Source: a virus
DNA: 64,000 bases
Virus record (IMG/VR): IMGVR_UViG_3300049893_000773
Span: 23,663 to 87,662 of that record
Strand: one strand, 5' to 3'
Part shown: one piece after another, positions 1 through 64,000 of the stretch
How the letters are laid out: every line of letters starts with the position of its first letter
Position numbering within the stretch: the first letter of the stretch is position 1
Translations under genes and position numbers: made by a program
The notes under the pieces: generated by a model
What the model was told of the DNA's origin: nothing
What the model saw: only the letters and a program-made list of their open reading frames with translations
The model's database searches: none

Positions 1-126
1 GATGCTATTTAGGACCAGCCTGGGACACCTACAGATACCACAGACAAAGCCTCAACTATAGAATAGTCCAGAATACGGCTTGCATCCAGACAACTTTCGG
101 TGTCACCAGGAATATAGGCAAACAAC

Positions 127-2238
127 ATGGCACCTCCTCGTGACGAATCATTCTTTGACCGCCTGACAAGGCTTTTCCGCTCAGGTCCGTCTGTTCGTCG
201 CAAAATTCGGGGATATGACGACTCCGGGTATTACGACAAACAGGCCGTTCTAGCTGCCAGGGCAGGCAACGGGAACGGAATGATCCCGTTTCGCAAGGGA
301 ACCTCCCACAACTCCCCGTTTGCCATGTTGGGCGGCTCGGACATCATGAGCCGTATGACTCGGTACATGGAGTTTGCCGAGATGGAGTATACGCCCATCA
401 TCTCCAAGGCTTTGGACGTTCAAGCCGACGAAGCTTGTTCCGGGGATGAAAATGGCAAAAACTTCCACATCTACTCCGACAACCCAACCGTCAAGGAAGC
501 CCTCTCGGAGCTGTTCTACGAAATCTTGAACGTGGACTTCAATCTCCGGGTGTGGATCAGGAACCTCTTGAAGTACGGGGACCTGTTCCTCTACAACGAG
601 GTTGCCCCAGGCGTCGGGGTTGTCAACGTCATGGCTCTGAACGTCAATGAGGTTGAGCGGGATGAGGGCTTTGACGCCAACGATCCTTACGCTGTTCGTT
701 TCCGTTGGCACAAAAACGGCCAAAAAGTCTTGGAGAACTGGCAGGTTACCCACTTCCGCATCCTGGGAAATGATCAGTTTGCTCCTTACGGAACCTCGGT
801 ACTTGAGTCTGCCCGTCGTATTTGGCGTCAATACGTGATGATGCTCGATGCCATGCTGGTTTACCGCTTGGTTCGCTCGCCTGAGAGAAGGGTGTTCTAC
901 GTTGACGTTGGAACTGTCGCTCCAAATGACATTCCGAACTACATGAACACCGTCATGTCCACAATTCGAGGACAGATGGCAGTAGACAAGGAGACGGGTC
1001 GTCTGGATGAGAGGTTCAACCCAACGGACGTTCTGGAAGACTACGTGGTTCCCGTCCGTGGAGCCAACTCTGGCACCAAGATTGATACCCTTGCCGGTGG
1101 AACTCACCAGACCGCAACAGAGGACATCGAGATCATCCAGTCCCAACTCTTTGCCGCTTTGGGTGTGCCAAAGGCATATTTGGGATATGACGACATGCTT
1201 TCCTCCAAAGCCACCCTGGCCCAAGAGGACATCCGTTTCTCCAGGACGATCCAAATCTACCAGAAAATCATCATTTCCGAGCTGAACAAGCTTGCTATCC
1301 TTCACCTCTACGCCCGTGGATTTGAGGGAGAGGACTTGATGGACTTCCAGCTTCGACTTTCCAATCCATCGTCCGTGGCACTTCAGCAGAAATTGGACCT
1401 GTGGAAGACCAAGATCGACATTATTGGAGCCGTTGATCAGATCGAGACCCGTTTCCTTCCAATGGAATGGCTCTACAAGGAGATCATGGGTTTCACCGAG
1501 GATGAGATCAAGGGTCTGCGGGAGAAGCTCAAAGAGGACAAGCGCTTCGCTGTGGAACTGGATTCCATTGTTGACATGGACACCACGGGGGAGAACACCG
1601 TCGATCCATTCGACGCAACCTCCTACCTGCCCCCAGGAGGCTCTCCAACAATGGATACAACCCTTCCTTCCCCTCCGGTGGGTTCTTCCCTTCAAGGGGC
1701 TCCTCCATCGCCTACAGCGCCTCCAGATGCCCAACCTACCACTTCCTCTTCCCCTGTCGCTCTGAGGCTGGGTAAGGGTGAGGTGCCGATCAAGGTCAAC
1801 CCACAAGTCAGGATGGACAAGCGCAATCAGCGTCGGCGCAAGAGTGAGCTTGAAAAGCAGGCAAATCAGCCGGACTTCGCTGCAATGCTGCATCCGTCGA
1901 AGAATGCCTCCCTTCGTGACCTTTACGACCAGAACTTCTTGCGTGATCCCCTGGCCGAGCAGATTCGAAACGACCTTGGGGCAAACAAAGTTCGTATTCC
2001 CAAGGAAATCAAGACGATGCTTGAGAAGTTCGACAAGGCCACGGGCCGGTCGAAGATGCTGGTGGAACAAAGCCCACCTCCTCCTGAAGCAGATGGTCCA
2101 ATGATCGACATGATCGAGGAAGAAATCGATTTCTCAGACCTTCTTGAGTCCTTGGAGGTAAATGAGAGCAAATTGCCAACGTTTGCCATCTTGGCCAAAC
2201 TTGGACTGGAAATCAAAGACGCAGAAACGGACACCTAA
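127..2238 (+). CDS. Portal protein (T4 gp20-like) with Pro-rich C-terminal extension
   Basis: Motifs YGTSVLESARRIW, DAMLVYRLVRSPERRVFYVDVG, EDYVVPVRG, KIDTLAGG, LFAALGVPK and DIRFSRTI match gp20-type portals; first gene of the head module. Confidence 0.93.
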   Translation: MAPPRDESFFDRLTRLFRSGPSVRRKIRGYDDSGYYDKQAVLAARAGNGNGMIPFRKGTSHNSPFAMLGGSDIMSRMTRYMEFAEMEYTPIISKALDVQADEACSGDENGKNFHIYSDNPTVKEALSELFYEILNVDFNLRVWIRNLLKYGDLFLYNEVAPGVGVVNVMALNVNEVERDEGFDANDPYAVRFRWHKNGQKVLENWQVTHFRILGNDQFAPYGTSVLESARRIWRQYVMMLDAMLVYRLVRSPERRVFYVDVGTVAPNDIPNYMNTVMSTIRGQMAVDKETGRLDERFNPTDVLEDYVVPVRGANSGTKIDTLAGGTHQTATEDIEIIQSQLFAALGVPKAYLGYDDMLSSKATLAQEDIRFSRTIQIYQKIIISELNKLAILHLYARGFEGEDLMDFQLRLSNPSSVALQQKLDLWKTKIDIIGAVDQIETRFLPMEWLYKEIMGFTEDEIKGLREKLKEDKRFAVELDSIVDMDTTGENTVDPFDATSYLPPGGSPTMDTTLPSPPVGSSLQGAPPSPTAPPDAQPTTSSSPVALRLGKGEVPIKVNPQVRMDKRNQRRRKSELEKQANQPDFAAMLHPSKNASLRDLYDQNFLRDPLAEQIRNDLGANKVRIPKEIKTMLEKFDKATGRSKMLVEQSPPPPEADGPMIDMIEEEIDFSDLLESLEVNESKLPTFAILAKLGLEIKDAETDT

Positions 2239-2325
2239 ACGTGAGTTCTGGTTTTTGCCTAATTCGGTCAGCTAGTTACAAGCAACACCAAGGCGCGAGG
2301 GCAAACCTCGAAGGAATCTCCTGAA

Positions 2326-3204
2326 ATGTTGAAGTCCCCTACTTTGAAGCACAACAAGAAGCGAAATGTCGGCCTCCTGAACGAGTTCTTTGCTCGTTAC
2401 ATTGCCAAGGCCATCCTCGAAAAGCGTGATGGGGACATTGAGAAGGCGAAAGCCCTCTACGCTCGTCACTTTCAAAAGGGGACGGAGATAAGCCGGGAAC
2501 TTCGGTTGTTCACCAATCTCTTTGAGACTCGTGTGGAATCGAGGGAGGCAGCATTCTCCTTGCTCAACCAAGTGAAGGAAGCATGCAAGCTTCAATCCCA
2601 GGCACGTATTGACCTGGAGAAGACAGCCCTTCTCCATGAGATCAATCAGACCTTCGGGGAGTGCAACTTTTTCGATCAGGAGATTGCTGAGTACAGAGAG
2701 TATGCCACGGTTCAGGTGTTGCTCAACCACTGGCGTGGTCGTGTGGTGACTGAGAACCTGAGTGAAGCTGTCCAGTTGGAAGACAAGCTGGTTCTACGTC
2801 TCACCAGCAAGTCTCCTGTCGTTGAAAGCAAGTCCTTGGAAATGCAGGAATCCGAGGTTGATGGTTTGGTTGTCAACCTGATGATCCAGAAGTTCAACCA
2901 AAAGTTCGGGTCGATGTTGAACGAGGAGCAGAAGAAGCTCCTCCGACTGTACGTCTTCTCCAAGGACAATGCCAATGCCAAGGAAGAACTCGTTCGTCTC
3001 TTGGAGGGACTCAAGGAGAAGTCTTCCAAGATGATCGACACTGCTATGGCCAAGGACAAGGATGCTCAGAGGGTGAAGCCAAAGCTCCTGGAAGTCAAGC
3101 AGATGCTTCAAGAGACCTACCAAGACACATCTGCACCAGATGACTCCTTGGTAACCTTCTACATGTCCATCTCCAAGCTGAATGAGGAACTCTCCAATGA
3201 GTAA
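2326..3204 (+). CDS. Conserved head-module hypothetical protein (helical, Lys/Glu-rich)
   Basis: 292-aa ORF between portal and protease, preceded by TAGTTA (2273) and an AAGGA SD. Confidence 0.75.
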   Translation: MLKSPTLKHNKKRNVGLLNEFFARYIAKAILEKRDGDIEKAKALYARHFQKGTEISRELRLFTNLFETRVESREAAFSLLNQVKEACKLQSQARIDLEKTALLHEINQTFGECNFFDQEIAEYREYATVQVLLNHWRGRVVTENLSEAVQLEDKLVLRLTSKSPVVESKSLEMQESEVDGLVVNLMIQKFNQKFGSMLNEEQKKLLRLYVFSKDNANAKEELVRLLEGLKEKSSKMIDTAMAKDKDAQRVKPKLLEVKQMLQETYQDTSAPDDSLVTFYMSISKLNEELSNE

Positions 3205-3817
3205 GCTGCTTTTGCAAGAATTTGCCCAGTTCGACTACAAGAAACCAACCGACGAGGAAGGCAAGCCACGTCTTTCCAAGTACGGGAACATCCTTGTAAA
3301 GGGAGTCATTCAGCGTGCTGACGCCCTTAACCAGAATGGTAGGGTCTATCCAAGGCACATCCTTGAGAGGGAAGTTCGCAACTACATGACCCTGGTCAAG
3401 GAACGCAGGGCTACCGGAGAGCTCGACCACGCAGATTCTCCAACCGTCAACCTCCAGAACGCTTCCCACATTATCACGGATATTTGGTGGGAAGGCAATG
3501 ACCTCTGGGGTGAGATCGAGGTTCTTGAGGACCTTGATCAAGGAAGGAACCTCAAAGGACTCCTGAAGAACGATGTGAAGGTTGGAATCTCCTCCCGTGC
3601 TCTTGGAAGCGTGCAGAGGCTTGGGGAAACCAATGTGGTTCAAGAGGACCTTTACCTTGTGTGCTGGGACATTGTTTCCGAGCCGTCCACCCACGGTGCA
3701 TTCATGATGCAAGAAGCCAAGAGCTATTCCGACGAGGAAGTGCGTCGAATCATGAGCAAATCTGACCGTATTGACCGTGCCGCTAATGAAGTCCTGGCCC
3801 TGAAAGGAAGGCGCTGA
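3197..3817 (+). CDS. Prohead core protease (T4 gp21-like)
   Basis: NQNGRVYP, GELDH, SHII, VGISSRALGS and WDIVSEPSTHGA motifs; ATG at 3197 overlaps the upstream gene end. Confidence 0.93.
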   Translation: MSKLLLQEFAQFDYKKPTDEEGKPRLSKYGNILVKGVIQRADALNQNGRVYPRHILEREVRNYMTLVKERRATGELDHADSPTVNLQNASHIITDIWWEGNDLWGEIEVLEDLDQGRNLKGLLKNDVKVGISSRALGSVQRLGETNVVQEDLYLVCWDIVSEPSTHGAFMMQEAKSYSDEEVRRIMSKSDRIDRAANEVLALKGRR

Positions 3818-4236
3818 TGAAATTGACTCGTTCTGCGTTGAAATCAATCATTAAAGAATGTCTCCTTGAGTTGGCCGAAGAGGGTAAGTTGCAAATTGAG
3901 GGTATTAGCTCCCCAAATTTGAACGAAATCAAGAATCCGCAAGCAGGCAACTCCGACAATCTTGGAAATCCTCGCTTGCAGCAAGCAATTGACATGACGA
4001 CAAGGCTGCTCGCCAAGGGTGATCCCGGCAAAGCTGCCATGTACGAGTCCATCATTGCAGATACCGCTCGTACAACGCTTCAAAAGCAACTTGCGGCTAC
4101 ATCTTCTGGGGCTGGCACCTTGGTTGAGAGTGCCGTCTCCCCTGAAGAGCGTCAATATGACCAAGCACAACTTGGACAATTCGAGGCAAAGGACCGCTGG
4201 TCTATCCTGGCTTTTGCCAAGAAGCCGAAAAGCTAG
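3817..4236 (+). CDS. Putative internal head protein with N-terminal targeting-like tag
   Basis: Begins MKLTRSALKSIIKECLLELAEE; coupled to the protease gene by TGATG overlap. Confidence 0.65.
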   Translation: MKLTRSALKSIIKECLLELAEEGKLQIEGISSPNLNEIKNPQAGNSDNLGNPRLQQAIDMTTRLLAKGDPGKAAMYESIIADTARTTLQKQLAATSSGAGTLVESAVSPEERQYDQAQLGQFEAKDRWSILAFAKKPKS

Positions 4237-4270
4237 TAACGAGATAATTAGCTCCAAAGGGTAAGTCAAA

Positions 4271-4765
4271 ATGCCATCCCACCGTCAACTCATTACCGTC
4301 CCACAACCAAAAGCTGGTGGAGCCTCCACTGGACTCGGGACTTTTGCGCCAGGAAGTGCCGATTACGCTTCCCTCCGTTCGTCTTTCCCAGGCTCTCCAG
4401 CTTACGACGGCACCTATGCCGATGATGCGGTGGTGGCTAAGTACGAGGAAGTCAACACGTCTCCATTGAACGACGGTGGTCACACCTTTGGTTTGGTCAA
4501 GACCGACTTCTCGGATGCACCTGACCTTTCCACGGTCGCAACTGGTGGTGGTGGACTTCCTGGAACTCCATACGGTCCAAACCCATCGTCTCCTGGGCCA
4601 GGATTGAACCCAACGAACATCCCAGATCGTGATAGGGCATCCATCCGTACGGGTGGTGGCGGTTACGGTATCGGTGATGGTCTCGCTTCCCCATCGGCAA
4701 CGAGGGTAAACATCGCCCGCCAAAGAATCGGGAATCTGATTTTTGGCAAATCCACGCCTCGTTGA
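4271..4765 (+). CDS. Gly/Pro-rich putative virion protein
   Basis: 164-aa ORF within the head module, TAATTA at 4245 upstream. Confidence 0.6.
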   Translation: MPSHRQLITVPQPKAGGASTGLGTFAPGSADYASLRSSFPGSPAYDGTYADDAVVAKYEEVNTSPLNDGGHTFGLVKTDFSDAPDLSTVATGGGGLPGTPYGPNPSSPGPGLNPTNIPDRDRASIRTGGGGYGIGDGLASPSATRVNIARQRIGNLIFGKSTPR

Positions 4766-4789
4766 TTCTACCTACTCTGAGAGGTCCTA

Positions 4790-6868
4790 ATGTCGTCAAT
4801 TTTCGAAGAAGCGTTGCTTGAGGCAAAGAAACTGCGTCAAGTAGCTGAAGAGGATGCAAAAAACACCCTCATTCAAGAAATGACCCCTGTGATCCGCAAG
4901 ATGATCACGAACCAGCTTGCAGGCAAGTCCAGCGTTCTCTTCGAAGAGGAATTGCCTGCTGACCCAACAGCGTCCCCAGAAGCCCCTGTAGAGCCAGCAA
5001 TGGACCCTGCGGGCTCTGCCATGCCTGCGGCTGCACCTGTTCCTGTTGAGCCGCCTGCGAGCGGTGCTGCTGACGCACCTATTAAGGTGTCGGGCGCAGA
5101 AGTCATGAACATGCCAATGCCTGGACCAGATGGCAAGCTGGTAATTGACTTGGACGATCTTTTCGTTCCGGCAGAGCCAGGAGCGGAGACGCCTGATGAG
5201 GGTTCTGCTTCTGCCGAAGCTCCTCCAGCAATGCCCGGTGGGATGCCATCGCCAACTCCAGTGGATGTGAACCCAAGTGGTTCGGCACCAGAAGAAGCAC
5301 CAGCCCCAGAGGCTCCGGCTGCCCCTGTGGAGCCGGTTGCCACGGCAGGAGCCGAAGAGGTTCCGCCTCCCCCAGAGGAGCCAGCAATGGAGGAAACCTA
5401 CGAGCTTTTTGCCGAGGAGCTAAAGACCACGGCTGATCGCATTCACCAAGCCTATTCCTCCAAGGTTGGAGTTCCATCCCTTGTGAAGGAAGCTCTTCAG
5501 GAAAAACTCTATCAGCTTCTTGAATCCCTGGAATCGTTGAGCCGCAGAAACATGGTTTCTGAGCGTCTCACCCAAATCCAAGAGAGCCGTTTGGAGATTT
5601 TGCACCGCAAACTGAAAGAAGCAGTTGTCGCTAATACTTATCACAGAACAGAAGAAGGAACCGGAACTGACATGGCAAGCAAGTCGCTCAAGGAAATGGC
5701 TGCAAAGATGCTCGCAGAGAGCGCTTCGGTTGAGGGTGGTCCCGTCAAGTCTCCCGCTGATGTCCACAAGACAGAGGTGACGATGAAGGTTGACAACTCG
5801 CAGGAACAGGCTGCTGACAAGGCAGGAGCCCACGCTATGAAGGTTACGGAGCCTACTGTGACCCTCAAGACGGAATCGGCTGAAGCACAGGCTCAGGCTG
5901 CTCTTGCTGAGGAGCTTGCCGCTCTTGTTGCCGAGGGTTCTGGCGAGTCGCTTGCAGCCAAGGATGGGGAGCAGGATCTTGCTGGTGCTGCTTCGTCGAT
6001 TCCTGACAAGAAGGTTGGTCAAGTGGACCCAACGAAGAGCACGGCTGCAAGCAAGACCAATCCAGCTTCGCACGTTCAGGGTGTTGCAGAGTCGGTTGCT
6101 GTTTCGAGCAAGGCTCTTGCAGAGCAGACCAAGAAGATCAAGGCAGAAGCCTTGAAGAAGCAGATTGCCGCCCTTCAGGAGCAACTGAAGGAATGCGGGA
6201 TGCCAATGGAGGGCGATGCCCTTCCTGCGCCAGGAGCCCCAGCAATGGGTGTGATGGGCGAGGAAGATACGGTCATCAACTTCAACTTCGACCTCGCTGA
6301 TCTTCTGCCAGGACTTTCGGATCTTGGCGATGAAGACGAGATTGACATTGTGGGCGACGAGCCATCTGACGAGCCAAGCACCTTGGGCCCTGTGGGCGGT
6401 GCTGAACCAGAGGGTGACGACGCTGACGACCTTGAGCTTGCCGATGAGGACGAGCCAGAGGTTTCGCAACTTGCAGAGGGCAGGAAGTCCGGCAAGGGTG
6501 CGGGCAAGATTGTAGCGGAGAACAAGGATCTCCGTTCGCAACTTGCAACCGAGAAGCTGTTCAACGCAAAGATGGTTCATTTCCAGCCTTTCGTTAACAA
6601 TCCAAATCTGACCAAGCAACAGAAGCACAAAATTGCGGAGCACCTGGACAGAGGAACATCGCTTGAAGAAGTGAAGGCAATCTACAACCGCGTGAAGGTT
6701 GTGGTGGAGAACATGCAGAAGGTCTCTTCGAAGGCAGGAAGCTCTTCGAAGCCGGGTGTGACCCCTGCATCGACTCTCAGCGAGTCTGCCAACCCATACG
6801 AGGGATCGACCCTGGTGGAAGCAGAAAAGAATCGTTTGATGCAACTTGCTGGAATCAAGCGCAAGTGA
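4790..6868 (+). CDS. Prohead scaffold/core protein (gp22-like role)
   Basis: Acidic, Pro/Ala-rich, coiled-coil protein directly upstream of the MCP; many L/V-x-E sites; ends RLMQLAGIK. Confidence 0.75.
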   Translation: MSSIFEEALLEAKKLRQVAEEDAKNTLIQEMTPVIRKMITNQLAGKSSVLFEEELPADPTASPEAPVEPAMDPAGSAMPAAAPVPVEPPASGAADAPIKVSGAEVMNMPMPGPDGKLVIDLDDLFVPAEPGAETPDEGSASAEAPPAMPGGMPSPTPVDVNPSGSAPEEAPAPEAPAAPVEPVATAGAEEVPPPPEEPAMEETYELFAEELKTTADRIHQAYSSKVGVPSLVKEALQEKLYQLLESLESLSRRNMVSERLTQIQESRLEILHRKLKEAVVANTYHRTEEGTGTDMASKSLKEMAAKMLAESASVEGGPVKSPADVHKTEVTMKVDNSQEQAADKAGAHAMKVTEPTVTLKTESAEAQAQAALAEELAALVAEGSGESLAAKDGEQDLAGAASSIPDKKVGQVDPTKSTAASKTNPASHVQGVAESVAVSSKALAEQTKKIKAEALKKQIAALQEQLKECGMPMEGDALPAPGAPAMGVMGEEDTVINFNFDLADLLPGLSDLGDEDEIDIVGDEPSDEPSTLGPVGGAEPEGDDADDLELADEDEPEVSQLAEGRKSGKGAGKIVAENKDLRSQLATEKLFNAKMVHFQPFVNNPNLTKQQKHKIAEHLDRGTSLEEVKAIYNRVKVVVENMQKVSSKAGSSSKPGVTPASTLSESANPYEGSTLVEAEKNRLMQLAGIKRK

Positions 6869-6871
6869 CTC

Positions 6872-6877
6872 TACTTA
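6872..6877 (+). promoter_or_regulatory. TANTTA putative late promoter (MCP copy; representative of ~20 copies)
   Basis: TACTTA upstream of MCP; the same hexamer precedes portal, neck, both sheaths, tube, tape measure and baseplate genes. Confidence 0.65.
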
Positions 6878-6903
6878 GCAAAAAAGGAATATCGGAGTAA
6901 ACG

Positions 6904-8817
6904 ATGAAAACTTTCTCTCTTTCGCAATTGGCAGAAGGCGTAAACCGCCGCTCGCTTGGTGCTGATGCGCCAAGGCTTCTGTCCAAGTGGTCTGCAACCG
7001 GACTTCTTGAGGGACTTGGTGGTATGCAGAAGGAGACGCTCTCGCGCCTTCTGGAGAACCAAGTGGCCCAGCTCATTCAGGAGTCCAACGCCATCTCGAC
7101 GGGTGGTGCATCTCTGACCTCCTCGGGTCAGATTGCAGGCTTCTCGAACGTTGCCTTCCCTATCGTTCGTAGGGTCTTCGCTGGCCTCGTTGCCAACGAA
7201 GTGGTTTCGGTTCAGCCAATGAGCCTTCCTTCGGGACTGCTCTTCTACTTGGATTACACCTACGGCTCGAACGTTGGTGGTGATGCAGGTCTGAGCCTCT
7301 CGACCTCGGCAACGGCTGACACCTACAAGAGGGCAACCTCGGTGTACGGTCTTCCAACTGGAGCCTCGATCCGTTCGGGTGCAACTCCTGCTGGTGGCCA
7401 GTACGACCTCGTGGGTCACGGCTTCTCCAAGGTTCACAAGGGTGCTCTGAACATCACTGGCTCTACGGACTCGGTGGGTTACTGGCTCTCGGGCTCGACC
7501 TGGACAACGGGCACCTCGGCTGTCGTGGCAGCTTCGGCTGACTGGACCGGCTACAACGCCCGCTACGCTGGGTTCCGCCAGGACATCCAGAATGGTCTTG
7601 ACAACGGCGACTTCGACTACTGCTTCATGTTCATCTCGGCCTCCGAGTTGGCAGGCAAGATTTCGGGTCTCGATCTGAACGCTCTTGACCAAATCTCGAT
7701 CACTGGTTTCGGTTCGGCAGCAAACTCTGTGACCGCTTGGGGCGACAGCTTCCAGGGTGGTCTTGGAGTCCTGAACCTCCGCGCTCTGAACAAGCGTGGT
7801 GACTGGAACGCAGCCGCAGGTACCTTCACCCCAAACCCACTCGGCGGAAGCCACGTGTTGTTTGTGCTGAAGATCGCCAACGCAGGCACGGCTCCACAGC
7901 CAACCGGCGTGGCTTCGACCTACATCTCTGGCTCGGCAGCAATTGCAGACGCTCTTTCGGTTGGTTCGGAGGGCACGACCCTTACGGTCCCATCGTTCGA
8001 AACGGACTTCGCAGTTGACTCCTCGCCAAGGATTCCAGAGGTTGACATCAAGATCGAGGGTGTCTCGGTCACTGCAACGACCCGCAAGCTCCGTGCTCGT
8101 TGGTCGCCAGAGATGGCACAGGACCTTACGGCCTTCTACTCCATCGACGTGGAAGTGGAACTCACAAATATCCTGTCCGAGATGATCACGCTCGACATCG
8201 ACCGCGAAATCTTGAACGATCTCCTCACACAGGCCACAGCAGCAAACCTGTTCTGGTCGCGTGCTCCAGGACGCATCGTCAACAAGACCACTGGTCAGGA
8301 AGCTCTCCACAACAACGTCTTGGCCCCAGGCCCACAGTTCTTCGGAAATGTGCGTGAGTGGTACGAGACGCTCATGGAGACGATCACGGATGCAGCCAAC
8401 ACGATTCACAGGAAGACCCTCCGTGGTTCGGGTAACTTCATCGTCACGTCGCCAGACGTGGCAACGATCTTCGAGCACCTTGTGGCCTACAAGCCAGCAT
8501 ACAAGGTTGACTCCGATGGTCAGGTGAAGGAGTCGATGACGATTGGCGCAGAGGCAATCGGCACGCTCAACAACCGCTACGTGGTCTACAAGGACCCTTA
8601 CTTCCCACAGAACAAGATTCTGATTGGTTTGAAGGGCAACACCTTCCTGGAGTCGGGATACATCTACGCTCCATACGTTCCACTCATCTTGACTCCTGTG
8701 ATCTACGCACAGGAGGACTTCACTCCTCGCAAGGGTGTGATGACCCGCTACGGTAAGAAGATGGTCCGTGCTGACTTCTACGCCACTGTGACCGTGCTCG
8801 ACATGGCCCTCATCTGA
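6904..8817 (+). CDS. Major capsid protein (T4 gp23-like) with large insertion
   Basis: FPIVRRVFAGLVANEVVSVQPMSLPSGLLFY, TRKLRARWSPEMAQDL, EMITLDIDREIL, GYIYAPYVPL and FTPRKGVMTRYG motifs. Confidence 0.96.
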   Translation: MKTFSLSQLAEGVNRRSLGADAPRLLSKWSATGLLEGLGGMQKETLSRLLENQVAQLIQESNAISTGGASLTSSGQIAGFSNVAFPIVRRVFAGLVANEVVSVQPMSLPSGLLFYLDYTYGSNVGGDAGLSLSTSATADTYKRATSVYGLPTGASIRSGATPAGGQYDLVGHGFSKVHKGALNITGSTDSVGYWLSGSTWTTGTSAVVAASADWTGYNARYAGFRQDIQNGLDNGDFDYCFMFISASELAGKISGLDLNALDQISITGFGSAANSVTAWGDSFQGGLGVLNLRALNKRGDWNAAAGTFTPNPLGGSHVLFVLKIANAGTAPQPTGVASTYISGSAAIADALSVGSEGTTLTVPSFETDFAVDSSPRIPEVDIKIEGVSVTATTRKLRARWSPEMAQDLTAFYSIDVEVELTNILSEMITLDIDREILNDLLTQATAANLFWSRAPGRIVNKTTGQEALHNNVLAPGPQFFGNVREWYETLMETITDAANTIHRKTLRGSGNFIVTSPDVATIFEHLVAYKPAYKVDSDGQVKESMTIGAEAIGTLNNRYVVYKDPYFPQNKILIGLKGNTFLESGYIYAPYVPLILTPVIYAQEDFTPRKGVMTRYGKKMVRADFYATVTVLDMALI

Positions 8818-8888
8818 TCCTTCGGGATCTTAGCTCCCGGTAGAGGGAGCGTCAAGGCCCTCGGTGCTTTTCGCATCGGGGGCTTTGT
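8816..8888 (+). terminator. Hairpin cluster / intrinsic terminator after MCP
   Basis: GATCC-TTCG-GGATC, GCTCCC-ggtaga-GGGAGC, then AAGGCCCTCGGTGC-ttttc-GCATCGGGGGCTTT running into TTTGTT. Confidence 0.7.
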
Positions 8889-8929
8889 TCATTTGGGGAT
8901 TATGGATTTAACCTCTTCCAGAGGTAAAC

Positions 8930-9730
8930 ATGGAAAAGAGAGTTAAAGGCCCAGACGGAAGAGAATATTGCACCACTGCTTGTTGTGGAGGCCCACCAGC
9001 CAAGCAGCCCGACCCAGAGGGGACAACGCTCACCGTCCCCTCTGAATCGCTCGAAGATAAGCTTCCGCCTTTGTTGGATATTCAGCTCTTGAAAGCAAAG
9101 ATGTTGACCCCTGGCATCTTTGGGAGAAAAGATGCGTCCACAGTAGCGCCTATGCAGCGTTCGTTTTTCTGGTCAAGGAGACCGGGGAACTACGTGGATA
9201 GACTTACGGGACAGTCTGCCATGAAGAAGGTGGTCCAACGGGTAACCGTTTCCGAGATGGAAGTCCCAGGGTCTAATCCAAAGACCTTCGTCTTGGTCCA
9301 GCGAGAGGAGGAACGAGAGGTTCCAATCGACTCCTTTGAGGGAACAGTCAAGGATTGGTATGAGAAGCTGGGGGAGGAAGTCCTTCAGTGTGCCAACGAA
9401 ATTTTCCGCAAGTGCTTGGTGCCTGCCAATCTTGTTGAGATGTCCCCGGATCTCGTGAATCTATTCGAGGCCATTGGATTCGATCCCGGCAAATGGAGGC
9501 AGGTCGGTGCAAATGAGTTGCTTGCAACCAATAAGCTTTTTGGCAGGTATGCCGTTGTACGGTGTAACAACCTACCGGCAAACGAGTTGCACGTCAAGCT
9601 GATCTCGGAGATTTTCTACACTTTCGGCAATTTGACCGGCCCTGTCCCGGAAATCGACATGGAATTGCTCACCAAACCCGCGACGTTGGCTGATTACAAG
9701 GTCACTGTGTTGGACATGCCTCTCCTGTAG
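8930..9730 (+). CDS. Truncated MCP paralog 1 (A-domain-like part)
   Basis: EGTTLTVPS, FWSRRPG..V...TGQ, GTVKDWYE, ANEIFRK, SPD and VTVLDMPLL align with the C-terminal half of the MCP. Confidence 0.8.
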   Translation: MEKRVKGPDGREYCTTACCGGPPAKQPDPEGTTLTVPSESLEDKLPPLLDIQLLKAKMLTPGIFGRKDASTVAPMQRSFFWSRRPGNYVDRLTGQSAMKKVVQRVTVSEMEVPGSNPKTFVLVQREEEREVPIDSFEGTVKDWYEKLGEEVLQCANEIFRKCLVPANLVEMSPDLVNLFEAIGFDPGKWRQVGANELLATNKLFGRYAVVRCNNLPANELHVKLISEIFYTFGNLTGPVPEIDMELLTKPATLADYKVTVLDMPLL

Positions 9731-9762
9731 AGTCATTCTTTCCTCAACAGAGGAAAGAATCA

Positions 9763-10416
9763 ATGACAATGACAGAGACGGTGAATACCCCATACAGGAC
9801 AGCTTCCGCGCTGCCCAACAACCAACAAACGGAGACCAATAAGCGGTTTTGGTCCCGTACCCCCGGCAGGTTCGTCAACAAGTGGACCGGGCAGGATAGC
9901 ATGGCAAACGCTGGACTGAGCAACGGTCCAATGTACGTTGGAAATGTCCGTGAGTGGTACGAGACGTTTGTGGAAACGATTCACGATGCTGCTGCGGTTA
10001 TCAAGAAGCGTTCTGGCCAGGACCCCAACATCCTTGAGGTCTCCCCCGACATCTTGACCATTCTTGAGTGCACCGTGTCGTATAGATCAGTCTATTACGC
10101 AAATGAGGACCAGCCAAGGGTCACCATGAAGGGTGCAATTGGAGGGCTTGTTGGGCAAGTGGCTGGCAGGTACCATGTGCACGTCAACCCCGACTTCCCT
10201 GCGGATACAGCGAAGCTCGTGCTCGTGACCGACCAGAGAGTTTTGACGGAGACCGTGAAGGCACAGCCGCTTCAGGCCATGATTGATGGGAAGCCGGTGC
10301 CAAGCTACGTGGAAGATGAGTGGACCACAACTCAGGTTCGCAAGACTGAACCGCTTCCTTCCATCACCCGCCTTGATGGTATGACGATCAAGGTTCTCGA
10401 CATGAATATTCTGTGA
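9763..10416 (+). CDS. Truncated MCP paralog 2 (A-domain-like part)
   Basis: FWSRTPGRFVNKWTGQ, GNVREWYETFVETIHDAA, SPDI, GRYHVHVNPDFP and IKVLDMNIL align with the MCP. Confidence 0.85.
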   Translation: MTMTETVNTPYRTASALPNNQQTETNKRFWSRTPGRFVNKWTGQDSMANAGLSNGPMYVGNVREWYETFVETIHDAAAVIKKRSGQDPNILEVSPDILTILECTVSYRSVYYANEDQPRVTMKGAIGGLVGQVAGRYHVHVNPDFPADTAKLVLVTDQRVLTETVKAQPLQAMIDGKPVPSYVEDEWTTTQVRKTEPLPSITRLDGMTIKVLDMNIL

Positions 10417-10453
10417 AACGGAGTTAAGTCGTAAATCGCTCGTATTTACGGCT

Positions 10454-11521
10454 ATGGACCTTCGTTTCCGAGAAGAATGCTACGGCCACAGTGGTGGTCA
10501 AACCGATTGCTCTCTATACGCCCTTCTAGGCGACGAAGTGATCGGGAAGGTAGATATCGCCTACCACCGAAATGGTGGCCGTAGAGAGGCGTATATCAAG
10601 ATGATCGAAGTGCAGCCTAATTTCCAGGGGAAAGGGGTTGGCAAGGCTTTGATCTATAAGTTGGCCAGTCAAATCCCTTACGAGGCGATTGATTGGGGGA
10701 TGACCACGCCTGAAGGTGGGGCATTGAAGCAGGCAATGGACCGGGAGTTTGGAACATCCTACGTTCCACCTGAGCCCGAGCCAGACATGGATGACCCCAA
10801 GTACGCTGACGACCTCAGTGGCGAAAGGTATTTTGCCGACCTAAAGGTTTGGCGGCAAAAGCAAGGGTACGTGGATGAGGCTAATTACCACGGAAAGGGA
10901 ATGGAAAGAATGAAAGTCAAGGACCTCAAGAAGCTGGTTGCCGAGAGTGTAGCCGCTGCTGTGAAAGAAGCCGGATATGACCAGTACGGGGAGGGTGTGT
11001 CGCAACCTACGGAGCCAAGCTGGTTCGACACGCTGATGGCCCCTGATGAGCCTGCACCTGAACTCAAGGGCACGCCAGAAGCCAGGAAGCTGGTTGATGC
11101 GGCCAAATTGATGTTGAAGAAGGCTGGTCCAAAGATTGACAAGGAAGTCATGAGCCAAGTCTCTGCTGAGTTGGAGCACAACTTCAACCTCCCAGACGGG
11201 GTAAGCTGGGAAGTGGTCCATGCTGCCTTTGAGGAGCTCAAGAGTGACATGCTTTCCGAGGCTCCACCAGAGGGATGGCACGGGACTGTGCGGGCCATGA
11301 AGACCCATGGACACACTGGCAAGGGTGGGGAGATCGACAACCCATACGCCTTGGCACACTACATGGCAAACAAGGGGGATGAGCCTCACTACAAGGAGCA
11401 GCCAACCTCCAAGAAGGGTACTCCTGTGAAGAAGAAGGAGTACATGAAGACGGAAGCCTTCGTTGATTTGGTCCGTCAGATGATCCGCGAGGAGATCCTG
11501 AATCTCCGCAAGGGGAAGTGA
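10454..11521 (+). CDS. GNAT-like acetyltransferase domain fused to a tagged internal-protein module
   Basis: IEVQPNFQGKGVGKALI acetyl-CoA motif A; internal MKVKDLKKLVAESVAAAVKE tag at 10910. Confidence 0.7.
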   Translation: MDLRFREECYGHSGGQTDCSLYALLGDEVIGKVDIAYHRNGGRREAYIKMIEVQPNFQGKGVGKALIYKLASQIPYEAIDWGMTTPEGGALKQAMDREFGTSYVPPEPEPDMDDPKYADDLSGERYFADLKVWRQKQGYVDEANYHGKGMERMKVKDLKKLVAESVAAAVKEAGYDQYGEGVSQPTEPSWFDTLMAPDEPAPELKGTPEARKLVDAAKLMLKKAGPKIDKEVMSQVSAELEHNFNLPDGVSWEVVHAAFEELKSDMLSEAPPEGWHGTVRAMKTHGHTGKGGEIDNPYALAHYMANKGDEPHYKEQPTSKKGTPVKKKEYMKTEAFVDLVRQMIREEILNLRKGK

Positions 11522-11523
11522 CC

Positions 11524-11898
11524 ATGGCAAAGCAGATCATGAGCATTGAAGCGTTCGAGCAGTTGGTGCGGGAGTACATTCAGGAAGCTGTACGAGAGGA
11601 GATGCTCAAGGATCTTGCCAGGGTGCAGGAAGGTACTGCTGGAACACTCTCCACGACCTCTTCTACCTCGACCACTGGGACTTCTGGGACAACTGCGACG
11701 ACTGGTACCAAGTCGAGCATTGGTTCCAATCCTGGCAATGCCGACCCGGCAAACAACGTAATGGTCCCAGGGACAAACATGAACATCAATCAAGGTCTTC
11801 AGGCTGCTGCGAAGGAAACCAACTTCAAGAAGAAGGCCGAACTTGTAAACAAGATGTCCACCCAAATTCAGGGAATGAAGGGCCTCGTTATCAAATAA
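11524..11898 (+). CDS. Thr/Ser-rich putative internal head protein
   Basis: FEQLVREYIQEAVREE tag followed by a low-complexity T/S tract. Confidence 0.6.
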   Translation: MAKQIMSIEAFEQLVREYIQEAVREEMLKDLARVQEGTAGTLSTTSSTSTTGTSGTTATTGTKSSIGSNPGNADPANNVMVPGTNMNINQGLQAAAKETNFKKKAELVNKMSTQIQGMKGLVIK

Positions 11899-11935
11899 TG
11901 TGACGTTTGCCAGCCCTACTTAACGGGTAGATCCC

Positions 11936-13195
11936 ATGGCAACGTTCGCAACCACTCCAAGACCAACTCCGTTTGGGTTCTACGATTCAGATGCGGCATT
12001 CCAGCGGGATGCCGATTCCATGGTGACGTACGTCAAGCGTAAGGTGGGAGAAGACATTCTCTCCACTGAATTGACGAAGAAGGAAATCTGGAACTGCTTC
12101 GAAGAAGCCACTTCCAGGTTCAACGCTTGGGTGATTGAGTATCAGACCAAGAGTAACCTTGCAAGTCTTCTCGGAACTCCTACTGGGTCCTGGGACTCCA
12201 ATACCAACCAGAACACGATCAACCTGACGAACGTCTACGTTGCTCCGAACCTTGAGTTCCTTGATAGGTTGGCCGAGCCCTATGCCAATATCATTGGATT
12301 CGGTGCCACACAGAACTCCTTTTCTGGGTCCATTGACATGGTGGTTGGTAAGCAGGACTATGACCTCTACACCGACCTCAAGGATGAAGCTGGCAATACC
12401 CTTTACAGCATGCTCTCTGGCTCTGGCGGGAAGATGCGTGTTTTCGAGGTGTTCCACTTTGCTCCGATTCAGTACCTCTTCAACTCCTCCTTCGGCACGA
12501 ACTTTGGAAACGTGGCAGGTGTTGGAATTCCACTTGGAGCATTCAACACGGACACGAGGTTCCACATTCTCCCCCTGTACGAGGACGTGCTTCGTTCTGG
12601 ACAGTTGAAGCTGGCCAGCAAGGTAAGAAGGTCCCACTACACCTACAAGATTTCTGGGCGCAATATCCGCTTTTTCCCGGTCCCAAGCTCTGTGATTCCT
12701 GGGATCAACAACAAGGTTTGGATTCGCGTCGGATTCCAAGCTCAGGTGAACGGTGCCTTCATCGACCTTGGCACCAGCGGGTCTATTAGCGGCTCCCAGG
12801 GGCTTGCTGGAGCTTCCGGGTTCTCTGGCATGGCTGCTGGTGCATCCAACCCTGCCAACATCCCATTCGGGCTTGTGAACTACGCCACGCTCAACCACTG
12901 GGCGAAGAACTGGATTGCCAGGATGACCTTTGCTCTCTCTCTGGAGATCATGGGTCGTATTCGTCGTAAGGTGAACCGCATCCCAATCCCAAATGCCGAG
13001 GTGGAACTGGACGGTGGGGCTATCGTCACGGAAGCCAGGGAAGATCAGGCAAAGCTGATTGAGGAACTCAAGGCTCAGCTTGAATCCCTGTCATACGACA
13101 AGCTTCAGGAGATGGAAGCAACCAAGGCAGAGAACCTGATGAAGCAGCTCTCTTTCCTTCCAATGCCTCCAACGCATGCGATCAAGATGTTCTAG
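11936..13195 (+). CDS. Neck / head completion protein (gp13-like)
   Basis: Position after the capsid genes; YVKRKVG..ELT..EIW..FEEA, WIARMTFALSLEIMGRIRRK and LDGGAIVTEARE patterns. Confidence 0.7.
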   Translation: MATFATTPRPTPFGFYDSDAAFQRDADSMVTYVKRKVGEDILSTELTKKEIWNCFEEATSRFNAWVIEYQTKSNLASLLGTPTGSWDSNTNQNTINLTNVYVAPNLEFLDRLAEPYANIIGFGATQNSFSGSIDMVVGKQDYDLYTDLKDEAGNTLYSMLSGSGGKMRVFEVFHFAPIQYLFNSSFGTNFGNVAGVGIPLGAFNTDTRFHILPLYEDVLRSGQLKLASKVRRSHYTYKISGRNIRFFPVPSSVIPGINNKVWIRVGFQAQVNGAFIDLGTSGSISGSQGLAGASGFSGMAAGASNPANIPFGLVNYATLNHWAKNWIARMTFALSLEIMGRIRRKVNRIPIPNAEVELDGGAIVTEAREDQAKLIEELKAQLESLSYDKLQEMEATKAENLMKQLSFLPMPPTHAIKMF

Positions 13196-13268
13196 GGGCT
13201 GCAAAACATCCCCTCTGAACTGTTTGGAATCAAGGTGAAGCGAATGATCAGAAATTTCGGAGGCTTGA

Positions 13269-13931
13269 ATGGCACGGCTGTTTATCACACAACGAGAGAT
13301 CGACTATTTTAACGATATTGCCAAGGAAGTCATCAAGGACATCATTGGGCAGGCGATCATCTATTGGCCGGTGTCTACCCTGAAGACCAAGGTTCACCCC
13401 GTCTACAATGAGGCTGTGAAGAAAAACTTCGAGAACCCGATCAAGGTTGATGCCTTGGTTGGTCAGCCTCAATGGGAGACGAAGATGACGCAATTTGGAC
13501 CTGAGCAGCAAAACACCTTGGAGGTCTTCCTCCAGGCAAGGGATTTGGCTCAGAAGGGTCTAGAGATTGCGGAGGGTGACTTTTTCACCTATGGTGACAA
13601 CGCCTACGAAATCGTATCCAGCGTCAACATGAATAACTACTTTGGTCAGGTGGAGCACGATGTGGCTTTCAAGGTGATTGGAAAGCTGGCACGTCCTGGG
13701 GAGTTCAACCCGCAGAAGTTCTTCAAGCCTGACGCTGAGACGATCATTCCTACTCCAACCCCTTTCGAGCAACAGAGGGGTATTTCTGAAAACACGGAAG
13801 GGCCAACAGGAGATATTCGTGACGTTAAGGAACGTCTTGGCGACGACCTTCCAGCACCCGCACTTGGAGAAGGGCCAAGGCGAGTGGATGTTGATTCGAC
13901 CCTGAGAGCAAATAAGCTGTACGATGAATGA
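13269..13931 (+). CDS. Neck / head closure protein (gp14-like)
   Basis: IIYWPV, VYNEAVKKNF and EGDFFTYGDNAYEI; synteny. Confidence 0.6.
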   Translation: MARLFITQREIDYFNDIAKEVIKDIIGQAIIYWPVSTLKTKVHPVYNEAVKKNFENPIKVDALVGQPQWETKMTQFGPEQQNTLEVFLQARDLAQKGLEIAEGDFFTYGDNAYEIVSSVNMNNYFGQVEHDVAFKVIGKLARPGEFNPQKFFKPDAETIIPTPTPFEQQRGISENTEGPTGDIRDVKERLGDDLPAPALGEGPRRVDVDSTLRANKLYDE

Positions 13932-14622
13932 ACTAAAAGCCGCCTTTCAGTTTTGGCTCCTTGAGAGTAATGACCTTGAGGAAGCCAAGTTCAATCCCGA
14001 CGTTTTGGACAAAATGGACGGGCCTGAGTCCATGCTTTCAGCCGCTCGGGACAGACTTCCAGCACTTGGAGAGGGTTCATCTCGTGCTGCCTTTTTGCTG
14101 GACAGCAAGAGGGTGCTCAAGGTTGCCATCAACAACAAGGGGTTGGCCCAGAACAAGGCCGAGTATGAGCTTTCACAGCATCCTGGGGTGGCTCCTTTGG
14201 TGACAAGGATCTTCCGGGTTGGCAAGGACTACTCGTGGCTCGTTTCCGAACTTGTTCGTCCGCTCAGGACCAACAAGGAGTTTGAGCAGCTTACTCAAGT
14301 GCCTTGGAGCTTCTTCATCTCCTTCCTGAGTTTTTACGAGGGCAATGGAGACATTGGAAAATCCTTCAATCTCGCCGTGAAGTCTCAAATTGATCAGGAC
14401 AGGCGCAAGAAGAGCCCCTTCCCAGGCATCTCTGTGAGAGGGATCGAGCACCTTCCATTCATTGGGCGGTTCATGACCGCTCTTGGGAACCGCCCCGATT
14501 TGATTCCAGCAGACCTGATGAAGCTGGATCACTGGGGGAAGACACCGGATCAGCGTGTGGTCCTGTTGGATTCTGGCTATACCGAAGAAGTGTGGTCCTC
14601 GCACTATTCGGATGAGTCATAA
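13924..14622 (+). CDS. Protein-kinase-like fold protein, paralog A
   Basis: LGEGSSRAAF, VLKVA, QNKAE, DLMKLDHWG and VVLLDSG motifs. Confidence 0.65.
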   Translation: MNELKAAFQFWLLESNDLEEAKFNPDVLDKMDGPESMLSAARDRLPALGEGSSRAAFLLDSKRVLKVAINNKGLAQNKAEYELSQHPGVAPLVTRIFRVGKDYSWLVSELVRPLRTNKEFEQLTQVPWSFFISFLSFYEGNGDIGKSFNLAVKSQIDQDRRKKSPFPGISVRGIEHLPFIGRFMTALGNRPDLIPADLMKLDHWGKTPDQRVVLLDSGYTEEVWSSHYSDES

Positions 14623-14630
14623 TTACCAAT

Positions 14631-15842
14631 ATGGCCGGGAAAAACTCCACACGCTGGAATATCGAGCGAGATCCAAGGAATCCAGTAGATCACCTTCCCA
14701 CTGGATATGAGGGATCAAGCCCAACAGACTACACCATCCCGTCCTGTGACATTGAGGATGTGGATGTGGCTGTCCATACCCTTTTTGACCAAGAAATTGG
14801 ATTCAAGGCTCAGGGTATCAGCGACGGAGAGGAAACTGTTGATCAGCTTTCGAAGCCAATTGTGATCCTGGCCGCAGGTGAAAGGTTTGCTCTTGTCAAG
14901 AAGTTGCGTCCACCAAGAGACAAGCAAAAGCAACTCCTTCTCCCAGCAATTGCCATTCGCCGCAAGTCAATCACCCAAACAGCCGACGACTTGGTTTCCA
15001 GGGGAATGAACCAGTTCACCGGAGACTTGGTGATCAAGCGCAGGCTTGCTTCTGAGGACAGGGACTACCAGAACCTTATCAACAAACTTGCACTGCAAGA
15101 CTTGAACCCAAACGGAGTAACTTCCACCAGGGATCAGGGAGCAAACAGGGCTACTGTTGATGATGAGATTCGAGATGGAGCCTTCTTGGACCCAAAGCTG
15201 GGGGACAACGTGTGGGAGGTCATCACCATCCCACAACCACAGTTCTACACGGCCACCTACGAGGTGACATTCTGGTCTACCCATTCGGTTCACATGAACT
15301 ACATGGTGACAACCCTTTTGGCCGCTCAACTCCCCCAGGGTAAGAACTTTCGACTGAACACCCCAAAGGGATATTGGTTTCTGGCCGAGATATCCGACGA
15401 ATTGAGTTCAGCCGACAATTTTGAGGAGTACAGCGAGGACAAACGTGTGATCCGGTACACCTTCCAGTTGACGGTGAAAGCATTCCTTTTGGCCCCCAAC
15501 GGCCCTGGAATGCCTGTTCCCGTTCGAAGGCACATCTCTGCCGTGGAAATCTCCTTTGAGACAGTCCTGGCCACAGGAAGCGTCCAGGCTCCTAACGGAC
15601 CAAATCTCCCAAGTGAGCAGTACGCCTTGGCTGACATTGGAGAAAGAGTGGAAACGGCACAGACCCCCACCTCCGATCAAAGATTGGTGGTCGAGAAAAC
15701 GGTGGTCAACCCATTTACCGGAAAAACCTCTGTTAAGAGGGCTGTGATCATGGGGCAAAACCAAAAGCAGGGTGAAACAGTGTACAGCGCAACTGGCTTT
15801 GAGAGCTTGGACGAGTTCATTGAAGCATTGCGCGGCAAATGA
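14631..15842 (+). CDS. Tail terminator / sheath stabilizer (gp15-like)
   Basis: IEDVDVAV, GERFA, LLLPAIAIRR, PQFYTATYEVTFW and RYTFQLTVKAFL; immediately upstream of the sheath. Confidence 0.65.
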   Translation: MAGKNSTRWNIERDPRNPVDHLPTGYEGSSPTDYTIPSCDIEDVDVAVHTLFDQEIGFKAQGISDGEETVDQLSKPIVILAAGERFALVKKLRPPRDKQKQLLLPAIAIRRKSITQTADDLVSRGMNQFTGDLVIKRRLASEDRDYQNLINKLALQDLNPNGVTSTRDQGANRATVDDEIRDGAFLDPKLGDNVWEVITIPQPQFYTATYEVTFWSTHSVHMNYMVTTLLAAQLPQGKNFRLNTPKGYWFLAEISDELSSADNFEEYSEDKRVIRYTFQLTVKAFLLAPNGPGMPVPVRRHISAVEISFETVLATGSVQAPNGPNLPSEQYALADIGERVETAQTPTSDQRLVVEKTVVNPFTGKTSVKRAVIMGQNQKQGETVYSATGFESLDEFIEALRGK

Positions 15843-15943
15843 AGCCAGACTCCAAGTCGGAATCGTGGATATTGGACCCTAATTATCGAAGACAATCTGA
15901 ACTGATTGCTGCGTTCCGTGGCAGAAGTTAGACGAGGGACATA

Positions 15944-18900
15944 ATGAGCGACCAAATTTTCAAGAGCCCAGGGTTCTACGACCGTGAAATCGACCTCTCT
16001 GCCAGGACGGTTGAGCCTTCTGGTATTCCGGCTGCAATCGTTGGTACTTCGCAAAAGGGACCAGCTTTCGTGCCTGTCACGATTGGTTCTTTCGCTGACT
16101 TCCAGAGCAAGTTTGGCGACGTAGACCCAAAGTTTCCGGCTCCATATGCAGTGCAGAAGTGGCTTGACAACCGCAACTCGGCAACTTTCATTCGAGTTCT
16201 GGGTGGTGGAGCCAACTCCACCCAGACGGATCTTGACAACACCAGGACCAAGGGTATCGTCAAGAACGCTGGTTTCTCGATCAGTGGTTCGTCGGTGGGT
16301 GCTGGAGACCTTCGCTACAAGGGTTCGACGCAATTCATCGTTGCCAAGCACGTTGTGACGGGAACGGAAGTCTACGGCCTTCCAATGTTCTCGGACAACT
16401 CGTCCTTCTTCACGACTGGTTCATCTACGGACGTGTACTTGGTTCGTGGAATGATCTTCACTGCCTACGATACCCGTGTGATGGTGATGTCTGCCTCGGA
16501 TACCTTCTCTGGGGCTCTGGACGACTTTGCAACGCTCGACTCGGCCTCGACCAGCGTGACCTACAAGAAGTTCAAGCTTGTCCTCTCCTCGTCCTCTGGA
16601 TCGTCTTTCGGAAACACTGACGGGTACGCTGGCGTCAGGATCATGACGGCTTCGCTGAACCCATCGAGCCCTGACTACATCGCCAAGATCCTGAACACGG
16701 ACCCTGAGAAGTTCGAGACGGAGCGTCACGTCCTCTACTGCGACTTTGCAGTGGATGATGAGATCGCTACTGTTTCGTCGGCCTCGAACTGCGTCGGTGT
16801 GGTTTCTGGCTCCTCGAACACCTCGGCAAACTCCGGTGACACCTCCTTGACGCTCAGGGATGCCTTCGGACGTTTCGACACGAGGTTCACGACTCCAAAG
16901 ACGCCTTGGTTCATCTCGCAGCCATTCAGCGCCACGGAGCACAACCTCTTCTACTTCGAATCCCTGGACGATGGTGCCTACGCCAACAACAAGTTCAAGA
17001 TTTCGATCGCTGGTCTGAGAGCATCTTCCGATCCGAAGTACCTCTTCGGAACGTTCACGGTTGTTGTGCGCGACTTCAACGATTCGGACGTGGAGCCAAG
17101 GGTGTTGGAGCAGTTCAACAACGTTTCGCTCGACCCAACCGCAGACAACTACATTGCCAAGGTGATTGGTGATGTCAAGGTGGCCTACTCCTTCGACACC
17201 CTTGATCCAGACGACCGTCGTTTGAACAAGGAAGGTCAGAGCCCAAACCGTTCCAAGTTGATCCGCGTGGTTGTTTCCGATCAGGTGACAAGAGGCACGA
17301 TTCCAGCCAATGCTCTGCCATTCGGCTTCCGTGGATTCGAGTTCCTGAACACCTCCCACACCGGAAACGACGGCTTGCCAGTTGGTGGTATCTCTGGCTC
17401 CTTCATTCGCCTTGCTGCTTCTGGCACAACGGATCACCGTCTTCTCTCTGCAATGATTCCTCCACTCCCATACCGCTTCAAGGTTACGAGGGGTGAGGTT
17501 TCGTCCTCTGCTGGCTTTGAGGGACAACCTGGAGCCAACGAGGTTGTGGACTCCCGCTACTACTGGGGTGTCAAGACGGAGCGTAACGTCAACGTCCTGA
17601 ACCCAAACATCTCGAACGAGCCAAACGCCTTGGTTGCGGCTCTGACGAAGTTCCACGGTATCAGCAAGTTGGATGTCCTTGTGACGGGTTCGAAGACGGA
17701 CACGTACAACGACAACAAGTTCACCCTGGCCCGCGTATGCCTTTCCAACATCACTCTTGCCGACGTTACGGCTTCGGCAGAGACTCACATGAAGGAAGCA
17801 GCTTACATCCGTAACGGAACGGTTGATCCATCGGATTACTCCGTAACGGATACCAACGGTGCTCGTGTGACCTTCGCAACCCTCCTGATGAAGGGTTCCA
17901 CGGCTGCGGTGTTCAACCAGTTCTCGGATTATGCCAAATTCACGACAGTGATGGCAGGCGGATTCGACGGCGTGAACATCCTTGACAAGAATGCCGCTCG
18001 TTTGAACGACAAGGCCACCTCGACAGAGAGTGGCGGTGGAGCAAACAGCAGCTACACGTCCCCAGGATTCTCCACGAACCTCAACGGTTCTGGAAAGAAC
18101 AACGCCTCGATCTTCTCGTACCAAACGGCAGTGAAGATCATCACGGACCCATTGGTTTCGCAGCACAACCTCCTGGCAATCCCAGGAATTCGTGATCCAT
18201 TCGTCACTGACGATGCAGCCACGAAGACAGCGGAACACACCTTGTCCATGTACCTCATGGACATTCCTTACTACGACTACAACGGAACTCGCATCTTCGA
18301 TGGAGATACGAGCCGTTACACAGATTCCGACGAAACGAAGGATGTTTTCGATGCTCGTGCAATCGACAACGACGCAGCAACAACGTACTTCCCTAACTCG
18401 GTAATCGACGACCCAACAAATGGCCGCAAGGTCACCATCCCAGCTTCCGCAGTTGGTTTGGCTGCAATCGGTTACAACGACAGGGTGGCATACCCATGGT
18501 TTGCTCCTGCCGGGTTCAACCGTGCGGCTCTTGGCTTCGTCAACCTGACATCGACGAGGCTCAACCAGCCAGAGCGCGACAACCTGATTGCTGCTCGCAT
18601 CAACCCAATCGTGAAGTTCCCACGTGAGGGTTATGTGATTATGGGTCAAATGACGCTGAAGCAGGGTAAGAGCTCTTTGACCTCGATGAATGTCAAGAGA
18701 ATGGTGCTCGACGCCAAGCGTTCGATTGTTGAAATCGGAAACAGGTTGATGTTCGACAACATCACCCAATCGCTCCGCGACGAGGTTGTGAAGCAATATA
18801 CCGCCGTTCTTTCCAGCATTCAGTCTAAGGGCGGACTCGATGCGTTTGTTGTGATCTGTGACAACAGCAACAACACCCAAGTCGATATCGACTCCAACCA

Positions 18901-18994
18901 GATGAATGTTCAAATTCGTTTGCTTCCAACGCTTTCGGTGGAATTCATCGCAATTGACTTCATCATCACACAGAGCGGCGTTCAGTTCGTCTGA
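15944..18994 (+). CDS. Tail sheath protein 1 (gp18-like)
   Basis: FKSPGFYDREIDLS, KGPAFVPV, PWFAPAGFNR, INPIVKFP, NVKRMV and VEFIAIDFII motifs. Confidence 0.93.
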   Translation: MSDQIFKSPGFYDREIDLSARTVEPSGIPAAIVGTSQKGPAFVPVTIGSFADFQSKFGDVDPKFPAPYAVQKWLDNRNSATFIRVLGGGANSTQTDLDNTRTKGIVKNAGFSISGSSVGAGDLRYKGSTQFIVAKHVVTGTEVYGLPMFSDNSSFFTTGSSTDVYLVRGMIFTAYDTRVMVMSASDTFSGALDDFATLDSASTSVTYKKFKLVLSSSSGSSFGNTDGYAGVRIMTASLNPSSPDYIAKILNTDPEKFETERHVLYCDFAVDDEIATVSSASNCVGVVSGSSNTSANSGDTSLTLRDAFGRFDTRFTTPKTPWFISQPFSATEHNLFYFESLDDGAYANNKFKISIAGLRASSDPKYLFGTFTVVVRDFNDSDVEPRVLEQFNNVSLDPTADNYIAKVIGDVKVAYSFDTLDPDDRRLNKEGQSPNRSKLIRVVVSDQVTRGTIPANALPFGFRGFEFLNTSHTGNDGLPVGGISGSFIRLAASGTTDHRLLSAMIPPLPYRFKVTRGEVSSSAGFEGQPGANEVVDSRYYWGVKTERNVNVLNPNISNEPNALVAALTKFHGISKLDVLVTGSKTDTYNDNKFTLARVCLSNITLADVTASAETHMKEAAYIRNGTVDPSDYSVTDTNGARVTFATLLMKGSTAAVFNQFSDYAKFTTVMAGGFDGVNILDKNAARLNDKATSTESGGGANSSYTSPGFSTNLNGSGKNNASIFSYQTAVKIITDPLVSQHNLLAIPGIRDPFVTDDAATKTAEHTLSMYLMDIPYYDYNGTRIFDGDTSRYTDSDETKDVFDARAIDNDAATTYFPNSVIDDPTNGRKVTIPASAVGLAAIGYNDRVAYPWFAPAGFNRAALGFVNLTSTRLNQPERDNLIAARINPIVKFPREGYVIMGQMTLKQGKSSLTSMNVKRMVLDAKRSIVEIGNRLMFDNITQSLRDEVVKQYTAVLSSIQSKGGLDAFVVICDNSNNTQVDIDSNQMNVQIRLLPTLSVEFIAIDFIITQSGVQFV

Positions 18995-19062
18995 TAAAAC
19001 AGGGGAACCTGAACAGCCCGTACTGGCATACTTACCGAATAGCTGTCTAAGGGAAAAGCATC

Positions 19063-22062
19063 ATGGCACAAGGATTTAAGAGCGCTGGCGTAACAACCCG
19101 AGAAATCGACCTGACGGGACCAACGGCCAATGAGCCAGTTGGAATTCCTGCTGGAGTGATTGCTCCTGCTTCGAAGGGACCTGCCTTTGTGCCAGTGACC
19201 CTCCCTGGGATGAAAGACTTCGTTGTTCGCTTCGGCGCACCAACAACGACTTTCCGAAACGGTCCTCTGGCCGCAAATGAGTGGCTCAGGAACTCGCAGG
19301 CAATCACCTACATGAGGGTTCTCGGTGCTGGTGATGGTCAAAAGAGGACTTCTTCTGGTGATAACGCCGGAAAGGTGACCAGCGCAGGATTCGTGGTTGG
19401 TGATCAACAGCCACAAGCAACGCTTTCTGGAAACCTGGGAAGCAATGCCTATGCCAACACAACGGGCCCTCTTGGAAGGACATACTTCCTGGGAGCCTTC
19501 ATGTCGCAGTCTTCTGGCTCGGCAGTCTTCACGGACGCCGGTCTCTCTGCCCAGGGCATTCCATTGATCCGAGGCGTGCTCATGGCTGCTTCGGGTGTGG
19601 TGTTGACCCTTTCCAGCTCCTACAACACGACTTCGACGGCTCCATCGACGACTGCTGCTGCAACGGCAGCAAATATCAGGGGAGCAATCTCTGGTGCTGT
19701 GAACCTTGGTTCCAGCAAGCAGGAATTCGTGATGTTCCTGAATGGTCACAAGGCAACGGACTCTGCTTACAGCAATGTGATCACGGCTTCGTTTGATCCT
19801 TCGGCTCCAAACTACTTCGGCAAAATCTTCAACAAGGACCCACTCCTCCTTGAGCGTGCCGGGTACGTCCTTTACAGCCAGTACGACATCCACCCAGCGA
19901 TTGCCGTGGTAACGGGCTCTGGCATCGTTGTAGCAGCCTCGGGAGCCGCCGCAAGCAACGGTTACCGTGAGCGTTGCGCCTTCCTCCTGACGGGTTCTCA
20001 GACGAGAAACAGCGGTACGACAACGGCACCAAACTTCGAAGGATTCGAGGACCGTTTCGCAACTGCTCGCTCGCCTTGGGTGATCTCGCAGAGATTCGGT
20101 GGTACTCCAGTCAACCTCTTCCAGGTTTGGGCTTCGGGTGACGGTGAGGAGCCAAACTCCAAGCTGAAGATTTCCATCGAAAACATCCAGCCATCGAACT
20201 CCGACACAACTCAGTTCGGAACGTTCGACCTGCTTGTCCGCGACATGAATGACTCGGACAACAACAAGGTTGTTCTTGAGGCATGGAGGGCTTTGAGCCT
20301 GGATCGTGATAATCCAAGGTTCATTGGCAAGATCATTGGAGACAACAGGGTCTTCTACAACTTCGACGCCACCCTTGGCAAGCAAAAACTGATTACGACG
20401 GGCGATTACCCAGTTCGTTCGAAGTACATCCGTGTGCAGATTGCTGACGACGTGATCAACGGTGAGACCCCAGAGACGGCCCTGCCAATGGGCTTCCGTG
20501 GATACCCTCACCTTGTGACCTCGGGAACGGCTCCAATGCCAGCCTTCTCGGACTCGACGGGTTACAGCGTCACCAACCCATTCTACAGGATGGTGCAGCC
20601 GCCTGTGCCATTCCGCTTGGTTTTGACCAGGGGAACAAGCTCGACCCAAACCTCGGACAAGAACCTCTACTGGGGTGTTCAGTTCGAGCGTCAGGAGTCG
20701 GCAACCGATCCAAACTCCAGCTACGTGGCCAACGACTCGATCAAGTCCTACGCCAAGTATTTCCCAACCTACCAGACCGTCTGGCAGAACGTTCTGGTTT
20801 CGGCAAACCAGGGTACGGCTGATACGGCAGAGAATGGCATCCTGGATGCAGATAGGTTCAACAACAACCTGTTCACCCTGGAGAACCTGACTGTCCCATA
20901 CGTGTCTGCAAGTGGAATCGCTGACGGAACAAAGCCGGAAAACTGGACCTACACCCGTGCAGGCGGAATCACCACAAACACCACTGCCTTGACCAAGGCT
21001 CTCACGGTGTCGGATCTCTTGGACCCAGGCGCTCGTTCCCTGGCCAAGTTCTCCTTCACCCTTCAGGGTGGGTTCGATGGTGTTCGCATCTTCGATGCCG
21101 ACATGGCTCAGCTTACGAACAAGGCCATTGCCGAGGAAATGACCTACACGGGTCGTGGTTTGTCTTCGGGTCCAACGGTTTCCGCCTACAACAAGGCTCT
21201 GACGATCATGCAGGACACCACGGAAGTTGACATTCAACTCCTGGCAATGCCTGGAATTCGCCACCGTTACCTGACTGACACGGCAATCCGTGCAACTGAA
21301 GAGCGTTTCGACGCTTTGTATGTCATGGATATCGAGGAGAAGGATACGGATAGCCTCTTGGTTTCCGGTTCCACTCAGCGTATCAGCGTGAACAACACGA
21401 TCTCGTACTTCTCGGGACGTGGACTCAACAGTTCGTTTGCCGCTGCTTACTTCCCAGACCTCTCGATCAGGGATGGATACAACCGCGACACGGTTCGTGT
21501 TCCACCTTCGGTTGGTGTTCTTGGAGCTTTCAGCAAGAACGACGCTGTTGGTTACCCATGGACTGCACCAGCAGGATTCACCCGTGGAGCCCTGGAGAGC
21601 TCGGCAGAGCCAATCGTTCGCCTCTCCAAGGCAAACATGGATGCCCTGGCCGCTGTCAACATCAACCCAATCGTGTCCTTCCCAGGAAGCACTGGTCCGG
21701 TTGTGTGGGGCCAGAGGACGGTCCTTGCTCGTCAAAGCTCCCTGGATAGGGTGAATGTCCGTAGATTGCTCATCGCGATCCGTCGTGAGGTGCGTAAGGT
21801 GGCTAACAAGATGCTCTTCGAGCAATCGCGTGAGGCAACTCTTGCACGCTTCAACCAGCAAGTCAACCCAATCCTCAAGAAGGTGCAGGATCAAAAGGGA
21901 GTTGATGGCTTCAAGGTGGCAATCGACACCACAACCACAACCCAGGCTGACCTTGAGAACAAGACGCTCAGGGGCAAAATCTGGATCATTCCTACGAAGA
22001 CCCTTGAAGCACTCTCGGTTGACTTCGTAATTACCAACCGTGGAACCTTCTCCCAGGGATGA
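19063..22062 (+). CDS. Tail sheath protein 2 (gp18-like)
   Basis: FKSAGVTTREIDLT, KGPAFVPV, PWTAPAGFTRG, INPIVSFP, VWGQRT and LDRVNVRRLL motifs. Confidence 0.93.
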   Translation: MAQGFKSAGVTTREIDLTGPTANEPVGIPAGVIAPASKGPAFVPVTLPGMKDFVVRFGAPTTTFRNGPLAANEWLRNSQAITYMRVLGAGDGQKRTSSGDNAGKVTSAGFVVGDQQPQATLSGNLGSNAYANTTGPLGRTYFLGAFMSQSSGSAVFTDAGLSAQGIPLIRGVLMAASGVVLTLSSSYNTTSTAPSTTAAATAANIRGAISGAVNLGSSKQEFVMFLNGHKATDSAYSNVITASFDPSAPNYFGKIFNKDPLLLERAGYVLYSQYDIHPAIAVVTGSGIVVAASGAAASNGYRERCAFLLTGSQTRNSGTTTAPNFEGFEDRFATARSPWVISQRFGGTPVNLFQVWASGDGEEPNSKLKISIENIQPSNSDTTQFGTFDLLVRDMNDSDNNKVVLEAWRALSLDRDNPRFIGKIIGDNRVFYNFDATLGKQKLITTGDYPVRSKYIRVQIADDVINGETPETALPMGFRGYPHLVTSGTAPMPAFSDSTGYSVTNPFYRMVQPPVPFRLVLTRGTSSTQTSDKNLYWGVQFERQESATDPNSSYVANDSIKSYAKYFPTYQTVWQNVLVSANQGTADTAENGILDADRFNNNLFTLENLTVPYVSASGIADGTKPENWTYTRAGGITTNTTALTKALTVSDLLDPGARSLAKFSFTLQGGFDGVRIFDADMAQLTNKAIAEEMTYTGRGLSSGPTVSAYNKALTIMQDTTEVDIQLLAMPGIRHRYLTDTAIRATEERFDALYVMDIEEKDTDSLLVSGSTQRISVNNTISYFSGRGLNSSFAAAYFPDLSIRDGYNRDTVRVPPSVGVLGAFSKNDAVGYPWTAPAGFTRGALESSAEPIVRLSKANMDALAAVNINPIVSFPGSTGPVVWGQRTVLARQSSLDRVNVRRLLIAIRREVRKVANKMLFEQSREATLARFNQQVNPILKKVQDQKGVDGFKVAIDTTTTTQADLENKTLRGKIWIIPTKTLEALSVDFVITNRGTFSQG

Positions 22063-22068
22063 TGAGAA

Positions 22069-22857
22069 ATGAGCAAAGTAAAGGAAAGTAGGTTGCCTGT
22101 TCAGTTTATCAAGCCCGGTGACATTCGGGCCATGGTAAATTGGCTTGAGCTTCCCCAGAACCATGATGCGGCAGTCAATGCAATCGCAGTGGTTCCTGAT
22201 TCGCGACGCGATTCTGCCTTCGTGGATTTCTTGGCTTCTTCCCCAGCATTTCAGGGGTGGGAATACAATCAAATTGCCCACGCAGTAGATCAAGCCAATG
22301 AAATGGATCTAATGGAGACGAAAATGAAACAGAGCGAACTGAAGAAGATGGTATCGGAAGCCGTAAAGGGCGGAATCCGCAAGGCAATGCAAGAGAACAA
22401 GAGCAAGCCAAAGGCACGGATCACCAAGACCGCTCTGGCTGAGGCTGTCCGCAAGGCAGTTCGTGCTTCTCTTCAGGAGATGGGCATGCCAGGGGCCGCA
22501 ATGCCTCCAGCGGGCAAGCCAGCCGGTGCAGCAATGACTGCTCCAACCCAGGAGGGTGTTTCGGACGGTGATCCAAAGAGAGGAAGTTCCACCTTTGGTC
22601 AGCTTCCTTCTCCAGAGGAGCTTCAAATGGCCATTGACGAGCTTGGTGGCTGGTCGATGACCCTTCGCGGCTCGGATGCTCGTTCTTTCGATGCAGCAAT
22701 GGCTCAAGCGGGCATGGACTCGGGCGAAGCAGAGATGATGATGGATACCGGAGAGGGTATGCACAAGGTCATTTCCGCTCTCATGGATTCTGGCGATGAG
22801 AATGCTGAGAGCCTTGCCTCTGGCATCATGGACGTTCTTGGCTGGGAGTGGATCTGA
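22069..22857 (+). CDS. Putative internal head protein with tandem tags
   Basis: MKQSELKKMVSEAVKGGIRKAMQE and ITKTALAEAVRKAVRASLQE. Confidence 0.65.
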   Translation: MSKVKESRLPVQFIKPGDIRAMVNWLELPQNHDAAVNAIAVVPDSRRDSAFVDFLASSPAFQGWEYNQIAHAVDQANEMDLMETKMKQSELKKMVSEAVKGGIRKAMQENKSKPKARITKTALAEAVRKAVRASLQEMGMPGAAMPPAGKPAGAAMTAPTQEGVSDGDPKRGSSTFGQLPSPEELQMAIDELGGWSMTLRGSDARSFDAAMAQAGMDSGEAEMMMDTGEGMHKVISALMDSGDENAESLASGIMDVLGWEWI

Positions 22858-23147
22858 TGAAGGTCAAAGACCTGAAAGCAATGATCCAAGAAGCCGTGCA
22901 GAAGGCTTTGAAGGAAGAGATGGATCGTCCGGTAGACGCCTCCGACCTGGATGACGCTACTCAGCTTTTGATGTTGATTTCCGGTCGAATCATGTCTGCT
23001 CACGGCAAAGATGTGCCTGCCAAGGCAATTCAGGCTGCAATTCACCACATCGAACAGGCCGATGGAATTCTCGCAGCAGCCGGTTTGAAAGCAGACGAAG
23101 CTGATGTGCGCGGAATTGCTGAGTCAAAGGGCCAGCAAAAAAGATAA
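22857..23147 (+). CDS. Small tagged putative internal head protein
   Basis: Starts MKVKDLKAMIQEAVQKALKEE; TGATG coupling. Confidence 0.65.
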   Translation: MKVKDLKAMIQEAVQKALKEEMDRPVDASDLDDATQLLMLISGRIMSAHGKDVPAKAIQAAIHHIEQADGILAAAGLKADEADVRGIAESKGQQKR

Positions 23148-23179
23148 GTCAATACTTATCGGGGAGAGAGTAAGAAAAC

Positions 23180-23668
23180 ATGGCTACAACACTTGGCGTA
23201 GAAGACCTCCTGGCGACGAAGTTTGAACCACTCGCCAAGCGTAGATTCATCCTGGCAATCGAAGGTATTGACGCCTTCCTTGTCAAGTCGGCATCTCGTC
23301 CAACCTTCACAACGGAAGAAGTCGCAATTCCATACGTCAACGTAACTCGTTACGTTGGTGGAAAGACGACCTTCAACACGATGACGGTCACGATGCACGA
23401 CGCTGTTGGTCCTTCGGGAGCCCAGCAGGTCATGGAATGGATTCGTGCAAAGTTCGAGTCCGTCACCGGACGTGAGGGTTACTCGGACTTCTACAAGCGT
23501 GACATCCAGTTGAAGCTCCTTGATCCAGTCGGAACGGTTGTTCAGCTCTGGGACATCAAGGGTGCATTCATCACGGAAGCAAACTTCAACGACCTGTCCT
23601 ACGAAGGATCGGATCTCACTGAGATTTCGCTCACCCTCCGCTACGACAACGCAGTTCTGCAATACTGA
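23180..23668 (+). CDS. Tail tube protein (gp19-like)
   Basis: FEPLAKRRFIL, AQQVMEW, YKRDIQLKLLDPVG, WDIKGAF and ISLTLRYD motifs. Confidence 0.92.
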   Translation: MATTLGVEDLLATKFEPLAKRRFILAIEGIDAFLVKSASRPTFTTEEVAIPYVNVTRYVGGKTTFNTMTVTMHDAVGPSGAQQVMEWIRAKFESVTGREGYSDFYKRDIQLKLLDPVGTVVQLWDIKGAFITEANFNDLSYEGSDLTEISLTLRYDNAVLQY

Positions 23669-23670
23669 GA

Positions 23671-23689
23671 AGTGGCCTTCGGGCCTACT
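23671..23689 (+). terminator. CUUCGG tetraloop hairpin after the tube gene
   Basis: AGTGGCC-TTCG-GGCCTACT between convergent genes. Confidence 0.5.
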
Positions 23690-23706
23690 CTTGCAGGATT
23701 CGAGTC

Positions 23707-24615
23707 TTATCTTCCTTTCCTTCTTTTTGCTTCAGCATCTTGGTTGCACTCTTGGCAGTAGGGGACTGCCAGGACCCAGCCTTCCTGGTTGTGGTACTCC
23801 ACCACTTCCTGCAAGATGCTGTTGTAGAGACGACTGCCTGAATCAAAGATTTCCCTCGGTTGGTCGTAATCCCTCATCACCTCTTCAGCCGTGGTTGCCA
23901 GCTTGTTGAGTGCAATCAGGATGATTTCGTGGAAAAGAGGGTTTTGGTGGTGAACCTGCTTGCCTTCTGCTGCTCGACAGTGGAAGCAAGGAGGGATGCC
24001 GTGGAACATCTGAACGTACTTCGAATACACCTGCCCACGCCATTGGATGTTGATTTCCGGGCTTTCACGAATAAGCTCGGAAAGGCGCGAGAAGGCATTC
24101 TTCTTTGGAGCAACCGTGTGCATGACTACCCTGTCAAGGACAGGGGTTGGAGTAGGCGCAGGAGGCTCCACGGGAGCTTCTGGAGCCTTCTCTGGTGTCC
24201 CCAGGAGTACCTGCTGTTCCTGCACGGGACGCTCCTTCTTGGGCTTCAAGAGAGCCGCAGGGCTGGGCTTCTTCCGCCGCACCAAACTGGCTTGGAGGGA
24301 GACGAGGGAGGTGGGTTGCAGGAGCATGGCGAGGATCAAGGAACGAACTCCGTGCTTGAATTCTGGCCCGCTTGTCCCACAGAAAGGGCGGTGATACTTC
24401 TGCTCGTAGACCTTGAAGAAGTCCCTCTTGTGTCCATCGTCGAGGAAGTGGTCCCACAAAGGACCCCAGCGAAGGAAGGTGAGAGTGCAAGGGCAACCTG
24501 GGACGGGGCAACGAACGCCAGAGCTATTCTTGCTGAAGAAAGCATCCAGGTCGTTCCTGACCTCCTCCTCTTTCCTGTTCCTCTGTTCGGTCATGAGTGC
24601 GAAAAATGTCTTCAT
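23707..24615 (-). CDS. C2H2 zinc-finger plus HNH-like nuclease domain protein
   Basis: CPVPGC...DHFLDDGH; CFHC...VHHQNP...YCQECN; opposite strand to the tail genes. Confidence 0.55.
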   Translation of the reverse strand: MKTFFALMTEQRNRKEEEVRNDLDAFFSKNSSGVRCPVPGCPCTLTFLRWGPLWDHFLDDGHKRDFFKVYEQKYHRPFCGTSGPEFKHGVRSLILAMLLQPTSLVSLQASLVRRKKPSPAALLKPKKERPVQEQQVLLGTPEKAPEAPVEPPAPTPTPVLDRVVMHTVAPKKNAFSRLSELIRESPEINIQWRGQVYSKYVQMFHGIPPCFHCRAAEGKQVHHQNPLFHEIILIALNKLATTAEEVMRDYDQPREIFDSGSRLYNSILQEVVEYHNQEGWVLAVPYCQECNQDAEAKRRKGR

Positions 24616-24667
24616 GCAAACAGCGTAGCATCTACAGGGCTAAGAATCCACCTCATAGTTACCAAAG

Positions 24668-25126
24668 ATGATGAAAGAGCTTGAGGAGTTTATTCTTGAA
24701 TTTGCTCGCAGGGAAGTCAAAAAAGCCCTGGACGAGGACAAGAAGTATTACCGCAAATCCAAGTGGCACCCGGATAACCTCCGTCTGGGGAACAAGAACC
24801 TGGATATGGATGCCCACAAGAGCAAGCAAGAACACGAGATGGCCTTGCTCAAGTCTCAGGTGACGGCTGTACTCCAAGCGATCGAGGAGTATCCCCCACC
24901 AGAGGTGCTGGTCACTGACCCAAAGACCAAGAGGCAGGAGCAAGTCCCTGACACGAAGTCCAAGCAGTTGGCCGTGGAAACCGCAGCAAAGGTCCTTAAA
25001 GGCATCACCACCCCAAAGAAGAACATCCACGCCCTAGCTGTGTACATCGTCGCTCTTGGCATCTTCCCCAGGGTTCCTTTCACCTCCTTGGTGCGTGCCC
25101 TGGTTGAAATTTTCGAAAAGCGATAA
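24668..25126 (+). CDS. Tagged hypothetical protein
   Basis: MMKELEEFILEFARREVKKALDE; TAGTTA 6 nt before ATG. Confidence 0.6.
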   Translation: MMKELEEFILEFARREVKKALDEDKKYYRKSKWHPDNLRLGNKNLDMDAHKSKQEHEMALLKSQVTAVLQAIEEYPPPEVLVTDPKTKRQEQVPDTKSKQLAVETAAKVLKGITTPKKNIHALAVYIVALGIFPRVPFTSLVRALVEIFEKR

Positions 25127-25229
25127 CCGTTAACCATCCCTGAAAATCCGACGGAAATTCTTCAAGCTACTATGTACGGGCATGAGCACGCAAATTCGTG
25201 CCCAAAACAAGAAAAGGACTTGAAGAACA

Positions 25230-26090
25230 ATGTCGGGAATGTCTCCAGAAGATGAGAGGGCGGTAAAGAACGCCATTTTTGCTGCTCGCCAAGCTGCTGA
25301 GGGTGCGGCAAAGAGTGGTCCTGTTCCAATGCAGGAAATTCAGATTCCTAGTGCACAGGTCCCACTCCCAAGCCGTGGCGTGGTGTACCCACCAGAGTCG
25401 CCTTTGCATGGGCAGGAATTCGTCGATATCAAGGCCATGACGACGCAAGAGGAGGACATCCTCATGTCCCGTGCCTTGATCAAGAAGGGTACGGTTATCA
25501 ACGAGTTGATCCGTGCTTGCTTGTTGACCCCAGGAGTGACGGTCAACGACCTGCTTGCAGGGGATCGAAACGCCTTGATGGTGGCTATTCGTATCACCGG
25601 GTACGGGCCAGAGTACGTGCCGATCGTTCAGTGCCCATCTTGCGAGCAGAAGAACGAGTATCCAATCAACCTGAGCGATCTTGAGATCAAATCGCTGGAT
25701 ATCGAGCCTGTTGCACCTGGAATGAATAGGTTCGCCTTCAAGCTTCCAGTGTCTCAGAAGGTGGTCCACTTCCGCTTCCTGACAGGCAAGGAGGAGGAAG
25801 AGATCGCTGCCCAGGTGGAGGCCAAGAAGAAGAAGGGATTTGCCGTGGACAACGTTGTGTCCACCCGCCTGCTTTTCTCTGTCCTCTCGGTTGATGGGAA
25901 CGAAGATCGCTCCCACATTGCCAAGACGATCACCTATCTCCCAGCAAGGGACTCGTTGATGCTCCGTCGGTATATGGAGACGCATGAGCCGGGAATTGAC
26001 ATGCGCTGCTCGTTTGAGTGCCCAAACTGTGGGCACACGGAGGTGGTAGCGGTCCCAATGGGCGCTAGCTTTTTTTGGCCTAACTCCTGA
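25230..26090 (+). CDS. Baseplate hub assembly / tail assembly chaperone (gp26-like)
   Basis: VPLPSRG..Y, MTTQEEDIL, LLAGDRNALMVAIRITGYG, two CxxC pairs, ends FFWPNS. Confidence 0.8.
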   Translation: MSGMSPEDERAVKNAIFAARQAAEGAAKSGPVPMQEIQIPSAQVPLPSRGVVYPPESPLHGQEFVDIKAMTTQEEDILMSRALIKKGTVINELIRACLLTPGVTVNDLLAGDRNALMVAIRITGYGPEYVPIVQCPSCEQKNEYPINLSDLEIKSLDIEPVAPGMNRFAFKLPVSQKVVHFRFLTGKEEEEIAAQVEAKKKKGFAVDNVVSTRLLFSVLSVDGNEDRSHIAKTITYLPARDSLMLRRYMETHEPGIDMRCSFECPNCGHTEVVAVPMGASFFWPNS

Positions 26091-26349
26091 AGACAGGACC
26101 AAGGTAATCCTTGAGCCGTACTTCCTTTTGGGATATTACTTCGGAATGACAAGCTGGAACGACTACTATCGTTTCCCGGTTGCCTACCGAAGGTGGTTGA
26201 TCAAGAGGATCAACGAGGAGATCCAGAAAGCAGCAGAGGCTCAAAACGGTCAAACCAGCAAGGGAGCACACGACAACACGCCCGATGTGAGAGCCCTTAC
26301 GGGCAAAACAAGGCAAAATGTTCCCGCGAAGCTCCGCAGGTTCACTTGA
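26071..26349 (+). CDS. Chaperone C-terminal extension, probably reached by frameshift
   Basis: +1 frame open from the T7 run: FFGLTPEDRTKVILEPYFLLGYYFGM..YYRFPVAYRRWLIKRI; earliest in-frame starts are TTG 26128 and a later ATG. Confidence 0.6.
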   Translation, partial: FFGLTPEDRTKVILEPYFLLGYYFGMTSWNDYYRFPVAYRRWLIKRINEEIQKAAEAQNGQTSKGAHDNTPDVRALTGKTRQNVPAKLRRFT

Positions 26350-26381
26350 GACATGGGATTCCCTATTTACTGAGGAATCCA

Positions 26382-27089
26382 ATGGCATCATCTCCCCTTC
26401 ACGAATACATCAAGGCGGCTATTGAGCTCTATCTTCTTGAAGACTTCGATGCCTCAACGAAGCCTGTAAGAAAGCCAGGAACCACTGCACCTCCCGCCCA
26501 ACAGCAGACCTTCAACTTCAACGAGTTTCGTGCTCTGAAGGACCTGGATTCCGTTCTTGAGTATGTCAAGAAGACCTTGGGACGTTCTCTCCTTGGAGAG
26601 GGACAAGGACGGCTTGTCTACAGCCTTGGCAATGGCCGGGTGTTGAAGGTTGCCAAGGATCAAGGGGGAGTTGGCCAGAACCAGAGCGAGGCGAATGTGT
26701 GCGCCAGTTCGGCTGATGTTGTGACCTTGTTCCCCAAGGTTTTCGAGAGCAGCCCTTCGCACTTTTGGCTTGTCACGGAAGAAGCCAAGCCAATGACCGA
26801 GGAAGCCTTCAAGACCCTGACAGGACTTCCCTGGAGGATGTTCTGGTCCGCTCTCAAGGGAGCCTTTGCTGGGAAAGCCTCGAATGTCACCCAAGCAGAC
26901 CAACAGAACTACGCCCAGGCTTCGGCAAATCAGTTTTTCGCCAGAGTCGTCAAGGCAATTCGAGATTGCAGGTATGAGCCGGGTGATATTGCCAAGCTGG
27001 ATTCCTGGGGAATTGTTGGAGGCAAGCCTGTAATCATCGACTCCGGGTTTACGGAAGCTGTGAACAAGGCTTACTATTCCAACGGCTAG
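26382..27089 (+). CDS. Protein-kinase-like fold protein, paralog B
   Basis: LGEGQGRLVY, VLKVA, QNQSE, DIAKLDSWG and VIIDSGF motifs; TATTTA at 26364 and GAGGA SD. Confidence 0.65.
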   Translation: MASSPLHEYIKAAIELYLLEDFDASTKPVRKPGTTAPPAQQQTFNFNEFRALKDLDSVLEYVKKTLGRSLLGEGQGRLVYSLGNGRVLKVAKDQGGVGQNQSEANVCASSADVVTLFPKVFESSPSHFWLVTEEAKPMTEEAFKTLTGLPWRMFWSALKGAFAGKASNVTQADQQNYAQASANQFFARVVKAIRDCRYEPGDIAKLDSWGIVGGKPVIIDSGFTEAVNKAYYSNG

Positions 27090-27136
27090 GCAGCGGTAGT
27101 GGCAACATCTCTGCCAGGAAGTAGCATCTTACACCA

Positions 27137-27706
27137 ATGAGTAAACTGGAAGTCATTTGCGGCCCAATGTTTGCGGGCAAAACAGAAGAGCTGATTCGTC
27201 GGGTAAAGAGGTGCACTCTTTCCGGCCAATCCATCCAGGTGTTCAAGCCATCCATGGATTACCGATACGGAGTTGAACGTATTGTGTCTCACGGTAAGAC
27301 TGACCTGGAGACGGCAACAGGTGTCAAGCCCATGCCAATCAGCACGACCGAGCGGTTCATCGTAAGGGATGAAACGAAGGTGGTTGCCTTTGACGAGGTA
27401 CAGTTCTTTGATCCCGAGTGGATTGTGCCTGTTGTGGATGGGCTTCTTGCAGACGGAATAAGAGTCATCTGTGCCGGACTCGACATGAATACCTACGGCG
27501 AGCCTTTTGGAGCCGTTCCAGCCCTCCTGGCCAAGGCCGATGAAGTCACGAAGCTCAAGGCTATCTGTGTGAAGTGCAAGCAGGATGCTGGAAGGACCTA
27601 CAGGGAGCTTCCATATGCGAAGACAGGGGAAGCCGTCGAGGTTGGTGGACACGGCCTCTATGAGCCTCGCTGTGGAGCTTGCTGGAGCCCAACTCCCAGG
27701 AGTTGA
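27137..27706 (+). CDS. tdk: Thymidine kinase
   Basis: GPMFAGKTEEL, FKP..D.RY, DEVQF, GLD, LKAIC..C and YEPRC..C motifs. Confidence 0.95.
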   Translation: MSKLEVICGPMFAGKTEELIRRVKRCTLSGQSIQVFKPSMDYRYGVERIVSHGKTDLETATGVKPMPISTTERFIVRDETKVVAFDEVQFFDPEWIVPVVDGLLADGIRVICAGLDMNTYGEPFGAVPALLAKADEVTKLKAICVKCKQDAGRTYRELPYAKTGEAVEVGGHGLYEPRCGACWSPTPRS

Positions 27707-27730
27707 CTTTTTGGATAACAGCTTTACGCT
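27703..27730 (+). promoter_or_regulatory. Sigma70-like promoter
   Basis: TTGACT-N16-TACGCT upstream of the 27772 ORF. Confidence 0.45.
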
Positions 27731-27771
27731 TATCCTGTCAAGTCCATTTCCCCACCATTCTTAGGACTGCT

Positions 27772-28446
27772 ATGGAAGATAATCTGCAAGCCATCCTTGT
27801 CGCCAAGCTGAAGAACGAAAAGAGCAAGCTCTTTGAGGGCTCTCTGAACCGTATCATGTCTCACGTCAACAAGGCGAAGGAGGAGGGATTTGCAATTCTC
27901 ACTTCCTGGCGTCAGTCCAACGACAAGAAGACCAATCTGGCGAACTTCCAGGCCCTACAAAGCTTCGTTCGAGCCAAGGGGCTGGGGTACATTCAGCTAC
28001 GTGGACACTGGCGGGAATGCCAAGATACCTCCGTCCCCTACGATCAATGCCCTCCAGAGGAGCTTCTTGACATCGTTGAGCCCTCCTTGATGGTGTTCAA
28101 GATCGACCTGGAAACGGCAACCCGGCTGGGAAAGCACTTTGACCAGGATGCCGTTGTCTATGCTGGTCCAGAAACGGGTGGGCAGGTTCACCTTCAATTC
28201 AAGAACGGCGAAACCATGGACCTTGGCTCGTTCAACCCAATGACCATTGGACAGGCATACTCGGAGTACCGTTCCAAGCAAGACAAGGACCTCAAGAAGG
28301 GTCAATTGCCACGGGCAGAACGACACTTCACCTTCGAAGGGTACAGTTATCCCGCTCAATCCTTCATTGAGAAGCTTGCCGAGGCTGCTATTGAGAAGAA
28401 CATTCGCCTTCTAAACGAAGGGCTTGAATCACTTCCAAAGAAGTAG
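27772..28446 (+). CDS. SAM lyase (T3 SAMase)-like protein
   Basis: ILTSWR...N....LQSFVR..G.GY..L.GHWRE...E.SLMV...LG..FDQDAVV resembles T3 SAMase as recalled from memory. Confidence 0.55.
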   Translation: MEDNLQAILVAKLKNEKSKLFEGSLNRIMSHVNKAKEEGFAILTSWRQSNDKKTNLANFQALQSFVRAKGLGYIQLRGHWRECQDTSVPYDQCPPEELLDIVEPSLMVFKIDLETATRLGKHFDQDAVVYAGPETGGQVHLQFKNGETMDLGSFNPMTIGQAYSEYRSKQDKDLKKGQLPRAERHFTFEGYSYPAQSFIEKLAEAAIEKNIRLLNEGLESLPKK

Positions 28447-28449
28447 CGC

Positions 28450-28998
28450 TCAAAGCTTCCCGATGTAGTCGAGCCCCATGTAGCCAAGCTCGAATCCACG
28501 GATTTCCCCGGTTTTCATCTTCATTCTGAAGTCCCTGAGCGGCATCTTGAGAATGGTAACGAATTCATTGGGGTCAAGCTTCTGACGATCCAGCTTCTTG
28601 GCATTGATCACCAGGACGCAGTGACGCCAGCCAGTGGAGTATGGGGAGTATGGGAGCTTTCCAAGATACGTGGCATCTCCAACGTACCCTGTCTCCTCCC
28701 TTAGCTCTCGGACGCCGCCCTCAAGTGGATTCTCCCCAACGTCCAATCCCCCACCTGGGAGTTCCAACTCCATGCGTTCCTGACCCGGACGGAACTGTTG
28801 CACAAGGACAACATCGGCTTCGATCCCAGGCTCAGGCTTGGTGATGCACAGGACTTGGACCGAATCCTTGCCAACGTCCACAAAGAAGGTTTCCTCCAGC
28901 CCATTTGGAAGCTGGAAGGTCTTTACGGCGATCCTCTTGTGGAAGCCATCAGGGTGCACCAGCTTCAGAACTTTCTGTAGGAGCTTTTGGAACGGCAT
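28450..28998 (-). CDS. Nudix hydrolase (ADP-ribose pyrophosphatase-like)
   Basis: LVQQFRP, ELPGG and GENPLEGGVRELREETGY Nudix box. Confidence 0.9.
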   Translation of the reverse strand: MPFQKLLQKVLKLVHPDGFHKRIAVKTFQLPNGLEETFFVDVGKDSVQVLCITKPEPGIEADVVLVQQFRPGQERMELELPGGGLDVGENPLEGGVRELREETGYVGDATYLGKLPYSPYSTGWRHCVLVINAKKLDRQKLDPNEFVTILKMPLRDFRMKMKTGEIRGFELGYMGLDYIGKL

Positions 28999-29100
28999 TT
29001 GTTTGCTGTTAAATAGGTCAAACCACCATCTTGGTACGGCATAATTGCCTTACAGTCTTCGCAACCTATTCCTCAAATACACGTCCCGATAGTCATGATC

Positions 29101-29781
29101 CTACTGAACCTTGCCGGAACGAACAGCGTTGGCAACCTTCTGAACGAAGCCGCCGAGTGACTGGTTGAAGGCTGCAAGCATGTTCAGGTCTTGCTTGCGC
29201 TGCATTGCCTTGACGAGAGCCTTGAGGGATTCCAAAAGTTGGTCGGCCTCCTTCACAGCTTGATCAAGCTTGACGGAATTCCTGATTTCAATGTCGCCAC
29301 GGTCATATTCCTTCAATGCCTTGGCAACGCTTTCCTGGATGAGTTTGACGAGATCGGACTTCTTCATTTTTTGCTCCTGCATTCCTTTGTAAACTAGGTG
29401 CCATGTCGGGACTTTCAGTCCAAAGCCACTGGCAACATTCACTCTTCCCCTGCCATCCCCAATTTGAGTCATTTCTGGCGTTGTGATGACCACAATTGGA
29501 GGGATCTTGCCTGCTTTGAGCCACTTAGCAGCCATCACACCCCATTTGGGCCCACGAAACTGACCAAGCTCCGCAACCTTCTCCTCGTCGGACATTCCCT
29601 GGAAGGTGTCGGGGCGCAAGTCAAGCCAAGCATCCACGTCGTCGTACTGGCGAAGGTCATCAACTGAGAGGTCTCCCAGGAATTCCAAGTTGAAGTCTTC
29701 CAGCGACAACGGCTCATTGCTGAAATCCGATGCGTGGTCAATGGCATCAAGAAGGTCTTTCTGGGAGGGCTTCTCGTCCAT
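29101..29781 (-). CDS. ParB/Srx-like domain plus C-terminal tagged module
   Basis: IPPIVV...IGDGRGRV; MKKSDLVKLIQESVAKALKE. Confidence 0.55.
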   Translation of the reverse strand: MDEKPSQKDLLDAIDHASDFSNEPLSLEDFNLEFLGDLSVDDLRQYDDVDAWLDLRPDTFQGMSDEEKVAELGQFRGPKWGVMAAKWLKAGKIPPIVVITTPEMTQIGDGRGRVNVASGFGLKVPTWHLVYKGMQEQKMKKSDLVKLIQESVAKALKEYDRGDIEIRNSVKLDQAVKEADQLLESLKALVKAMQRKQDLNMLAAFNQSLGGFVQKVANAVRSGKVQ

Positions 29782-29788
29782 GGCTTTC

Positions 29789-30055
29789 TCACAGTGGCCA
29801 AGGGAAACCAGTTTTGGCCTTGAAGTCAGCCGCAGCCATGTTCTTCAGGCGCATCTTCTCGATCACAGATTCGATCGTGGCATCAGGCTTCTCCACTTCC
29901 TCCTGGAATGCCTTTGAAGCCATTACCACATCCGTGAGAGCCTTGATTTGTTCAGGGGTACCCTTGAGCTTGATGGAGGACTTTCCGCCCTGTAGGACGG
30001 CTACCAAGGAAGCGAAAAACAGTTTCCCTGTGGCTGAGAGTTTGTAATCTGACAT
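29789..30055 (-). CDS. Hypothetical protein
   Basis: MSDYK...FPWPL, with an upstream GGGAAG; divergent from the tape measure gene. Confidence 0.6.
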   Translation of the reverse strand: MSDYKLSATGKLFFASLVAVLQGGKSSIKLKGTPEQIKALTDVVMASKAFQEEVEKPDATIESVIEKMRLKNMAAADFKAKTGFPWPL

Positions 30056-30106
30056 CGACTTCTTCCCGCGGTTAGCCGAAAACATCCGGCGAATTGGATA
30101 CGAGTC

Positions 30107-30112
30107 TAATTA
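30107..30112. promoter_or_regulatory. Palindromic TAATTA, possibly a bidirectional late promoter
   Basis: Sits between the divergent tape measure gene (+) and the 30055 gene cluster (-). Confidence 0.5.
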
Positions 30113-30127
30113 TTCCCGAAGTAGCAG

Positions 30128-33100
30128 ATGGCGAACAACCTTGACATTCAACTTCAGCTCAATGAACTGATCGCTGAGCAGAACAAGCTCTTGGAGAGCA
30201 GTTCCAAGCTGCTCAAGGACCAAGTGTCCTTGACCCAAAACCTTGTTTCTGCCATGAAGTCGGCTAATTTCAAGGATGTCGCCAGTGGTGTCGAGGAAAC
30301 AAGCAAGGCCGTTGAGGAGGCTGCTCAGAAATCGAAAGAATTCGGTTCCACGAACCAAGATGTCTTCGATAAGGTCAACTCCTCGTTGAAGGAGGCCCTG
30401 GCAAAGGAGACGGCTACAGGGAAGGGAATGGACTCCCTGACCAAGCAGGTCAAGCGTTTCTCCGTGGCTGCTTCGTCCATTGATGGATTCGTCCAGGGGT
30501 TGAGGTTCACCTCGAACCTGCTGAGGACGGCTACCAGCGCTGGAGTGGGTCTTGTTGAATCCCTGGGACAGATTGGCATTGCCATCTTGTCTATTCCTTT
30601 CAAGATGTTGAAGGGATTGGTGACCATGGCTGATGCCGGTGGTGCAGACACCGCCTTGGCTCAAGCCCTGGAAAACATCCGAAAGGAATTTGGCTCCCTC
30701 CGAGAAACCTCTGGTAAGGCCATTGTGGACATGGCCAAGAACATGAAGGGGCAGTTGGCTCAAACCGGGCTCTCTGTGACCAGGATCTTTGGCAACCTTG
30801 CAGAAAGGCTGGCGACCCTCCAGGAGTATGCCCATAACCTTGGCCCCCTCTTCTCCAATCTTGCCGGTCAATTCGTTGCTAATGCGGAAGCCATTGGAGC
30901 CTATTACAAAGGACTCGGGCTAACGGAGGAAGCGCAGAAAGCTGTTGCAACCCGCTCCTATGCTCTCGGAACAGCCGTAACCGAGGAGCTCAGGCAGATC
31001 ACCAACTACTCCACGCAACTCAGTAAGGCATTCAACGGCACCGCTGGATCGGCCAAGGAAATCTCCCGTGACATGGGCACCTTGATGGCTGACTTCAAGC
31101 ACTTTGGTGGTATTGCCATCAAGGAAATTGGTCAGGCCGTTGTGTACTTCCGCCGCTTGGGTGTTGAGGTTTCGAAGGTGATGGGAGTCATCGAGCGTTA
31201 CGACAACTTCACGGATGCCGCAGAGGGAGCCGCTCAGCTTTCCCAGGCATTTGGCTTGAACGTTGACGCCCTTGAGATGATGAAGGCTCAGAATCCTGCC
31301 GAAAGGGTCGAGCAGTTGAGGAAAGCATTCTTCCAGGCCGGTCGGTCGGTTGAGACGATGACCCGTCAGGAAAGGACCTTGCTGGCCCAGCAAACGGGCC
31401 TTGAGGATTCCGCTCTGGACCTTGTGTTCTCGATGAAGAACCAGGGGATGAGCTACGATCAGGTCACGAAGAAAGCAGACCTCGCCAAGAAGTCTCAGTT
31501 GACCCAGACACAGGCCATGAAGGCTCTGGCTGACTCCATTGAGAGGTTGGTGAAGTCGGGGTCCTTCGGCAGTGGTGGATTCTTTGATAGGTTCATCCAA
31601 GGCTTCTCTGTGGGTATCCAGCGGTCGGCAGAGTTCCGAAAGATTATGCGAGAACTCAGGATAGACCTGAGAACTGCGTACTATGAGGGAATCAAAGTCG
31701 GTCGGGCATTCGTGGACATGTTTCCGGGAGTGAAGGATGTCTTCACGGGCATTGCGGATCTTTTTGAGCCATCTCGCTTCCGAGCCATGTTTGCGAAGAT
31801 CACGGATACCTTCAAGGTCTTCTTCAAGGACATGACCGACAACCCGCAAACGGCTTTGCCTAAGATGCTGGAGCGGCTCAAGAAAGACTTCTTCGAGTGG
31901 TTTCAAGGCAATTCCGCAAACGGTCAAAAGATCATTGATGGATTCAAGAAGTTCTTCGTTGCCCTCTCGAACATCGCCGGTAGCATGTTGAAGGTGGCTA
32001 TGACCACCCTCACTAGTGGCATCAGGGGGCTCACTGAAATCATCTCTGGACGAAGAGGACTTGGCGGGGCTGCTGGGGCCGCAAGGAATGCCCAGGGCTT
32101 CGTGTCCCAACTCATTGGTCCAATCGTGGATGCTATTGTCGAGGCAGGACCTTCTCTCTGGGAAGCCACAAAGAGGATGTTCTCGACGCTTTGGGCCAAG
32201 GCAGAACCCTGGGTGAAGGCAAACTTCATGAAGGTGGCTGGTGTCTTGGCCGCACCGGCATTCGTGGGTATGGTGGGACGTGCTATCTCCACCAGCATTG
32301 CCGGGGCTTTCGCCTCTGGTCTTGTTAACTGGCTCCAAGGTGGTGGTGTGTCCAAAGCCCTCGGGTCCGTGAAAGGGATGTTCGCCTCACAGGTTCAAAC
32401 AGCCTCGGAAGCGATGTCGAAGCTCCCAATCCCAACAACTCCAGCAGGTGGTGGAGCCGCTGGGGTTGTCAAGGGTGCTGAACAGGCTGCTACTGCTGCT
32501 ACAACCTCAAAGGTAAACTGGGGTGCTGCTCTGGTGAAAATGGCAGCTATCACCCTGTTCATCACCGTTGGTATGGCGGGAATTATGTATGCCATCTTCC
32601 GCTTTGCCAAGGCCATGCAGGAGAATAGGTTGACCACTCAATCCGTTGCCGCCTCGGCTGGCGCAATGGTCGCCACGGCAACCTCCATGTTGGCAATTGC
32701 TGGGGCTGTGAAGCTCCTCAGCGCCATCAACCTCAACGCAGGGATGGTTGGTAAGATCGTCATTGGTGTTGGCATGATTGGCGTCGTAGGGGCGGCAATG
32801 GCCTATGCCACTGTGGGGTTGATCAAACTCTTTGGCAACATTGAAACCTCGAAAATCACCAAGAGCGTCTTGGTAATGGGGGCCATGGGCACCTTCTTCT
32901 TGGCGGCTGGTGCTGTAACTGCAATTGCCGGTGTTGTTGGTCTTGCTGCGACGGCTGGTGGTGGTATTGGAGCCTTGGTGATTGCCGCAGGTATGGCAAC
33001 CATCGCTGCGACAATTGGAATCATGACGACCCAGGGCATGGCCATCATGCGGGCAATTGATGCTTTCCGTCCTGGTCCTGGATTTACCGACAAGGCTAAA

Positions 33101-34789
33101 ATCTTCGTTGAAGTTATGAAGGGTGTCGGTCAATTTGCTGGAAACGTGGCGCAGATGGTTTCTGCGACGACTCCAAGCTTCGTGGACTTCATTCGTGGAA
33201 CGGGTGGGGCTCAACAAAAGGAGAACTTGAAGCAAGTTGAGAACCTGATCAACGCCCTGGGTGGTCAGATTACCAAGATCATTGAGGCCATCCGAACGAA
33301 CGTTCAAGGTCTAACTGGCAGCGAACAAGAGGTCAAGGCGGCTCAGATCATCGGGGACCTCCTTGGAGGTATCTCTGGGCTGGCCAATGCTTTGAAGCCG
33401 CCATCGGAAACGCTCTCGGACCCTGGATTCCTGCAAGGTTTGGCTGGAGACACTGTTTCTCGTCGAATCACCTTGATGACCGATTACGTGAACGAGGTTG
33501 GAAACAAGCTGAGTCAGTTCGTGAGGACCGTGGTTGCGACAGTCACAACCAACCTCCCAACTGGGTTCTCTGACGCCCAGGCAAAGGCTGCGCAGGTCAT
33601 TCCTTCCATCCTTTCGGGTGTTGGGGACTTGGCTCAAGCTCTTCGTCCAAGCTCGGCTCTTCTGGCTGAAATGAACCGGGGTGCACAGTTCCACGGTGTT
33701 GTCCAGCACATGAGTGCGTTTATCAGCAATACCATGCGGGCAATCACGGGCAGCGATCTATTCGTCAAGATTGGTGACCTCCTAAAGTCCGTAGCCACAA
33801 GCGTGGGGGATTTGAACCCATCGCAAGCAAAGGCTTTGCAGGCTATCGCTCCAGCAATCGGTCCAATCTTCTCGACGATCGCGTCGATCGGTGGAATCAT
33901 CTCTGGTTTGGCTGGTGGTCGGGGAGCCGGTGGAGACACTGGTCCAGCCGCACGAGCCACACCTGCTGATGCCGGTACCATCTTCCAGATGACCAACTTG
34001 GTCAACACCTTCTTCACCCGAGTGAAGGATGACCTTCCAATCTTGGTCAACAACATGCGTCAAGCTTTCGCTGGAGTTTCCGTCAGGGAGGCTTCTAACC
34101 TCGCTCGTGGAATGCAGGCAATGCAGAGCTTGTTCCAGGTGGTTTCCTCTGTTCCCCAGTTGATTCAATCCTTTAGGGGTGCTGGTGGAGCGGGTGCGGG
34201 TGCTGGTGGAATCACATCGCTGGAGGACATTGGTCACACGATGAACCTGCTACTTGTTGCCTTGGCAGGAGGTGGTGGTAACCGGGGAGTTGTGTCGATC
34301 CTTCAGACCGTCGTTCCGCAAGTCAACGCCGTGACGAGCACGATTGGTGATCCAGCGGCATTCACAAACAAGATCAATGCCGTAAAGGCTTCTTTTGAGG
34401 CTCTTTCCCGTATTCCCGATATGATTCGCTCTCTTTCCGGGGTAACGAACATTGCCACGGTGACTGAGAACGTCACGGGTCAGATCGAGCGTGTGCAGTT
34501 CGCCAGGATTGCAAGCGTTGTGACGGACATGGTGTCCCACGTGAACCAGCTTTCGACCACGATTCGTGGAATCAGGCCAATTGAGATCGAGCAGGGACTT
34601 CAACGTCTTGGAGATAGCATTGGTCTTGGTTCGGAGGGCGAATACACAATTCAGAACCGCAACTTCACGGTAAACGTGAATGTGACGATCAAACTGGACA
34701 ACGACGGTTTGGACGCTCTGGAGCTCGGCATGCTTCGTCGCGTTGGTCCTCACCCAACCAGGATCACTCACGGCTCCCTTGAGAGGTAA
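30128..34789 (+). CDS. Tape measure protein
   Basis: 1553 aa, helical and Ala/Gly-rich, with a hydrophobic mid-region; lies downstream of the chaperone and upstream of baseplate genes. Confidence 0.85.
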   Translation: MANNLDIQLQLNELIAEQNKLLESSSKLLKDQVSLTQNLVSAMKSANFKDVASGVEETSKAVEEAAQKSKEFGSTNQDVFDKVNSSLKEALAKETATGKGMDSLTKQVKRFSVAASSIDGFVQGLRFTSNLLRTATSAGVGLVESLGQIGIAILSIPFKMLKGLVTMADAGGADTALAQALENIRKEFGSLRETSGKAIVDMAKNMKGQLAQTGLSVTRIFGNLAERLATLQEYAHNLGPLFSNLAGQFVANAEAIGAYYKGLGLTEEAQKAVATRSYALGTAVTEELRQITNYSTQLSKAFNGTAGSAKEISRDMGTLMADFKHFGGIAIKEIGQAVVYFRRLGVEVSKVMGVIERYDNFTDAAEGAAQLSQAFGLNVDALEMMKAQNPAERVEQLRKAFFQAGRSVETMTRQERTLLAQQTGLEDSALDLVFSMKNQGMSYDQVTKKADLAKKSQLTQTQAMKALADSIERLVKSGSFGSGGFFDRFIQGFSVGIQRSAEFRKIMRELRIDLRTAYYEGIKVGRAFVDMFPGVKDVFTGIADLFEPSRFRAMFAKITDTFKVFFKDMTDNPQTALPKMLERLKKDFFEWFQGNSANGQKIIDGFKKFFVALSNIAGSMLKVAMTTLTSGIRGLTEIISGRRGLGGAAGAARNAQGFVSQLIGPIVDAIVEAGPSLWEATKRMFSTLWAKAEPWVKANFMKVAGVLAAPAFVGMVGRAISTSIAGAFASGLVNWLQGGGVSKALGSVKGMFASQVQTASEAMSKLPIPTTPAGGGAAGVVKGAEQAATAATTSKVNWGAALVKMAAITLFITVGMAGIMYAIFRFAKAMQENRLTTQSVAASAGAMVATATSMLAIAGAVKLLSAINLNAGMVGKIVIGVGMIGVVGAAMAYATVGLIKLFGNIETSKITKSVLVMGAMGTFFLAAGAVTAIAGVVGLAATAGGGIGALVIAAGMATIAATIGIMTTQGMAIMRAIDAFRPGPGFTDKAKIFVEVMKGVGQFAGNVAQMVSATTPSFVDFIRGTGGAQQKENLKQVENLINALGGQITKIIEAIRTNVQGLTGSEQEVKAAQIIGDLLGGISGLANALKPPSETLSDPGFLQGLAGDTVSRRITLMTDYVNEVGNKLSQFVRTVVATVTTNLPTGFSDAQAKAAQVIPSILSGVGDLAQALRPSSALLAEMNRGAQFHGVVQHMSAFISNTMRAITGSDLFVKIGDLLKSVATSVGDLNPSQAKALQAIAPAIGPIFSTIASIGGIISGLAGGRGAGGDTGPAARATPADAGTIFQMTNLVNTFFTRVKDDLPILVNNMRQAFAGVSVREASNLARGMQAMQSLFQVVSSVPQLIQSFRGAGGAGAGAGGITSLEDIGHTMNLLLVALAGGGGNRGVVSILQTVVPQVNAVTSTIGDPAAFTNKINAVKASFEALSRIPDMIRSLSGVTNIATVTENVTGQIERVQFARIASVVTDMVSHVNQLSTTIRGIRPIEIEQGLQRLGDSIGLGSEGEYTIQNRNFTVNVNVTIKLDNDGLDALELGMLRRVGPHPTRITHGSLER

Positions 34790-34791
34790 TC

Positions 34792-34965
34792 ATGGATGAC
34801 GATTTCATGCAATCCAAGAAGTTCCAAGAACTTCTTGCGATGATCCCAGAAGAAGAGCGAGCGAAGGTGCTTGAAGGCTTGGTCAAGCTTCGAGAGGAAT
34901 TTGCTGAAAAAGTCTTGAAACCAATTGAATCCGCTGTTAATACGCAAAAAGCCAAGGGTGAATAG
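34792..34965 (+). CDS. Small hypothetical protein (57 aa, not in the ORF track)
   Basis: GAGG SD, ATG at 34792, MDDDFMQSKKFQELL...AKGE then TAG; fills the gap exactly. Confidence 0.6.
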   Translation: MDDDFMQSKKFQELLAMIPEEERAKVLEGLVKLREEFAEKVLKPIESAVNTQKAKGE

Positions 34966-34973
34966 TTACTGGC

Positions 34974-37900
34974 ATGTCCAGAACTTCACGCCGTCTTGGG
35001 GACCTGATCCAATCCTTGGAGAGCAACAGGATTGTTCCTTACCTGGAAAACTCCGGTCCAAACAACACCATTCAAATTGACAAGGACGACATCCGACCTG
35101 ACGTGCTTACCAGGATGGTGGAATATGGCGTTGCTGTAACTGTAGAGACGACCAACAATCCTCCCTTGAGTCCAACTCAAGGGAAGTTCGCCCTTCAGGA
35201 CGAGCTTGGCAACCCTACGGGTATCACGGACCCTGGGGTCAACGGGCAAGAATACTTCACCAAGAAGTTCCACGAGGGTGGAGTAGATGGCAAGTCTGCC
35301 GAGGCATCGTTTAGGGCCATTTCGAAAAGTGGCTTCTTGGATGTGGATGACGCCGCTGGTGGTAAATTTGAGATCAAGAAGGGCAAGACTTCTTCGACCG
35401 ATCCTTCTCCTGTTGACATCTTCAAGGAGATCAACGATAAAGGAGAAGATTCGTCCTTTGTCAAGCGAGTAAGACAGGCACAGGTTCAGAATAACCGTTT
35501 TACCATCGGCAAAACGTTGATTCCCCGTTCCGGTTTGGATGTAAACGACGGTTCCCCTGCCTCTGCCCCTGGCTCCAGGGGTTCCGGTGCCGTTTTTGAG
35601 GACGACAGCAACGTTGGAATTGGGTATGCCCAACAGGAATTTGGAAAGTACGGTCCAAGGAAGTTCCCTTCCACCCAGGGGGACACAGCGGTGCTGGTAA
35701 AGCTCCGAGACCTGAAGAAGATCGGCCTCCTTACCATGCTTCAAGCTTCTGGTGAGTATTACATCCCTACAGATCCAAACAACGTTGCTCAGGAGCTTGC
35801 TGCCAGAGGAGCTTCCACGGCTCCTGGATTGGCTCGTATTGGTCAAAAGATTGACATTAGCCGAGTCAGCCCTGTCAAGATCATGAAGGACGTGAACCCT
35901 GAGTTCACCAAACCTACACTGGACGACAATATCATCTTGGATACGGTCAAGTCCTATGGAAGTGTCAATAACTGGCTGGCACCCTTTGATGGACTCACCA
36001 GTACAGCCACCGTAGCTTCTGCTGCTCTCCTAGCTCTGACTGTAGGTGGTCTGATCAAGGGAGCGGCTGCAACGATCATCGCTATCCGCCGTCCAAAGGT
36101 TGAACCAAACCTGGGTGGTAACCCATCCATGAGTGATCGTCGGAAGCGAATGGGTTCTTTTTTGGGCAAAGCCACTGAGGTTGACATCTTCAGGAACACG
36201 GACTTTGAGATCGAGATTGCCCGTACGGCCCACGACTATTTCCTTTGCGTCTCCAAGGGAGTGGATATCTTCTTTGGACTTTCATCGGCTGGAGCGGCTA
36301 CGAGTAAGATCGCCAAGAACCATGGGTACTACAACACCATCCTGAGAACAATCGTCCGTTCAACAACTGATTTCTTCTTGGCTGCTGCTGGTGGAATGGT
36401 AAATACAGGCGAGGCTTCTCGTCCACGAAACGTGAACGATGCGAGCGTCCTTGGTAATCCACTTGGGACGATTGAGCTCATCCGAAAGCTCAACAGCTCT
36501 CTTTTGCTCAAATTCTGCAATATCCTCGCCACCATCGGGGATATTGCCATGAACCACGATGATGCCGGGTTCATTATCAATGAAAACGGCGAGGTCAACG
36601 AGTTCATCTCCGACATTGATCGAATCATTGTGGACGGGGAGATCGGTCCAAGGGGTGAAGGTGCGCTCAACCCGGCTGTGTTGCAGTCGGTTCATCGTCT
36701 CCCAGGGCTTTACAGGAATGCCTTGGCTTGGGGTTCGCAAACCGCCAAGTCGATGTACATGATTCCAAACAACATTTTCCGGGCCGAGGCTACTTTCCTT
36801 GGGGCATCCGACCAGTCGAACAACCCAACGGAAAAGCTAAGCGCTGCTCTGTCGAAGAACAACCTCAGCATCGTCAAGGGCCCTAGTGGATTGAACGGCA
36901 ACAGGATTCTGGCCGAGGACGTGAAAGCCTTGGAAGACTACCTGGAAGCCGACTACATGCCATTCTACTTCCATGATACCCGCACCAATGAGATCCTTTC
37001 TTTCCATGCCTTCATGGAAAGCATGAGCGATTCCTTTGAGCCGGAATACACCGACGTGGAAGGGTATGGACGAATTGGAAAGGCTGTGATCTACAAGAAC
37101 ACCCAAAGGAAGATTTCCTTGGAGTTCCGCGTTGTGGCAACCTCGGAAGAGGATTTTGACTCAATGTGGTACAAGATCAACCGGCTGATCGCAATGGTGT
37201 ATCCACAGTACACACAGGGTCGTCAAGTTGGAACCGCCAACAACAAGTTCATCCAGCCATTCTCTCAAATTCCAGGTGCATCGCCTTTGATCCGCTTGCG
37301 CTTGGGTGATGTTTGGAAGAGCAACTACAGCCGTTTCGGCGTTGCTCGACTCTTTGGTGTGGGTTCGAACCAGTTCAGCCTGCAAGGGCAGAACAGTACC
37401 GTAACCTACAATGCCGCCTTGCTTCGCAACCGAGAGCAGGTCACTGAACGCATGGCTCGTAGAGGAGAATACCAAGTAGGGGAGCACGCAATCCTCACTC
37501 CTCTGCCAACGCAGCAGACCCGTGGAGCCGGTCAACGGCTCCTTGGCTACCCTCGCTTCGGCAACCTCAGCGAATCGCCAGGACAACCCTTCCAGGCCCA
37601 GAGAACGGGTGTTGGTGGACGGTCTGGTGCCGGGGTGAATGCGTTTGTGTCTGTGACGAATTCCAGCACGGCTGGCGGACGCACCTTGACCCCACAAGCT
37701 TCCCCTGCTGGCCCTCCTTTGGTGATTGCACAGGAGCTCAAGGTTAGGATTGTGTCGGTAACCAACTCTCAAGCCGATCCTTCCTTGAAACTATACAAGT
37801 TCTCCGTGCCAAGTGGAGGACCTGGACAGGATGGTATCTACGGCTGCACTCAGCATGACCTCCGTCCAGATCCAGAGGAGATTGCTCGTGTTGCCTACAC

Positions 37901-38375
37901 CCAGTCAACACAAGACAGTTTGCCTGATACCAACACCAACAGCCAGGGAGTGGTTTCCAACTTCTTCAGTTCTGGTGGTGATAACGGGAACTCCATCATC
38001 AAGGCTTTCGAGAGCACAAAGGGTGAAGGACTTGCTGGCTTCATCAAAAACATGCGCATGGATTGGAGTGATGCCCGTTGGGAAACTGGCAGGCACAACG
38101 CCCGTGCTCCAATGATGGTGAAGATTTCGATGGACTTTGAGCCAATCCACGACATCAACCCAGGTTTGGATTCGGATGGTTTCATGACTGCTCCGGTCTA
38201 CAACGTTGGAAATACCATGAAGACTTGGGTCAATGGCATGCCAGAGGACAAGAACATGGCTGACCGAAAGGAAGCCACCATCAAGCGCATGCAAGTGCTT
38301 GCAACACCACGCTCTTCCAACGGAGTCGCCGTGGGTAATGGCATGAACACGGGAGGAGTGGGAAATAACAGATGA
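34974..38375 (+). CDS. Large baseplate / tube-initiator-like protein (gp48/gp54-type domain)
   Basis: MPFYFHD..SFHAF..SMSDSF..YGR...IYKNTQRKISLEF, SPLIRLRLGD and GFIKNMRMDW..WE motifs. Confidence 0.65.
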   Translation: MSRTSRRLGDLIQSLESNRIVPYLENSGPNNTIQIDKDDIRPDVLTRMVEYGVAVTVETTNNPPLSPTQGKFALQDELGNPTGITDPGVNGQEYFTKKFHEGGVDGKSAEASFRAISKSGFLDVDDAAGGKFEIKKGKTSSTDPSPVDIFKEINDKGEDSSFVKRVRQAQVQNNRFTIGKTLIPRSGLDVNDGSPASAPGSRGSGAVFEDDSNVGIGYAQQEFGKYGPRKFPSTQGDTAVLVKLRDLKKIGLLTMLQASGEYYIPTDPNNVAQELAARGASTAPGLARIGQKIDISRVSPVKIMKDVNPEFTKPTLDDNIILDTVKSYGSVNNWLAPFDGLTSTATVASAALLALTVGGLIKGAAATIIAIRRPKVEPNLGGNPSMSDRRKRMGSFLGKATEVDIFRNTDFEIEIARTAHDYFLCVSKGVDIFFGLSSAGAATSKIAKNHGYYNTILRTIVRSTTDFFLAAAGGMVNTGEASRPRNVNDASVLGNPLGTIELIRKLNSSLLLKFCNILATIGDIAMNHDDAGFIINENGEVNEFISDIDRIIVDGEIGPRGEGALNPAVLQSVHRLPGLYRNALAWGSQTAKSMYMIPNNIFRAEATFLGASDQSNNPTEKLSAALSKNNLSIVKGPSGLNGNRILAEDVKALEDYLEADYMPFYFHDTRTNEILSFHAFMESMSDSFEPEYTDVEGYGRIGKAVIYKNTQRKISLEFRVVATSEEDFDSMWYKINRLIAMVYPQYTQGRQVGTANNKFIQPFSQIPGASPLIRLRLGDVWKSNYSRFGVARLFGVGSNQFSLQGQNSTVTYNAALLRNREQVTERMARRGEYQVGEHAILTPLPTQQTRGAGQRLLGYPRFGNLSESPGQPFQAQRTGVGGRSGAGVNAFVSVTNSSTAGGRTLTPQASPAGPPLVIAQELKVRIVSVTNSQADPSLKLYKFSVPSGGPGQDGIYGCTQHDLRPDPEEIARVAYTQSTQDSLPDTNTNSQGVVSNFFSSGGDNGNSIIKAFESTKGEGLAGFIKNMRMDWSDARWETGRHNARAPMMVKISMDFEPIHDINPGLDSDGFMTAPVYNVGNTMKTWVNGMPEDKNMADRKEATIKRMQVLATPRSSNGVAVGNGMNTGGVGNNR

Positions 38376-38659
38376 AACGATATGGGAGAACACCAACCAT
38401 CGGGATTGGATACCGATATGGCACATCTTACGCCCTTCCTGTGATCCGAGAGAACGTTATCGCAGGCAACATCCGTTTTGAGCAAATCACGCTCCGTGAA
38501 AGCAACCGTTTGGACATCCTTGCGGGGCTCTACTACGGGGATGGACGCCTCTGGTGGGTGATTGCTGCTGCCTCGGATATTGGATGGGTTTTGCAGGTGC
38601 CAGTTGGCACAATCATCAAGATCCCGGACCTGTCTGATGTAAGCCGTTATGTAGGATAA
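38372..38659 (+). CDS. LysM-like baseplate protein (gp53 / tail X-like)
   Basis: RLDILAGLYYGDGRLWWVIAAAS...GTIIKIP. Confidence 0.8.
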   Translation: MKRYGRTPTIGIGYRYGTSYALPVIRENVIAGNIRFEQITLRESNRLDILAGLYYGDGRLWWVIAAASDIGWVLQVPVGTIIKIPDLSDVSRYVG

Positions 38660-38661
38660 CC

Positions 38662-41600
38662 ATGCCAGCCGGTGCAAATCAACCAGCCACAACTATTCCG
38701 CTTCAGGAATCCATTCGGAAACTCTCGAAATACTTCGGGCTCTACACCGTAAGGGATCTTGCCGCCTCCATTGCTCTGTCTCAGATTCAAGGACAGGACA
38801 TTGGTTCGTCTTTTGACTTGCCTCAGCCACCCGAGTGGATCACCAAGATGATCGAGGTCCTGATTGATACCTCGACGGGTGGATACACGAGCAATGACAT
38901 TGTGGACACCTTGAACCGTCTTCTCGCTGAGGGTGGCGGGGAGGCTCAAAATATTCAAAGCGTCATCGAAGCACTCAACCGCTCGGTGAAGATTGTTTTT
39001 GGCCCTGGGGATGGTGCTGGCAACCAGAATCCAGCGCAGGGCGCGGGCATTGTGAAGGGATCGACAATTGGTCCAAGGGATTCCGTCCAGGAGATCCTTG
39101 GGTCCAACGTGATCAACTCTGACAGGTCGCACCCAAACAGGGACATTTCTCCATCCCTCTCGGCAATCATGGTCAACAACGTGCGTGTGCTTCCAATTCA
39201 CCGCAACGTGAACGCTGTTACCATCTTCATGAACGCCCTCCCAAGCATTGAAATTTCCAGGTGTGTCCCATTCCTGGAAGTTCTCTTCCAATTCTCTCGT
39301 CCACCAACGGACGCAGATGGAAGAATTCAAGCTCCAGGGCTGATCAAGTTCCTTGATGGTGCCGAAACAGCAAATGGCACCCGGCGGCTGCTCCTTGATT
39401 CCTCCATTGTCAAAGGAACCAACTCCGTTGGCAGACAACAGGAATACACGGAGGTGGGAATGGAGGTCTTCACGGCTCCACAGACCATGGTGAATGCCAA
39501 TGAGGATCGCGCTCAGAATGCGGGAGGATCAAGCAGGAGAAGTGCCCCTGTCCTCGACAAGTTCCGTCCGCTGATGACCTTCAAGGGTTTGTCCATTGAG
39601 ATCGTCCCAACGACGGGATTCATGTGCTTCAAGACGGCCAAGATGGACTTCGTTCTCCATGACAAGACTCGTCTTGCCGAGGTGGCTGACTTCATTCGTC
39701 CCGACCTTTACGGAAACACCGAAATCCTAATCGAATACGGCTGGAAGCACCCTGATCCTCCTTCGGCAAACAACATGTATGCCAACCTCCTCAATGGGAT
39801 GAGATGCAAGGAGAAATACGGGATCATCAACGTCTCCATGCAATTCGACGAGGCAGGACAAGCTGTCATTTCTCTCTCCCTTGCAATGAGAGGCGCCAAT
39901 GACTTCAGGACCGAAACCATTTCGTCAGACGAAACTGGAGTTTCCGACATCATTCGTCAGGTGAGAAACCTGACCGAGCAGGTTGGAGAGCTTCGTAGGA
40001 GGGTGTTCCAATCCAATTCTATTGGCACTCGCGAGGTGAGAGGTGTCCAAGTCCTGGATGCCGCAACAGATAGCAACGGACAACTCCTCCTGACGCCAGA
40101 GTTGAGGACTGAACTTGCAAACTTTCGAGCCGCCTTGAGAAATACCCAGAATCCAAGTGCCAGATCCCTCCTGGGAGCCTTGGATAACCTCTATGGTACC
40201 GACGGAAGAAGAGGTCAGACGGCTCAACTTCGCTCCACTGTGCAAACCAACATCGCAAGGAAGCTCGCCCGAATCTCCAGGGGTGGAGTGGAGCCATTTG
40301 CCGCTGCACCAACAGCAAATTATCCTGAAGGAAGGGCTGCTGGTCGTCGTTACATCTCCTATTCCGGGGACGTTGCAAGAGAGATAACCCAAGCCGATCA
40401 GCAATTGCGGCAACTCGGGGTGCGCCCTTCTGTAACCCTTGGCTCCTTGTTCCTTGCTTTCGTGGGGCAACCACTTGCCCTTTCCAGGAAGTTCGATGAC
40501 GTTCAGTTGATCTTCTACCCATTCAATTCCTATGCTGGGTTTGCCAGGACGTTGAATATTGCCAACTTCCAGGTGGACACGAGGTACTTCCTCCGGGAGT
40601 ACACAAGGTACAGAATGGAGAACATCTCCCGTGCTGGAGACATGACCCTCCAGGACTTCCTGAACTTCGTCTCCCACACAATCGTGGAGGACCCAGCGGC
40701 TCCGTCTTATGGGTTGCGTAATCCAAACGGCACAGGCAGACCTTGGTGGACAACCCCAAGCGACAACCCTGCGGGCTCAGGTGAGGCTCAGTCCACAGCA
40801 ACGGATTCCCTTGCCCTCCAGACCAGGATCGAACAGCTTCTCAGCGGGCCTAATGGGACCCCGGATGGAAGCTTCAAGCTTCCGCAGCTCGATTACTTCA
40901 TTGAGTGCATCCCAAGGACAGCCCATGCTCTCCCAGAGGGTGCCAACTCTGAAACTGCCGCTGGGACTTCCATCCTGAGAGTGCACATCTTTGATCGCCA
41001 CACAACCTCCTATGACACCCAAGCTGCTCTCCTGGAAGCCAACAGGGATGACGAGCTTCGGTCGATTCGTCCCGTTCCAACTCAGCAAGGAGGAAATGCC
41101 GGTGTGTCGCAGTCTCACGCCATGGAGGCAAACTCGATCATCCAAGCCGCTCAGAACGCTGGGTTGATCACTCAAATTCCCAACTCCAACCCGCCAATTT
41201 ACAGGATTAACGGCGGGCCAGCAAAGCTTCGCGATTTCATGATGAGGACCTCCCCCTACATCATCGTAGGGGCTCAGGGAACGGCTGTGAAGCATGCTGC
41301 CCTTGCAACCCAACAGAACGCACAACTCTCCACGGTCAACCTTCTTCGTTCCTTTCATTCCGACCCATTGGAACCAAATGGAGAATCCCCAGGCGGTCTT
41401 CCTCTCCAGGTCATCCCTTGTGACCTTTCCATTCCTTCTCTGGGATGTCCTCTCTTGGAATACGGGACGAAGTTCTTCGTGGACTTTGGCACTGGCACCA
41501 CCATCGACAATTTCTACTACGCAACAGGAATTTCTCACAGGATCGAAGCTGGGTCGTTCACAACGGACACCAAGTTCTCGCCTTATGACGGTTGGGGCAA

Positions 41601-41718
41601 GTACCGCTCCCTGATTGACACGATTAGAAACGCCCAGACCGTTCTCAGGGACATTCAGGCTAACGCCAACAACACCCCAACGGGTCAGCCTGCTGGTTCC
41701 AACACAAGATTGAGATGA
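38662..41718 (+). CDS. Baseplate hub-like protein
   Basis: ILIEYGW; C-terminal LGCPLLEYG..FFVDFGTGTTIDNFYYATGISHRI...FTT; follows the LysM gene. Confidence 0.55.
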   Translation: MPAGANQPATTIPLQESIRKLSKYFGLYTVRDLAASIALSQIQGQDIGSSFDLPQPPEWITKMIEVLIDTSTGGYTSNDIVDTLNRLLAEGGGEAQNIQSVIEALNRSVKIVFGPGDGAGNQNPAQGAGIVKGSTIGPRDSVQEILGSNVINSDRSHPNRDISPSLSAIMVNNVRVLPIHRNVNAVTIFMNALPSIEISRCVPFLEVLFQFSRPPTDADGRIQAPGLIKFLDGAETANGTRRLLLDSSIVKGTNSVGRQQEYTEVGMEVFTAPQTMVNANEDRAQNAGGSSRRSAPVLDKFRPLMTFKGLSIEIVPTTGFMCFKTAKMDFVLHDKTRLAEVADFIRPDLYGNTEILIEYGWKHPDPPSANNMYANLLNGMRCKEKYGIINVSMQFDEAGQAVISLSLAMRGANDFRTETISSDETGVSDIIRQVRNLTEQVGELRRRVFQSNSIGTREVRGVQVLDAATDSNGQLLLTPELRTELANFRAALRNTQNPSARSLLGALDNLYGTDGRRGQTAQLRSTVQTNIARKLARISRGGVEPFAAAPTANYPEGRAAGRRYISYSGDVAREITQADQQLRQLGVRPSVTLGSLFLAFVGQPLALSRKFDDVQLIFYPFNSYAGFARTLNIANFQVDTRYFLREYTRYRMENISRAGDMTLQDFLNFVSHTIVEDPAAPSYGLRNPNGTGRPWWTTPSDNPAGSGEAQSTATDSLALQTRIEQLLSGPNGTPDGSFKLPQLDYFIECIPRTAHALPEGANSETAAGTSILRVHIFDRHTTSYDTQAALLEANRDDELRSIRPVPTQQGGNAGVSQSHAMEANSIIQAAQNAGLITQIPNSNPPIYRINGGPAKLRDFMMRTSPYIIVGAQGTAVKHAALATQQNAQLSTVNLLRSFHSDPLEPNGESPGGLPLQVIPCDLSIPSLGCPLLEYGTKFFVDFGTGTTIDNFYYATGISHRIEAGSFTTDTKFSPYDGWGKYRSLIDTIRNAQTVLRDIQANANNTPTGQPAGSNTRLR

Positions 41719-41751
41719 CCCCCCTGGATTCCAAGAGCTAGCGGGATTACA

Positions 41752-43029
41752 ATGTCCACCATGGACGTTTACATCCACCGCGATGCTGTTGGACTGTCTC
41801 AGCATCTTTTGTGCCAAGCCAATACCGGGAAGATCCTCAAGGTCAAGGATCTCCCGGATACGCCTCTCATTTACGGAATGAAGAGCCTCAACGAGGTGGC
41901 AGAGCTTCATGCCATCCCCTTGCCCCCATTCCCCCCACCAGCGCATGCAGCAGCCCTTCAAACGGCTTTGGCCGGTCAGGATGTCCCTTCCATCCCTTGG
42001 AGTCTCACGATGCCCTCCTCGGCCTTTGTAGAGGCTGTAAAGGGGCTTGGGAAATACTTGATCGACCACTTCTCTTCCCTGGACCTGACGTATTACCAGA
42101 CCCACTACCAGCAAACGTGGGATGTATTTGAGCAAATGCGGCCAGCCAAGATTGATCCCATGGCTTGGAAGGTTTTTGGAGAAGATCCAAAGGCTACAGC
42201 GGTAATTCGTTCATTTGAACCGGATCAATTGGGCTTTGCTCAGGAGGTGGTATACTCCCGCTCGACCAAGACGGGAAGGATGAAGGTGGTATCGGGTCCA
42301 CAGATCCTTGCTCTCCAAGAGAGCAAGCACTCCCTCGTGACCTCTCGGTTTGGAAAGGAGGGGAAGGTCTTCTCTTTGGATTTCCGTTCCCTTGAACCAA
42401 GGGTGGCTCTGGCCCTTGGCAACCCATCTACTATTTCTACTAATCCCCCCTTCCCTTCTCCTTCTGGTTATCTTCCACTCCCACCAACACCTACACCCTC
42501 GGACGACCTGTATGCCGATATTGCCAAGAAATTGGGCATTCAGGATATCTCAAGGGATGTGATGAAGGAAGTGATCCTCAGCCAGCTTTACGGGGCCGGT
42601 CAAGAGACGATTATTTCACGGCTGCATTCCGTCCGGGATGCGGAGGGGTTGATCGACCTTGTGACCGACTACTTCAAGCTCACGGAAATGAAGGCTCGTC
42701 TCCGAGCAGAAAATGAAGCAAATGGCCGCACCCACATCTTGAACCACTATGGAAGGTGGGTGGACACCTCTCATGCCGATGATTACATGCTCCTGAACTA
42801 CTTCATCCAGAGCACAGCCGTTGATGTGGCTCTCTACGGCTTCAAGAACATGCTCCAAGCCATTGGAACCAACCCCTTGATCGTCCCCCTCTTCCTGCGG
42901 CACGATGAGATTGTCCTGGATGTCCACAGAGACGCCGAGGCACTTCTCCCTTCCCTGTGCGCCGCAGGCTCCAGAAACATCCCTCTCTTCCCAGGCGTAT
43001 CCTTTTCTCTCGGCATCAGTCGATTTTAG
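41752..43029 (+). CDS. Family A DNA polymerase, polymerase domain only
   Basis: TKTGRM, motif A SLDFRSLEPRV, motif B RDVMKEVILSQLYG, NYFIQSTAVD and motif C HDEIV. Confidence 0.85.
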   Translation: MSTMDVYIHRDAVGLSQHLLCQANTGKILKVKDLPDTPLIYGMKSLNEVAELHAIPLPPFPPPAHAAALQTALAGQDVPSIPWSLTMPSSAFVEAVKGLGKYLIDHFSSLDLTYYQTHYQQTWDVFEQMRPAKIDPMAWKVFGEDPKATAVIRSFEPDQLGFAQEVVYSRSTKTGRMKVVSGPQILALQESKHSLVTSRFGKEGKVFSLDFRSLEPRVALALGNPSTISTNPPFPSPSGYLPLPPTPTPSDDLYADIAKKLGIQDISRDVMKEVILSQLYGAGQETIISRLHSVRDAEGLIDLVTDYFKLTEMKARLRAENEANGRTHILNHYGRWVDTSHADDYMLLNYFIQSTAVDVALYGFKNMLQAIGTNPLIVPLFLRHDEIVLDVHRDAEALLPSLCAAGSRNIPLFPGVSFSLGISRF

Positions 43030-43075
43030 CCCTCCGGTGGTATAAACCGAATCTTTCTTCTGTATCATTGGGACC

Positions 43076-43690
43076 ATGCAAGTAACGCCTGAACTGGAAA
43101 AGTTGATCAGCAACCACGAAAAATTGGTCAAGCTGGTCAGCGATCACGTGAAGTCTTCGCCTGAAAAGAACAAGGCGTTGCTCTCGTGCCTGGACTACAA
43201 CAAGGAGGAGTTGGTTTTGGCCCCTGCCTCCACCCGTCGGGAGTATCACGGAGCCTTTCCTGGGGGCCTTGTGGAGCATCTGTTGAGGGTTCTCAAGAAC
43301 CTGAGCTTGCTCAACAAGACCTACGAAACGAAGCTCACTCACGAGGAGATGGTGGTGACTTCCTTTTTCCACGACATTGGAAAGCTGGGAGACGATACCA
43401 ACCCCTACTACATCAAGAAGGACTCGGAGTGGCACAACTCCCACGGCATCTTCTATGAAGTCAACCCAGCCTTCACCGCTGTGAAGGTTTCGCAACTCTC
43501 CCTGTATAACCTTCAACAGAGTGGTGCTAAACTCTCCCTGAACGAATACATGGCAATCTCGAACTTCGACCGCACCGAACGCGATCCAAACCTCCCCGCA
43601 GGTTTTGAATCGAATTTGTCGATCCTGCTTCGTCAGGCCATTGGTTTCGCCTGCCACCAGGGTCGAAACAAGGACAAGGTTACCCTCTGA
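43076..43690 (+). CDS. HD-domain phosphohydrolase
   Basis: APAS..YHGAFPGGLVEHLL and HDIGK. Confidence 0.85.
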   Translation: MQVTPELEKLISNHEKLVKLVSDHVKSSPEKNKALLSCLDYNKEELVLAPASTRREYHGAFPGGLVEHLLRVLKNLSLLNKTYETKLTHEEMVVTSFFHDIGKLGDDTNPYYIKKDSEWHNSHGIFYEVNPAFTAVKVSQLSLYNLQQSGAKLSLNEYMAISNFDRTERDPNLPAGFESNLSILLRQAIGFACHQGRNKDKVTL

Positions 43691-43740
43691 AAAAATCGTA
43701 TAAGTGTGCGAATTCATTGGAAATAAATCGCACCTGACGG

Positions 43741-43771
43741 TTTACAGTTCACCCCCTCTGGGCCATACTTA
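43741..43771 (+). promoter_or_regulatory. Sigma70-like promoter overlapping a TACTTA motif, upstream of SSB
   Basis: TTTACA-N17-CATACT; TACTTA at 43766. Confidence 0.5.
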
Positions 43772-43795
43772 GAAAGACAGCGAGAAATCGACTGT

Positions 43796-43860
43796 CCCAA
43801 TAAGCAAACCCAATTTTCAACCACAGTACAACCCATAGAACAACCCAAGGAAAAACCCAA
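43796..43860 (+). repeat. ~12-nt periodic AACC(C)A repeat in the SSB leader
   Basis: AACC at 43807, 43819, 43830, 43842 and 43854. Confidence 0.7.
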
Positions 43861-43861
43861 A

Positions 43862-44677
43862 ATGACACTCAATATCAAGGCCCTCGCAGACAAGTTCGCT
43901 CAGCTTTCCGGTGAGAAGAAGAAGACCTCGTATCCAACTCTTCCGTTCTGGAAGCCGACCTTGAATGAGGATGGCAAGCCACGGAGCTACAACATTCGCA
44001 TTCTGCCTTTCGACTTCTCTGGTCAGCCATTCTGCGAGATTGGCTACTACGACAACAAGAAGCTCAATCGCTTCCGCTTGGTTGCTCCAGTCCAGTTTGG
44101 AATGGAGGACCCGATTGCGGAGTTCGTGCAGGAGCTTCGCAAGGATCGTTCGAACAAGGGAGCCTGGAACACGATCAAGGGGCTCTTGCCGCAGTCGAGG
44201 TTCTACGCTCCGATCCTTGTCCGTGAGGAGAAGGAGAAGGGTGCGCAGATTTACGAGGTAAGCCGTAATCTCTGCAAGAAGTTCTACGCCAACTTCCTTG
44301 ACGAGGAGTTTGCTTCCGAGCCTCTGAACGACGCCATGGTGGGTCGTGACTTCAAGATCACTGTCTCTGCAAGCGGCAAGACGTTCACGAACGAGGCCAC
44401 TGGCAAGTCCTACCCTGTGAACGACGTGGAGATTCGTGTGGCTACCAAGTCTTCGAAGCTCCTGCCGACGCAGGAGGAAGTTGACAAGCTGCTTGCTTCC
44501 GCACCGAAGCTGATGGAGCACTTCCGGTCGCAGGTCAAGTCTGCCGATGAGCTTGGCAAGATGCTTCGCGACTACCTGAACATCGACGCTGAGTCGGTTG
44601 CGGGTACTCCTGAGATGGAAGAGGGTGCTGATGACGCTGCCCTCAAGTCGGTCGAGGATCAGTTCGACGGACTCTGA
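43862..44677 (+). CDS. Single-stranded DNA-binding protein (gp32-like)
   Basis: FWKP, IRILP, DPIAE, RFYAPILVR, GRDFKI and an acidic tail ending FDGL. Confidence 0.8.
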   Translation: MTLNIKALADKFAQLSGEKKKTSYPTLPFWKPTLNEDGKPRSYNIRILPFDFSGQPFCEIGYYDNKKLNRFRLVAPVQFGMEDPIAEFVQELRKDRSNKGAWNTIKGLLPQSRFYAPILVREEKEKGAQIYEVSRNLCKKFYANFLDEEFASEPLNDAMVGRDFKITVSASGKTFTNEATGKSYPVNDVEIRVATKSSKLLPTQEEVDKLLASAPKLMEHFRSQVKSADELGKMLRDYLNIDAESVAGTPEMEEGADDAALKSVEDQFDGL

Positions 44678-44694
44678 GCCAGAAAAAGACGGAA

Positions 44695-44731
44695 AAAAGG
44701 CCCTCATCGGTGAAAACTGGTGGGGGCTTTT
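44695..44731 (+). terminator. Intrinsic terminator
   Basis: AAAAGGCCCTCATCGGT-GAAA-ACTGGTGGGGGCTTTT. Confidence 0.7.
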
Positions 44732-44752
44732 GGCATTCTAGGGGCGAAAGAA

Positions 44753-45076
44753 ATGTCAACTGACGAGAACTCCTTGAAAATCTACGAGACAGCGCAGGGT
44801 ATCTTCTACTCGGCCATTCCGCCTCAGAAGATTGTCGCGACTCATCCATTGAAGACGCACACCTTTCAGGCCAGCATGGAAATCGTCAACATGCAGAAAG
44901 ATAAGGTCTATCTCAGGGACCTGAAGACGGGCGGTTTCTATCCAATGAAGCAGAAGGACTTCTTCGACCTACTCAAGAACGCCGTGATTGTTTCTGGGAT
45001 GGTAACTGCTCGTTGGGGATGGCACTTTCACCCTGATTCCGTATCGCTTGTGTGCGTTGAACAAGTGATCGAATAG
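44753..45076 (+). CDS. Hypothetical protein
   Basis: ATG at 44753 after the terminator; 107 aa. Confidence 0.6.
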   Translation: MSTDENSLKIYETAQGIFYSAIPPQKIVATHPLKTHTFQASMEIVNMQKDKVYLRDLKTGGFYPMKQKDFFDLLKNAVIVSGMVTARWGWHFHPDSVSLVCVEQVIE

Positions 45077-45137
45077 GCAATTCAACTATTCACAAACCCA
45101 AGAAAATAGCTTCCAGAGTCAAGAGAAGGAAAAAGCA

Positions 45138-46361
45138 ATGGCAAAGGCAAAGACGGTAAAGGAAACAGCTCCAGTAGCAGTGAACACAGTAATGGACAAC
45201 TCGGATGACTACGCAGCGGAATTGATCAAGCAGATCAACCGTGAAGCGAAGGATCAAGTTGCCTGGAATGTGGGTGATTCGGCTGCTCCAACGAACATCA
45301 AGCGTTGGGTCAGCACGGGTTCCGTTCTCCTGGATTACGCCATTTCCAACAAGCCGGGAGGTGGTTTCCCAGAAGGAAGGATCATTGAGATTCAAGGCCC
45401 GCCCTCGTGCGGAAAGAGCCACCTTGCCTTCCAGGCTGCAAAGAGTTGTCAACAGATGGGTGGCATCGTGGTGTACATCGACACGGAGAACGCCACGTCT
45501 CCTGACAACCTTCGGTCTCTTGGGTTGAATGTCAGCAAGAACTTCGTGTTCATCCAGAACAACTGCACGGAGGAGGTTTTCAAGTACATTGAAATGGCTA
45601 TCCTCAAGTCGCGCACCCTCAACAAGGACGTTCCAATGTTGATCATTTGGGACTCCGTTGCTGCAACCTCCCCAAAGGCCGAGCTTGAGGGAGAGTACAC
45701 TGACAACTCGATCGGACTCCAGGCTCGTGTGCTTTCCAAGGGCTTTAGGAAGATCAGCAACATCATTGCCAACGAGAAGGCCATTCTCTTGGTAATCAAC
45801 CAGCAGCGCATGAAGATTGGTGTCATGTATGGTGACCCAACTACCACCCCTGGTGGCTCTGCCATTCCGTATGCTTGCTCTGTTCGTCTCCGTGTGATGA
45901 CCGGCCAACCCATCAAGGGAGAAAAGGACAAGGTTTACGGTATCAATGCCGAGGTGAAGATCATCAAGAACAAGGTCGCTCCACCTTTCAGGGCGGCTGA
46001 ACTTTCCATCCTCTTTGGCAAGGGTGTGGTTGACGATGGTCCGCTGTTTGACGCTCTCAGGCAGTTCTGTGAGGCCAATGGGCCGGTCATCTATAACGGA
46101 AAGCGGTTGAAGATCGAAGGAGCCCAAGCCTGGAAGACCTTCTCCGTGGCAAATGCTACGGACGGTGAGGTGCTCCACGAGGTGAAGTTCTACAAGGACG
46201 AATTCCGCTCCGCAGTGTTGAATGTTCCCGAGTACAAGGAGTATGTTGATGCTCTCTGTGCAGCAGCCCTTGTTGCTGGGGATAGCACCCAACACCCATC
46301 CTTCAAGGGGGTTGACGCCAATTCTTATGAAGAAATGAAGAAGCAGGAAGACGACGAATGA
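45138..46361 (+). CDS. recA: RecA/UvsX recombinase
   Basis: STGSVLLD, GRIIEIQGPPSCGKS, YIDTE, WDSVAA, INQQR, TTPGG and KNKVAPPF motifs. Confidence 0.95.
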   Translation: MAKAKTVKETAPVAVNTVMDNSDDYAAELIKQINREAKDQVAWNVGDSAAPTNIKRWVSTGSVLLDYAISNKPGGGFPEGRIIEIQGPPSCGKSHLAFQAAKSCQQMGGIVVYIDTENATSPDNLRSLGLNVSKNFVFIQNNCTEEVFKYIEMAILKSRTLNKDVPMLIIWDSVAATSPKAELEGEYTDNSIGLQARVLSKGFRKISNIIANEKAILLVINQQRMKIGVMYGDPTTTPGGSAIPYACSVRLRVMTGQPIKGEKDKVYGINAEVKIIKNKVAPPFRAAELSILFGKGVVDDGPLFDALRQFCEANGPVIYNGKRLKIEGAQAWKTFSVANATDGEVLHEVKFYKDEFRSAVLNVPEYKEYVDALCAAALVAGDSTQHPSFKGVDANSYEEMKKQEDDE

Positions 46362-46861
46362 GCATCAAGATCAAGTTCAAGAAGGTTCACCCTGAAGCCA
46401 AGCTTCCAACTCAGGCCAATGTTGGCGACGCAGCCTTCGACCTCTATTGTGTCGAGGACTTTGGGCTACAGGCCGGTCAGACCGCTTTGGTCAGGACGGG
46501 CTTGAAGCTTGCCTCGGTGGAGAACACCCATATTCAGGACATTTTCCTCCATATTGTTGGGAGAAGCCGCCTTGCCAAGGAGGGAATTTTCCCAATTGGT
46601 GGAATTGTGGATACCACCTACCGTGGCGAGATTGGAGTGTTGCTTCACAATGGCAATCCACCCAAACCGTCCATGACGAGTTGGGGCCATACCTCTCTTG
46701 TGTACCCCAGCACCTACTTCAAGGCCGGGGATCGTATCGCTCAGGTTGTGATTCAGGTGATTGCAACAAACAGCGGCATCAACAGCGTTTCCTTTGAGGA
46801 AACGGAAGAAGTCGATGCTACCACCCGTGGAGAGGGTGGATTCGGCTCAACGGGCCGCTGA
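46358..46861 (+). CDS. dut: Trimeric dUTPase
   Basis: AAFDL, GRSRLA, GIVDTTYRGEI, GDRIAQ and RGEGGFGSTG motifs. Confidence 0.95.
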   Translation: MSIKIKFKKVHPEAKLPTQANVGDAAFDLYCVEDFGLQAGQTALVRTGLKLASVENTHIQDIFLHIVGRSRLAKEGIFPIGGIVDTTYRGEIGVLLHNGNPPKPSMTSWGHTSLVYPSTYFKAGDRIAQVVIQVIATNSGINSVSFEETEEVDATTRGEGGFGSTGR

Positions 46862-46865
46862 ACCC

Positions 46866-47738
46866 TCAAAAGGGGATGTCGTCCTCGTCTGAGGCTGGGG
46901 GCCTTGCTGGGGGACGAGGGGCTGTAGCTGGCTTTCGTGGTGGAGGGGGAATCACGTTGCCGTACTTGTCGTATTCCACCTCTTGCTCATGACCGTAGTC
47001 GTCCCTGTACGATCTTTCCAGGTCATTGACTTGCTGGTAGATGGACGGGTTGTACATGCTGTAGGCATCGCTCCCGAAGCCGTAGTCAATGACGACCACC
47101 CTACCATCTGGCAAGACTCCGAGTTGGTCAGCACTTGCTAGATCCAGGCCATTGCTTTCCAGGTGAGGGATGGCGAGGCAAATCTTTGCGAAGGAATCGG
47201 TGAAGTTGAGGGCTTGCTCGTATCTCTTGATTTGGGACAAGTTTCGCTCGGAGGGGTTCAGGGCTTTGAAGTAGCTGATTTGCTTCTGGATCGAGGACTT
47301 CAGGTCCTCGATGGTTTTTGATCGAAAGCAAGCGCCACTGAAAAGCTCGTGAGCCGTTTTGGCATCGACTCCAAAGAGCCTTTCAAGCTCCTCTGCTCCT
47401 TTGAGGGATTCAGCTTTCTCGGCCACGATCCATTCAAAGTGCTCATCATGCGGCTCATCAATTGCCGCCAGGACTAGCTTTACATCCCCTGGGACCTTGT
47501 GATAGAGTTGGTACTCGGTTTCGTTCTGGACGGAACCCTTGTCGCTCATGGCTACCTTGAGCACACGTCCATCACCAAGGTCGAAGACAGCCCGTGAACT
47601 ACCACTGCCAAGCTCAACCAGAGTTTGCTCCACATACTCCAAACGTTGTGGTCGGCCAACGTACTTCTTCAATTCATCGAAAGAGAAGGACTCTTCGGCC
47701 TCTTGGAGGAAATCCAGGAATTCCTTTAGTGTGTGCAT
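46866..47738 (-). CDS. Protein-kinase-like fold protein, paralog C
   Basis: MHTLKEFLDFLQE tag; LGSGSSRAVF, VLKVA, QNETE, DLASADQLG and VVIDYG motifs; TATTTA 5 nt before ATG. Confidence 0.65.
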   Translation of the reverse strand: MHTLKEFLDFLQEAEESFSFDELKKYVGRPQRLEYVEQTLVELGSGSSRAVFDLGDGRVLKVAMSDKGSVQNETEYQLYHKVPGDVKLVLAAIDEPHDEHFEWIVAEKAESLKGAEELERLFGVDAKTAHELFSGACFRSKTIEDLKSSIQKQISYFKALNPSERNLSQIKRYEQALNFTDSFAKICLAIPHLESNGLDLASADQLGVLPDGRVVVIDYGFGSDAYSMYNPSIYQQVNDLERSYRDDYGHEQEVEYDKYGNVIPPPPRKPATAPRPPARPPASDEDDIPF

Positions 47739-47766
47739 AAGCCTAAATAGAAGACCACGAACAGCC

Positions 47767-48030
47767 ATGGATATTGAGCACGAACTTCGTTTTCTTTGCC
47801 CTGAAGTGAAATTTAGCCGTTTTAGCGATGAGCACTTTCAGGCAGAGATCATCTGTGAGGCAAATGGCAAGGAAGCATCTCTTCATTTGCTGGAAAACAA
47901 GGTAGTGGTTACAGGTCCACTTGGCACGGATCGCCTTCCAGCGGAAATTTGTCGGATCGACGATCTTAACCATGTTGTTGATGAGGTTAGAAAGCGACTT
48001 TCCCTTGTGGAGTCAACGGTGAACCAATGA
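47767..48030 (+). CDS. Hypothetical protein
   Basis: MDIEHEL..., ATGA overlap with the next gene. Confidence 0.55.
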   Translation: MDIEHELRFLCPEVKFSRFSDEHFQAEIICEANGKEASLHLLENKVVVTGPLGTDRLPAEICRIDDLNHVVDEVRKRLSLVESTVNQ

Positions 48031-49076
48031 ATGAAAGACCCATTCTGATTATCGACGGGATGAACCTCTTCGTCCGTCACTTCATGGCGAATGACGCTGT
48101 AACGACCGTAGGGGACCCATGCGGGGGCGTTATTGGGTTCATCAAGGCTTTGCACTCACTGACCCAGCAGTTCAACCCAGTGCGCCTTTACGTCGTTTGG
48201 GAGCAAGGTGGAGGCTGTCCCAGGAGGAGGAAGCTCTTTCCCGATTACAAGGCTAACCGACTCAAGGTCAATTCCGAGTTCAAGGCCATTGGGTTGCCTC
48301 CAAATGGAGTTCCAACCAAGAAGTGGATCAAGGATGACAAGGAGAACAAGCTCACGCAGACCAAGAACCTTGTGGCTGCATTGAAGCATCTCCCTGTGTG
48401 CCAGCTTTACGTTGCAGACACGGAATGCGACGACGTGGTGGCCTATTTGGTCCAAAACAAGCTCAAAAACGTAAATGGCATGAAAATCATCGTGTCATCG
48501 GACAGGGACTTCTATCAACTCCTGGACGACCCGAACGTTCAACTCTACAACCCAGCCGATAAGTCTCTGCATGGTGGACCTATTGTGAAGGTGAAGGTTG
48601 GAAAGGAAGAGTTCGTGCACATTCCGGCCAGGAACTACGCCTTGGTCAGAACGCTCACTGGGGATGACTCAGACAACATTCCCGGCGTCCCAGGACTTGG
48701 CTTCAAAACGGCTTTGAAGCTGTTTCCTGAACTCCTGAGTGAGGACCAGAATCGCAGCGTGTCCGAGTTGGTGGAGATCGCTAAGGCCAAGTCGATGGAA
48801 AAGAAGGCTTTGAAGGCTTATGGCTCGGTGGCGTCCTGCGGAGACATGATTTGGAGGAACTGGCAGTTGATGTTCCTTACCGAATCCACCCTTTCCTACG
48901 AGCAAATCAAGAAGATCAACTTCGCGGTAGATAACTTCGAGCCGCACGTGAACAAGATGGAATTCATCCGTTCCCTCTTGAATGCGAAAATTGTCAGCAA
49001 TATCAACTACGATGCCGTGATTTACGACATGCAGGTGGCTCTGATCCACTCGTTGCAAAATTCGAATATCGGATAA
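48027..49076 (+). CDS. 5'-3' exonuclease / flap endonuclease (T4 RNase H-like)
   Basis: IIDGMNLFVR, YKANR, ECDDV, SSDRDFYQL and GDDSDNIPGVPGLGFKT motifs. Confidence 0.93.
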   Translation: MNERPILIIDGMNLFVRHFMANDAVTTVGDPCGGVIGFIKALHSLTQQFNPVRLYVVWEQGGGCPRRRKLFPDYKANRLKVNSEFKAIGLPPNGVPTKKWIKDDKENKLTQTKNLVAALKHLPVCQLYVADTECDDVVAYLVQNKLKNVNGMKIIVSSDRDFYQLLDDPNVQLYNPADKSLHGGPIVKVKVGKEEFVHIPARNYALVRTLTGDDSDNIPGVPGLGFKTALKLFPELLSEDQNRSVSELVEIAKAKSMEKKALKAYGSVASCGDMIWRNWQLMFLTESTLSYEQIKKINFAVDNFEPHVNKMEFIRSLLNAKIVSNINYDAVIYDMQVALIHSLQNSNIG

Positions 49077-49263
49077 AGGAAGATCAATCACGTCCATGGT
49101 ACTTACCTCTTACCGAGGCAGTGAGCTCCACTTGTGTACCCCTTCCCTCTTCGATGCGAAAAATGCAACCAAGTGAAATGGGCGGTAAAAACCAAATCTC
49201 GCTGATGTAATCTTGTCCTCCCCTCCTTCACTTTCAGGAGGGATGACACTCAAGGAGAATCGA

Positions 49264-50742
49264 ATGTCCACTGAAACAAGTGAAGACAGCAGGAATGCTT
49301 TTGCCCAATTTGACCGTTCCTTCCAGGAGAAGATCGTCCAGGCTCTTTTGACGGATCGTACTTGGGCGGCGAGGATGGCAGAAATCCTGGATGTCAATTA
49401 CTTCGAATACGCCTATCTGAGGCAAATGTCGAAGCACTACTTGTCGTACTACAGAAATTACAAGGAGTTCCCGTCTCTCGATCTGTTCATCACGGTGATG
49501 AAGGACGAGTTGAAGGCGATCAACGACTCTGCGCTGGCTGAACAGGTGATCGGGGTGATCAAGAACACCAAGATCAAGAAGGACCTCGGTGACCTCCAGT
49601 ATGTCAAGGATGCCGCTCTGTCTTTCTGCCGTCAACGTTCGTTCAAGAATGCACTTGTTGAGTGTGCAGAACTTGTCAAGGCGGAAGATCAGTACGAGCG
49701 TGCCGTGGAGATCGTGCAGCGTGCAATTTCTGCTGGACAGACGCACTCTCCAGCCCTTTCTCTGGAAGACGACATTGAGGCAAGGTACTCTGTAACGTTT
49801 CGTAATACGATTCGGACGAACATTTGCGTCCGTTCATCTACCTGGGACATCATCGACGGTCCATCGCTGGATTCGAAGAAGATCCTCAATGGCGGAACGG
49901 GCTCGGGTGAGTTGAACGTTGTAATTGCCCCAACTGGCGTGGGCAAGAGCCACTGGTTGACCCATATGGGTGCCCAAGCTCTTCTCCAGGGCAAGAACGT
50001 CCTCCATTTCACCTTTGAGCTTGCTGAAAGGGCTGTTGGAGTCCGTTACGACTCGCACCTTCTGGGAATCGACTCCCTGGAATGTGCCGAGAGAATGGAT
50101 GAGATCAAGAAGTTCTACGCGGACAACGCTGGAATTCTTGGGAAGCTCAGGATCAAGTATTTCCCAACCGGAACGGCGACGGTACAGACCTTGCGGGCCT
50201 TCATCGACAAGATGGCTCTCGATGGATTCCGTCCTGACATGTTGGTGATTGACTATGCTCAGATCATGAGGTCTACTGAGAAGTACGACCTCCCACGCAT
50301 GGAGTTGAAGAAGATTTTCGAGGAACTCCGTGCGTTTGCTTCTGAGTTGGACCTGCCAATTTGGACCGCTTCCCAATCCAACAAGGAAGGTGCCGAGGCT
50401 GATATCATCTCCCTCGCCAACATGGCAGAGGCGTACGCCCAGGCTCACATTTGTGACTTCGTGGTGGGCCTTGGTCGTCCAGAGAGCAAGAAGGCAACCG
50501 GCATCGGAACTCTGTTCATTGCCAAGAACAGAAATGGCCCCGACGGTTTCAGCTTCCCCATCAAGATTGATACTGCTCGTTCCAGGTTCGCCCTCCTCTC
50601 CGAAGATGAGCTTCGGGGTGTTCACGCGGAGCAAGAAAAAGAAGCAGAAGAAGAAAAGAGCTTTATTCATCAGTCCTTCAGGAAGGTTATGAGTAGGGCC
50701 AATGACTCGGGGGTACAGCTTGTGTCCTCCCGCAACAAGTAA
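49264..50742 (+). CDS. Replicative DnaB-like helicase (gp41-like)
   Basis: APTGVGKS, FELAE, VIDYA, WTASQSN and AKNRNG motifs; start could instead be 49243. Confidence 0.92.
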   Translation: MSTETSEDSRNAFAQFDRSFQEKIVQALLTDRTWAARMAEILDVNYFEYAYLRQMSKHYLSYYRNYKEFPSLDLFITVMKDELKAINDSALAEQVIGVIKNTKIKKDLGDLQYVKDAALSFCRQRSFKNALVECAELVKAEDQYERAVEIVQRAISAGQTHSPALSLEDDIEARYSVTFRNTIRTNICVRSSTWDIIDGPSLDSKKILNGGTGSGELNVVIAPTGVGKSHWLTHMGAQALLQGKNVLHFTFELAERAVGVRYDSHLLGIDSLECAERMDEIKKFYADNAGILGKLRIKYFPTGTATVQTLRAFIDKMALDGFRPDMLVIDYAQIMRSTEKYDLPRMELKKIFEELRAFASELDLPIWTASQSNKEGAEADIISLANMAEAYAQAHICDFVVGLGRPESKKATGIGTLFIAKNRNGPDGFSFPIKIDTARSRFALLSEDELRGVHAEQEKEAEEEKSFIHQSFRKVMSRANDSGVQLVSSRNK

Positions 50743-50755
50743 TAGGAGATAGCTC

Positions 50756-53257
50756 ATGGTTTCGTTCGAAGAGGCAATTCAGCAATCGACAGAGTATTTT
50801 GAGGGCAATGGCCTTGCGGCCAACGTGTTTGTGACCAAGTACGCCCTGAGAGATGAGGCCAGGAACCTCTTGGAGGCCGTCCCGGAACAGATGCACCGCC
50901 GCCTTGCCAAGGAATTCGCAAGGATCGAGAGCAAGTACAAGAACCCACTCTCGGAGGAGAAGATTTTCTCCTACCTCGACAAGTTCAAGTACGTCATTCC
51001 CCAGGGTTCCCCAATGGCTGGTATTGGCAACAAGTACCAGCTCATGAGCCTGTCGAATTGCTTCGTGATTCCCCCTCCAAACGATTCCATGTCGGGTATC
51101 ACCTACACGATCGCTGAAGAGAAGGAGATCATGAAGCGTCGTGGTGGTGTCGGCTTCGACATCTCCACCATCCGTCCAAAGGGTATGCCCACAAGCAACG
51201 CAGCGGGCACCACAGACGGCATTGCTGTCTTCATGGACGACTTCTCCGATGCTTGCCGTAGGACGGCTCAGAATGGCCGCAGAGGAGCCTTGATGCTCAC
51301 CATTTCGGTGCATCACCCTGAAATCCAAACCTTCATCGACATCAAGAAGGACAAGTCCAGGGTCACTGGAGCCAACATTTCCATTCGTCTCTCCGACGAG
51401 TTCATGGAGGCTGTCAGAGATGGGAAGGAAGTGGAGCTTCGCTTCCCCGTCGATTCCCCAAACCCAAAGATTCGCAAGATGGTGGACGCTCAGGCCCTTT
51501 GGACCGAGATCGTCACAGCGGCACATGCAAGCGCTGAGCCGGGTCTCCTCTTTTGGGACCCAATCATGAAATACTGCCCAGCGAACAACTACCCCGAGTA
51601 CAAGACTTCCGCAACCAATCCATGCGGGGAGATCACTCTCTCTCCATACGACTCTTGCCGTTTGCTCTTGATCAACACCCTCTCCTTTGTGCAAAATCCA
51701 TACACCAAGAACGCCTTGGTGGATTGGGCGAAGTTCGGTGAGGTTGTCAGGGATTCTCAGCGACTCATGGACGATATCGTTGATTTGGAGTTGGAGTCCG
51801 TCGATCGCATCATTGCCAAGATCAAGTCTGATCCTGAGCCCGACCACATTAAGATGGCAGAAATGAGGCTTTGGAACAACATCCGTGAAGCTTGCGAGCG
51901 CGGCCGTCGTACTGGACTCGGAGTCACCGCAGTTGGTGACTTCGTGGCTGCTCTTGGAATGCGTTATGGTTCCGAGGATAGCATCCGTGTGGTTGAGTAC
52001 CTGTACAGGATGCTTGCCCTGAACAGCTACGCTTCCAGCATCCAGCTTGCCAAGGAGCGTGGGGCATTCCCAGCCTTCAACCACGATCTGGAGAAGAACG
52101 ACCCATTCCTTCAGAGGATTTGGGATGCTGAGCCCAGCCTTTACGAGGAATACAAGAAGTATGGGCGCAGGAACATTGCAAACAACACGACCGCCCCAGC
52201 CGGTTCCACGTCGATCTTGGCAAAGGCTGTGATTGGCTTCGGAACCACCTCTGGCATCGAGAATGCTGTCTTTGCTGCCTTCTACCTTCGTAGGAAGAAG
52301 ATCAACCCGAGCGATACCAACGCAAGGGTTGACTTCACGGATGCACAGGGCGACAAGTGGACGGAGTACAAGGTCTACAACCAGGGATTTGCTGCCTGGA
52401 AGGAAATCAACCAAAAGACCGATGACGACGTTGAGCAATCCCCATACTGGAAGTCCACGATTGCTGACGTGGATTGGGTTGCCAAGGTTGAGATGCAGGG
52501 TGCTGCCCAGAAGTGGATCGACCACTCCATCTCCAACACTACCAACCTCCCTCGTGACGCCTCCGTGGAGACCGTGAAGGCGGTCTACATGAAGGGTTGG
52601 GAAGTCGGCTGCAAGGGAATCACCATTTACCGTGATGGTTGCCGTGATGGTGTGATCCTCTCGGCAGATAGCAAGGCAAGCGTGGAGGATGATGATGGGT
52701 TCGTTGAACACCACGCTCCAAAGCGTCCATCCGAGCTTGAGTGCGATGTTTACCATCCAACCATCCAGGGAGAGAAGTGGACGATTTTCGTTGGCAAGCT
52801 TGGTGGCCGTCCTTATGAGGTAATGGGAGGACTCTCTCGCCACATCACGCTGCCAAAGCGTGTTCGCGGCGGGAAGACCGTCAAGAGAAACGGTGAGGTT
52901 AACCCAGCGGAGTATGACTTCCACTACGACTTCGAGAACCCAGAGGATGAGACGATTATCAAGAATATCGGCAACATCTTCGAGAATCCCACCCATGCCG
53001 CCTTCACCAGGACAATCTCCTTGGCTCTTCGTCACGGTGCTCCTGTTCAGTATGTCGTGGAGCAACTCCTCAAGGGTGCCGAGAAGGAGTCCGACCTCTT
53101 TTCCTTCTCCAAGGTCATGTCCAGGGTCTTGAAGAACTACATCAAGGATGGAACCAAGGCTTCCCAGAAGAAGTGCCCAGATTGTGGGTCCACCAACCTC
53201 AGCTACCAGCAAGGCTGCGTGACCTGCCTTGATTGCGGTTCTTCGAAGTGTGGTTGA
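50756..53257 (+). CDS. nrdJ: Class II (B12-dependent) ribonucleotide reductase
   Basis: SNCFV, RRGGVG, RRGALM, TNPCGE, RRTGLG, APAGS, GCKGITIYRDG and a C-terminal CPDC..C..C; no beta subunit gene nearby. Confidence 0.88.
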   Translation: MVSFEEAIQQSTEYFEGNGLAANVFVTKYALRDEARNLLEAVPEQMHRRLAKEFARIESKYKNPLSEEKIFSYLDKFKYVIPQGSPMAGIGNKYQLMSLSNCFVIPPPNDSMSGITYTIAEEKEIMKRRGGVGFDISTIRPKGMPTSNAAGTTDGIAVFMDDFSDACRRTAQNGRRGALMLTISVHHPEIQTFIDIKKDKSRVTGANISIRLSDEFMEAVRDGKEVELRFPVDSPNPKIRKMVDAQALWTEIVTAAHASAEPGLLFWDPIMKYCPANNYPEYKTSATNPCGEITLSPYDSCRLLLINTLSFVQNPYTKNALVDWAKFGEVVRDSQRLMDDIVDLELESVDRIIAKIKSDPEPDHIKMAEMRLWNNIREACERGRRTGLGVTAVGDFVAALGMRYGSEDSIRVVEYLYRMLALNSYASSIQLAKERGAFPAFNHDLEKNDPFLQRIWDAEPSLYEEYKKYGRRNIANNTTAPAGSTSILAKAVIGFGTTSGIENAVFAAFYLRRKKINPSDTNARVDFTDAQGDKWTEYKVYNQGFAAWKEINQKTDDDVEQSPYWKSTIADVDWVAKVEMQGAAQKWIDHSISNTTNLPRDASVETVKAVYMKGWEVGCKGITIYRDGCRDGVILSADSKASVEDDDGFVEHHAPKRPSELECDVYHPTIQGEKWTIFVGKLGGRPYEVMGGLSRHITLPKRVRGGKTVKRNGEVNPAEYDFHYDFENPEDETIIKNIGNIFENPTHAAFTRTISLALRHGAPVQYVVEQLLKGAEKESDLFSFSKVMSRVLKNYIKDGTKASQKKCPDCGSTNLSYQQGCVTCLDCGSSKCG

Positions 53258-53289
53258 CTTCTCACGGGTGTTGAGTTACGGTGTAACTC

Positions 53290-53652
53290 ATGCCCGAGAA
53301 GCTCTTTGTGTCGATTCAGTTCAACAACTTCGGCAACATCCGAGAAGACAAGCAAATTCGAAGGAATGTGGAGTTCATTGAGTGGCTTGTCACCACGCAC
53401 AGCCCCACCTTCAAGGAAGAAGAAGCGCTTGATCCTGGGCATGAGCACATCCTGGAAGTTGACAAGTCAATGGCTCTCTGGGCCCAGGAGAAGCTCGATG
53501 AACTTGCTCTGGTGAATGGCTTCAATTGGAAGCAGACAGAACCCTGCACCTGCTCTTGTCATAGGCCAGGGTCGGAGATTCTTCACTTTGACTCATGTTG
53601 CCGGTATACCTATCGGAAGTACAAGAATCACGTTCCAACGCGGTGGGTTTGA
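53290..53652 (+). CDS. Hypothetical protein (Cys-rich C-terminus)
   Basis: ORF with CTCSCH...SCC; TTGACT-N17-TACGGT upstream. Confidence 0.6.
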   Translation: MPEKLFVSIQFNNFGNIREDKQIRRNVEFIEWLVTTHSPTFKEEEALDPGHEHILEVDKSMALWAQEKLDELALVNGFNWKQTEPCTCSCHRPGSEILHFDSCCRYTYRKYKNHVPTRWV

Positions 53653-53658
53653 GGGTTC

Positions 53659-53853
53659 ATGAAGAAAAAGCGCCCCGAATACGTCAGGTGCATCCTGGCA
53701 GAGAGAATCACCGCTTGGTGTGGCAGGAACGTTTGCGCCGAGTGGTATTTTTCTGATATCAACCACGCTGCACTTCACCGAAAAGCGGAAGGTCGGTTGC
53801 TCGTATGTCCCGAGTGTGCTGAAGTCGTTTCCAAGCTCCTCCTGAGAAAGTAA
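53659..53853 (+). CDS. Small putative zinc-binding protein
   Basis: C..WCG...CPEC; GAGGG SD. Confidence 0.55.
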   Translation: MKKKRPEYVRCILAERITAWCGRNVCAEWYFSDINHAALHRKAEGRLLVCPECAEVVSKLLLRK

Positions 53854-53862
53854 CGATCCCAG

Positions 53863-53890
53863 TTGACTTTGGTAGGAATTTGCGTATCCT
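53863..53890 (+). promoter_or_regulatory. Sigma70-like promoter
   Basis: TTGACT-N16-TATCCT. Confidence 0.5.
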
Positions 53891-53919
53891 CCGTAGTTAC
53901 CTCTTACCCAAGGTAATGA

Positions 53920-55854
53920 ATGATCACCATTTCCTACAAGCCAGCCGAGAGCAAATTGGCCATTCCAACACCGCCAATTCCTGCTGATGCCCTGTCGTTT
54001 CAGCAATACCAGCACACCATTGCGGCACTTGGAAAGCACTACGAGGTAACCCTACTTGATGCTCGTCCAGATGCTCCCAAGCTGGTAGAGTTCAAGATCG
54101 TGGATGGTCTGAGACGGACGTACCACGTTCAGAAGTTGGCGAGCGTCTGGCAGTGCTCCTGCAAGGAATTCGTGCATTCGCAGACTGACCACTGCGAGCA
54201 CATTGGCCTCTTGCAGCATGCCGCCCGCCATGCCTGGAACATCCACTTCCGGGGCTTCCAGAAGGTGGAACGGGCCATTTTGGTGCGGAAGAACGCTCCC
54301 AACTACCGTGGCTCGGGTCTTCGATTCAAGGGCTACAGTGGCCAGAGTGATGGCATTTGCGTTTACACCACAGGGACCAAGCAAGCCCTCAAAACGGCTC
54401 CGGTGATCGAGAGCGTTGCTCTTCCTGTGTTTCGAGAGCGCTTCGACATGGATTCGATGGTCCTGGATGGGCAGTTGCTTGCCAGCAAGCCCGTGAGCGA
54501 CGGAATCCTGAGTTCGCCGCTCAAATTGTACGACTACCAGGAGGAAATCTTCGCTTCGATGCTCAAGGCGAAGAAGTCCGTGTGCTCCATGGTCATGGGG
54601 TCGGGAAAGACCTTGACCTCGATTGCCTGCTTTGGGTGGATTCGAAAGCACGTGAAGCCGGGAGCCAGGGCCCTGATTATCTGCCCCAAATCGCTGAAGA
54701 TTCAATGGGGTAAAGAAATCAAGCGTGCCCTTGGGTTGGATTCGTGGATGGTCAATGGCACCAAGGGACTTGGAGGACTTGGTACGTGCGACATTGAGAT
54801 CGTGACCTACCAGACCTTTGCCAAGCATCACGAGAAGTTCCAGGCTCAGAAGTACGACTTGGTGATCATGGACGAGATCCAGTTCATTCGAAATGACGAG
54901 TCCAAGGCTTGGAAGGCTGCAAAGACGCTGAAAAGCGAGTATTTCTTCGGCCTGTCCGGTACGGTGATTGAGAATCGCCTGGACGACCTCTACTCGATCA
55001 TGGACGTAATCGCGCCGGGTTCTCTTGGCCCAAAGTGGAAGTTCAACGACCAATTCCAGAATGTCATCTCGGTCAATCGGAAGGTCTTGATCTTCTCTGG
55101 ACTCAAGAACATCGAGCAATTGCACGAGAAGATCAAGGGAAGGGTCTTTGGCTACGACAAGCTTCAACTCCCTCCGATTGCTCACGTCTACAAGTCCGTC
55201 AGCATGAGTCCTGCCCAGAAGGCTCAGCACGACGACTACTACGACAATGCTCAAAGGCTCCTCGCAAAGTCTCTCTCCTCTGGCTTGAGCCATTCCGAGA
55301 AGATGTTGCTCCAATCTCTCTTGCTGAAAGCTCGGCAAGCCTGCAATGCCCTTGACTTGCTCACGAAGCAGCCTGAGCGTCCTTCCGTGAAGACTCAGGA
55401 AATCCTCTCGGACGTGAAGCAGTTGATTGCCGATGGCCACAAGATTGTGCTCTTTTCCCAGTGGACGGAGTACCTGGACCTGCTTCACAGGGAATTTGCC
55501 AAGCTTGGGATCGGCTGCGTCTTCTTTACGGGCCGAGAAACAGAACGTCAACGGGCCAAGAGCTTGGATTCCTTTGCGAACAACTCCAAGATCAACGTCT
55601 TCTTGGCATCCGATGCTGGAGGAGTTGGAGTGGATGGACTCCAGATGTCGGCAGACGTGGTGATCCACACCGAATTGCCCTGGAATCCCGCAAGGCTCGA
55701 CCAAAGGACGGGCAGAGTCCATCGGCTTGGTCAATCCAAACCCGTTCAAGCCTTCTACTACTATGCCTCGGGAACGATCGAGGAGAAAATGCTGCAAGTT
55801 CTTCAAGGGAAGCGCGACATCCGCACCCTTTCCCTTGATGTTCCGAAGGAGTGA
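53920..55854 (+). CDS. SWIM-finger SNF2-family helicase/ATPase
   Basis: CSC...CEH SWIM; MGSGKT, DEIQ, LSGTVIENRL, VLFSQW and WNPARLDQRTGRVHRLGQ motifs. Confidence 0.92.
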   Translation: MITISYKPAESKLAIPTPPIPADALSFQQYQHTIAALGKHYEVTLLDARPDAPKLVEFKIVDGLRRTYHVQKLASVWQCSCKEFVHSQTDHCEHIGLLQHAARHAWNIHFRGFQKVERAILVRKNAPNYRGSGLRFKGYSGQSDGICVYTTGTKQALKTAPVIESVALPVFRERFDMDSMVLDGQLLASKPVSDGILSSPLKLYDYQEEIFASMLKAKKSVCSMVMGSGKTLTSIACFGWIRKHVKPGARALIICPKSLKIQWGKEIKRALGLDSWMVNGTKGLGGLGTCDIEIVTYQTFAKHHEKFQAQKYDLVIMDEIQFIRNDESKAWKAAKTLKSEYFFGLSGTVIENRLDDLYSIMDVIAPGSLGPKWKFNDQFQNVISVNRKVLIFSGLKNIEQLHEKIKGRVFGYDKLQLPPIAHVYKSVSMSPAQKAQHDDYYDNAQRLLAKSLSSGLSHSEKMLLQSLLLKARQACNALDLLTKQPERPSVKTQEILSDVKQLIADGHKIVLFSQWTEYLDLLHREFAKLGIGCVFFTGRETERQRAKSLDSFANNSKINVFLASDAGGVGVDGLQMSADVVIHTELPWNPARLDQRTGRVHRLGQSKPVQAFYYYASGTIEEKMLQVLQGKRDIRTLSLDVPKE

Positions 55855-55857
55855 GAA

Positions 55858-56073
55858 ATGTACTATTTGGTATACTTGGCCTACGAGAGAGATGGCGGCG
55901 GACTTGTCACGCAAGAGGACCTGAAGCGCTATTCCAGGATTTTCTCCGATGAATGGCGTGCGGAGGAATACAGGGCAGAGCTTGATGCAACGGAGGGCGC
56001 TGGTTGGATGCGGGCAAGAGTGCTTGCCTGTGGCGAGAATGGGTGCGAGGAACCATCACTGGAGGAGCCATAG
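55858..56073 (+). CDS. Hypothetical protein
   Basis: AGGAG SD; tightly packed. Confidence 0.55.
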   Translation: MYYLVYLAYERDGGGLVTQEDLKRYSRIFSDEWRAEEYRAELDATEGAGWMRARVLACGENGCEEPSLEEP

Positions 56074-56078
56074 AACCG

Positions 56079-56348
56079 ATGGGATACTACTACTACGGAA
56101 AGAGCAACAAGCGAGTTGAGTTCGAGGACAGCAAGCCCCCAAAGCACCAAGGTGGAGTTGTCATCTTGCGGGATGGGGCTCCTCGGAGCATTTTCAACGA
56201 ACTTGGAATCAAGATCACCGGCTACTACGACTGGGCTGACATGTACCACGTGGATGCCAGCATTGAGCAATTGAACCAATTGTTTGAAACCGGGATGGCA
56301 AAGTGCGCCGAGCCTGCCTTGGTCGAAAACATCGGACCAAGGAGGTAA
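56079..56348 (+). CDS. Hypothetical protein
   Basis: GGAGGAG upstream; ATG at 56079 MGYYYYGK. Confidence 0.55.
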   Translation: MGYYYYGKSNKRVEFEDSKPPKHQGGVVILRDGAPRSIFNELGIKITGYYDWADMYHVDASIEQLNQLFETGMAKCAEPALVENIGPRR

Positions 56349-56364
56349 TCCCATATTTAGGTGG

Positions 56365-58227
56365 GTGAAGACCTACCTCAGATTTGGCGAAATTCCAAAA
56401 AGTGGCAAATCAGGCATTGGGGATGCCTGGAGACGCCAAGCTGCCCTCTACGGGGAGATTGTTCCGACCGAGGAACAAGGTGTTTCTGTGTATGATGCCA
56501 CCCTCGTTGACATCAAAGGGGTCAAGAAGTGGCGTCCTACGGTCAATGAGTTCCAAACCTTCATGGGGGTCTATGGGGACGCCTGCAAGGGAGCCAGGAC
56601 CATTTACTTGATCACCGGGGAAGAACTGCCGGAAGGTGGTTCCGACGGGGAGCCTTTGCTCAAGGCAGATACCATCAAGGTCCTGAAGAAGCTGAGCTTC
56701 AAGGACATTTACCACAAAGAGATCGACCCAGGGCTCTATGATGATGACTGGTGTCAAGACGGCTTGAAGAGAGAGAAAGAGCTTGGGATCATGGAAAAAG
56801 CGGCCCTGAAGGAGTTTCTGGAAGCAGCAGCCCTTGATGAACTTTCAAAGATCACAGAACCCAAGAGAAGCGGGCTCCCTGTTGATCAACTCGGATTGAA
56901 GCCTGGGGGAGGTGTTCACAACATCGTGACCGTCTACAACCAAGCAACTCCCGAGGAAAAGGAATATTGGGGAAGGTGGTATCACAACGCCAAGTCCGAT
57001 GTCGAGGACCTTGCTGCAACCTACAACCTTCCATTCCCTGTAGCAGCAGCCGTTGTTGCTGTCCTATCTCCAGGAAACAAGTGGGCTCTGAACCTCTTGG
57101 CTGCGGAGAAGGTCCTGAAGGGCGCAGAGAAGATCAACGCCTATCCACGTCAGGTTGCAAGGGCCAAGGAGATCATTCGAACAGGGAACACCAATCTCGT
57201 AACCGGCCCAAAGGTCACCGTCTTCTTCAAGTCCCTGATGGACCCTTCTTCTGTTGAGAAGGACATGGTTCTTGACGGCCATGCCATCAATATTTGGCGT
57301 GGAGCAAAAGAAGCCCTCAAAGGCTTGAAGTCCCCAAGCACCAAGGAACGGGCCCAGATGATCCAGGACTACCAAGAGGCCGCAAAGCAGCTTGGAGTCC
57401 CTGTCCAAGCTGTTCAAGCTACAACTTGGTACATTTGGAAGTACACAGGAAAGACCGCCCCTCTCCCAGTGGAGAAGGGTGTCTACGACGTGTCCAAGTT
57501 CACTGGAGCCAAGCCAGCAAACGACGTAGACGCCATCATGGAGGAGTTCCTGGACGAGTTCAATGCAATGGGCACAGGAGCCGTTCAAGGCTACACAGGG
57601 CCCCTTGGAGCCGATCCTGAGCCTACCCACAAGAAGATGTGGAGCGACCCAAAGAACGAGGGGAAGGGCCCAAAGATGGAATACAACCCAATGCCTTCCG
57701 AGCTTTGGGAGATTGAATGGCCTGGATCAGAGAATCGTCCGCCTGACTACTACCCGCCTACAAGTGAGAACGGCTATTACTATGGAGTGCTCAAAGGCGG
57801 GAAAGGAAAGAAGTCGGAGTTCTCGGTGAATCTAGAAGATGTAGCTGGGCAGCACGATGCGACCACTACAGCCTTGGTTCGTTGCCGAAGCACTGATTTT
57901 GAAAAAGGCAAGGTGGACGCCAAAGTTTTTGAAGCCTGGAACGACAAAGAAGGGCTGTGGATGCCTGTTTCTGAAATGGTAATTCAAGAGAACGTCCTGG
58001 ATCAGATGGGACAGAAGCACGTCGGGGGAGCTTCCAGGAAGAGCCCTTACGGGGACACCTATGTCGGGTTCTCCTCTGGGAAGAATGAAGACGAATCAGG
58101 GCGGGACAAGCAGAGCAAGATCGTCCAGAAGGTCAACAAGAACCTCGACAAGAAGCCGTACAGCCTTCATGATCCTCCAGGAATGGGTATCTCGATTACC
58201 CGTCCTTCCCTCAAGGACAGAAAGTAG
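56365..58227 (+). CDS. Multi-module putative internal head polyprotein with an HhH/glycosylase-like domain
   Basis: GTG start MKTYLRF 5 nt after TATTTA; internal MEKAALKEFLEAAALDE tag; WY..LSP..W..N..GPKV..F..DGH..QA.TW domain. Confidence 0.6.
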   Translation: MKTYLRFGEIPKSGKSGIGDAWRRQAALYGEIVPTEEQGVSVYDATLVDIKGVKKWRPTVNEFQTFMGVYGDACKGARTIYLITGEELPEGGSDGEPLLKADTIKVLKKLSFKDIYHKEIDPGLYDDDWCQDGLKREKELGIMEKAALKEFLEAAALDELSKITEPKRSGLPVDQLGLKPGGGVHNIVTVYNQATPEEKEYWGRWYHNAKSDVEDLAATYNLPFPVAAAVVAVLSPGNKWALNLLAAEKVLKGAEKINAYPRQVARAKEIIRTGNTNLVTGPKVTVFFKSLMDPSSVEKDMVLDGHAINIWRGAKEALKGLKSPSTKERAQMIQDYQEAAKQLGVPVQAVQATTWYIWKYTGKTAPLPVEKGVYDVSKFTGAKPANDVDAIMEEFLDEFNAMGTGAVQGYTGPLGADPEPTHKKMWSDPKNEGKGPKMEYNPMPSELWEIEWPGSENRPPDYYPPTSENGYYYGVLKGGKGKKSEFSVNLEDVAGQHDATTTALVRCRSTDFEKGKVDAKVFEAWNDKEGLWMPVSEMVIQENVLDQMGQKHVGGASRKSPYGDTYVGFSSGKNEDESGRDKQSKIVQKVNKNLDKKPYSLHDPPGMGISITRPSLKDRK

Positions 58228-58271
58228 CTCCAGCGGTAACTTCTTTTTTGTCTGCGCACTATGCTACCTCC

Positions 58272-58511
58272 ATGACAGAGAAGGTTAGCAAGCGCAAGCA
58301 GAAGAAGTCTGAGAACACCGAATTCGCCCCCACTAGCGGACCAGGGCAACTCCTTTGGATTTCGGCAGGGGAGCTTCGAAGGGTTATCGAGATTATCGCC
58401 GCCTCAGAGGAAATCTCGATTCAGGAAGCTGCTCAGAGCGTGAACGAACTCTTGGTGGCCAAGACCTTGATCATTGCTCCCACCTTCGCAAGGCTTGAGG
58501 TGCGTCCATGA
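58272..58511 (+). CDS. Hypothetical protein
   Basis: ATGA overlap with thyA. Confidence 0.5.
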
Positions 58512-59482
58512 GACAATATCAAGAAATGCTTCGCCACATCCTTGAGAATGGCGAATACATCGGGAATGGTAGGACCAAGGAAGGCTACTACAGCGTCTTT
58601 GGCTACCAGAACCGCTACAACCTCCGTGATGGTTTCCCATTGGTTACCACAAAGAAGGTTCCCTTCCGCTTGATTGCCTCGGAGTTGCTCTGGTTCCTTA
58701 GCGGAAGCAGCAACGTCAAGGACCTCCAAGCCCAGAATAACCACATTTGGGATGAGTGGGCCACCAAGGAGCAATGCGCCAAGTTTGGGCGCGAAGAAGG
58801 CGACCTTGGACCTGTCTATGGTCCTTTGTGGAGGAAGTGGGAAGCTGTGTCCAGGTGCACACCTCCTGCTTGGGAGCCGCTGTTCAACGCAAAAGGAGAA
58901 CAGGTTTCGGCAATGCCTCCAAGAGCTCCATACATGAATCCCGACAACCCACAATTGGAAAGAGAATGGAATACGCTGTGGAGCATGGGATTGTCTGTGA
59001 CCAAAATTGACCAAATTGCTCGTGTGATTGAGCGAATCAAGACGAATCCGTCTTGCCGCAGGTTGATTGTCTCCGGTTGGAACCCTGCAACCTGCGACAA
59101 GGTTGCTCTCCCACCTTGCCATACCCTGTTCCAGTTCCGGGTATCTCATGGAGGAACGAGGTTGAACTGCCAGCTTTACCAGAGGAGCGCTGATGCCTTC
59201 CTGGGAGTTCCGTTCAACATCGCTTCCTACGCCCTCTTGACCCACATGGTCGCCCAGGTGACGGGTTTGGAGGTTGGTGAGTTCATCCACACCTTCGGGG
59301 ACCTGCACGTCTACGAGAATCACGTGGATCAGGTGAAGCTTCAGCTTTCCCGGCCCCCAATGACCCTTCCAACCCTCTGGTTGAACCCGGAAGTCAAGAA
59401 GATCGACGACTTCAAGATGGAAGACATTCGCCTGGATGGGTACGAGGCTCACCCGGCAATCAAGGGAGATGTAGCGGTATGA
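58508..59482 (+). CDS. thyA: Thymidylate synthase
   Basis: [49 protein letters not shown] and GDLHVYENH motifs. Confidence 0.96.
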
Positions 59483-59637
59483 AGGACGTGAATCTGCACC
59501 TATGGGCCAAGGAAGCCATCAAGGGTGGGGTGATTGAGCGGCTTGAAAAGGCTATTGCTTCCACTTCTGATCCCTTCATGAAAGCCCTTCACCTTGAACA
59601 AATCAAACAAATCAGGCAGCTAGCCTCAGCCTCGTGA
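59479..59637 (+). CDS. Small hypothetical protein (52 aa, not in the ORF track)
   Basis: ATGA and GTGA overlaps at the two ends; [17 protein letters not shown]... Confidence 0.55.
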
Positions 59638-60008
59638 GTAGAGTTGACATGATCACAGAAAATTGCATCAAAAAGTGGAGAACGACTGGCCTTCTTGAAG
59701 GACTTTCAGGAGAACCTGAAAGTCGGTGTGCTGAGGTGCTGGAGAACGCAGCAGTTGAAATCATCAAACAAGGGCATGAGGGTCGTACGGTGGAGCTCCT
59801 ATTCCCTGTAATTCGACGGATGGCAGGGGAAGGGTTTTACCCTTCCGATGCTGCTTGGTTGGTTGAGGATTTCCAAAATTGGATGAAGACCCGTGGTTCC
59901 CACATTGACTTCTGCTTCACAGTAGAAGCTGAAGTTGAGTTCTGCGCCCAGTATTCAACAGAATGCCCAGAGAGGTTCAGCAGGAGAAACAATGTCGCTA
60001 GCAATTGA
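59634..60008 (+). CDS. MCP N-terminal-fragment paralog 1
   Basis: IKKWRTTGLLEGL...AEVLENAA...LLFPVIRR vs MCP LSKWSATGLLEGL...SRLLENQV...VAFPIVRR. Confidence 0.75.
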   Translation: MSRVDMITENCIKKWRTTGLLEGLSGEPESRCAEVLENAAVEIIKQGHEGRTVELLFPVIRRMAGEGFYPSDAAWLVEDFQNWMKTRGSHIDFCFTVEAEVEFCAQYSTECPERFSRRNNVASN

Positions 60009-60327
60009 AGACGGAAACTTTCACACGGTCAAGGTTGGGGAGCACTGGAGAATCCAACCTGTTCGCAGCCCCTACATGTGTCCGCTCCTGGAGTGCAACG
60101 GAGAAAAGTGCGATCCGGCGAGGCATATGTGGATGGCTGTGGACCCGGCACATTTGGTGAATGGCAAGCCAAACGATGATTGCTGCTACTTTGACGTGGA
60201 AATCATGAAGGTAACGGATCAAGTCATCGAGTGCAAGACCTTGCCCGAGCCCGATGGAAGCTACCTCGTGTTTGAGGTCTTGAACTCGGACGCCATTGTC
60301 CGGTTCTATCGCAAGGACAGCGTATGA
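59992..60327 (+). CDS. Hypothetical protein
   Basis: AGGAG SD; ATG at 59992. Confidence 0.6.
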   Translation: MSLAIEDGNFHTVKVGEHWRIQPVRSPYMCPLLECNGEKCDPARHMWMAVDPAHLVNGKPNDDCCYFDVEIMKVTDQVIECKTLPEPDGSYLVFEVLNSDAIVRFYRKDSV

Positions 60328-60671
60328 GTTCAACTGCCTGGGCAACATTGTTCTACGGGGCAACCTTCACCACGGCAGAGCTCGAAGCCTTCTTTGGCCT
60401 TGAGCTTGGTGCTGACAACTGGGAGGAGATTGATGAGCGGCTTGAGGACCTTGGTTTCGAGAGGGTTGTTCGGGACTCCTATGCTGATGACTCCGATAGG
60501 GTCATTGTTTCAGCCAAAACGATCGAGGTAAGCCGTTACCAGCATTTCAGGCCAGTATCGCCAGAAGACCTCCATGTTGACATCGAGGTTGGGCAGAAGT
60601 ACCAGGATTTCGTTTTCGCGACGGGCTTGAAGAAGTCCGTTGGTTGGTTCCTTTGTGCAGGAGACGTGTGA
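60324..60671 (+). CDS. Hypothetical protein
   Basis: ATGA coupling; acidic, 115 aa. Confidence 0.6.
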   Translation: MSSTAWATLFYGATFTTAELEAFFGLELGADNWEEIDERLEDLGFERVVRDSYADDSDRVIVSAKTIEVSRYQHFRPVSPEDLHVDIEVGQKYQDFVFATGLKKSVGWFLCAGDV

Positions 60672-60734
60672 AAGAGATGATTGTAGACGCCAGAGCAATT
60701 GGGATCGAGCAAGCAAAGCGACTTCTTACGGAAA

Positions 60735-61118
60735 ATGAGTAATCCACTTGACCAGTTGAACGCCAGGAGACTTTTCATCTATTGGAAGAATACTGGTTTG
60801 CTGGATAACTCTTCCGATCAAGCTCGCTTGGCTTCGTATCTTCAGGAGATGAATAGCCATCTCAAGGCGGTGGCGCCAGAAACGCCAACGGATTTTGAAG
60901 CAGCCGAGATTGTATTGCCGATTATCATTCGATTGACGGATGATGGCATTTGGTTGCCGGTCCCTGTGCTCTACAAAATGCTAGTTGACTGGATTGACAA
61001 CGAGTTCTATAGTTTGGAACTTGATCCCCACATGATCGAGCTTTGGAATCGTGATAAGATCGAAGGCTTTCTTGGCTACATAAGGGAAAAGTATCCCAAA
61101 GGAAAAGATGGAGCATGA
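60735..61118 (+). CDS. MCP N-terminal-fragment paralog 2 (divergent)
   Basis: ARRLFIYWKNTGLLD...LASYLQE...IVLPIIIRL vs MCP APRLLSKWSATGLLE...LSRLLEN...VAFPIVRR. Confidence 0.55.
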   Translation: MSNPLDQLNARRLFIYWKNTGLLDNSSDQARLASYLQEMNSHLKAVAPETPTDFEAAEIVLPIIIRLTDDGIWLPVPVLYKMLVDWIDNEFYSLELDPHMIELWNRDKIEGFLGYIREKYPKGKDGA

Positions 61119-61338
61119 CTTTTTCCCTTTCATTGCTTACGAGAAATGCCGCATTTGCGGGGTGATACGCTTTGAAGTCAAGGCTCTTGTACCCCCAACT
61201 TGGGGTCTGAAACCTGGAGAGCGTCCATTCACCTCGGAGATGAGGGTAGAACGAATTTGTTTCACTTACAGGCAAGAGGGGGAAACGTGGACGACGAAGG
61301 AGCCAGAATGCAAGACTTACCATCCCAAGACGGACTGA
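61108..61338 (+). CDS. Hypothetical protein
   Basis: CRICG motif; overlaps the upstream gene end. Confidence 0.5.
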   Translation: MEHDFFPFIAYEKCRICGVIRFEVKALVPPTWGLKPGERPFTSEMRVERICFTYRQEGETWTTKEPECKTYHPKTD

Positions 61339-61349
61339 GAAGGCTCTGC

Positions 61350-61646
61350 ATGGCCATTCAAAACGGTCCTGAGCGGTGGCAGAAATCTCACGATCGTTGG
61401 CCCACTCTCGACGACGATCTTGCCGATGGGCATGTCGGGAGCATGAATTGGCTCCTGACGACGTTCCTCCAAACGTTTGAAAATGCCAGCACTTCCGACC
61501 AAAGACTTGCTATCCTGGCAATCAAGGATGCGGTGCGATGGCTGGACGCGCATAGGAAAACCAACGCCCTGTTGCTTGAGGTGTACGATCTTGGCAACTT
61601 CATTTCTTGGTGGCACAACGAGAATGTGGGATTTACGTTCAGATAA
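61350..61646 (+). CDS. Hypothetical protein
   Basis: GAAGG SD; ATG at 61350; TAATG coupling. Confidence 0.55.
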   Translation: MAIQNGPERWQKSHDRWPTLDDDLADGHVGSMNWLLTTFLQTFENASTSDQRLAILAIKDAVRWLDAHRKTNALLLEVYDLGNFISWWHNENVGFTFR

Positions 61647-61972
61647 TGGACAAATTCACGGTTGGGCAAAAGTTGATCGGGACAGGGATGAATGACGCGG
61701 GCCTTGACTTTGAGGTTATGGAGGTGGAACCCGTGGTCAAGGTCAAGTGCCTCTCGATCAATGAGTTCTGGCGCAATATCCCCCTGAAGCCATTCCCTGC
61801 TCCCTCTCCTCATGTTGAGCGCATGTGGACTCCAGGGATGGTCTATGAGCTTCGGGAGGTGAGCTCCAAGCTCGACCGGGAGGCGCGTGGGTATGCCTGT
61901 TACGTTTCGGTTGACTTCCGCATGCCTTGGCATTGCTTTCTCACGAATGGCCAAGTGATGTATTACCGCTGA
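61646..61972 (+). CDS. Hypothetical protein
   Basis: ATG at 61646 MDKFTVG. Confidence 0.55.
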   Translation: MDKFTVGQKLIGTGMNDAGLDFEVMEVEPVVKVKCLSINEFWRNIPLKPFPAPSPHVERMWTPGMVYELREVSSKLDREARGYACYVSVDFRMPWHCFLTNGQVMYYR

Positions 61973-61979
61973 ATGCCAG

Positions 61980-62007
61980 TTGACATTCGGTATACTGTGT
62001 ATATCAT
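61980..62007 (+). promoter_or_regulatory. Sigma70-like promoter
   Basis: TTGACA-N16-TATCAT. Confidence 0.55.
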
Positions 62008-62013
62008 GCCGTC

Positions 62014-62250
62014 ATGGGAATGAATCTGCCACTTGGTTCGGAGTACATCACTGGTGACGGTGGTGGCCTCGCTTTCAAGCTGATCTCCAATCGGCAGGTG
62101 GTATGCACCAAGAGTGCTCCTCACTGGCAGAGGTTCTTCCAGGTAGGCCACTTGTACTCGATCGACCAGAACGACAATCTGATTGTCGAGGGGGATCGCC
62201 AGAGCAAGCCTTGGGTTGGGTTGAGATTCGATGGTCGGATTATCACTTGA
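62014..62250 (+). CDS. Hypothetical protein
   Basis: ATG 6 nt after the -10 element (possibly leaderless). Confidence 0.55.
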   Translation: MGMNLPLGSEYITGDGGGLAFKLISNRQVVCTKSAPHWQRFFQVGHLYSIDQNDNLIVEGDRQSKPWVGLRFDGRIIT

Positions 62251-62274
62251 CTCCACCGGAACACGAATTAAGCT
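62247..62274 (+). promoter_or_regulatory. Sigma70-like promoter
   Basis: TTGACT-N16-TAAGCT. Confidence 0.45.
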
Positions 62275-62300
62275 GTAATCACGGAAAGGGAACAAACACC

Positions 62301-63131
62301 ATGTGCATCATCGCCGTCAAGCCCGAGAAGGTCCAGTTTACCAAGAACCAGTGCCGCACCATGTGGAACGCCAACCCCCACGGGGCTGGTTTCATGTACG
62401 CAACCGGGAAGAAGGTCGAAATCGTCAAGGGTCTCATGACCTTCGCTGACTTCTGGGATGCGTACGAGGCGGCTGGCCCCCTCCGCAAGATGGTCGTCCA
62501 CTTCCGCATCAAGACGCACGGCGACGTGAACCCGGAGAACACGCACCCCTTCTGGGTTGTGAAGAACAAGTTCGCCCTGGCTCACAACGGGATCATCCGT
62601 CCCCTGGTGGACAAGACCTCGGCTGCTGAGAGTGACACGGCTGTGTTTGCTCGGATGCTGGCCGAGAACTACGGCAATCCCATCGACGCGGTGAACAACT
62701 CGTTCATCCGTTCGACCCTGGAGGAGTACATCGGTCACTCCAAGGTGGTCTTCATGAACGCCAAGGGTGAGACGATCATCCTCAACTCTCGGATGGGTAC
62801 GTGGCACCAGAACGTCTGGTACTCCAACGACTCCTACAAGGAGCCCAAGAAGAGCGAGGCGTCGGAGGGGTGGTCGAAGACCCTGGACCAACTGGTCAAG
62901 AAGTACGGGAAGGATGCTGTCTCCGTCGTTGACGGAAACACCTACCGCCCTCAGAAGGAGTTGAGCGGCCCCAAGCAGCTTATCCAGGCTCCTGAGCACT
63001 TCGCTCCTTCTCCTCCCAAGGCCAGCTACAAGGCTCAGGGTTCGTCGAAGCCCAACACGGTCTTCCACGCCAAGGACTTCGACCAGGATGACGCTGAGTT
63101 GGCCGAGGCGATGCAGAAGTGGGGTAACTGA
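62301..63131 (+). CDS. Class II (Ntn) glutamine amidotransferase
   Basis: Starts MC (catalytic Cys); NPHGAG, HFRIKTHG, NTHPF, HNGII and SDT motifs. Confidence 0.9.
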   Translation: MCIIAVKPEKVQFTKNQCRTMWNANPHGAGFMYATGKKVEIVKGLMTFADFWDAYEAAGPLRKMVVHFRIKTHGDVNPENTHPFWVVKNKFALAHNGIIRPLVDKTSAAESDTAVFARMLAENYGNPIDAVNNSFIRSTLEEYIGHSKVVFMNAKGETIILNSRMGTWHQNVWYSNDSYKEPKKSEASEGWSKTLDQLVKKYGKDAVSVVDGNTYRPQKELSGPKQLIQAPEHFAPSPPKASYKAQGSSKPNTVFHAKDFDQDDAELAEAMQKWGN

Positions 63132-63286
63132 GTCTTGTTCAGGCTGAGCCCCTCACTCCTGGTGCAGGAAATCGTAAAAGTGCAACCCATGAGCCGTCCC
63201 TCTGGGTTGCCTTTCTATTTGGACTTTCAATACGGCGAGAAGAAGAAGAAGAGAAATCCCTTTCGGTGGACCTGTTTAAGGGTACG

Positions 63287-63787
63287 ATGCAAAGACAGGA
63301 AGTAAGCTTGATTGTGGCGGTGGACGATGGAGGGGTGATCGGTCACAATGGGTCTTTGCCAGATTGGCATGCCCCTGGAGACCTGAAGAGGTTCAAGGAG
63401 CTTACCATTGGCAAAAGTGTGATCATGGGTCGCAGGACCTATGAATCCATTGGGAAACCATTGCCAAACAGGTGTAATATCGTTCTGAGCCGCACCTTGC
63501 TCGAAGGAACCGGTATTCACATTGTCCGTTCCTGGGATGAGGCTTTGAAGCTGGCTGCTTTGGTAGCCCAGGGATCGGAAATCATGGTGATTGGCGGTGC
63601 TGACATCTACGCCCAAGCCCTGCCAATTGCCTCTCGTGTGTACTTGACCAGAGTGCACGGCAGGCATCCGGGGGATGCTTTCTTTCCACCTCTTGATCCC
63701 AAGAAATGGGTGGTAGTGGAACAAGTGGCCCTTCCAACCCATTCGTACCTGATTTACGAGCGCAGGGTTAACAACACCTCCTCTTGA
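63287..63787 (+). CDS. folA: Dihydrofolate reductase
   Basis: LIVAV, IG..G.LP.W..PGDLKRFK, IMGRRTYES, PLPNR, IGGADIY and GDAFFP motifs. Confidence 0.95.
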   Translation: MQRQEVSLIVAVDDGGVIGHNGSLPDWHAPGDLKRFKELTIGKSVIMGRRTYESIGKPLPNRCNIVLSRTLLEGTGIHIVRSWDEALKLAALVAQGSEIMVIGGADIYAQALPIASRVYLTRVHGRHPGDAFFPPLDPKKWVVVEQVALPTHSYLIYERRVNNTSS

Positions 63788-63803
63788 TCGTACGCTAGGC
63801 TCC

Positions 63804-64000
63804 ATGACGAAGAATTACGAAGAATTGGGCCAACGTGTTGGAGCCTTGGTGGATGTAAAGAATGCAGCCTACGGTTCCAGCTTTGATGATGCTGGAGACT
63901 TTCTGCGTCTTCTCTACCCGAACGGGATTCAGCCAAGCCAGTACGGCGACGCCTTGGCCCTGGTTCGAATCTTCGACAAGATGAAGCGGATCGCTACAGA
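63804..64000 (+). CDS. Partial DUF1599 / nucleotide-modification-associated (MazG-like) protein
   Basis: MTKNYEELGQRVGALVDVKNAAYGSSF...VRIFDKMKRIAT; runs off the window end. Confidence 0.55.
   Translation, partial: MTKNYEELGQRVGALVDVKNAAYGSSFDDAGDFLRLLYPNGIQPSQYGDALALVRIFDKMKRIAT

Follow-up and report, generated by a model that had tools for sequence, protein, structure and literature searches.

Detection of the tag in the contig

The question raised by this locus is whether a short amphipathic tag, found on otherwise unrelated ORFs, addresses proteins to the phage head and is then cut by the head protease. An earlier note had described such a tag in the window (the whole stretch of 64,000 nucleotides analyzed here). 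When the 87,662-bp contig was translated in six frames and searched with a core regular expression, six matches were obtained, all in called coding frames: w3817, w10910, w22324, w22857, w29367(-) and contig 1214(-), the last one outside the window (the prefix w marks a window coordinate; contig coordinates are named as such). The consensus, MK..[D/E/Q]LK.ΦΦ.E[A/S/C]V, covered ~14-24 aa and was common to five window ORFs and one ORF upstream in the same 87.7-kb contig. Leave-one-out HMMs, searched against 1,930 six-frame peptides of the contig with reversed sequences as the control, recovered the held-out copies w22857 (E 3.6e-7), w10910 (E 2.9e-6), w29367 (E 8e-6), w22324 (E 2.5e-3) and contig 1214 (E 0.016); the best non-family matches had E 0.14-1.9 and the best reversed-sequence matches E 0.11-2.3. 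The copy at w3817 was missed by the leave-one-out HMM among these 1,930 peptides (E 21), and was picked up by the clade-wide profile at E 9e-8. The core set of the shared tag was real, but about half of the copies listed in the earlier note were not detectable members by HMM. The sequences it had quoted sat where they were cited, except that 11524 is an ORF start with the motif ~36 nt further on. The minus-strand copy within 29101-29781 was present, and its start was placed at w29367.

With the seed, leave-one-out and clade profiles alike, none of the looser copies (11524, ~11460, 24668, 13924, 26382, 47738 and 56791) outscored the reversed controls, and their membership in the tag family lacked statistical support; 11524 reached E 0.14-1, and the others were not among the matches listed or had E>90. 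We think it fairly probable that these copies are not tags and reflect chance likeness among Glu-/Leu-rich amphipathic helices or, for three kinase-like ORFs, inheritance among paralogues. The best non-family match of the leave-one-out HMMs was the 126-aa ORF at 11518..11898 (+), whose N-terminal region (..EAFEQLVREYIQEAVREE) is a borderline tag-like helix; its orthologue L001:14340 retained MIREAIKEE. The three kinase-like ORFs, all phrog_4301 and paralogous from end to end, are candidate carriers only. The first (13924..14622, +) had an N-terminal helix ending LLE|S and a model pLDDT of 88 (about 54 in the first 20 aa); its 28 Foldseek matches at E<=1e-3 were all of kinase-like fold, and the clade profile of the tag gave no match. 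For the second (26382..27089, +; E 5e-11) the start was moved to the ATG at 26382, which follows TATTTA by 12 nt, and the third (46866..47738, -; E 2.4e-14), inside the replication region, starts at 47738, 5 nt after TATTTA. The kinase-like fold proposed earlier was therefore upheld by Foldseek, whereas the tag on 13924, 26382 and 47738 was without HMM support. Some observations point the other way. In P0028 a stretch that is tag-like by eye lies directly before a kinase-like domain (the tag HMM fails there at E<0.1), and the residues after it (..GGFDL..FKQL) match the kinase-like N-terminus of L001; the N-helices of the kinases may accordingly be tags that have diverged. Further, 26382, 47738 and 24668 have TANTTA 5-12 nt before the start, like many structural genes, and the element at 11444-11518 has an initial Met and looks like the start of the protein encoded next.

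TANTTA, which had been reported upstream of most carriers, was rare (43 occurrences on both strands) and lay <=80 nt upstream of 20 of the 87 called genes, including the major capsid protein (MCP), sheath and tube genes. The motif is real, but it is a general gene-start motif and not specific to tag carriers.

Distribution and position of the tag in the clade

Four profile iterations over the contig and 160 related loci (about 2.25 Mb) gave 119 matches at E<1e-3 and 171 at E<1, with none in the reversed sequences, showing that the motif is clade-wide; a search of this kind across the genome and its relatives had been suggested as a check. A total of 118 of 133 clade copies lay no more than 20 aa from the ORF start, 84 of them at the first start codon of the ORF and 34 with an upstream start <=20 aa away. 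The remaining copies had an upstream start 21-50 aa away (7), were internal by more than 50 aa (5) or had no start codon (3). A start codon opened 130 of the 133 copies (ATG in 118), and the median distance from tag to stop was 117 aa. The description of the tag as N-terminal, internal or C-terminal was accurate inside the window, whereas in the clade the tag is an N-terminal leader.

When the 132 post-tag regions were compared by BLAST, they fell into 68 unrelated clusters, 49 of them singletons, which agrees with the earlier view of a portable tag on unrelated proteins. Consecutive tagged genes formed arrays of up to 11 (e.g., in L107), and near-complete genomes held about 20-25 tagged genes in hypervariable arrays. 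A Pfam family was found above its cut-off in only one of the 87 tagged ORFs scanned. The clade cargo is overwhelmingly small ORFan proteins, not the panel of enzymes that had been envisaged. The cultured relative Flavobacterium phage immuto also carries the tag (immuto35A_190, E 1.4e-6); no proteomics paper on this phage was found in a literature search.

Conserved tag residues, the capsid-protein site and the prohead protease

Among 124 distinct tags, L8 was present in 113, K/R9 in 118, I/L/M11 in 119, I/V12 in 118 and E14 in 116, with Asp at position 14 only once. The four most conserved columns (L8, Φ11, Φ12 and E14) were spaced i, i+3, i+4 and i+6. The window encodes an MCP of the gp23 type at 6904..8817 (+; Pfam PF07068, E 3.9e-75) with a predicted maturation cut after L-I-Q-E60 (codon 7081-7083), followed by S. 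In an alignment with T4 gp23 and gp24, E60 fell in register with LTE|A and LRE|S, which we take to be the T4 maturation cuts, the alignment itself giving only the register. Both T4 proteins are cleaved by gp21 (T4 annotations; PMC9026906). In the clade the MCP site reads (L/V/M/I)(L/I)(R/K)E(A/S/T), and E60 was invariant in 68 of 68 MCPs. Tag positions 11-15, with the core ΦΦ(K/R)E, have the same pattern as this predicted maturation site, and to this extent the likening of the tag core to a head-protease site was supported. After the invariant Glu, 74 of the 124 tags had Cys (40) or Glu (34) at the position where the MCP site has A/S/T; the 40 tags with Cys belonged largely to one orthologue group. 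A cut had been placed solely at the terminal (L/V/M)-x-E of the tag; the invariant mid-tag Glu (position 12-14) is likely a cut site too.

The called ORFs (26,679 aa) contained the strict pattern [LIVM][LIV][KRQ]E[ASTC] seven times, with six of these matches in head-module or tagged ORFs and none in a replication enzyme; the enrichment was only modest (7 observed; shuffled sequences gave 2.9 ± 1.7 and at most 10). The ΦΦxE core carries little information.

The prohead protease gene, of the T4 gp21 type (Peptidase_S77; Pfam PF03420, E 2.2e-26), lies at 3182..3817 (+). A T4-type portal is present beside this protease and gp23, in agreement with the T4-type head setting assumed earlier. The N-terminal LLxE of the protease was kept in its orthologues, with L10 and L11 at least 90% conserved in an alignment of 38. 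Directly after it, the ORF at 3817..4236 (+) encodes a tagged 139-aa protein (tag 3817-3888). This family, with 40 orthologues, is the largest cluster among tagged ORFs and a conserved head-module gene of the clade; besides the tag, ADTA.TTL and W..LAF formed conserved islands in its alignment. The 692-aa acidic protein encoded upstream of the MCP gene (4790..6868, +) is scaffold-like by position and composition and may serve as the scaffold; family searches with this ORF gave no match, and it contains LVKE|A, with the strict site pattern at residue 231. Another N-terminal carrier, of 96 aa, is encoded at 22857..23147 (+; tag 22857-22928) and has orthologues in the related loci L081 and L082.

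The tag might be an N-terminal helix unrelated to the capsid (an oligomerisation, nucleic-acid-binding, membrane-surface or translation-start leader) spread by recombination in fast-evolving small proteins. The tag is indeed a generic basic amphipathic helix opening MK and modelled at low confidence, its cargo is without known families, its profile has no sequence homology to the T4 capsid-targeting sequence (CTS), and many tagged genes in large relatives are far from structural modules. The invariance of an acidic residue in such a basic helix might also stem from a salt bridge within an oligomer. However, a helix unrelated to the capsid does not account for the near-absolute Glu flanked by ΦΦ(K/R) as in the clade MCP site, for the conservation of a tagged gene next to that of the protease or for the near-confinement of the strict pattern to head-module or tagged ORFs. 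Conservation at the protein level also reaches residue 14-22, well past the effect of a start-codon context. We consider this explanation improbable.

The position of the best-conserved tagged gene, between the protease and scaffold genes where T4 has its core genes, is what would be expected if the tagged proteins were parts for prohead assembly (accessory core or scaffold, like T4 gp67, gp68 and gp22), degraded by the protease and gone before DNA entry without delivery to the host. T4 core proteins also open with short ΦΦxE stretches (gp22 MLKEQLIAE, gp67 MEGLIE), several tags contain two or three ΦxE sites, and core fragments are mostly expelled from the head (PMC9026906). Nevertheless, 68 unrelated clusters, of which 49 are singletons, and hypervariable arrays with 20-25 copies per genome fit an arms-race cargo better, and we regard assembly parts as rather unlikely. 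The enzyme fusions described below argue in the same direction.

Internal tags at fusion joints

Three internal window tags sit at fusion joints, and relatives have different N-terminal enzymes at such joints. The ORF at 10454..11521 (+) joins a GNAT domain (aa 17-71; 31.8 bits vs a cut-off of 20.7), an internal tag (10910-10981) and a C' module, with a second tag-like element at its C-terminus (11444-11518). The C' module stands alone, with the tag at residue 1 and without GNAT, in the L001 orthologue and seven database homologues. An ATG at 10901 (reading MERMKVKDL) precedes the tag ATG at 10910 by three codons and has TAATTA 13 nt in front of it. The 262-aa ORF at 22069..22857 (+), between sheath 2 and the tube gene, carries a tag at aa 86 (22324-22395), followed by a weaker one at 22414-22479; its 85-aa N-extension was also found in L081 and L082, and its positional counterparts in more distant relatives have the tag at the start, in two copies. 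On the minus strand, the ORF at 29101..29781 joins a ParB/Srx-like 'GDGRGR' domain (aa 1-135), an internal tag (29296-29367) and a helical C-module. Its structure model had pLDDT 85-94 in the N-domain, with fold matches that were weak yet all ParB/Srx, and a tag helix (141-166) of low confidence (pLDDT about 55). The earlier claim of a tag joined to GNAT and ParB-like domains held for GNAT by Pfam, while these weak fold matches lend the ParB-like assignment less weight. The enzymes of the window lay N-terminal to an internal tag and not behind it.

The orthologue of the 29101..29781 ORF in L082 (P0013) retained the tag together with the C-module, at 64% identity over 109 aa, and had GNAT in place of the ParB/Srx-like domain. 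The order was ParB/Srx-like, GNAT, tag and module in P0005; GNAT, GNAT, a by-eye tag-like junction and kinase-like in P0028; and GNAT, GNAT, tag and zinc ribbon in P0029 (tag HMM E 0.005). In P0018 the ParB/Srx-like domain is fused to ART-PolyVal, a domain found in proteins whose injection along with phage DNA has been predicted (PMC5512222). The GNAT, kinase-like and ParB/Srx-like fusions and the ART-PolyVal link point to target-acting enzymes, against a role limited to prohead assembly.

Met was kept at tag position 1 in 15 of 15 internal tags among 45 database homologues, and Shine-Dalgarno-like 4-mers were found upstream of 4/5 internal tags, 88/118 N-terminal tags and 111/410 background in-frame ATGs. 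Because of the retained Met and the Shine-Dalgarno-like stretch, the tagged module might also be made alone from an internal start. Internal tags were rare (5 of the 133 clade copies), so the idea of enzyme release rests on few gene families.

Comparison with known systems

The CTS of T4 IPI, IPII and IPIII is removed by gp21 (Mullaney & Black 1996, via PMC9026906 and PMC3012670), and the T4 precedent cited in the earlier note agrees with PMC9026906. T4 IPII and IPIII open with MKTYQEFIAE|A; in the IPIII CTS, residues 4 and 7 are described as serving targeting and residues 8 and 10 processing, which Asp at 10 blocks (PMC9026906). The tag resembles this CTS in the spacing of key residues (T4 Y4, F7, I8 and E10 correspond to tag L8, Φ11, Φ12 and E14), in being a short N-terminal leader opening MK on otherwise unrelated small proteins, and in ending in a capsid-protein-like Φ-x-E site in a phage with a gp21-type protease. 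Unlike the CTS, the tag is 2-4 residues longer, its helix often runs to residue 20-24 with further ΦxE sites, and it also occurs internally at domain joints. T4 has three IPs plus Alt, compared with the 20-25 tagged genes of these genomes. The tag profile gave no match in T4 or RM378, and what links the tag to the T4 CTS is therefore its format and spacing, with no detectable homology.

T4 Alt, an ADP-ribosyltransferase, is packaged, injected and processed by gp21 at both ends. It is a head-carried enzyme that the head protease frees of its propeptides (PMC9026906, PMC5512222). Here, tags or tag-like stretches are attached to GNAT, kinase-like and ParB/Srx-like domains, and the w10454 ORF has tag-like elements both internally and at its C-terminus. 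In contrast to Alt, the window has no ART domain, the sole ART link being the database homologue P0018, and its enzymes precede the tag. In the giant phages φKZ, 201φ2-1 and SPN3US, whose ejection and inner-body proteins have long N-terminal propeptides, many head-internal proteins are cut after Glu by a gp21-related protease, and paralogues share conserved N-termini thought to target the prohead (PMC5694885). Their propeptides are given as 80-130 aa with the cut motif S/A/G-x-E, whereas the tag here is 14-24 aa with a T4-type Φ-x-E. Polyvalent proteins (Iyer et al. 2017, PMC5512222) combine disparate domains in one polypeptide (ParB-like, ART, GNAT-linked), are encoded near virion genes and are predicted to be injected with the DNA, sometimes processed. 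The ParB/Srx-like domain of the window, fused to ART-PolyVal in P0018, recalls them; however, the window encodes small proteins (226 and 355 aa), each having a single enzyme domain, and release would need the head protease at a shared tag instead of an in-built MPTase peptidase domain. T4 gene 21, a head gene, has an annotated in-frame internal start that yields a shorter product (T4 annotation; PMC9026906). The internal tags likewise have a Met codon and a Shine-Dalgarno-like stretch within a longer ORF and could give a shorter product too, but here the internal start is suggested by the conserved Met and the upstream purine-rich stretches.

Proposed role of the tag

We favor, with some reserve, the explanation that the motif does in this clade what the CTS does in T4: it would dock a protein in the prohead, and the S77 protease would then cut the leader off. 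The hydrophobic face (L8, Φ11, Φ12) of the short amphipathic N-terminal helix would dock the protein onto the scaffolding core during prohead building, and the invariant Glu (ΦΦ-K/R-E, then A/S/C) would later be the site of leader removal by the gp21-type protease. The carriers, mostly small fast-evolving ORFans and among them the conserved head-module protein encoded beside the protease gene, would be enclosed in the capsid and could exit with the DNA. The three internal tags of the window join an N-terminal enzyme domain (GNAT, ParB/Srx-like or the 85-aa domain) to a tagged module that stands alone in relatives, and cleavage there would free the enzyme within the head. Since so many unrelated small proteins open with a helix like the T4 CTS, this uncultured T4-like phage and its relatives probably carry a large, changeable protein cargo in the capsid.

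A dispersed family of tagged proteins

ORFs across the contig shared a motif of about 14-24 aa, hereafter the tag, with the core pattern MK..[D/E/Q]LK.ΦΦ.E[A/S/C]V, where Φ is a hydrophobic residue. When the contig was translated in six frames, the core pattern matched six times and always in a coding frame: at window positions 3817, 10910, 22324, 22857 and 29367 (minus strand), and outside the window at contig position 1214 (minus strand). Leave-one-out profiles recovered five of the six copies, with E-values between 3.6e-7 and 0.016; among unrelated and reversed sequences the top matches of these profiles had E-values of 0.1-2. The copy at 3817 was missed by this procedure, yet it was the top match of the clade profile within its own genome (E 9e-8). 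In 160 related phage loci the seed profile gave 58 matches at E<1 and none in reversed sequences; four iterations raised the matches to 119 at E<1e-3 (171 at E<1), still with none in reversed sequences. The earlier note had described a dispersed tag family with close and looser copies. The peptides that it quoted were found where it placed them, and the close family was confirmed because its profile matches were absent from the controls. The extended list was not confirmed because the looser copies (11524, about 11460, 24668, 13924, 26382, 47738 and 56791) were no better: they never rose above reversed controls with the seed, leave-one-out or clade profiles. Chance resemblance or paralogy probably accounts for them.

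The clade consensus of the tag was MKITKRQLKRIIKEAVRELLSEGI, and the usual form in the window, two residues shorter, was MKVKDLKAMIQEAV. Conserved columns among 124 distinct tags were L8 (113), K/R9 (118), I/L/M11 (119), I/V12 (118), K/R13 (100) and E14 (116, with Asp once); position 15 was occupied by C, E or A in 40, 34 and 32 tags, respectively. Tag position was scored in 133 copies at E<0.01. The first codon was ATG in 118, GTG in 10 and TTG in 2, and 3 copies began without a start codon. The tag coincided with the first ORF start in 84 of the 133 copies; an upstream start lay within 20 aa in 34 and within 21-50 aa in 7, and 5 copies were internal by more than 50 aa. As expected of a short N-terminal leader, 118/133 copies were located at or no more than 20 aa from the first start codon. 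The median length from tag to stop was 117 aa.

The tag core, the capsid protein site and the head protease

The window, the final 64 kb of an 87,662-bp viral contig (GC about 53%), carried a T4-type head and tail set. It included a portal (127-2238; Portal_T4, Pfam E 9e-63), a gp21-type prohead protease (3182-3817; Peptidase_S77, PF03420, E 2.2e-26), a gp23-type major capsid protein (MCP, 6904-8817; PF07068, E 3.9e-75), two adjacent tail sheath paralogues, both about 1,000 aa long (15944-18994 and 19063-22062, plus strand), with Pfam matches confined to their C-terminal sheath domains, a gp19 tube and a baseplate protein. The nucleotide and replication enzymes encoded in the window were TK, NUDIX, RecA, dUTPase, FEN, a DnaB-like helicase, RNR, an SNF2 helicase, ThyA and DHFR. 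More than 700 related IMG/VR contigs of up to 320 kb were found in a search with the MCP. The closest cultured phages by capsid protein were Flavobacterium phage immuto (46% identity), Microcystis phage Mel-JY01 and Rhodothermus phage RM378; when the nucleotide sequence of the head region was searched against cultured phages, the sole result was a 6% match to one uncultured record.

The N-terminal region of the MCP aligned with the T4 gp23 propeptide, so that the genome combines a gp21-type protease with a propeptide-bearing gp23-type MCP, as in the T4 system. When the MCP was aligned with T4 gp23 and gp24, its L-I-Q-E60|S stood in register with gp23 LTE|A and gp24 LRE|S, the cleavage sites of these two T4 proteins. 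The predicted site read (L/V/M/I)(L/I)(R/K)E(A/S/T) in 68 clade MCPs, with Glu in 68/68, and this predicted site pattern is also that of the tag core. At the sequence level the leader thus ends in a cut motif of the T4 protease type (L/I-x-E), with I/V12 in 118/124 tags and E14 in 116/124. A strict version of the site pattern occurred 7 times in 26,679 aa of called ORFs, compared with 2.9 ± 1.7 in shuffles. Three of the seven were tags; the others fell at the MCP site, in a scaffold-like protein, in the gene before the protease and in ORF 23707-24615 (minus strand). Replication enzymes among these ORFs had none, which answers for this genome the refutation test proposed in the earlier note, namely a tag found equally often on replication enzymes. 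An N-terminal LLxE was kept in the protease orthologues; T4 gp21 has LLIE.

The N-terminus of T4 IPII and IPIII is MKTYQEFIAE|A and the IPI leader has 19 residues ending in ITE|A, with the cuts at the marked positions. According to a review, T4 IP leaders of 10-19 residues direct proteins to the core, and gp21 cuts after L/I-x-E (PMC9026906). The same text assigns targeting by the IPIII capsid-targeting sequence (CTS) to residues 4 and 7 and processing to residues 8 and 10, with Asp at position 10 blocking processing (PMC9026906). L8, Φ11, Φ12 and E14, the four columns best conserved in the tag, are spaced exactly as these key residues are. The T4 genome yielded no match to the tag profile at E<=1, and the agreement with the T4 CTS is one of format and residue spacing only, with no sequence homology detected. 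The tag helix might alternatively serve a role unrelated to the capsid; the invariance of its Glu, the match between the tag core and the MCP site, and the presence of a conserved tagged member adjoining the protease all argue against this.

A small ORF at 59634-60008 (plus strand) was a copy of the MCP propeptide and N-arm (MCP residues 26-91, pairwise E 6e-8) with Gln at the position of the predicted cut-site Glu, a resemblance that hints at a second route into the prohead. The resemblance was only faint in its neighbor 60699-61118. Directly 3' of the capsid gene, two short ORFs (8930-9730 and 9763-10416, plus strand) were paralogous to the MCP over its C-terminal part. Its WSR.PGR..N..TG and C-terminal ..V(L)DM..(L/I) motifs recurred in both, and its VREWYET stretch in 9763-10416; these ORFs could encode vertex or decoration proteins.

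Internal tags as fusion joints

Three tags in the window were internal, at aa 153 of the GNAT ORF 10454-11521, aa 86 of 22069-22857 and aa 139 of 29101-29781 (minus strand). Sequence comparison showed that all three are fusion joints between an N-terminal domain and a tagged module. L001, the closest relative, encodes a counterpart of the GNAT ORF's C-terminal part in a gene of its own, with the tag at Met1, and a separate kinase-like gene precedes it. Among database homologues, the same module stood alone with the tag at residue 1 (e.g., P0023, P0031, P0033-36 and P0038) or followed GNATs, one in P0022, P0025 and P0027 (by eye) and two in P0030. In P0029 a zinc ribbon came after two GNATs and a tag; in P0028, two GNATs and a tag-like stretch, seen by eye and failing the HMM at E<0.1, preceded a kinase-like domain. 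The orthologue of 29101-29781 in another relative (L082) kept the tag and C-terminal module and had a GNAT in place of the window's GDGRGR domain. Elsewhere the GDGRGR domain occurred alone, with GNAT, tag and module (P0005), or behind ART-PolyVal (P0018). A single GNAT hopping between carriers was rejected, since the GNATs preceding the tags in 10454-11521 and L082 had no detectable relationship to each other; these two GNAT-tag ORFs look like independent fusions.

The seed profile detected the tag in 26 of the 45 database homologues (11 at residue 1 and 15 internal), and Met began all 26. Shine-Dalgarno-like 4-mers were found upstream of 88/118 N-terminal tags and 4/5 internal tags, against 111/410 ordinary in-frame ATGs. 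GGAG-like stretches preceded the ATGs of the window's internal tags, and TAATTA lay 13 nt before ATG 10901, itself three codons upstream of the tag ATG 10910.

Kinase-like paralogues lay in L001 at 12801-13484, the place taken by the GNAT domain in the window, and again at 17184-17693, after the 13269-type gene; this small-kinase family is mobile in the head and neck region. The C-terminus of ORF 10454-11521 had a 25-aa extension from Met (11444-11518, plus strand; MKTEAFVDLVRQMIREE..) resembling the N-terminus of the next gene, 11518-11898. The extension was kept in the closest database homologues (P0022-P0024) and absent from more distant ones, and it may be a tag remnant or duplicate fused to the gene end.

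Tagged repertoire

Post-tag sequences of 132 ORFs fell into 68 unrelated clusters, 49 of them singletons. The largest, with 40 members, comprised orthologues of the ORF tagged at 3817, a family with three conserved islands (the tag, DP.M..IFADTA.TTL and W..LAF). Consecutive tagged genes, up to 11, formed arrays adjoining the tube gene in some relatives (L107, L121 and L112). Tag copies per whole contig numbered 20 (318 kb, 93% complete), 25 (273 kb), 6 (320 kb), 14 (102 kb) and 4 (189 kb). Tagged proteins could be disposable parts of the core rather than cargo; the enzyme fusions, and a repertoire that is hypervariable and arranged in arrays, weigh against that reading and toward cargo.

A Pfam scan covered 87 tagged ORFs (82 from relatives and 5 from the window), taken without duplicates and with only 2 of the 39 orthologues of the 3817 ORF. 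It found the window's GNAT alone, plus one PepSY match below cut-off. PHROGs named just phrog_4301 (kinase-like), phrog_3842 and one adaptor-like match among 21 window ORFs, and a relaxed Pfam search of 6 ORFs gave nothing credible. Among the cultured phages, immuto35A_190 of immuto had the tag at its N-terminus (E 1.4e-6) and the N-terminus of immuto35A_198 was similar to it; Mel-JY01 gave one weak match to the tag profile and RM378 gave none.

The phrog_3842 (DUF7178) protein at 56284-58227 (plus strand) sat among the window's replication genes. Its homologues in five relatives (L017, L003, L006, L092 and L002) lay <10 kb from a capsid or tube gene, and the N-termini of the relatives' homologues had amphipathic ..LL..LL.EQ stretches.

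Domains assigned to carriers and candidate carriers

The ORFs at 13924, 26382 and 47738 (minus strand) were paralogues (phrog_4301). The model of the kinase-like protein (pLDDT 88) had 28 Foldseek PDB matches at E<=1e-3, all kinase-like and including APH(2''), MTR kinase, LIMK1, PknB and PRPK; its first 20 residues formed a separate helix of low confidence. G49, G51, K66, E80 and D216 were invariant in 14 family sequences and D197 was at least 90% conserved, so that the Gly-rich loop, β3 Lys, αC Glu and the catalytic and DFG-like Asp residues of a bilobal protein-kinase-like fold are present in the predicted structure. The kinase-like label in the earlier note holds at the level of fold. Its GNAT assignment also holds: the N-terminal domain of 10454-11521 scored 31.8 bits with PF00583 against a curated cut-off of 20.7 over aa 17-71, part of the domain only.

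The N-terminal domain of 29101-29781 (model pLDDT 85-94) had no match in Pfam. Its ParB/sulfiredoxin-fold matches were consistent but weak: the best Foldseek E-value was 0.042 and the best VIA Z 5.0 (6ky4, rmsd 4.2 Å over 79 aa), and VIA rows 1-29 were all ParB, Srx, Noc, KorB, SerK, SbnI or Osa. The GDGRGR residues G108, G112 and R113 were invariant in 20 sequences. Fusion ORFs of the window had one recognizable enzyme domain each plus helical modules. Several domains were combined in database relatives: ParB/Srx-like with GNAT (P0005), ART-PolyVal with ParB/Srx-like (P0018), and two GNATs with a kinase-like domain (P0028). Polyvalent proteins are described as carrying two or more disparate activities per polypeptide and as being encoded with virion genes (PMC5512222).

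The TANTTA motif

TA(A/T/G/C)TTA was rare, with 43 occurrences over the two strands of the 87.7-kb contig, and lay 5-35 nt before many start codons, including those of the MCP, sheath 2, tube and several large structural ORFs. Examples were at 6872, 10443, 10882, 11917, 14620, 19029, 23153, 24656, 26364, 30107, 34963 and 53894 on the plus strand and at 47749, 29015 and 30112 on the minus strand; their positions helped to reset the starts of 26382 and 47738. The earlier note placed the motif upstream of most tag carriers. It preceded 20/87 genes, MCP, sheath and tube genes among them, and was rejected as a tag-specific signal on that ground, being general to gene starts. In relatives it was within 40 nt of only 17/132 tagged starts, against about 2% expected. 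TANTTA is probably a promoter-type element, and possibly a late one.

Discussion

By analogy with T4, the tag helix would dock proteins onto the scaffolding core and be cut by the S77 protease behind its invariant Glu; the mature proteins would be retained in the head and able to exit with the DNA. At internal tags, the same cut would part the N-terminal enzyme from the carrier module. A bolder extension, which we offer as a tentative and rather doubtful proposal, is that the tag is a universal 'dock here, cut here' joint. Passengers (GNAT, kinase-like, ParB/Srx-like and ART) placed before tagged carriers would be freed by the head protease, the carrier alone would be made from the internal start, and recombination at the tag would reshuffle both between loci and phages. 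Added to the roughly 20-25 ORFans per genome that carry the tag N-terminally, such a system would equip an environmental T4-like clade with a capsid-borne set of effectors far larger and more combinatorial than any described for T4.

The concept of head-targeting, protease-cut leaders is already known. Long propeptides are described in giant phages (PMC5694885), and injection has been predicted for polyvalent proteins (PMC5512222). No description of the tag family was found in openly available text on the CTS, prohead-protease cleavage, immuto, polyvalent proteins or packaged anti-defence proteins (PMC9026906, PMC3012670, PMC5694885 and PMC5512222 among them). Relative to that literature, four things are new: the leader itself, its wide distribution in a large uncultured clade, the number of proteins that carry it, and its internal use as a 'joint' at which enzyme passengers are swapped.

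If the tag acts like the T4 CTS, a large, widespread uncultured aquatic T4-like clade, in which cultured Flavobacterium phages are included, loads dozens of fast-evolving proteins per capsid, and these would act at the first moment of infection. The tag would then offer a simple sequence rule by which ORFans could be screened for candidate injected proteins with anti-defence or take-over roles, and a packaging signal already at hand for the engineering of non-coli phages. The fusions would be a natural example of enzyme passengers released by a protease.

Follow-up and report, generated by a model that had tools for sequence, protein, structure and literature searches.

Two adjacent genes directly behind the major capsid protein (MCP) gene of an uncultured giant T4-like phage, here called P1 and P2, very probably each encode, as a protein standing on its own, the axial (A) domain of the gp23-type coat protein of this same phage, and alignments and a tree place both in a large, diverse, and unnamed phage family of stand-alone A-domains. 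The window, meaning the whole 64,000-nucleotide stretch of DNA analyzed here, is part of an 87.7-kb IMG/VR record estimated to be ~25% complete, which implies a source phage of several hundred kilobases. A T4-type head and tail module occupies positions 127 to 19000. P1 and P2 sit in its head portion, with the MCP gene on one side and neck and tail genes on the other; downstream of P2 come a gene with a GNAT domain (Pfam), a head-tail adaptor-like gene, and a sheath gene. The head genes are as follows.

127-2238, portal
3182-3817, prohead protease
4790-6868, acidic scaffold-like protein
6904-8817, + strand, MCP of the gp23 family, 637 aa (Pfam PF07068, E = 3.9e-75, 254 bits; PHROG 138)
8930-9730, + strand, P1, 266 aa, free-standing A-domain paralog, P1 type (BLASTP, alignments, model)
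9763-10416, + strand, P2, 217 aa, free-standing A-domain paralog, P2 type (BLASTP, alignments, model)

The closest cultured relatives of the MCP are those of Flavobacterium phage immuto (46% identity), Microcystis phage Mel-JY01, and Rhodothermus phage RM378, and the closest uncultured relative is that of LR756508 (484 kb). Megablast of positions 6904 to 10416 against GenBank phages returned no matches, and tblastn of P2 against the phage collection matched only the MCP of LR756508.

An earlier note on this DNA had pointed to two open reading frames resembling the MCP C terminus right behind the MCP gene, and BLASTP bears out their homology. The MCP aligns with P1 over MCP residues 448 to 637 (E = 7e-15, 29% identity) and with P2 over residues 443 to 637 (E = 2e-29, 36% identity), and the two paralogs match each other (E = 1e-10), so that the homologous part of the MCP is its C-terminal third, residues ~443 to 637. 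The motifs that the earlier note had read in both frames (FWSRxPG..V..TG, GxVxxWYE, SPD, RYxV, and a terminal VLDM) are conserved alignment columns. The N-terminal half is missing from both paralogs, as had been claimed, with alignments and models alike starting beyond it; when the MCP is aligned to T4 gp23 residues 220 to 478, both paralogs begin just past the spine helix. T4-type L/I-x-E protease sites were not seen by eye in the N termini of P1 and P2, and the MCP has several.

Two shorter stretches of likeness to the MCP had also been singled out.

9017-9043, + strand, EGTTLTVPS in P1, the same nine residues as MCP 356-364 (window positions 7969-7995)
9925-9992, + strand, MCP-like DNA in P2, 68 nt, 76% identical to MCP positions 8329-8396, with a 26/27-nt core encoding GNVREWYET

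The EGTTLTVPS peptide is indeed retained at P1 residues 30 to 38; its DNA is identical to that of the MCP at 20 of 27 bases, all differences being synonymous. In T4 gp23 the aligned stretch lies immediately ahead of the linker equivalent to the E-loop, and the pattern L-x-V-P-(S/P)-(F/L)-(E/Q)-x-D-(L/F) is retained among related P1-type proteins. The statement that P2 is nearly identical to the MCP in DNA holds for the single 27-nt patch and fails beyond it, where identity drops to 76% over 68 nt; of the 66 residues that are identical in the whole MCP/P2 alignment, only 27 have the same codon. Eight of nine identical codons at the GNVREWYET patch would arise by chance with a probability of ~0.01, uncorrected for the choice of window. 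Recent gene conversion or copying as the source of this identity finds no support outside the patch, given the codon usage just described and the absence of the patch from the orthologous P2 of a related record (L016).

The predicted structures agree with a partial fold. AlphaFold2 models built from alignments of 29 rows, MCP C termini included, reached pLDDT 77.1 and pTM 0.66 for P1 and pLDDT 75.5 and pTM 0.70 for P2, and Foldseek matched them only to HK97-fold capsid and encapsulin proteins, although its scores alone are weak (TM 0.2 to 0.4, with large rmsd). Residue ranges and Z values given here are from VIA re-alignment. Residues 22 to 214 of the P2 model superpose on T4 gp23 residues 312 to 521 (Z = 11.0, rmsd 2.5 Å, 112 residues) and on T4 gp24 residues 222 to 422 (Z = 9.4), and the P1 model superposes on gp23 with Z = 10.6. 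Superposition on gp23, which the earlier note had proposed as a check, thus recovers only the A-domain and C-terminal strands. Over gp23 residues 312 to 521, P1 and P2 share with T4 gp23 (PDB 7VRT, 6UZC, and 5VF3) the same A-domain helices and strands along with the C-terminal strand, but unlike gp23 they have no N-terminal propeptide and, in models and alignments, no N-arm, insertion domain, linkers, or spine helix; as for the P-domain hairpin, P1 has a deletion there and P2 a diverged version.

The two paralogs differ around this shared core. P1 carries an N-terminal extension (residues 1 to 75) with a conserved C-x3-CC-GGP motif and the linker-like EGTTLTVPS peptide; its A-domain starts at residue 79 and is interrupted by a beta-hairpin insertion at residues 98 to 132 (~30 residues, pLDDT ~80 to 85) that MCPs lack, and its P-domain hairpin is almost gone, so that the last A-domain strands are only ~22 residues apart. 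These additions in P1 are specific to its family. P2 has a disordered start (residues 1 to 23), an A-domain from residue 29, and no insertion, and at residues 149 to 212 it bears a long diverged hairpin instead of the P-domain strands (strands at 149 to 167 and 188 to 212; ~44 residues, tip pLDDT 56 to 69, without the YAPYVPL and TRYG motifs). The description of both proteins as an axial domain without the P-domain is therefore right for P1 and needs amending for P2, which keeps this hairpin at the place of the P-domain strands. Likewise, the YAPYVPL...TRYG segment said to be absent from both is deleted in P1; in P2 the hairpin has diverged at nearly equal length and still aligns at VP...ED(F/W)T. 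As judged from the models, "A-domain only" would describe P1 better than P2. Having no proper P-domain, and neither N-arm, insertion domain with its linkers, nor spine helix, P1 and P2 cannot make the inter-capsomer contacts that hold a shell together. The contrast with T4 gp24 (PDB 1YUE) that had been drawn also stands: gp24 is likewise a coat-protein paralog encoded adjacent to the coat-protein gene, but it has nearly the full length of an HK97 protein and builds the pentamers, whereas P1 and P2 span only its residues 222 to 422 and have 266 and 217 aa against the 637 aa of the MCP.

Both genes have Shine-Dalgarno-like sites, and a hairpin lies between them and the MCP gene.

8853-8887, + strand, stem-loop directly past the MCP stop, 15 pairs (9 G-C), followed by TTCATTTGGG (folding z-score)
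8920-8925, + strand, Shine-Dalgarno-like AGAGGT, 4 nt ahead of the P1 start (read off the sequence)
9750-9755, + strand, Shine-Dalgarno-like GAGGAA, 7 nt ahead of the P2 start (read off the sequence)

The MCP-P1 hairpin has folding z-scores of -4.4 in the window, -4.6 in L016, and -4.3 in a further record, L022, where the stem sequence is another and the pairing is preserved. This putative element resembles a terminator or attenuator, and its retention behind the MCP in three lineages suggests attenuated read-through into P1 and P2. In a sister lineage the order MCP-P1-P2 is identical, with all three genes present in L016 and L017; the L018 record begins within P1, so that the upstream MCP region falls outside it. 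Orthologs of P1 were found at L016:7177-7971 and in protein P0005 (97% identity), and orthologs of P2 at L016:8001-8666 (53 to 54% identity) and in protein P0001 (91%). L022, a 189-kb record, has a single 247-aa copy directly downstream of an 85%-identical MCP, which merges the P1-type insertion with a P2-like remainder.

P1 and P2 are the fastest-changing genes of their module: between the window and L016, identity is 94% for the MCP, 41% for P1, 54% for P2, and 68 to 92% for neighboring genes. Within the trio L016/L017/L018, dN/dS is 0.26 to 0.30 for P1 and 0.21 to 0.31 for P2, compared to 0.01 to 0.21 for their neighbors, and the nonsynonymous share of changes in P1 and P2 is 0.42 to 0.53 against a neutral 0.76 to 0.78 (binomial p = 1e-3 to 7e-6, from three pairs that are mutually nonindependent). 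P1 and P2 are working genes under purifying selection. The earlier note had allowed that they might be neutrally evolving relics and proposed dN/dS in related genomes as a check; intact frames and ratios significantly below 1 (0.21 to 0.31) argue that they are not.

When 1.84 billion representatives were searched with a profile, 605 proteins matched at E ≤ 1e-3. Among 156 proteins, a simple rule for stand-alone forms (M start, an (F/Y)WSR-type motif no more than 90 residues in, fewer than 430 aa, and P-domain motifs absent) sorted 77 as stand-alone, 48 as MCPs or MCP fragments, and 31 as unclassified; the rule is crude, and the short rows may include fragments. The stand-alone forms have 125 to 266 aa (median, 179), and the unclassified set includes ~12 proteins of ~235 aa with an additional N-terminal domain. 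P1 and P2 themselves start shortly before (F/Y)WSRxPG, end in a VLDM-like MCP-type C terminus, and lack the P-domain motifs, while minimal forms of 129 to 170 aa begin a few residues ahead of the WSR motif and have the same MCP-type C terminus. In the ESM Atlas, 26 of the 30 nearest clusters are viral hypothetical proteins without a Pfam family, of which the three listed have 153 to 171 aa.

No model in Pfam, PHROG, NCBIfam, or PADLOC matches the family, a P2-PHROG match being at chance level; in a scan with PF07068, P2 reached 15.6 bits, below the cutoff of 24.4, and P1 was unmatched at E ≤ 0.1. A profile of the minimal forms found no chains among PDB sequences at E ≤ 10, tblastn of the family member P0111 against the phage collection found nothing, and single-protein locus scans with P0023, P0025, and P0111 yielded no locus.

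A tree of 112 rows and 178 columns, from a quick LG+G4 search and read as unrooted, places all 46 MCPs, including the cultured outliers, in one clade together with a single stand-alone protein, P0064 (support 98). The remaining 65 stand-alone rows fall outside the MCP clade, indicating that the family is either old relative to these MCPs or fast evolving, and the P2 type (support 98) and P1 type (support 93) form distinct clades among the long forms. On this topology, P1 and P2 descend from an old duplication of one stand-alone ancestor and not from two fresh truncations of the adjacent MCP gene.

Members of the family are distributed patchily. Among related MCP loci that extend 2 kb or more downstream, a stand-alone gene lies beside the MCP in 0 of 8 and in 1 of 52, and searching the records of immuto, Mel-JY01, and LR756508 in full turned up the MCP and no stand-alone copy; over evolutionary time, the stand-alone genes are thus dispensable. 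A 144-aa member in L020 and L021 is flanked by recombinase-like, dUTPase-like, and nuclease-like genes (labels that come from reading the translations), and in the 127-kb record G001 it lies ~50 kb away from the MCP. The position of the 144-aa member among replication genes fits an early, nonstructural role better than head assembly. Both observations, the dispensability of the stand-alone genes and the distance of other family members from head genes, count against the head-assembly role proposed below for P1 and P2.

Our overall explanation, which we consider evenly poised between right and wrong, is that these are selected free A-domain genes whose products act as substoichiometric head-assembly accessories by binding coat-protein A-domains. 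For the late-operon pair itself, a substoichiometric role, either during assembly of the head or on it, is a tentative proposal to which we give somewhat less than an even chance as a mechanism. P1 and P2 retain the helices GxVxEWYET... and SPDxxTILE as well as the G..RY/F strand, which in T4 gp23 carry the gp24-bypass sites and make the contact between subunits in the capsomer core; they would be made late, from the head operon, and at levels below that of the coat protein, owing to the strong hairpin that precedes them. They would then bind coat-protein A-domains, or one another, side by side as in a capsomer, and may cap or modulate capsomers or occupy special sites without building the shell.

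The conserved residues are consistent with such contacts. Residues N381, A387, and K420 of gp23, the T4 gp24-bypass sites, align to MCP residues D518, E524, and R558, and these fall within the SPD, (I/F)xE, and NRY motifs retained in both P1 and P2. Together with the GxVxEWYET helix, these motifs are conserved best, both in P1 and P2 and throughout the stand-alone family, and nearly all of the columns that are near-invariant in stand-alone proteins are near-invariant in MCPs too. The three gp23 residues lie in the A-domain, at the interface with the neighboring subunit in the capsomer core (PMC9546572). On the simplest view, free A-domains would go on making side-by-side contacts of the capsomer type, either with coat-protein A-domains or mutually, but could not link capsomers into a shell. 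Complex prediction for MCP residues 365 to 637 with P2, with alignments as input, scored 0.00 in both runs, made without controls, and speaks neither for nor against binding. That P1 and P2 are the fastest-evolving genes of the module would be unexpected for a core assembly factor.

Rapid sequence change that leaves the fold and MCP-like surface helices in place is also what a decoy might display, and we regard as possible, if rather doubtful, a role in which P1 and P2 mimic the A-domain surface and soak up a host factor (a capsid-sensing defense protein or a chaperone), averting abortion of the infection. Bacterial immunity does sense coat protein, for example through CapRel SJ46 (PMC13728456), and the patchy, accessory distribution of the family and the occurrence of members amid early replication and nucleotide genes are compatible with such a role. 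However, the pair lies in the late head operon, so that its products would appear alongside the MCP and not ahead of it, positive selection is not seen overall (dN/dS, 0.21 to 0.31), PADLOC defense and anti-defense models are unmatched, and a literature search found no published capsid-domain decoy. The broader claim that stand-alone A-domains are a widespread phage countermeasure, absorbing sensors of unassembled coat protein or sabotaging the capsid assembly of rivals, is unlikely in our judgment; if it were true, the tandem pair would be a late-expressed, duplicated version of such a weapon.

Self-assembly into rings or facets that hold or stabilize another, perhaps neighboring, protein and not the coat protein is improbable. 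The complete structure 2PK8, an A-domain encapsulin of Family 4, does superpose on the cores of both models (P2, Z = 7.5, rmsd 2.9, 85 of its 94 residues; P1, Z = 7.3, 87 residues), values that are middling on the tool's own scale; for that family pentameric facets and complexes with adjacent enzymes have been hypothesized (PMC8346489), and a GNAT-domain gene comes after P2 in the window. Yet the orthologous gene in L016 to L018 has no GNAT domain, Pfam PF08967 is unmatched, and partner genes vary between contexts. Quite improbable, too, is interference with rival phages, in which truncated copies would enter and poison the capsomers of coinfecting relatives, these having A-domains closer to P1 and P2 than that of their own MCP: over residues 22 to 146, P2 reaches 39 to 46% identity with MCPs from other lineages, whereas its identity to the window's MCP, taken over the longer stretch 443 to 637, is 36%, and the ETFVETI version of a helix is common to P2 and those other MCPs, but the family is old and a consensus-like helix may simply be ancestral, and a poison would endanger the phage's own assembly as well. 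That P1 and P2 are functionless remnants of partial capsid-gene duplications is hardly credible, for although they are truncated copies adjoining the parent gene and one 27-nt patch is nearly identical in DNA, their frames are intact across lineages differing by 46 to 59% in protein, dN/dS is significantly below 1, start sites are conserved, and the family includes many complete small proteins.

The closest published kind of protein is the Family 4 "A-domain encapsulins" (PF08967/DUF1884), represented by structure 2PK8, PF0899 of Pyrococcus furiosus (Andreas & Giessen 2021, PMC8346489). As that paper describes them in its treatment of Family 4, these are cellular proteins of ~100 aa from hyperthermophilic archaea and two Bacteroidota genera, encoded in two-gene operons behind enzymes, and its authors suggest that they form oligomeric facets and bind partners (PMC8346489). 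P1 and P2 are likewise free-standing HK97 A-domains from which the other domains are missing. They differ in being phage-borne beside their own coat-protein gene, in their length of 217 to 266 aa, in their derivation from gp23, in lacking a PF08967 sequence match (P1 and P2 were unmatched at E ≤ 0.1, and 10 other stand-alone proteins were unmatched at E ≤ 0.01), and in not belonging to a two-gene operon with an enzyme. A literature search, covering papers without their supplements, found none describing phage-encoded stand-alone A-domain paralogs. P1 and P2 are a new phage-borne, gp23-derived version of "A-domain only" proteins.

HK97-fold coat proteins are the commonest viral building block and, beyond full-length vertex paralogs, we know of no phage that keeps separate copies of a single coat-protein domain. 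Free A-domains of phage origin show that "A-domain only" proteins arose a second time, independently of the archaeal Family 4 encapsulins, and with small proteins and a known cognate coat protein in hand, tests of binding and assembly should be straightforward. A conserved and diverse family of free A-domains, present in this phage as a tandem pair under selection beside its parent gene, points to an unrecognized layer of head-assembly control or of coat-protein-centered conflict between phage and host.

The window and two related lineages share an element directly behind the gene for the gp23-family major capsid protein (MCP), as follows.

Window 8853-8887: strong stem-loop, then (T)TCATTTGGGG, immediately 3' of the MCP stop codon
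L016 (sister lineage) about 7100-7135: counterpart stem-loop behind the MCP stop codon
L022 (third lineage, with a single stand-alone copy) about 5922-5957: counterpart stem-loop behind the MCP stop codon

The stem-loop is retained in all three lineages, although the sequence of the stem is not the same in L022, and may serve as a terminator or attenuator or as a 3' stabilizer of the MCP transcript. Downstream of P1 and P2, the two stand-alone A-domain paralogs of the MCP, lies a further gene with an additional domain.

Window 10454-11521: gene 3' of P2, whose product has a GNAT acetyltransferase domain at its N-terminus (aa 17-71; Pfam PF00583, E = 1.9e-7)

Its orthologs in the sister lineage (L016-L018) are 214 aa long and are without the GNAT domain; their start corresponds to roughly aa 140 of the window gene.

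In L111, a stand-alone A-domain ORF (7623-8009, about 116 aa) follows a 633-aa MCP, 2 kb further downstream; L111 is the only one of 80 MCP loci with such a downstream ORF. At L021, the ORF at 8405-8806, immediately 3' of the 144-aa-type stand-alone gene, resembles by eye a second, more diverged A-domain copy, with the helix ...VETLVDTIV... and ...SPKLCELL...; it has no match to A4, the profile built from stand-alone proteins, at E ≤ 1e-3. The library protein P0064 (169 aa) is the sole stand-alone row within the MCP clade of the tree, adjoining the window's MCP lineage, a placement that may reflect either a younger truncation that arose independently or long-branch attraction-type error.

An additional family architecture of about 232 to 244 aa, in which an unrelated N-terminal domain, helical and about 90 residues long, precedes the A-domain match, is found in P0031, P0043, P0047, P0051, P0073, P0075, P0077, P0086, P0095, P0096, P0099, and P0110. 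P1-type proteins have in common a three-cysteine N-terminal motif, G-x-(E/D)-x-C-T-x-A-C-C-G-G-P, also present in P0006, P0008, P0009, P0010, and P0025.

Window 8966-9004: P1 copy of the motif (P1 aa 13-25)

This region is modeled with low confidence, and the motif may bind a metal or form a disulfide. In several minimal A-domain proteins (P0111, P0078, P0098, P0113, P0150, P0063, P0085), the loop that connects the SPD helix to the G..RF strand contains a CxxC pair; in P0085 there are two such pairs, resembling a zinc ribbon.

Residues 64-101 of P2 (window 9952-10065), spanning its main A-domain helix, match Pfam PF19130 (DUF5813) weakly and below the cut-off (E = 2.6e-4; 21.3 bits versus 25). 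Searched against BFVD, the P2 model matches, among others, small viral proteins of 125 to 220 aa, including an uncharacterized one of 125 aa from Erwinia phage vB_EamM_Y3 and another of 130 aa from an uncultured marine phage (rmsd 3.0, 94 columns). These small matches are leads to possible stand-alone A-domains in other phage groups.

Follow-up and report, generated by a model that had tools for sequence, protein, structure and literature searches.

Two small genes in the accessory region of an uncultured giant T4-like phage encode, on the strength of sequence comparison, diverged proteins of a small-phage-protein family that is old, widespread and uncatalogued. In pairwise and profile alignments, the N-terminal module of this family proves to be an old copy of the region at the N-terminus of the gp23-type capsid protein (MCP), running through the propeptide into the N-arm as far as P-(I/V)-(I/V)-R-R. 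That small accessory proteins carry the removable N-terminal piece of a capsid protein is undescribed in the literature searched. The genes, here called A and B, lie 0.7 kb apart in a stretch of 64,000 nucleotides of phage DNA (the window), to which all coordinates refer (table 1).

Table 1. Features of the window discussed in the text.
Feature	Position	Strand	Basis or remark
Head maturation protease, T4 gp21 type	3182–3817	+	phrog_207 E 7.1e-48
MCP, gp23 type, 637 aa	6904–8817	+	Pfam PF07068 (Gp23) E 3.9e-75; phrog_138 E 5.5e-70
MCP residues 20–95, part homologous to the small proteins	6961–7188	+	BLASTP, hhalign
Two MCP C-terminal paralogues, 266 and 217 aa	8930–10416	+	BLASTP to MCP
52-aa ORF directly upstream of A	59479–59637	+	lost with A in some strains
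Gene A, 119 aa, member of the small-protein family	59649–60008	+	ORF; database gene call P0009; family profile E 1.3e-37
N-module of A, residues 1–58, homologous to MCP ~20–93	59649–59822	+	BLASTP, shuffles, profiles
C-module of A, residues 59–119, acidic, predicted helical	59823–60005	+	family alignment and consensus; pI 4.53
111-aa ORF directly downstream of A	59992–60327	+	lost with A in another strain; no Pfam/PHROGs match
115-aa ORF between A and B	60324–60671	+	only Pfam match weak (DUF6675 E 0.011, below curated cut-off)
Gene B, 127 aa, diverged second family member	60735–61118	+	ORF; family profile E 4.5e-20 (own genome)
N-module of B, residues 8–69	60756–60941	+	motifs W-x-x-TGLLD, YLQE, LPIIIR; profile match

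The capsid protein and its N-terminal region

In the PDB, the MCP of the window has T4 gp23 chains among its matches (E ~2e-27). In the part of it homologous to the small proteins, the propeptide helices are followed by the inferred maturation site (after E60) and by the beginning of the N-arm, as far as FPIVRRVFAGL. The site was positioned by alignment with mature T4 gp23, and the same glutamate occupies it in 15 of 15 aligned MCPs. The gp21-type protease is the enzyme expected to remove the propeptide. In T4, according to passages of PMC9546572, proteolysis removes the first 65 residues of gp23, and the N-terminal region to about L106 lies inside the unexpanded head, where it probably touches the gp22 core. 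The same passages map the head-length mutations A66D, A94V and G97S to this region, which is disordered in the unexpanded-head model that starts at L106. Excerpts from two further sources place the gp21 cleavage site after L/I-X-E (PMC9026906, PMC3012670).

The pair of genes at 8.9–10.4 kb is a finding separate from A and B. Their similarity to the MCP C-terminus, already noted from the sequence, is confirmed by BLASTP (MCP 448–637, E 7e-15; MCP 443–637, E 2e-29). The accompanying claim that the phage encodes its capsid protein in four extra pieces holds as a statement of sequence similarity for A, B and this pair, but not as one of a functional set. The N- and C-terminal pieces were also considered as halves of a split vertex protein, a reading rejected because A and B each have a conserved C-module and a stop codon of their own and because family members are found where such partners are missing. 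A 692-aa ORF upstream of the MCP gave E 0.26 with the small-protein family profile, which is not significant.

Genes A and B

Gene A aligns directly with the MCP, as the sequence-only reading had proposed. BLASTP gives 37 bits and E 6e-8 (19/66 identical; A 12–63 on MCP 26–91), and the Smith–Waterman score of 84 is reached by none of 2000 shuffled sequences (30.3 ± 4.5, highest 62). In a tblastn search of 50,697 GenBank phage records, A matched six, each weakly (E 0.06–2), and all six matches fall on the MCP N-termini of the closest MCP relatives. Its N-module carries the motifs W-x-x-TGLLEG, VLEN and FPVIRR, and its C-module has both C-terminal motifs of the family, as WLVEDF and an EAEVEF...Y stretch. 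The similarity had been thought to stop where the segment equivalent to the T4 Gol peptide starts; it runs about 9–12 residues into that segment, through P-(I/V)-(I/V)-R-R to MCP ~95. The start codon has also been revised. From GTG 59634, as first read, the product would be 124 aa; ATG 59649 is the likely start, being that of the database gene call and of the homologues.

A homologue of A, P0010, is 80% identical, and both genes are intact. Differences between the two affect 5 of 58 columns of the N-module and 20 of 64 of the C-module (Fisher p 0.003), so that the C-module is the more variable part. The counterpart of MCP E60 is Q in both proteins. A starts M-I-T-E and P0010 M-I-A-E; the fit to I-x-E is perhaps due to chance, and no such site lies near the start of B.

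Gene B is connected to the MCP less directly. Pairwise, the match is not significant: the BLASTP segment in the right register has E 34, and shuffled sequences reach the score of B in 133 of 2000 cases against the whole MCP and in 11 of 2000 against MCP 1–120. Shuffled controls uphold the resemblance to the MCP for A but not, against the whole MCP, for B. The link of B runs through A (E 2e-5; 0/2000 shuffles reach the score) and through profiles. A profile of six MCP N-termini is matched in the same register over 58 columns (hhalign, prob 60, E 8.6e-5), and the family profile match covers positions 4–121 of 135. The inferred maturation-site glutamate has no clear counterpart in B. A helical C-terminus common to A and B, suggested earlier, is not significant between the two C-halves (Smith–Waterman 20 against 20.2 ± 3.6 shuffled), and B has only loose versions of the family C-motifs; across the family, however, the module is conserved. 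The start of B at ATG 60735 is supported by strains with 7 nt in place of 60676–60729. Three other runs carry TT>GG at 60928–60929 (ATT>AGG), and the resulting I65R changes LPIIIR to LPIIRR, by which the RR of the MCP motif is restored. A word search with B in a database of 5.8 billion proteins matched B itself alone, and tblastn against the GenBank phages gave chance matches only (E 7–8).

A widespread family of small proteins

A profile built from A, P0010 and B was searched with hmmsearch against 1.84 billion representatives at E <= 1e-3. It retrieved 57 proteins, nearly all of 86–189 aa and none a full-length MCP, and many of the matches extend over almost the entire profile. The proteins of the family, 123 aa long in the median, are predicted all-helical and are mostly acidic (median pI 4.99; below 6 in 43/55; 4.95 for A and 4.72 for B). 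Their first 60–65 residues form the MCP-like N-module and are followed by a family-specific C-terminal helical module. The N-motifs, all present in A, are W-x-x-TGLL, an L-E helix and (F/L/I)-P-(I/V)-(I/V)-R-R; the C-motifs are WL-x-(E/D)-DF and D/E-x-EAE-x-(F/L)...Y. In one of the proteins, P0141, the whole family unit is doubled in tandem within one chain. Between helix 2 and PIxRR, 37 of 53 members contain L/I-x-E, a mild excess over the 27.4 expected by shuffling.

The relation of the family to the MCP is clear at the level of profiles. Aligned with six MCP N-termini, the family profile (55 rows) gives a probability of 98.9 and E 2e-17 over 60 columns, and against the entire MCP of the window the match is confined to residues 21–95. 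Of 26 further related records, 25 show a match of the profile to the MCP N-terminus, with E per genome between 2.9e-7 and 5.1e-15. Two independent members, P0193 and P0187, hit MCP N-termini only among the 50,697 GenBank phage records (six records each, E 2e-5 to 6e-4). The residues common to the family and the MCPs (W, TGLL, L-E and P-I/V-I/V-R-R) are those nearly invariant among MCPs, and W, TGLL and P-I-V-R-R are likely to mark the contact surface of the MCP N-terminus. The fragments of the MCP seen in the sequence-only reading are homologous to its N-terminus, but A and B are not ad hoc fragments of their own MCP. They belong to a small-protein family with its own conserved C-module, and the identity of A to its own MCP (32%) lies within the 30–40% that it shows with the MCPs of other phages.

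The family is absent from standard catalogues. It has no match in Pfam or PHROGs; A and B have no Pfam match at E <= 1, and PF07068 is found in 0 of 55 members at E <= 0.01. No description of the family, or of capsid-fragment decoys, was found in the article texts searched. Its occurrence in relatives, for which the earlier reading had suggested a survey, is sporadic: among 27 records including the genome of the window, intact copies are present in that genome and in LR756508, with a remnant in one more. The uncultured LR756508 is also the only one of the 50,697 GenBank phage records in which family members were found. An MCP-biased profile matched the MCP alone in 20 of 20 IMG/VR relatives. 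The five largest of these have no DHFR match and no clear thyA (one weak partial match, E 1.1e-5), and may therefore miss the equivalent region. No loci related to A, P0184 or P0187 were found in viral contigs, and none related to A and P0010 in metagenome contigs. A single locus for P0193 in genome contigs (L160) proved to be a chance match within an unrelated 363-aa bacterial ORF and was dropped. A profile search among short proteins gave 557 matches; the best 120 of the 557, A and P0010 apart, resemble capsid genes truncated on short contigs, most of them with PF07068, and were set aside.

Structure models add leads only. AlphaFold2 models of A are poor overall (pLDDT 46 with a 2-row and 62 with an 81-row alignment, both predating discovery of the family), and the 81-row model has a helix at 2–11, a loop at 12–21 and a helix at 22–41 with pLDDT 71–78. 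A Foldseek search of the PDB with the model of A gave nothing (best E 2.2), and a PDB sequence search with the family profile did not reach T4 gp23 at E <= 10. In the ESM Atlas, the top structural row for A is a Gp23 cluster (TM 0.51, a lead only), and feature matches for B, at 0.76, are below the usable level. A profile of the family C-part weakly matches the Pex19 C-terminal domain (E 0.01, borderline and likewise a lead only).

Neighbourhood and strain variation

The head genes are 50 kb away from A and B, which lie amid small accessory ORFs of a nucleotide-metabolism region, with thyA on one side and the DHFR gene on the other. Strain comparison exposes the mobility of A. In contigs of runs X3 and X4, position 59482 is joined to 60000, with loss of A and the 52-aa ORF; in a contig of run X2, 59637 is joined to 60342, with loss of A and the 111-aa ORF. 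A further locus, L117, lacks the 52-aa ORF and retains A as a 42-codon remnant. B is intact and free of indels in contigs from three other DNA runs. A is thus a cassette gained and lost between near-identical strains, in which B is kept. The small genes are dispensable accessory genes that come and go as cassettes, as shown for A.

Expression signals are few. TANTTA is absent from the plus strand between 56354 and 64000, in agreement with the sequence-only reading, and no match to the consensus of T4 late promoters, TATAAATA, occurs in the window. A sigma-70 and terminator scan of 58000–64000 gave chance levels (5 promoter-like sites against 3.6 expected). The thyA–DHFR position and the absent TANTTA are the sole pointers to early expression of A and B, and they are hints. 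A blastn search with 59400–61400 against GenBank phages gave no match.

Possible roles of the small proteins

Capsid mimics or scaffold-binding modulators, as first suggested, still form the best class of explanation. Within it, we tentatively favour the possibility that the N-module binds a partner of the MCP N-terminus in the assembling head. The steps would be as follows. (i) The small proteins would present the contact surface of the MCP N-terminus. (ii) With it they may bind the scaffold core or the protease in the assembling prohead. (iii) They would then either be carried into the head, to become minor internal proteins there, or modulate assembly as competitors of the MCP. There is a precedent for loading by an N-terminal address: portions of two sources describe diverse T4 internal proteins as being loaded via a short N-terminal capsid targeting sequence (CTS) (PMC9026906, PMC3012670). 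Points counted for a head partner include the MCP homology, the constrained N-module, I65R in B and the presence of a gp21-type protease gene. Counted against it are the loss of E60 in A and P0010, the acidic pI, the distance from the head genes and the missing TANTTA, together with an L/I-x-E excess that is only mild, the sporadic family and the poor structure models.

The main rival, rather unlikely by comparison, is a role as decoy or blocker of a host factor that recognizes the N-terminal quarter of the MCP (Lit/EF-Tu, an Avs7-type receptor or a chaperone). By mimicking the conserved N-terminal surface of freshly synthesized MCP, the small protein would occupy this factor without triggering it. 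Cassette turnover and a fast-evolving module are each typical of counter-defence genes, and A is gained or lost between strains with near-identical flanks and in L117, while the C-module evolves faster than the N-module. A setting amid small accessory ORFs in a region of nucleotide metabolism also fits, as does the sharing of invariant MCP residues, which is expected when a broadly conserved pattern is mimicked. Capsid proteins are sensed together with EF-Tu by known host systems, namely Gol–Lit and, as set out in part of PMC13581612, Avs7. As reported in a portion of PMC3014915, binding of EF-Tu by about 100 residues from the first quarter of gp23 is more stable than that by the 29-residue Gol region. 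However, the similarity of the family to the MCP ends at ~95, before VSVQPM, and a decoy of the Gol type is unlikely because only the first 9–12 residues of the Gol-equivalent segment are included. For this region in these uncultured phages, neither a defence system nor a host partner is known, and decoys made of capsid fragments were not found described in the literature searched. A narrower version, in which the proteins are widespread, small soluble pattern mimics of the most conserved, first-translated surface of T4-type MCPs, swapped as cassettes by giant phages to blunt nascent-capsid sensors (Lit/EF-Tu-like or Avs7-like), is less probable again.

The partner might instead be the MCP itself. 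A helper or chaperone-like factor would act on the MCP and not on the scaffold, pairing with the MCP N-terminal helices, by packing of like helix on like, to delay or guide assembly. The N-module is predicted to form a helix–loop–helix, and both the tandem P0141 and the two copies 0.7 kb apart fit units working in pairs. The C-terminal domain of Pex19 is a helical cargo-binding chaperone domain; the match to it is borderline, however, and Foldseek on the model gave no confirmation. Self-association of MCP N-termini is not known in this clade, and it would be strange for the folding helper of an essential protein to be encoded by dispensable, sporadic genes. Such a factor is improbable, more so than the decoys. 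Most remote of all, and largely refuted already, is the idea that the genes are decaying, functionless relics of old partial capsid-gene duplications: the absence of A in close strains, its remnant in L117 and the want of a close homologue of B in the word search are outweighed by 57 proteins of like length with motifs conserved in both modules, by an intact A and P0010 with a constrained N-module, and by an intact B in contigs of three other runs.

Should the module be an address to the forming head, it would provide T4-like phages with a second, capsid-derived way of loading proteins, and possibly a packaging tag for engineered phages. As a decoy, it would suggest that freshwater bacteria have immune sensors for nascent capsid protein, and as a pattern mimic it would belong to the first described capsid-sensor decoys. 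Either reading supplies a testable hypothesis for the 'hypothetical proteins' of at least 55 sequence clusters.

Comparison with known systems

The closest relative of the family is the gp23-type MCP (PF07068) itself. The N-module is homologous to residues 21–95 of the MCP encoded here and to their counterparts in related phages. The family differs in lacking the HK97-fold body (P and A domains), with 119 and 127 aa against 637 aa, in carrying its own C-module instead, and in not keeping the glutamate of the inferred maturation site in A and P0010. With the T4 Gol peptide, the trigger of the e14 Lit protease via EF-Tu, the family has in common that its N-module ends inside the Gol-aligned MCP segment. 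Only the first 9–12 residues of that segment are present, without the conserved VSVQPM core, and the family members are therefore not Gol equivalents.

Other systems resemble the family in concept. CpmB of SaPI is a competing scaffold protein. Helical capsid N-termini, such as the delta domain of HK97-type capsid proteins, or small helical proteins act at the capsid–scaffold interface and can alter assembly, as mentioned in PMC9546572. The T4 internal proteins and Alt differ from the family in several respects. Their CTS is a sequence of about 10 residues ending in L/I-x-E, whereas the putative address of the family spans ~60 residues and is capsid-derived. T4-type internal proteins, DNA-associated and packaged in the head, are basic, as noted in a section of PMC9026906, whereas the family is mostly acidic. 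The likeness is one of working only: in both cases an N-terminal core-binding address, documented for T4 in portions of PMC9026906 and PMC3012670 and proposed here for the N-module, would be placed on diverse, dispensable and fast-changing small proteins.

Genomic setting of the two genes

The source record is an 87.7-kb linear IMG/VR virus with a CheckV completeness of about 25%, so the window (bases 23663-87662 of the record) covers only a portion of a large phage genome. A T4-type head module is present. The deposited major capsid proteins (MCPs) closest to that of the window, at 37-46% identity, come from LR756508 (an uncultured phage of 484 kb), the Flavobacterium phages 'immuto', Microcystis phage Mel-JY01 and Rhodothermus phage RM378; hundreds of closer relatives occur in IMG/VR. 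Two small accessory genes, ORF A and ORF B, sit 50 kb downstream of the head module among densely spaced plus-strand ORFs.

Head-module genes, ORF A, ORF B and flanking genes (window coordinates)
Feature	Coordinates	Strand	Remarks
Portal	127-2238		
gp21-type maturation protease	3182-3817		
MCP, gp23-type	6904-8817		637 aa; Pfam PF07068, E 3.9e-75
Thymidylate synthase (thyA)	58508-59482		one side of A/B region
ORF A	59649-60008	+	119 aa from ATG; upstream GTG 59634 possible start
ORF B	60735-61118	+	127 aa
Dihydrofolate reductase	63266-63787		other side of A/B region

The motif TANTTA occurs 21 times on the plus strand of the window and 11 times on the minus strand. Many plus-strand copies stand 11-64 nt upstream of structural-gene start codons, for example at -32 of the MCP gene. 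None is found on the plus strand between 56354 and 64000, so the earlier remark that A and B are free of the motif holds. A near-consensus sigma-70-type promoter (61980-62007; TTGACA, 16 nt, TATCAT; 11 of 12 positions) immediately precedes an ORF whose start is at 62014. No other site of this type in 58000-64000 matches better, but the site total in this interval is at chance level. Directly 3' of the capsid gene of Mel-JY01 (L005:4670-6077) are two hypothetical genes of about 241 and 199 aa, arranged as in the window; these may be counterparts of the two MCP C-terminal paralogues at 8930-10416.

Homology to the capsid protein N-terminus

ORF A is homologous to the N-terminus of the MCP, as a sequence-only reading had proposed. 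BLASTP aligns it to MCP residues 26-91 (E 6e-8), and its Smith-Waterman score of 84 exceeds every one of 2000 composition-matched shuffles (30.3 +/- 4.5, maximum 62). When GenBank phages (2.3 Gb) were searched in six frames with A as query, six weak matches resulted, all on MCP N-termini of the closest MCP relatives. The same reading extended the resemblance to B, for which the pairwise comparison with the MCP alone is below significance: the score is reached by 133 of 2000 shuffles against the whole MCP, and by 11 of 2000 against residues 1-120. B is instead linked through A (E 2e-5; no shuffle of 2000 reaches the score) and through a profile of six MCP N-termini, which B matches in the same register (hhalign probability 60, E 8.6e-5). 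Identity to A is 32% for the window's own MCP and 30-40% for MCPs of other phages. As A is no nearer to its own MCP than to those of others, either the duplication dates far back or the family is passed between phages.

The small-protein family

A search that used no word index compared a profile of A, its 80%-identical homologue P0010 and B with 1.84 billion representative proteins. The 57 proteins found at E <= 1e-3, many matched over nearly the whole profile, are almost all 86-189 aa long and include no full-length MCP. Three were omitted from the family alignment: P0141 (252 aa, a tandem double), P0162 (a 42-aa remnant) and P0179 (86 aa), which reads like a truncated true MCP. The remaining 54 and P0010 give 55 rows; their median length is 123 aa, and 43 of them have a pI below 6. 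In P0141 the whole unit is doubled head-to-tail within one polypeptide; its cluster mate P0192 has 253 aa.

Members have two modules. The N-module consensus is KW-x-x-TGLL-x-GL, a helix A-x-x-LE-x-x-A-x-x-L, a variable loop and (I/L/F)-LP-I-I/V-RR-L-Y; that of the C-module is WL-x-(D/E)-DF, later D-x-EAE-(F/L)...Y, and a basic tail comes after these. Every motif of both modules is present in A; in B the N-module is present and the C-module is looser. The C-halves of A and B show no significant pairwise likeness; the C-terminal pattern originally attributed to the pair is real at the family level only. Pfam and PHROGs have no family common to the members, only isolated stray matches (E 0.003-0.009), which include one to a PHROG annotated as 'major head protein'. 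A literature search confined to main texts returned no description of such a family.

Against the six-row MCP N-terminus profile, the family profile scores a probability of 98.9 (hhalign, E 2e-17, 60 columns); its match to the whole MCP of the window is confined to residues 21-95. Among 27 records searched, including the window's own genome, the family HMM finds the MCP N-terminus in 25 of the 26 related ones. P0193 and P0187, searched against all GenBank phages, matched only MCP N-termini (six records each, E 2e-5 to 6e-4). Intact members occur in two of the 27 records, the window's own genome (A and B) and LR756508, with a remnant in one further record. The LR756508 member is an ORF of 114 aa with a per-genome E of 7e-12; its comparison with the MCP profile gives probability 90 and E 1.5e-6. 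A 692-aa ORF upstream of the MCP gene (4790-6868) carries P-V-I-R-K-M within residues 26-42, resembling P-V-I-R-R-M of A; its match to the family profile is not significant (hhalign E 0.26).

An AF2 model of A from an 81-row alignment has a mean pLDDT of 62. Residues 1-41 form a helix, a TGLLEG loop and a second helix (pLDDT 71-78), and the remainder consists of low-confidence helices. Foldseek found nothing with this model. The C-part of the family profile (positions 54-126) has a borderline match (E 0.01-0.014) to the C-terminal cargo-binding domain of Pex19 (PDB 2wl8, 5lnf), which Foldseek on the AF2 model does not support; this possible likeness is a lead only.

Extent of the shared module

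Alignment to mature T4 gp23 chains supports the earlier assignment of the MCP segment around FPIVRR...VSVQPM to the T4 Gol region. The similarity of A and B had been said to stop where this segment starts. In fact that of A, B and the family continues through P-I/V-I/V-R-R to about MCP residue 95, some 9-12 residues into the segment. Alignment with mature T4 gp23 and relatives places maturation cleavage of the MCP after E60 (L-I-Q-E|S), a residue invariant in all 15 aligned MCPs; the site agrees with the gp21 rule L/I-X-E, as given in an excerpt of PMC9026906. The shared module therefore comprises most of the propeptide and extends 30-35 residues into the mature N-arm.

Strain variation and constraint

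Gene A behaves as a cassette. The IMG/VR contig L117 is syntenic with 53.9-64 kb of the window (thyA nucleotide identity 84%). Its distance from thyA to the next conserved gene is about 650 nt, against about 2750 nt in the window, and it retains only the first 75 nt of A, as a 42-codon ORF. Logan contigs from three further DNA runs contain near-identical phage DNA in other arrangements. Two runs (one contig of 129.6 kb) join 59482 to 60000, so that a 52-aa ORF and A are missing; in the third, one contig joins 59637 to 60342, removing A and a 111-aa ORF, and short contigs have the arrangement of the window. ORF B is covered without indels in all three. Each also has GG at 60928-60929; the resulting I65R in B brings back the RR found in the capsid motif. 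In two runs, 7 nt replace 54 nt upstream of B and an alternative TTG start is lost, which supports ATG 60735 as the start. Between A and P0010, 5 of 58 columns differ in the N-module and 20 of 64 in the C-part (Fisher p 0.003): the N-module is constrained. Population and comparative evidence thus describes a family that is real and constrained, yet sporadic and mobile.

Other variation was seen nearby. Within thyA (58840-59006), about 160 nt are swapped for 87-107 different letters in contigs of the three runs; ThyA has 324 aa against a 266-position Pfam profile, and a strain-variable insertion therefore seems to lie inside it. L117 has about 1 kb of extra DNA (L117:940-1989) within an SNF2-type helicase gene, near window 54600: positions 54599 and 54607 adjoin in the window, and the corresponding points in L117 are 1049 nt apart. 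An intein, intron or homing-endonuclease insertion may account for the extra DNA.

Possible roles

The architecture of the small proteins, their homology, the constraint on the N-module and the cassette behaviour are demonstrated; a role in the prohead is inferred. According to excerpts of PMC9546572, gp21 removes the first 65 residues of T4 gp23, gp23 up to about residue 106 faces the interior of the immature head and probably touches the gp22 core, and head-length mutations lie at A66, A94 and G97, the latter two adjoining the R-R motif. In the simplest reading, the N-module and the MCP N-terminus would share a binding partner in the prohead, through which the small proteins would either be taken into the head or rival the MCP there. 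Counting against this are the loss of the maturation-site Glu in A, the acidity of the family proteins and the distance of their genes from the head genes.

The chief alternative is that the small proteins would act as decoys for host factors recognizing the N-terminal quarter of the nascent capsid protein. Gol-Lit and Avs7 are documented cases of such sensing together with EF-Tu (excerpts of PMC3014915 and PMC13581612), and both the cassette flux and the faster evolution of the C-module fit a decoy; the family, however, lacks the Gol core. A helper acting on the MCP itself ranks lower, as does the relic status of the small genes. The sequence-only reading had offered mimics, decoys or scaffold-binding modulators; its observation stands with the corrections described, and its interpretation is partly supported.

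Comparison with known systems

The family proteins are not capsid proteins, because they have no HK97 body, and they are not equivalents of Gol. T4 loads diverse, dispensable internal proteins via a short core-binding N-terminal address (excerpts of PMC9026906 and PMC3012670); membership of the family among such CTS proteins would be hypothetical. At most, the family may work in the manner of T4 targeting with an address derived from the capsid protein, or as a molecular mimic.
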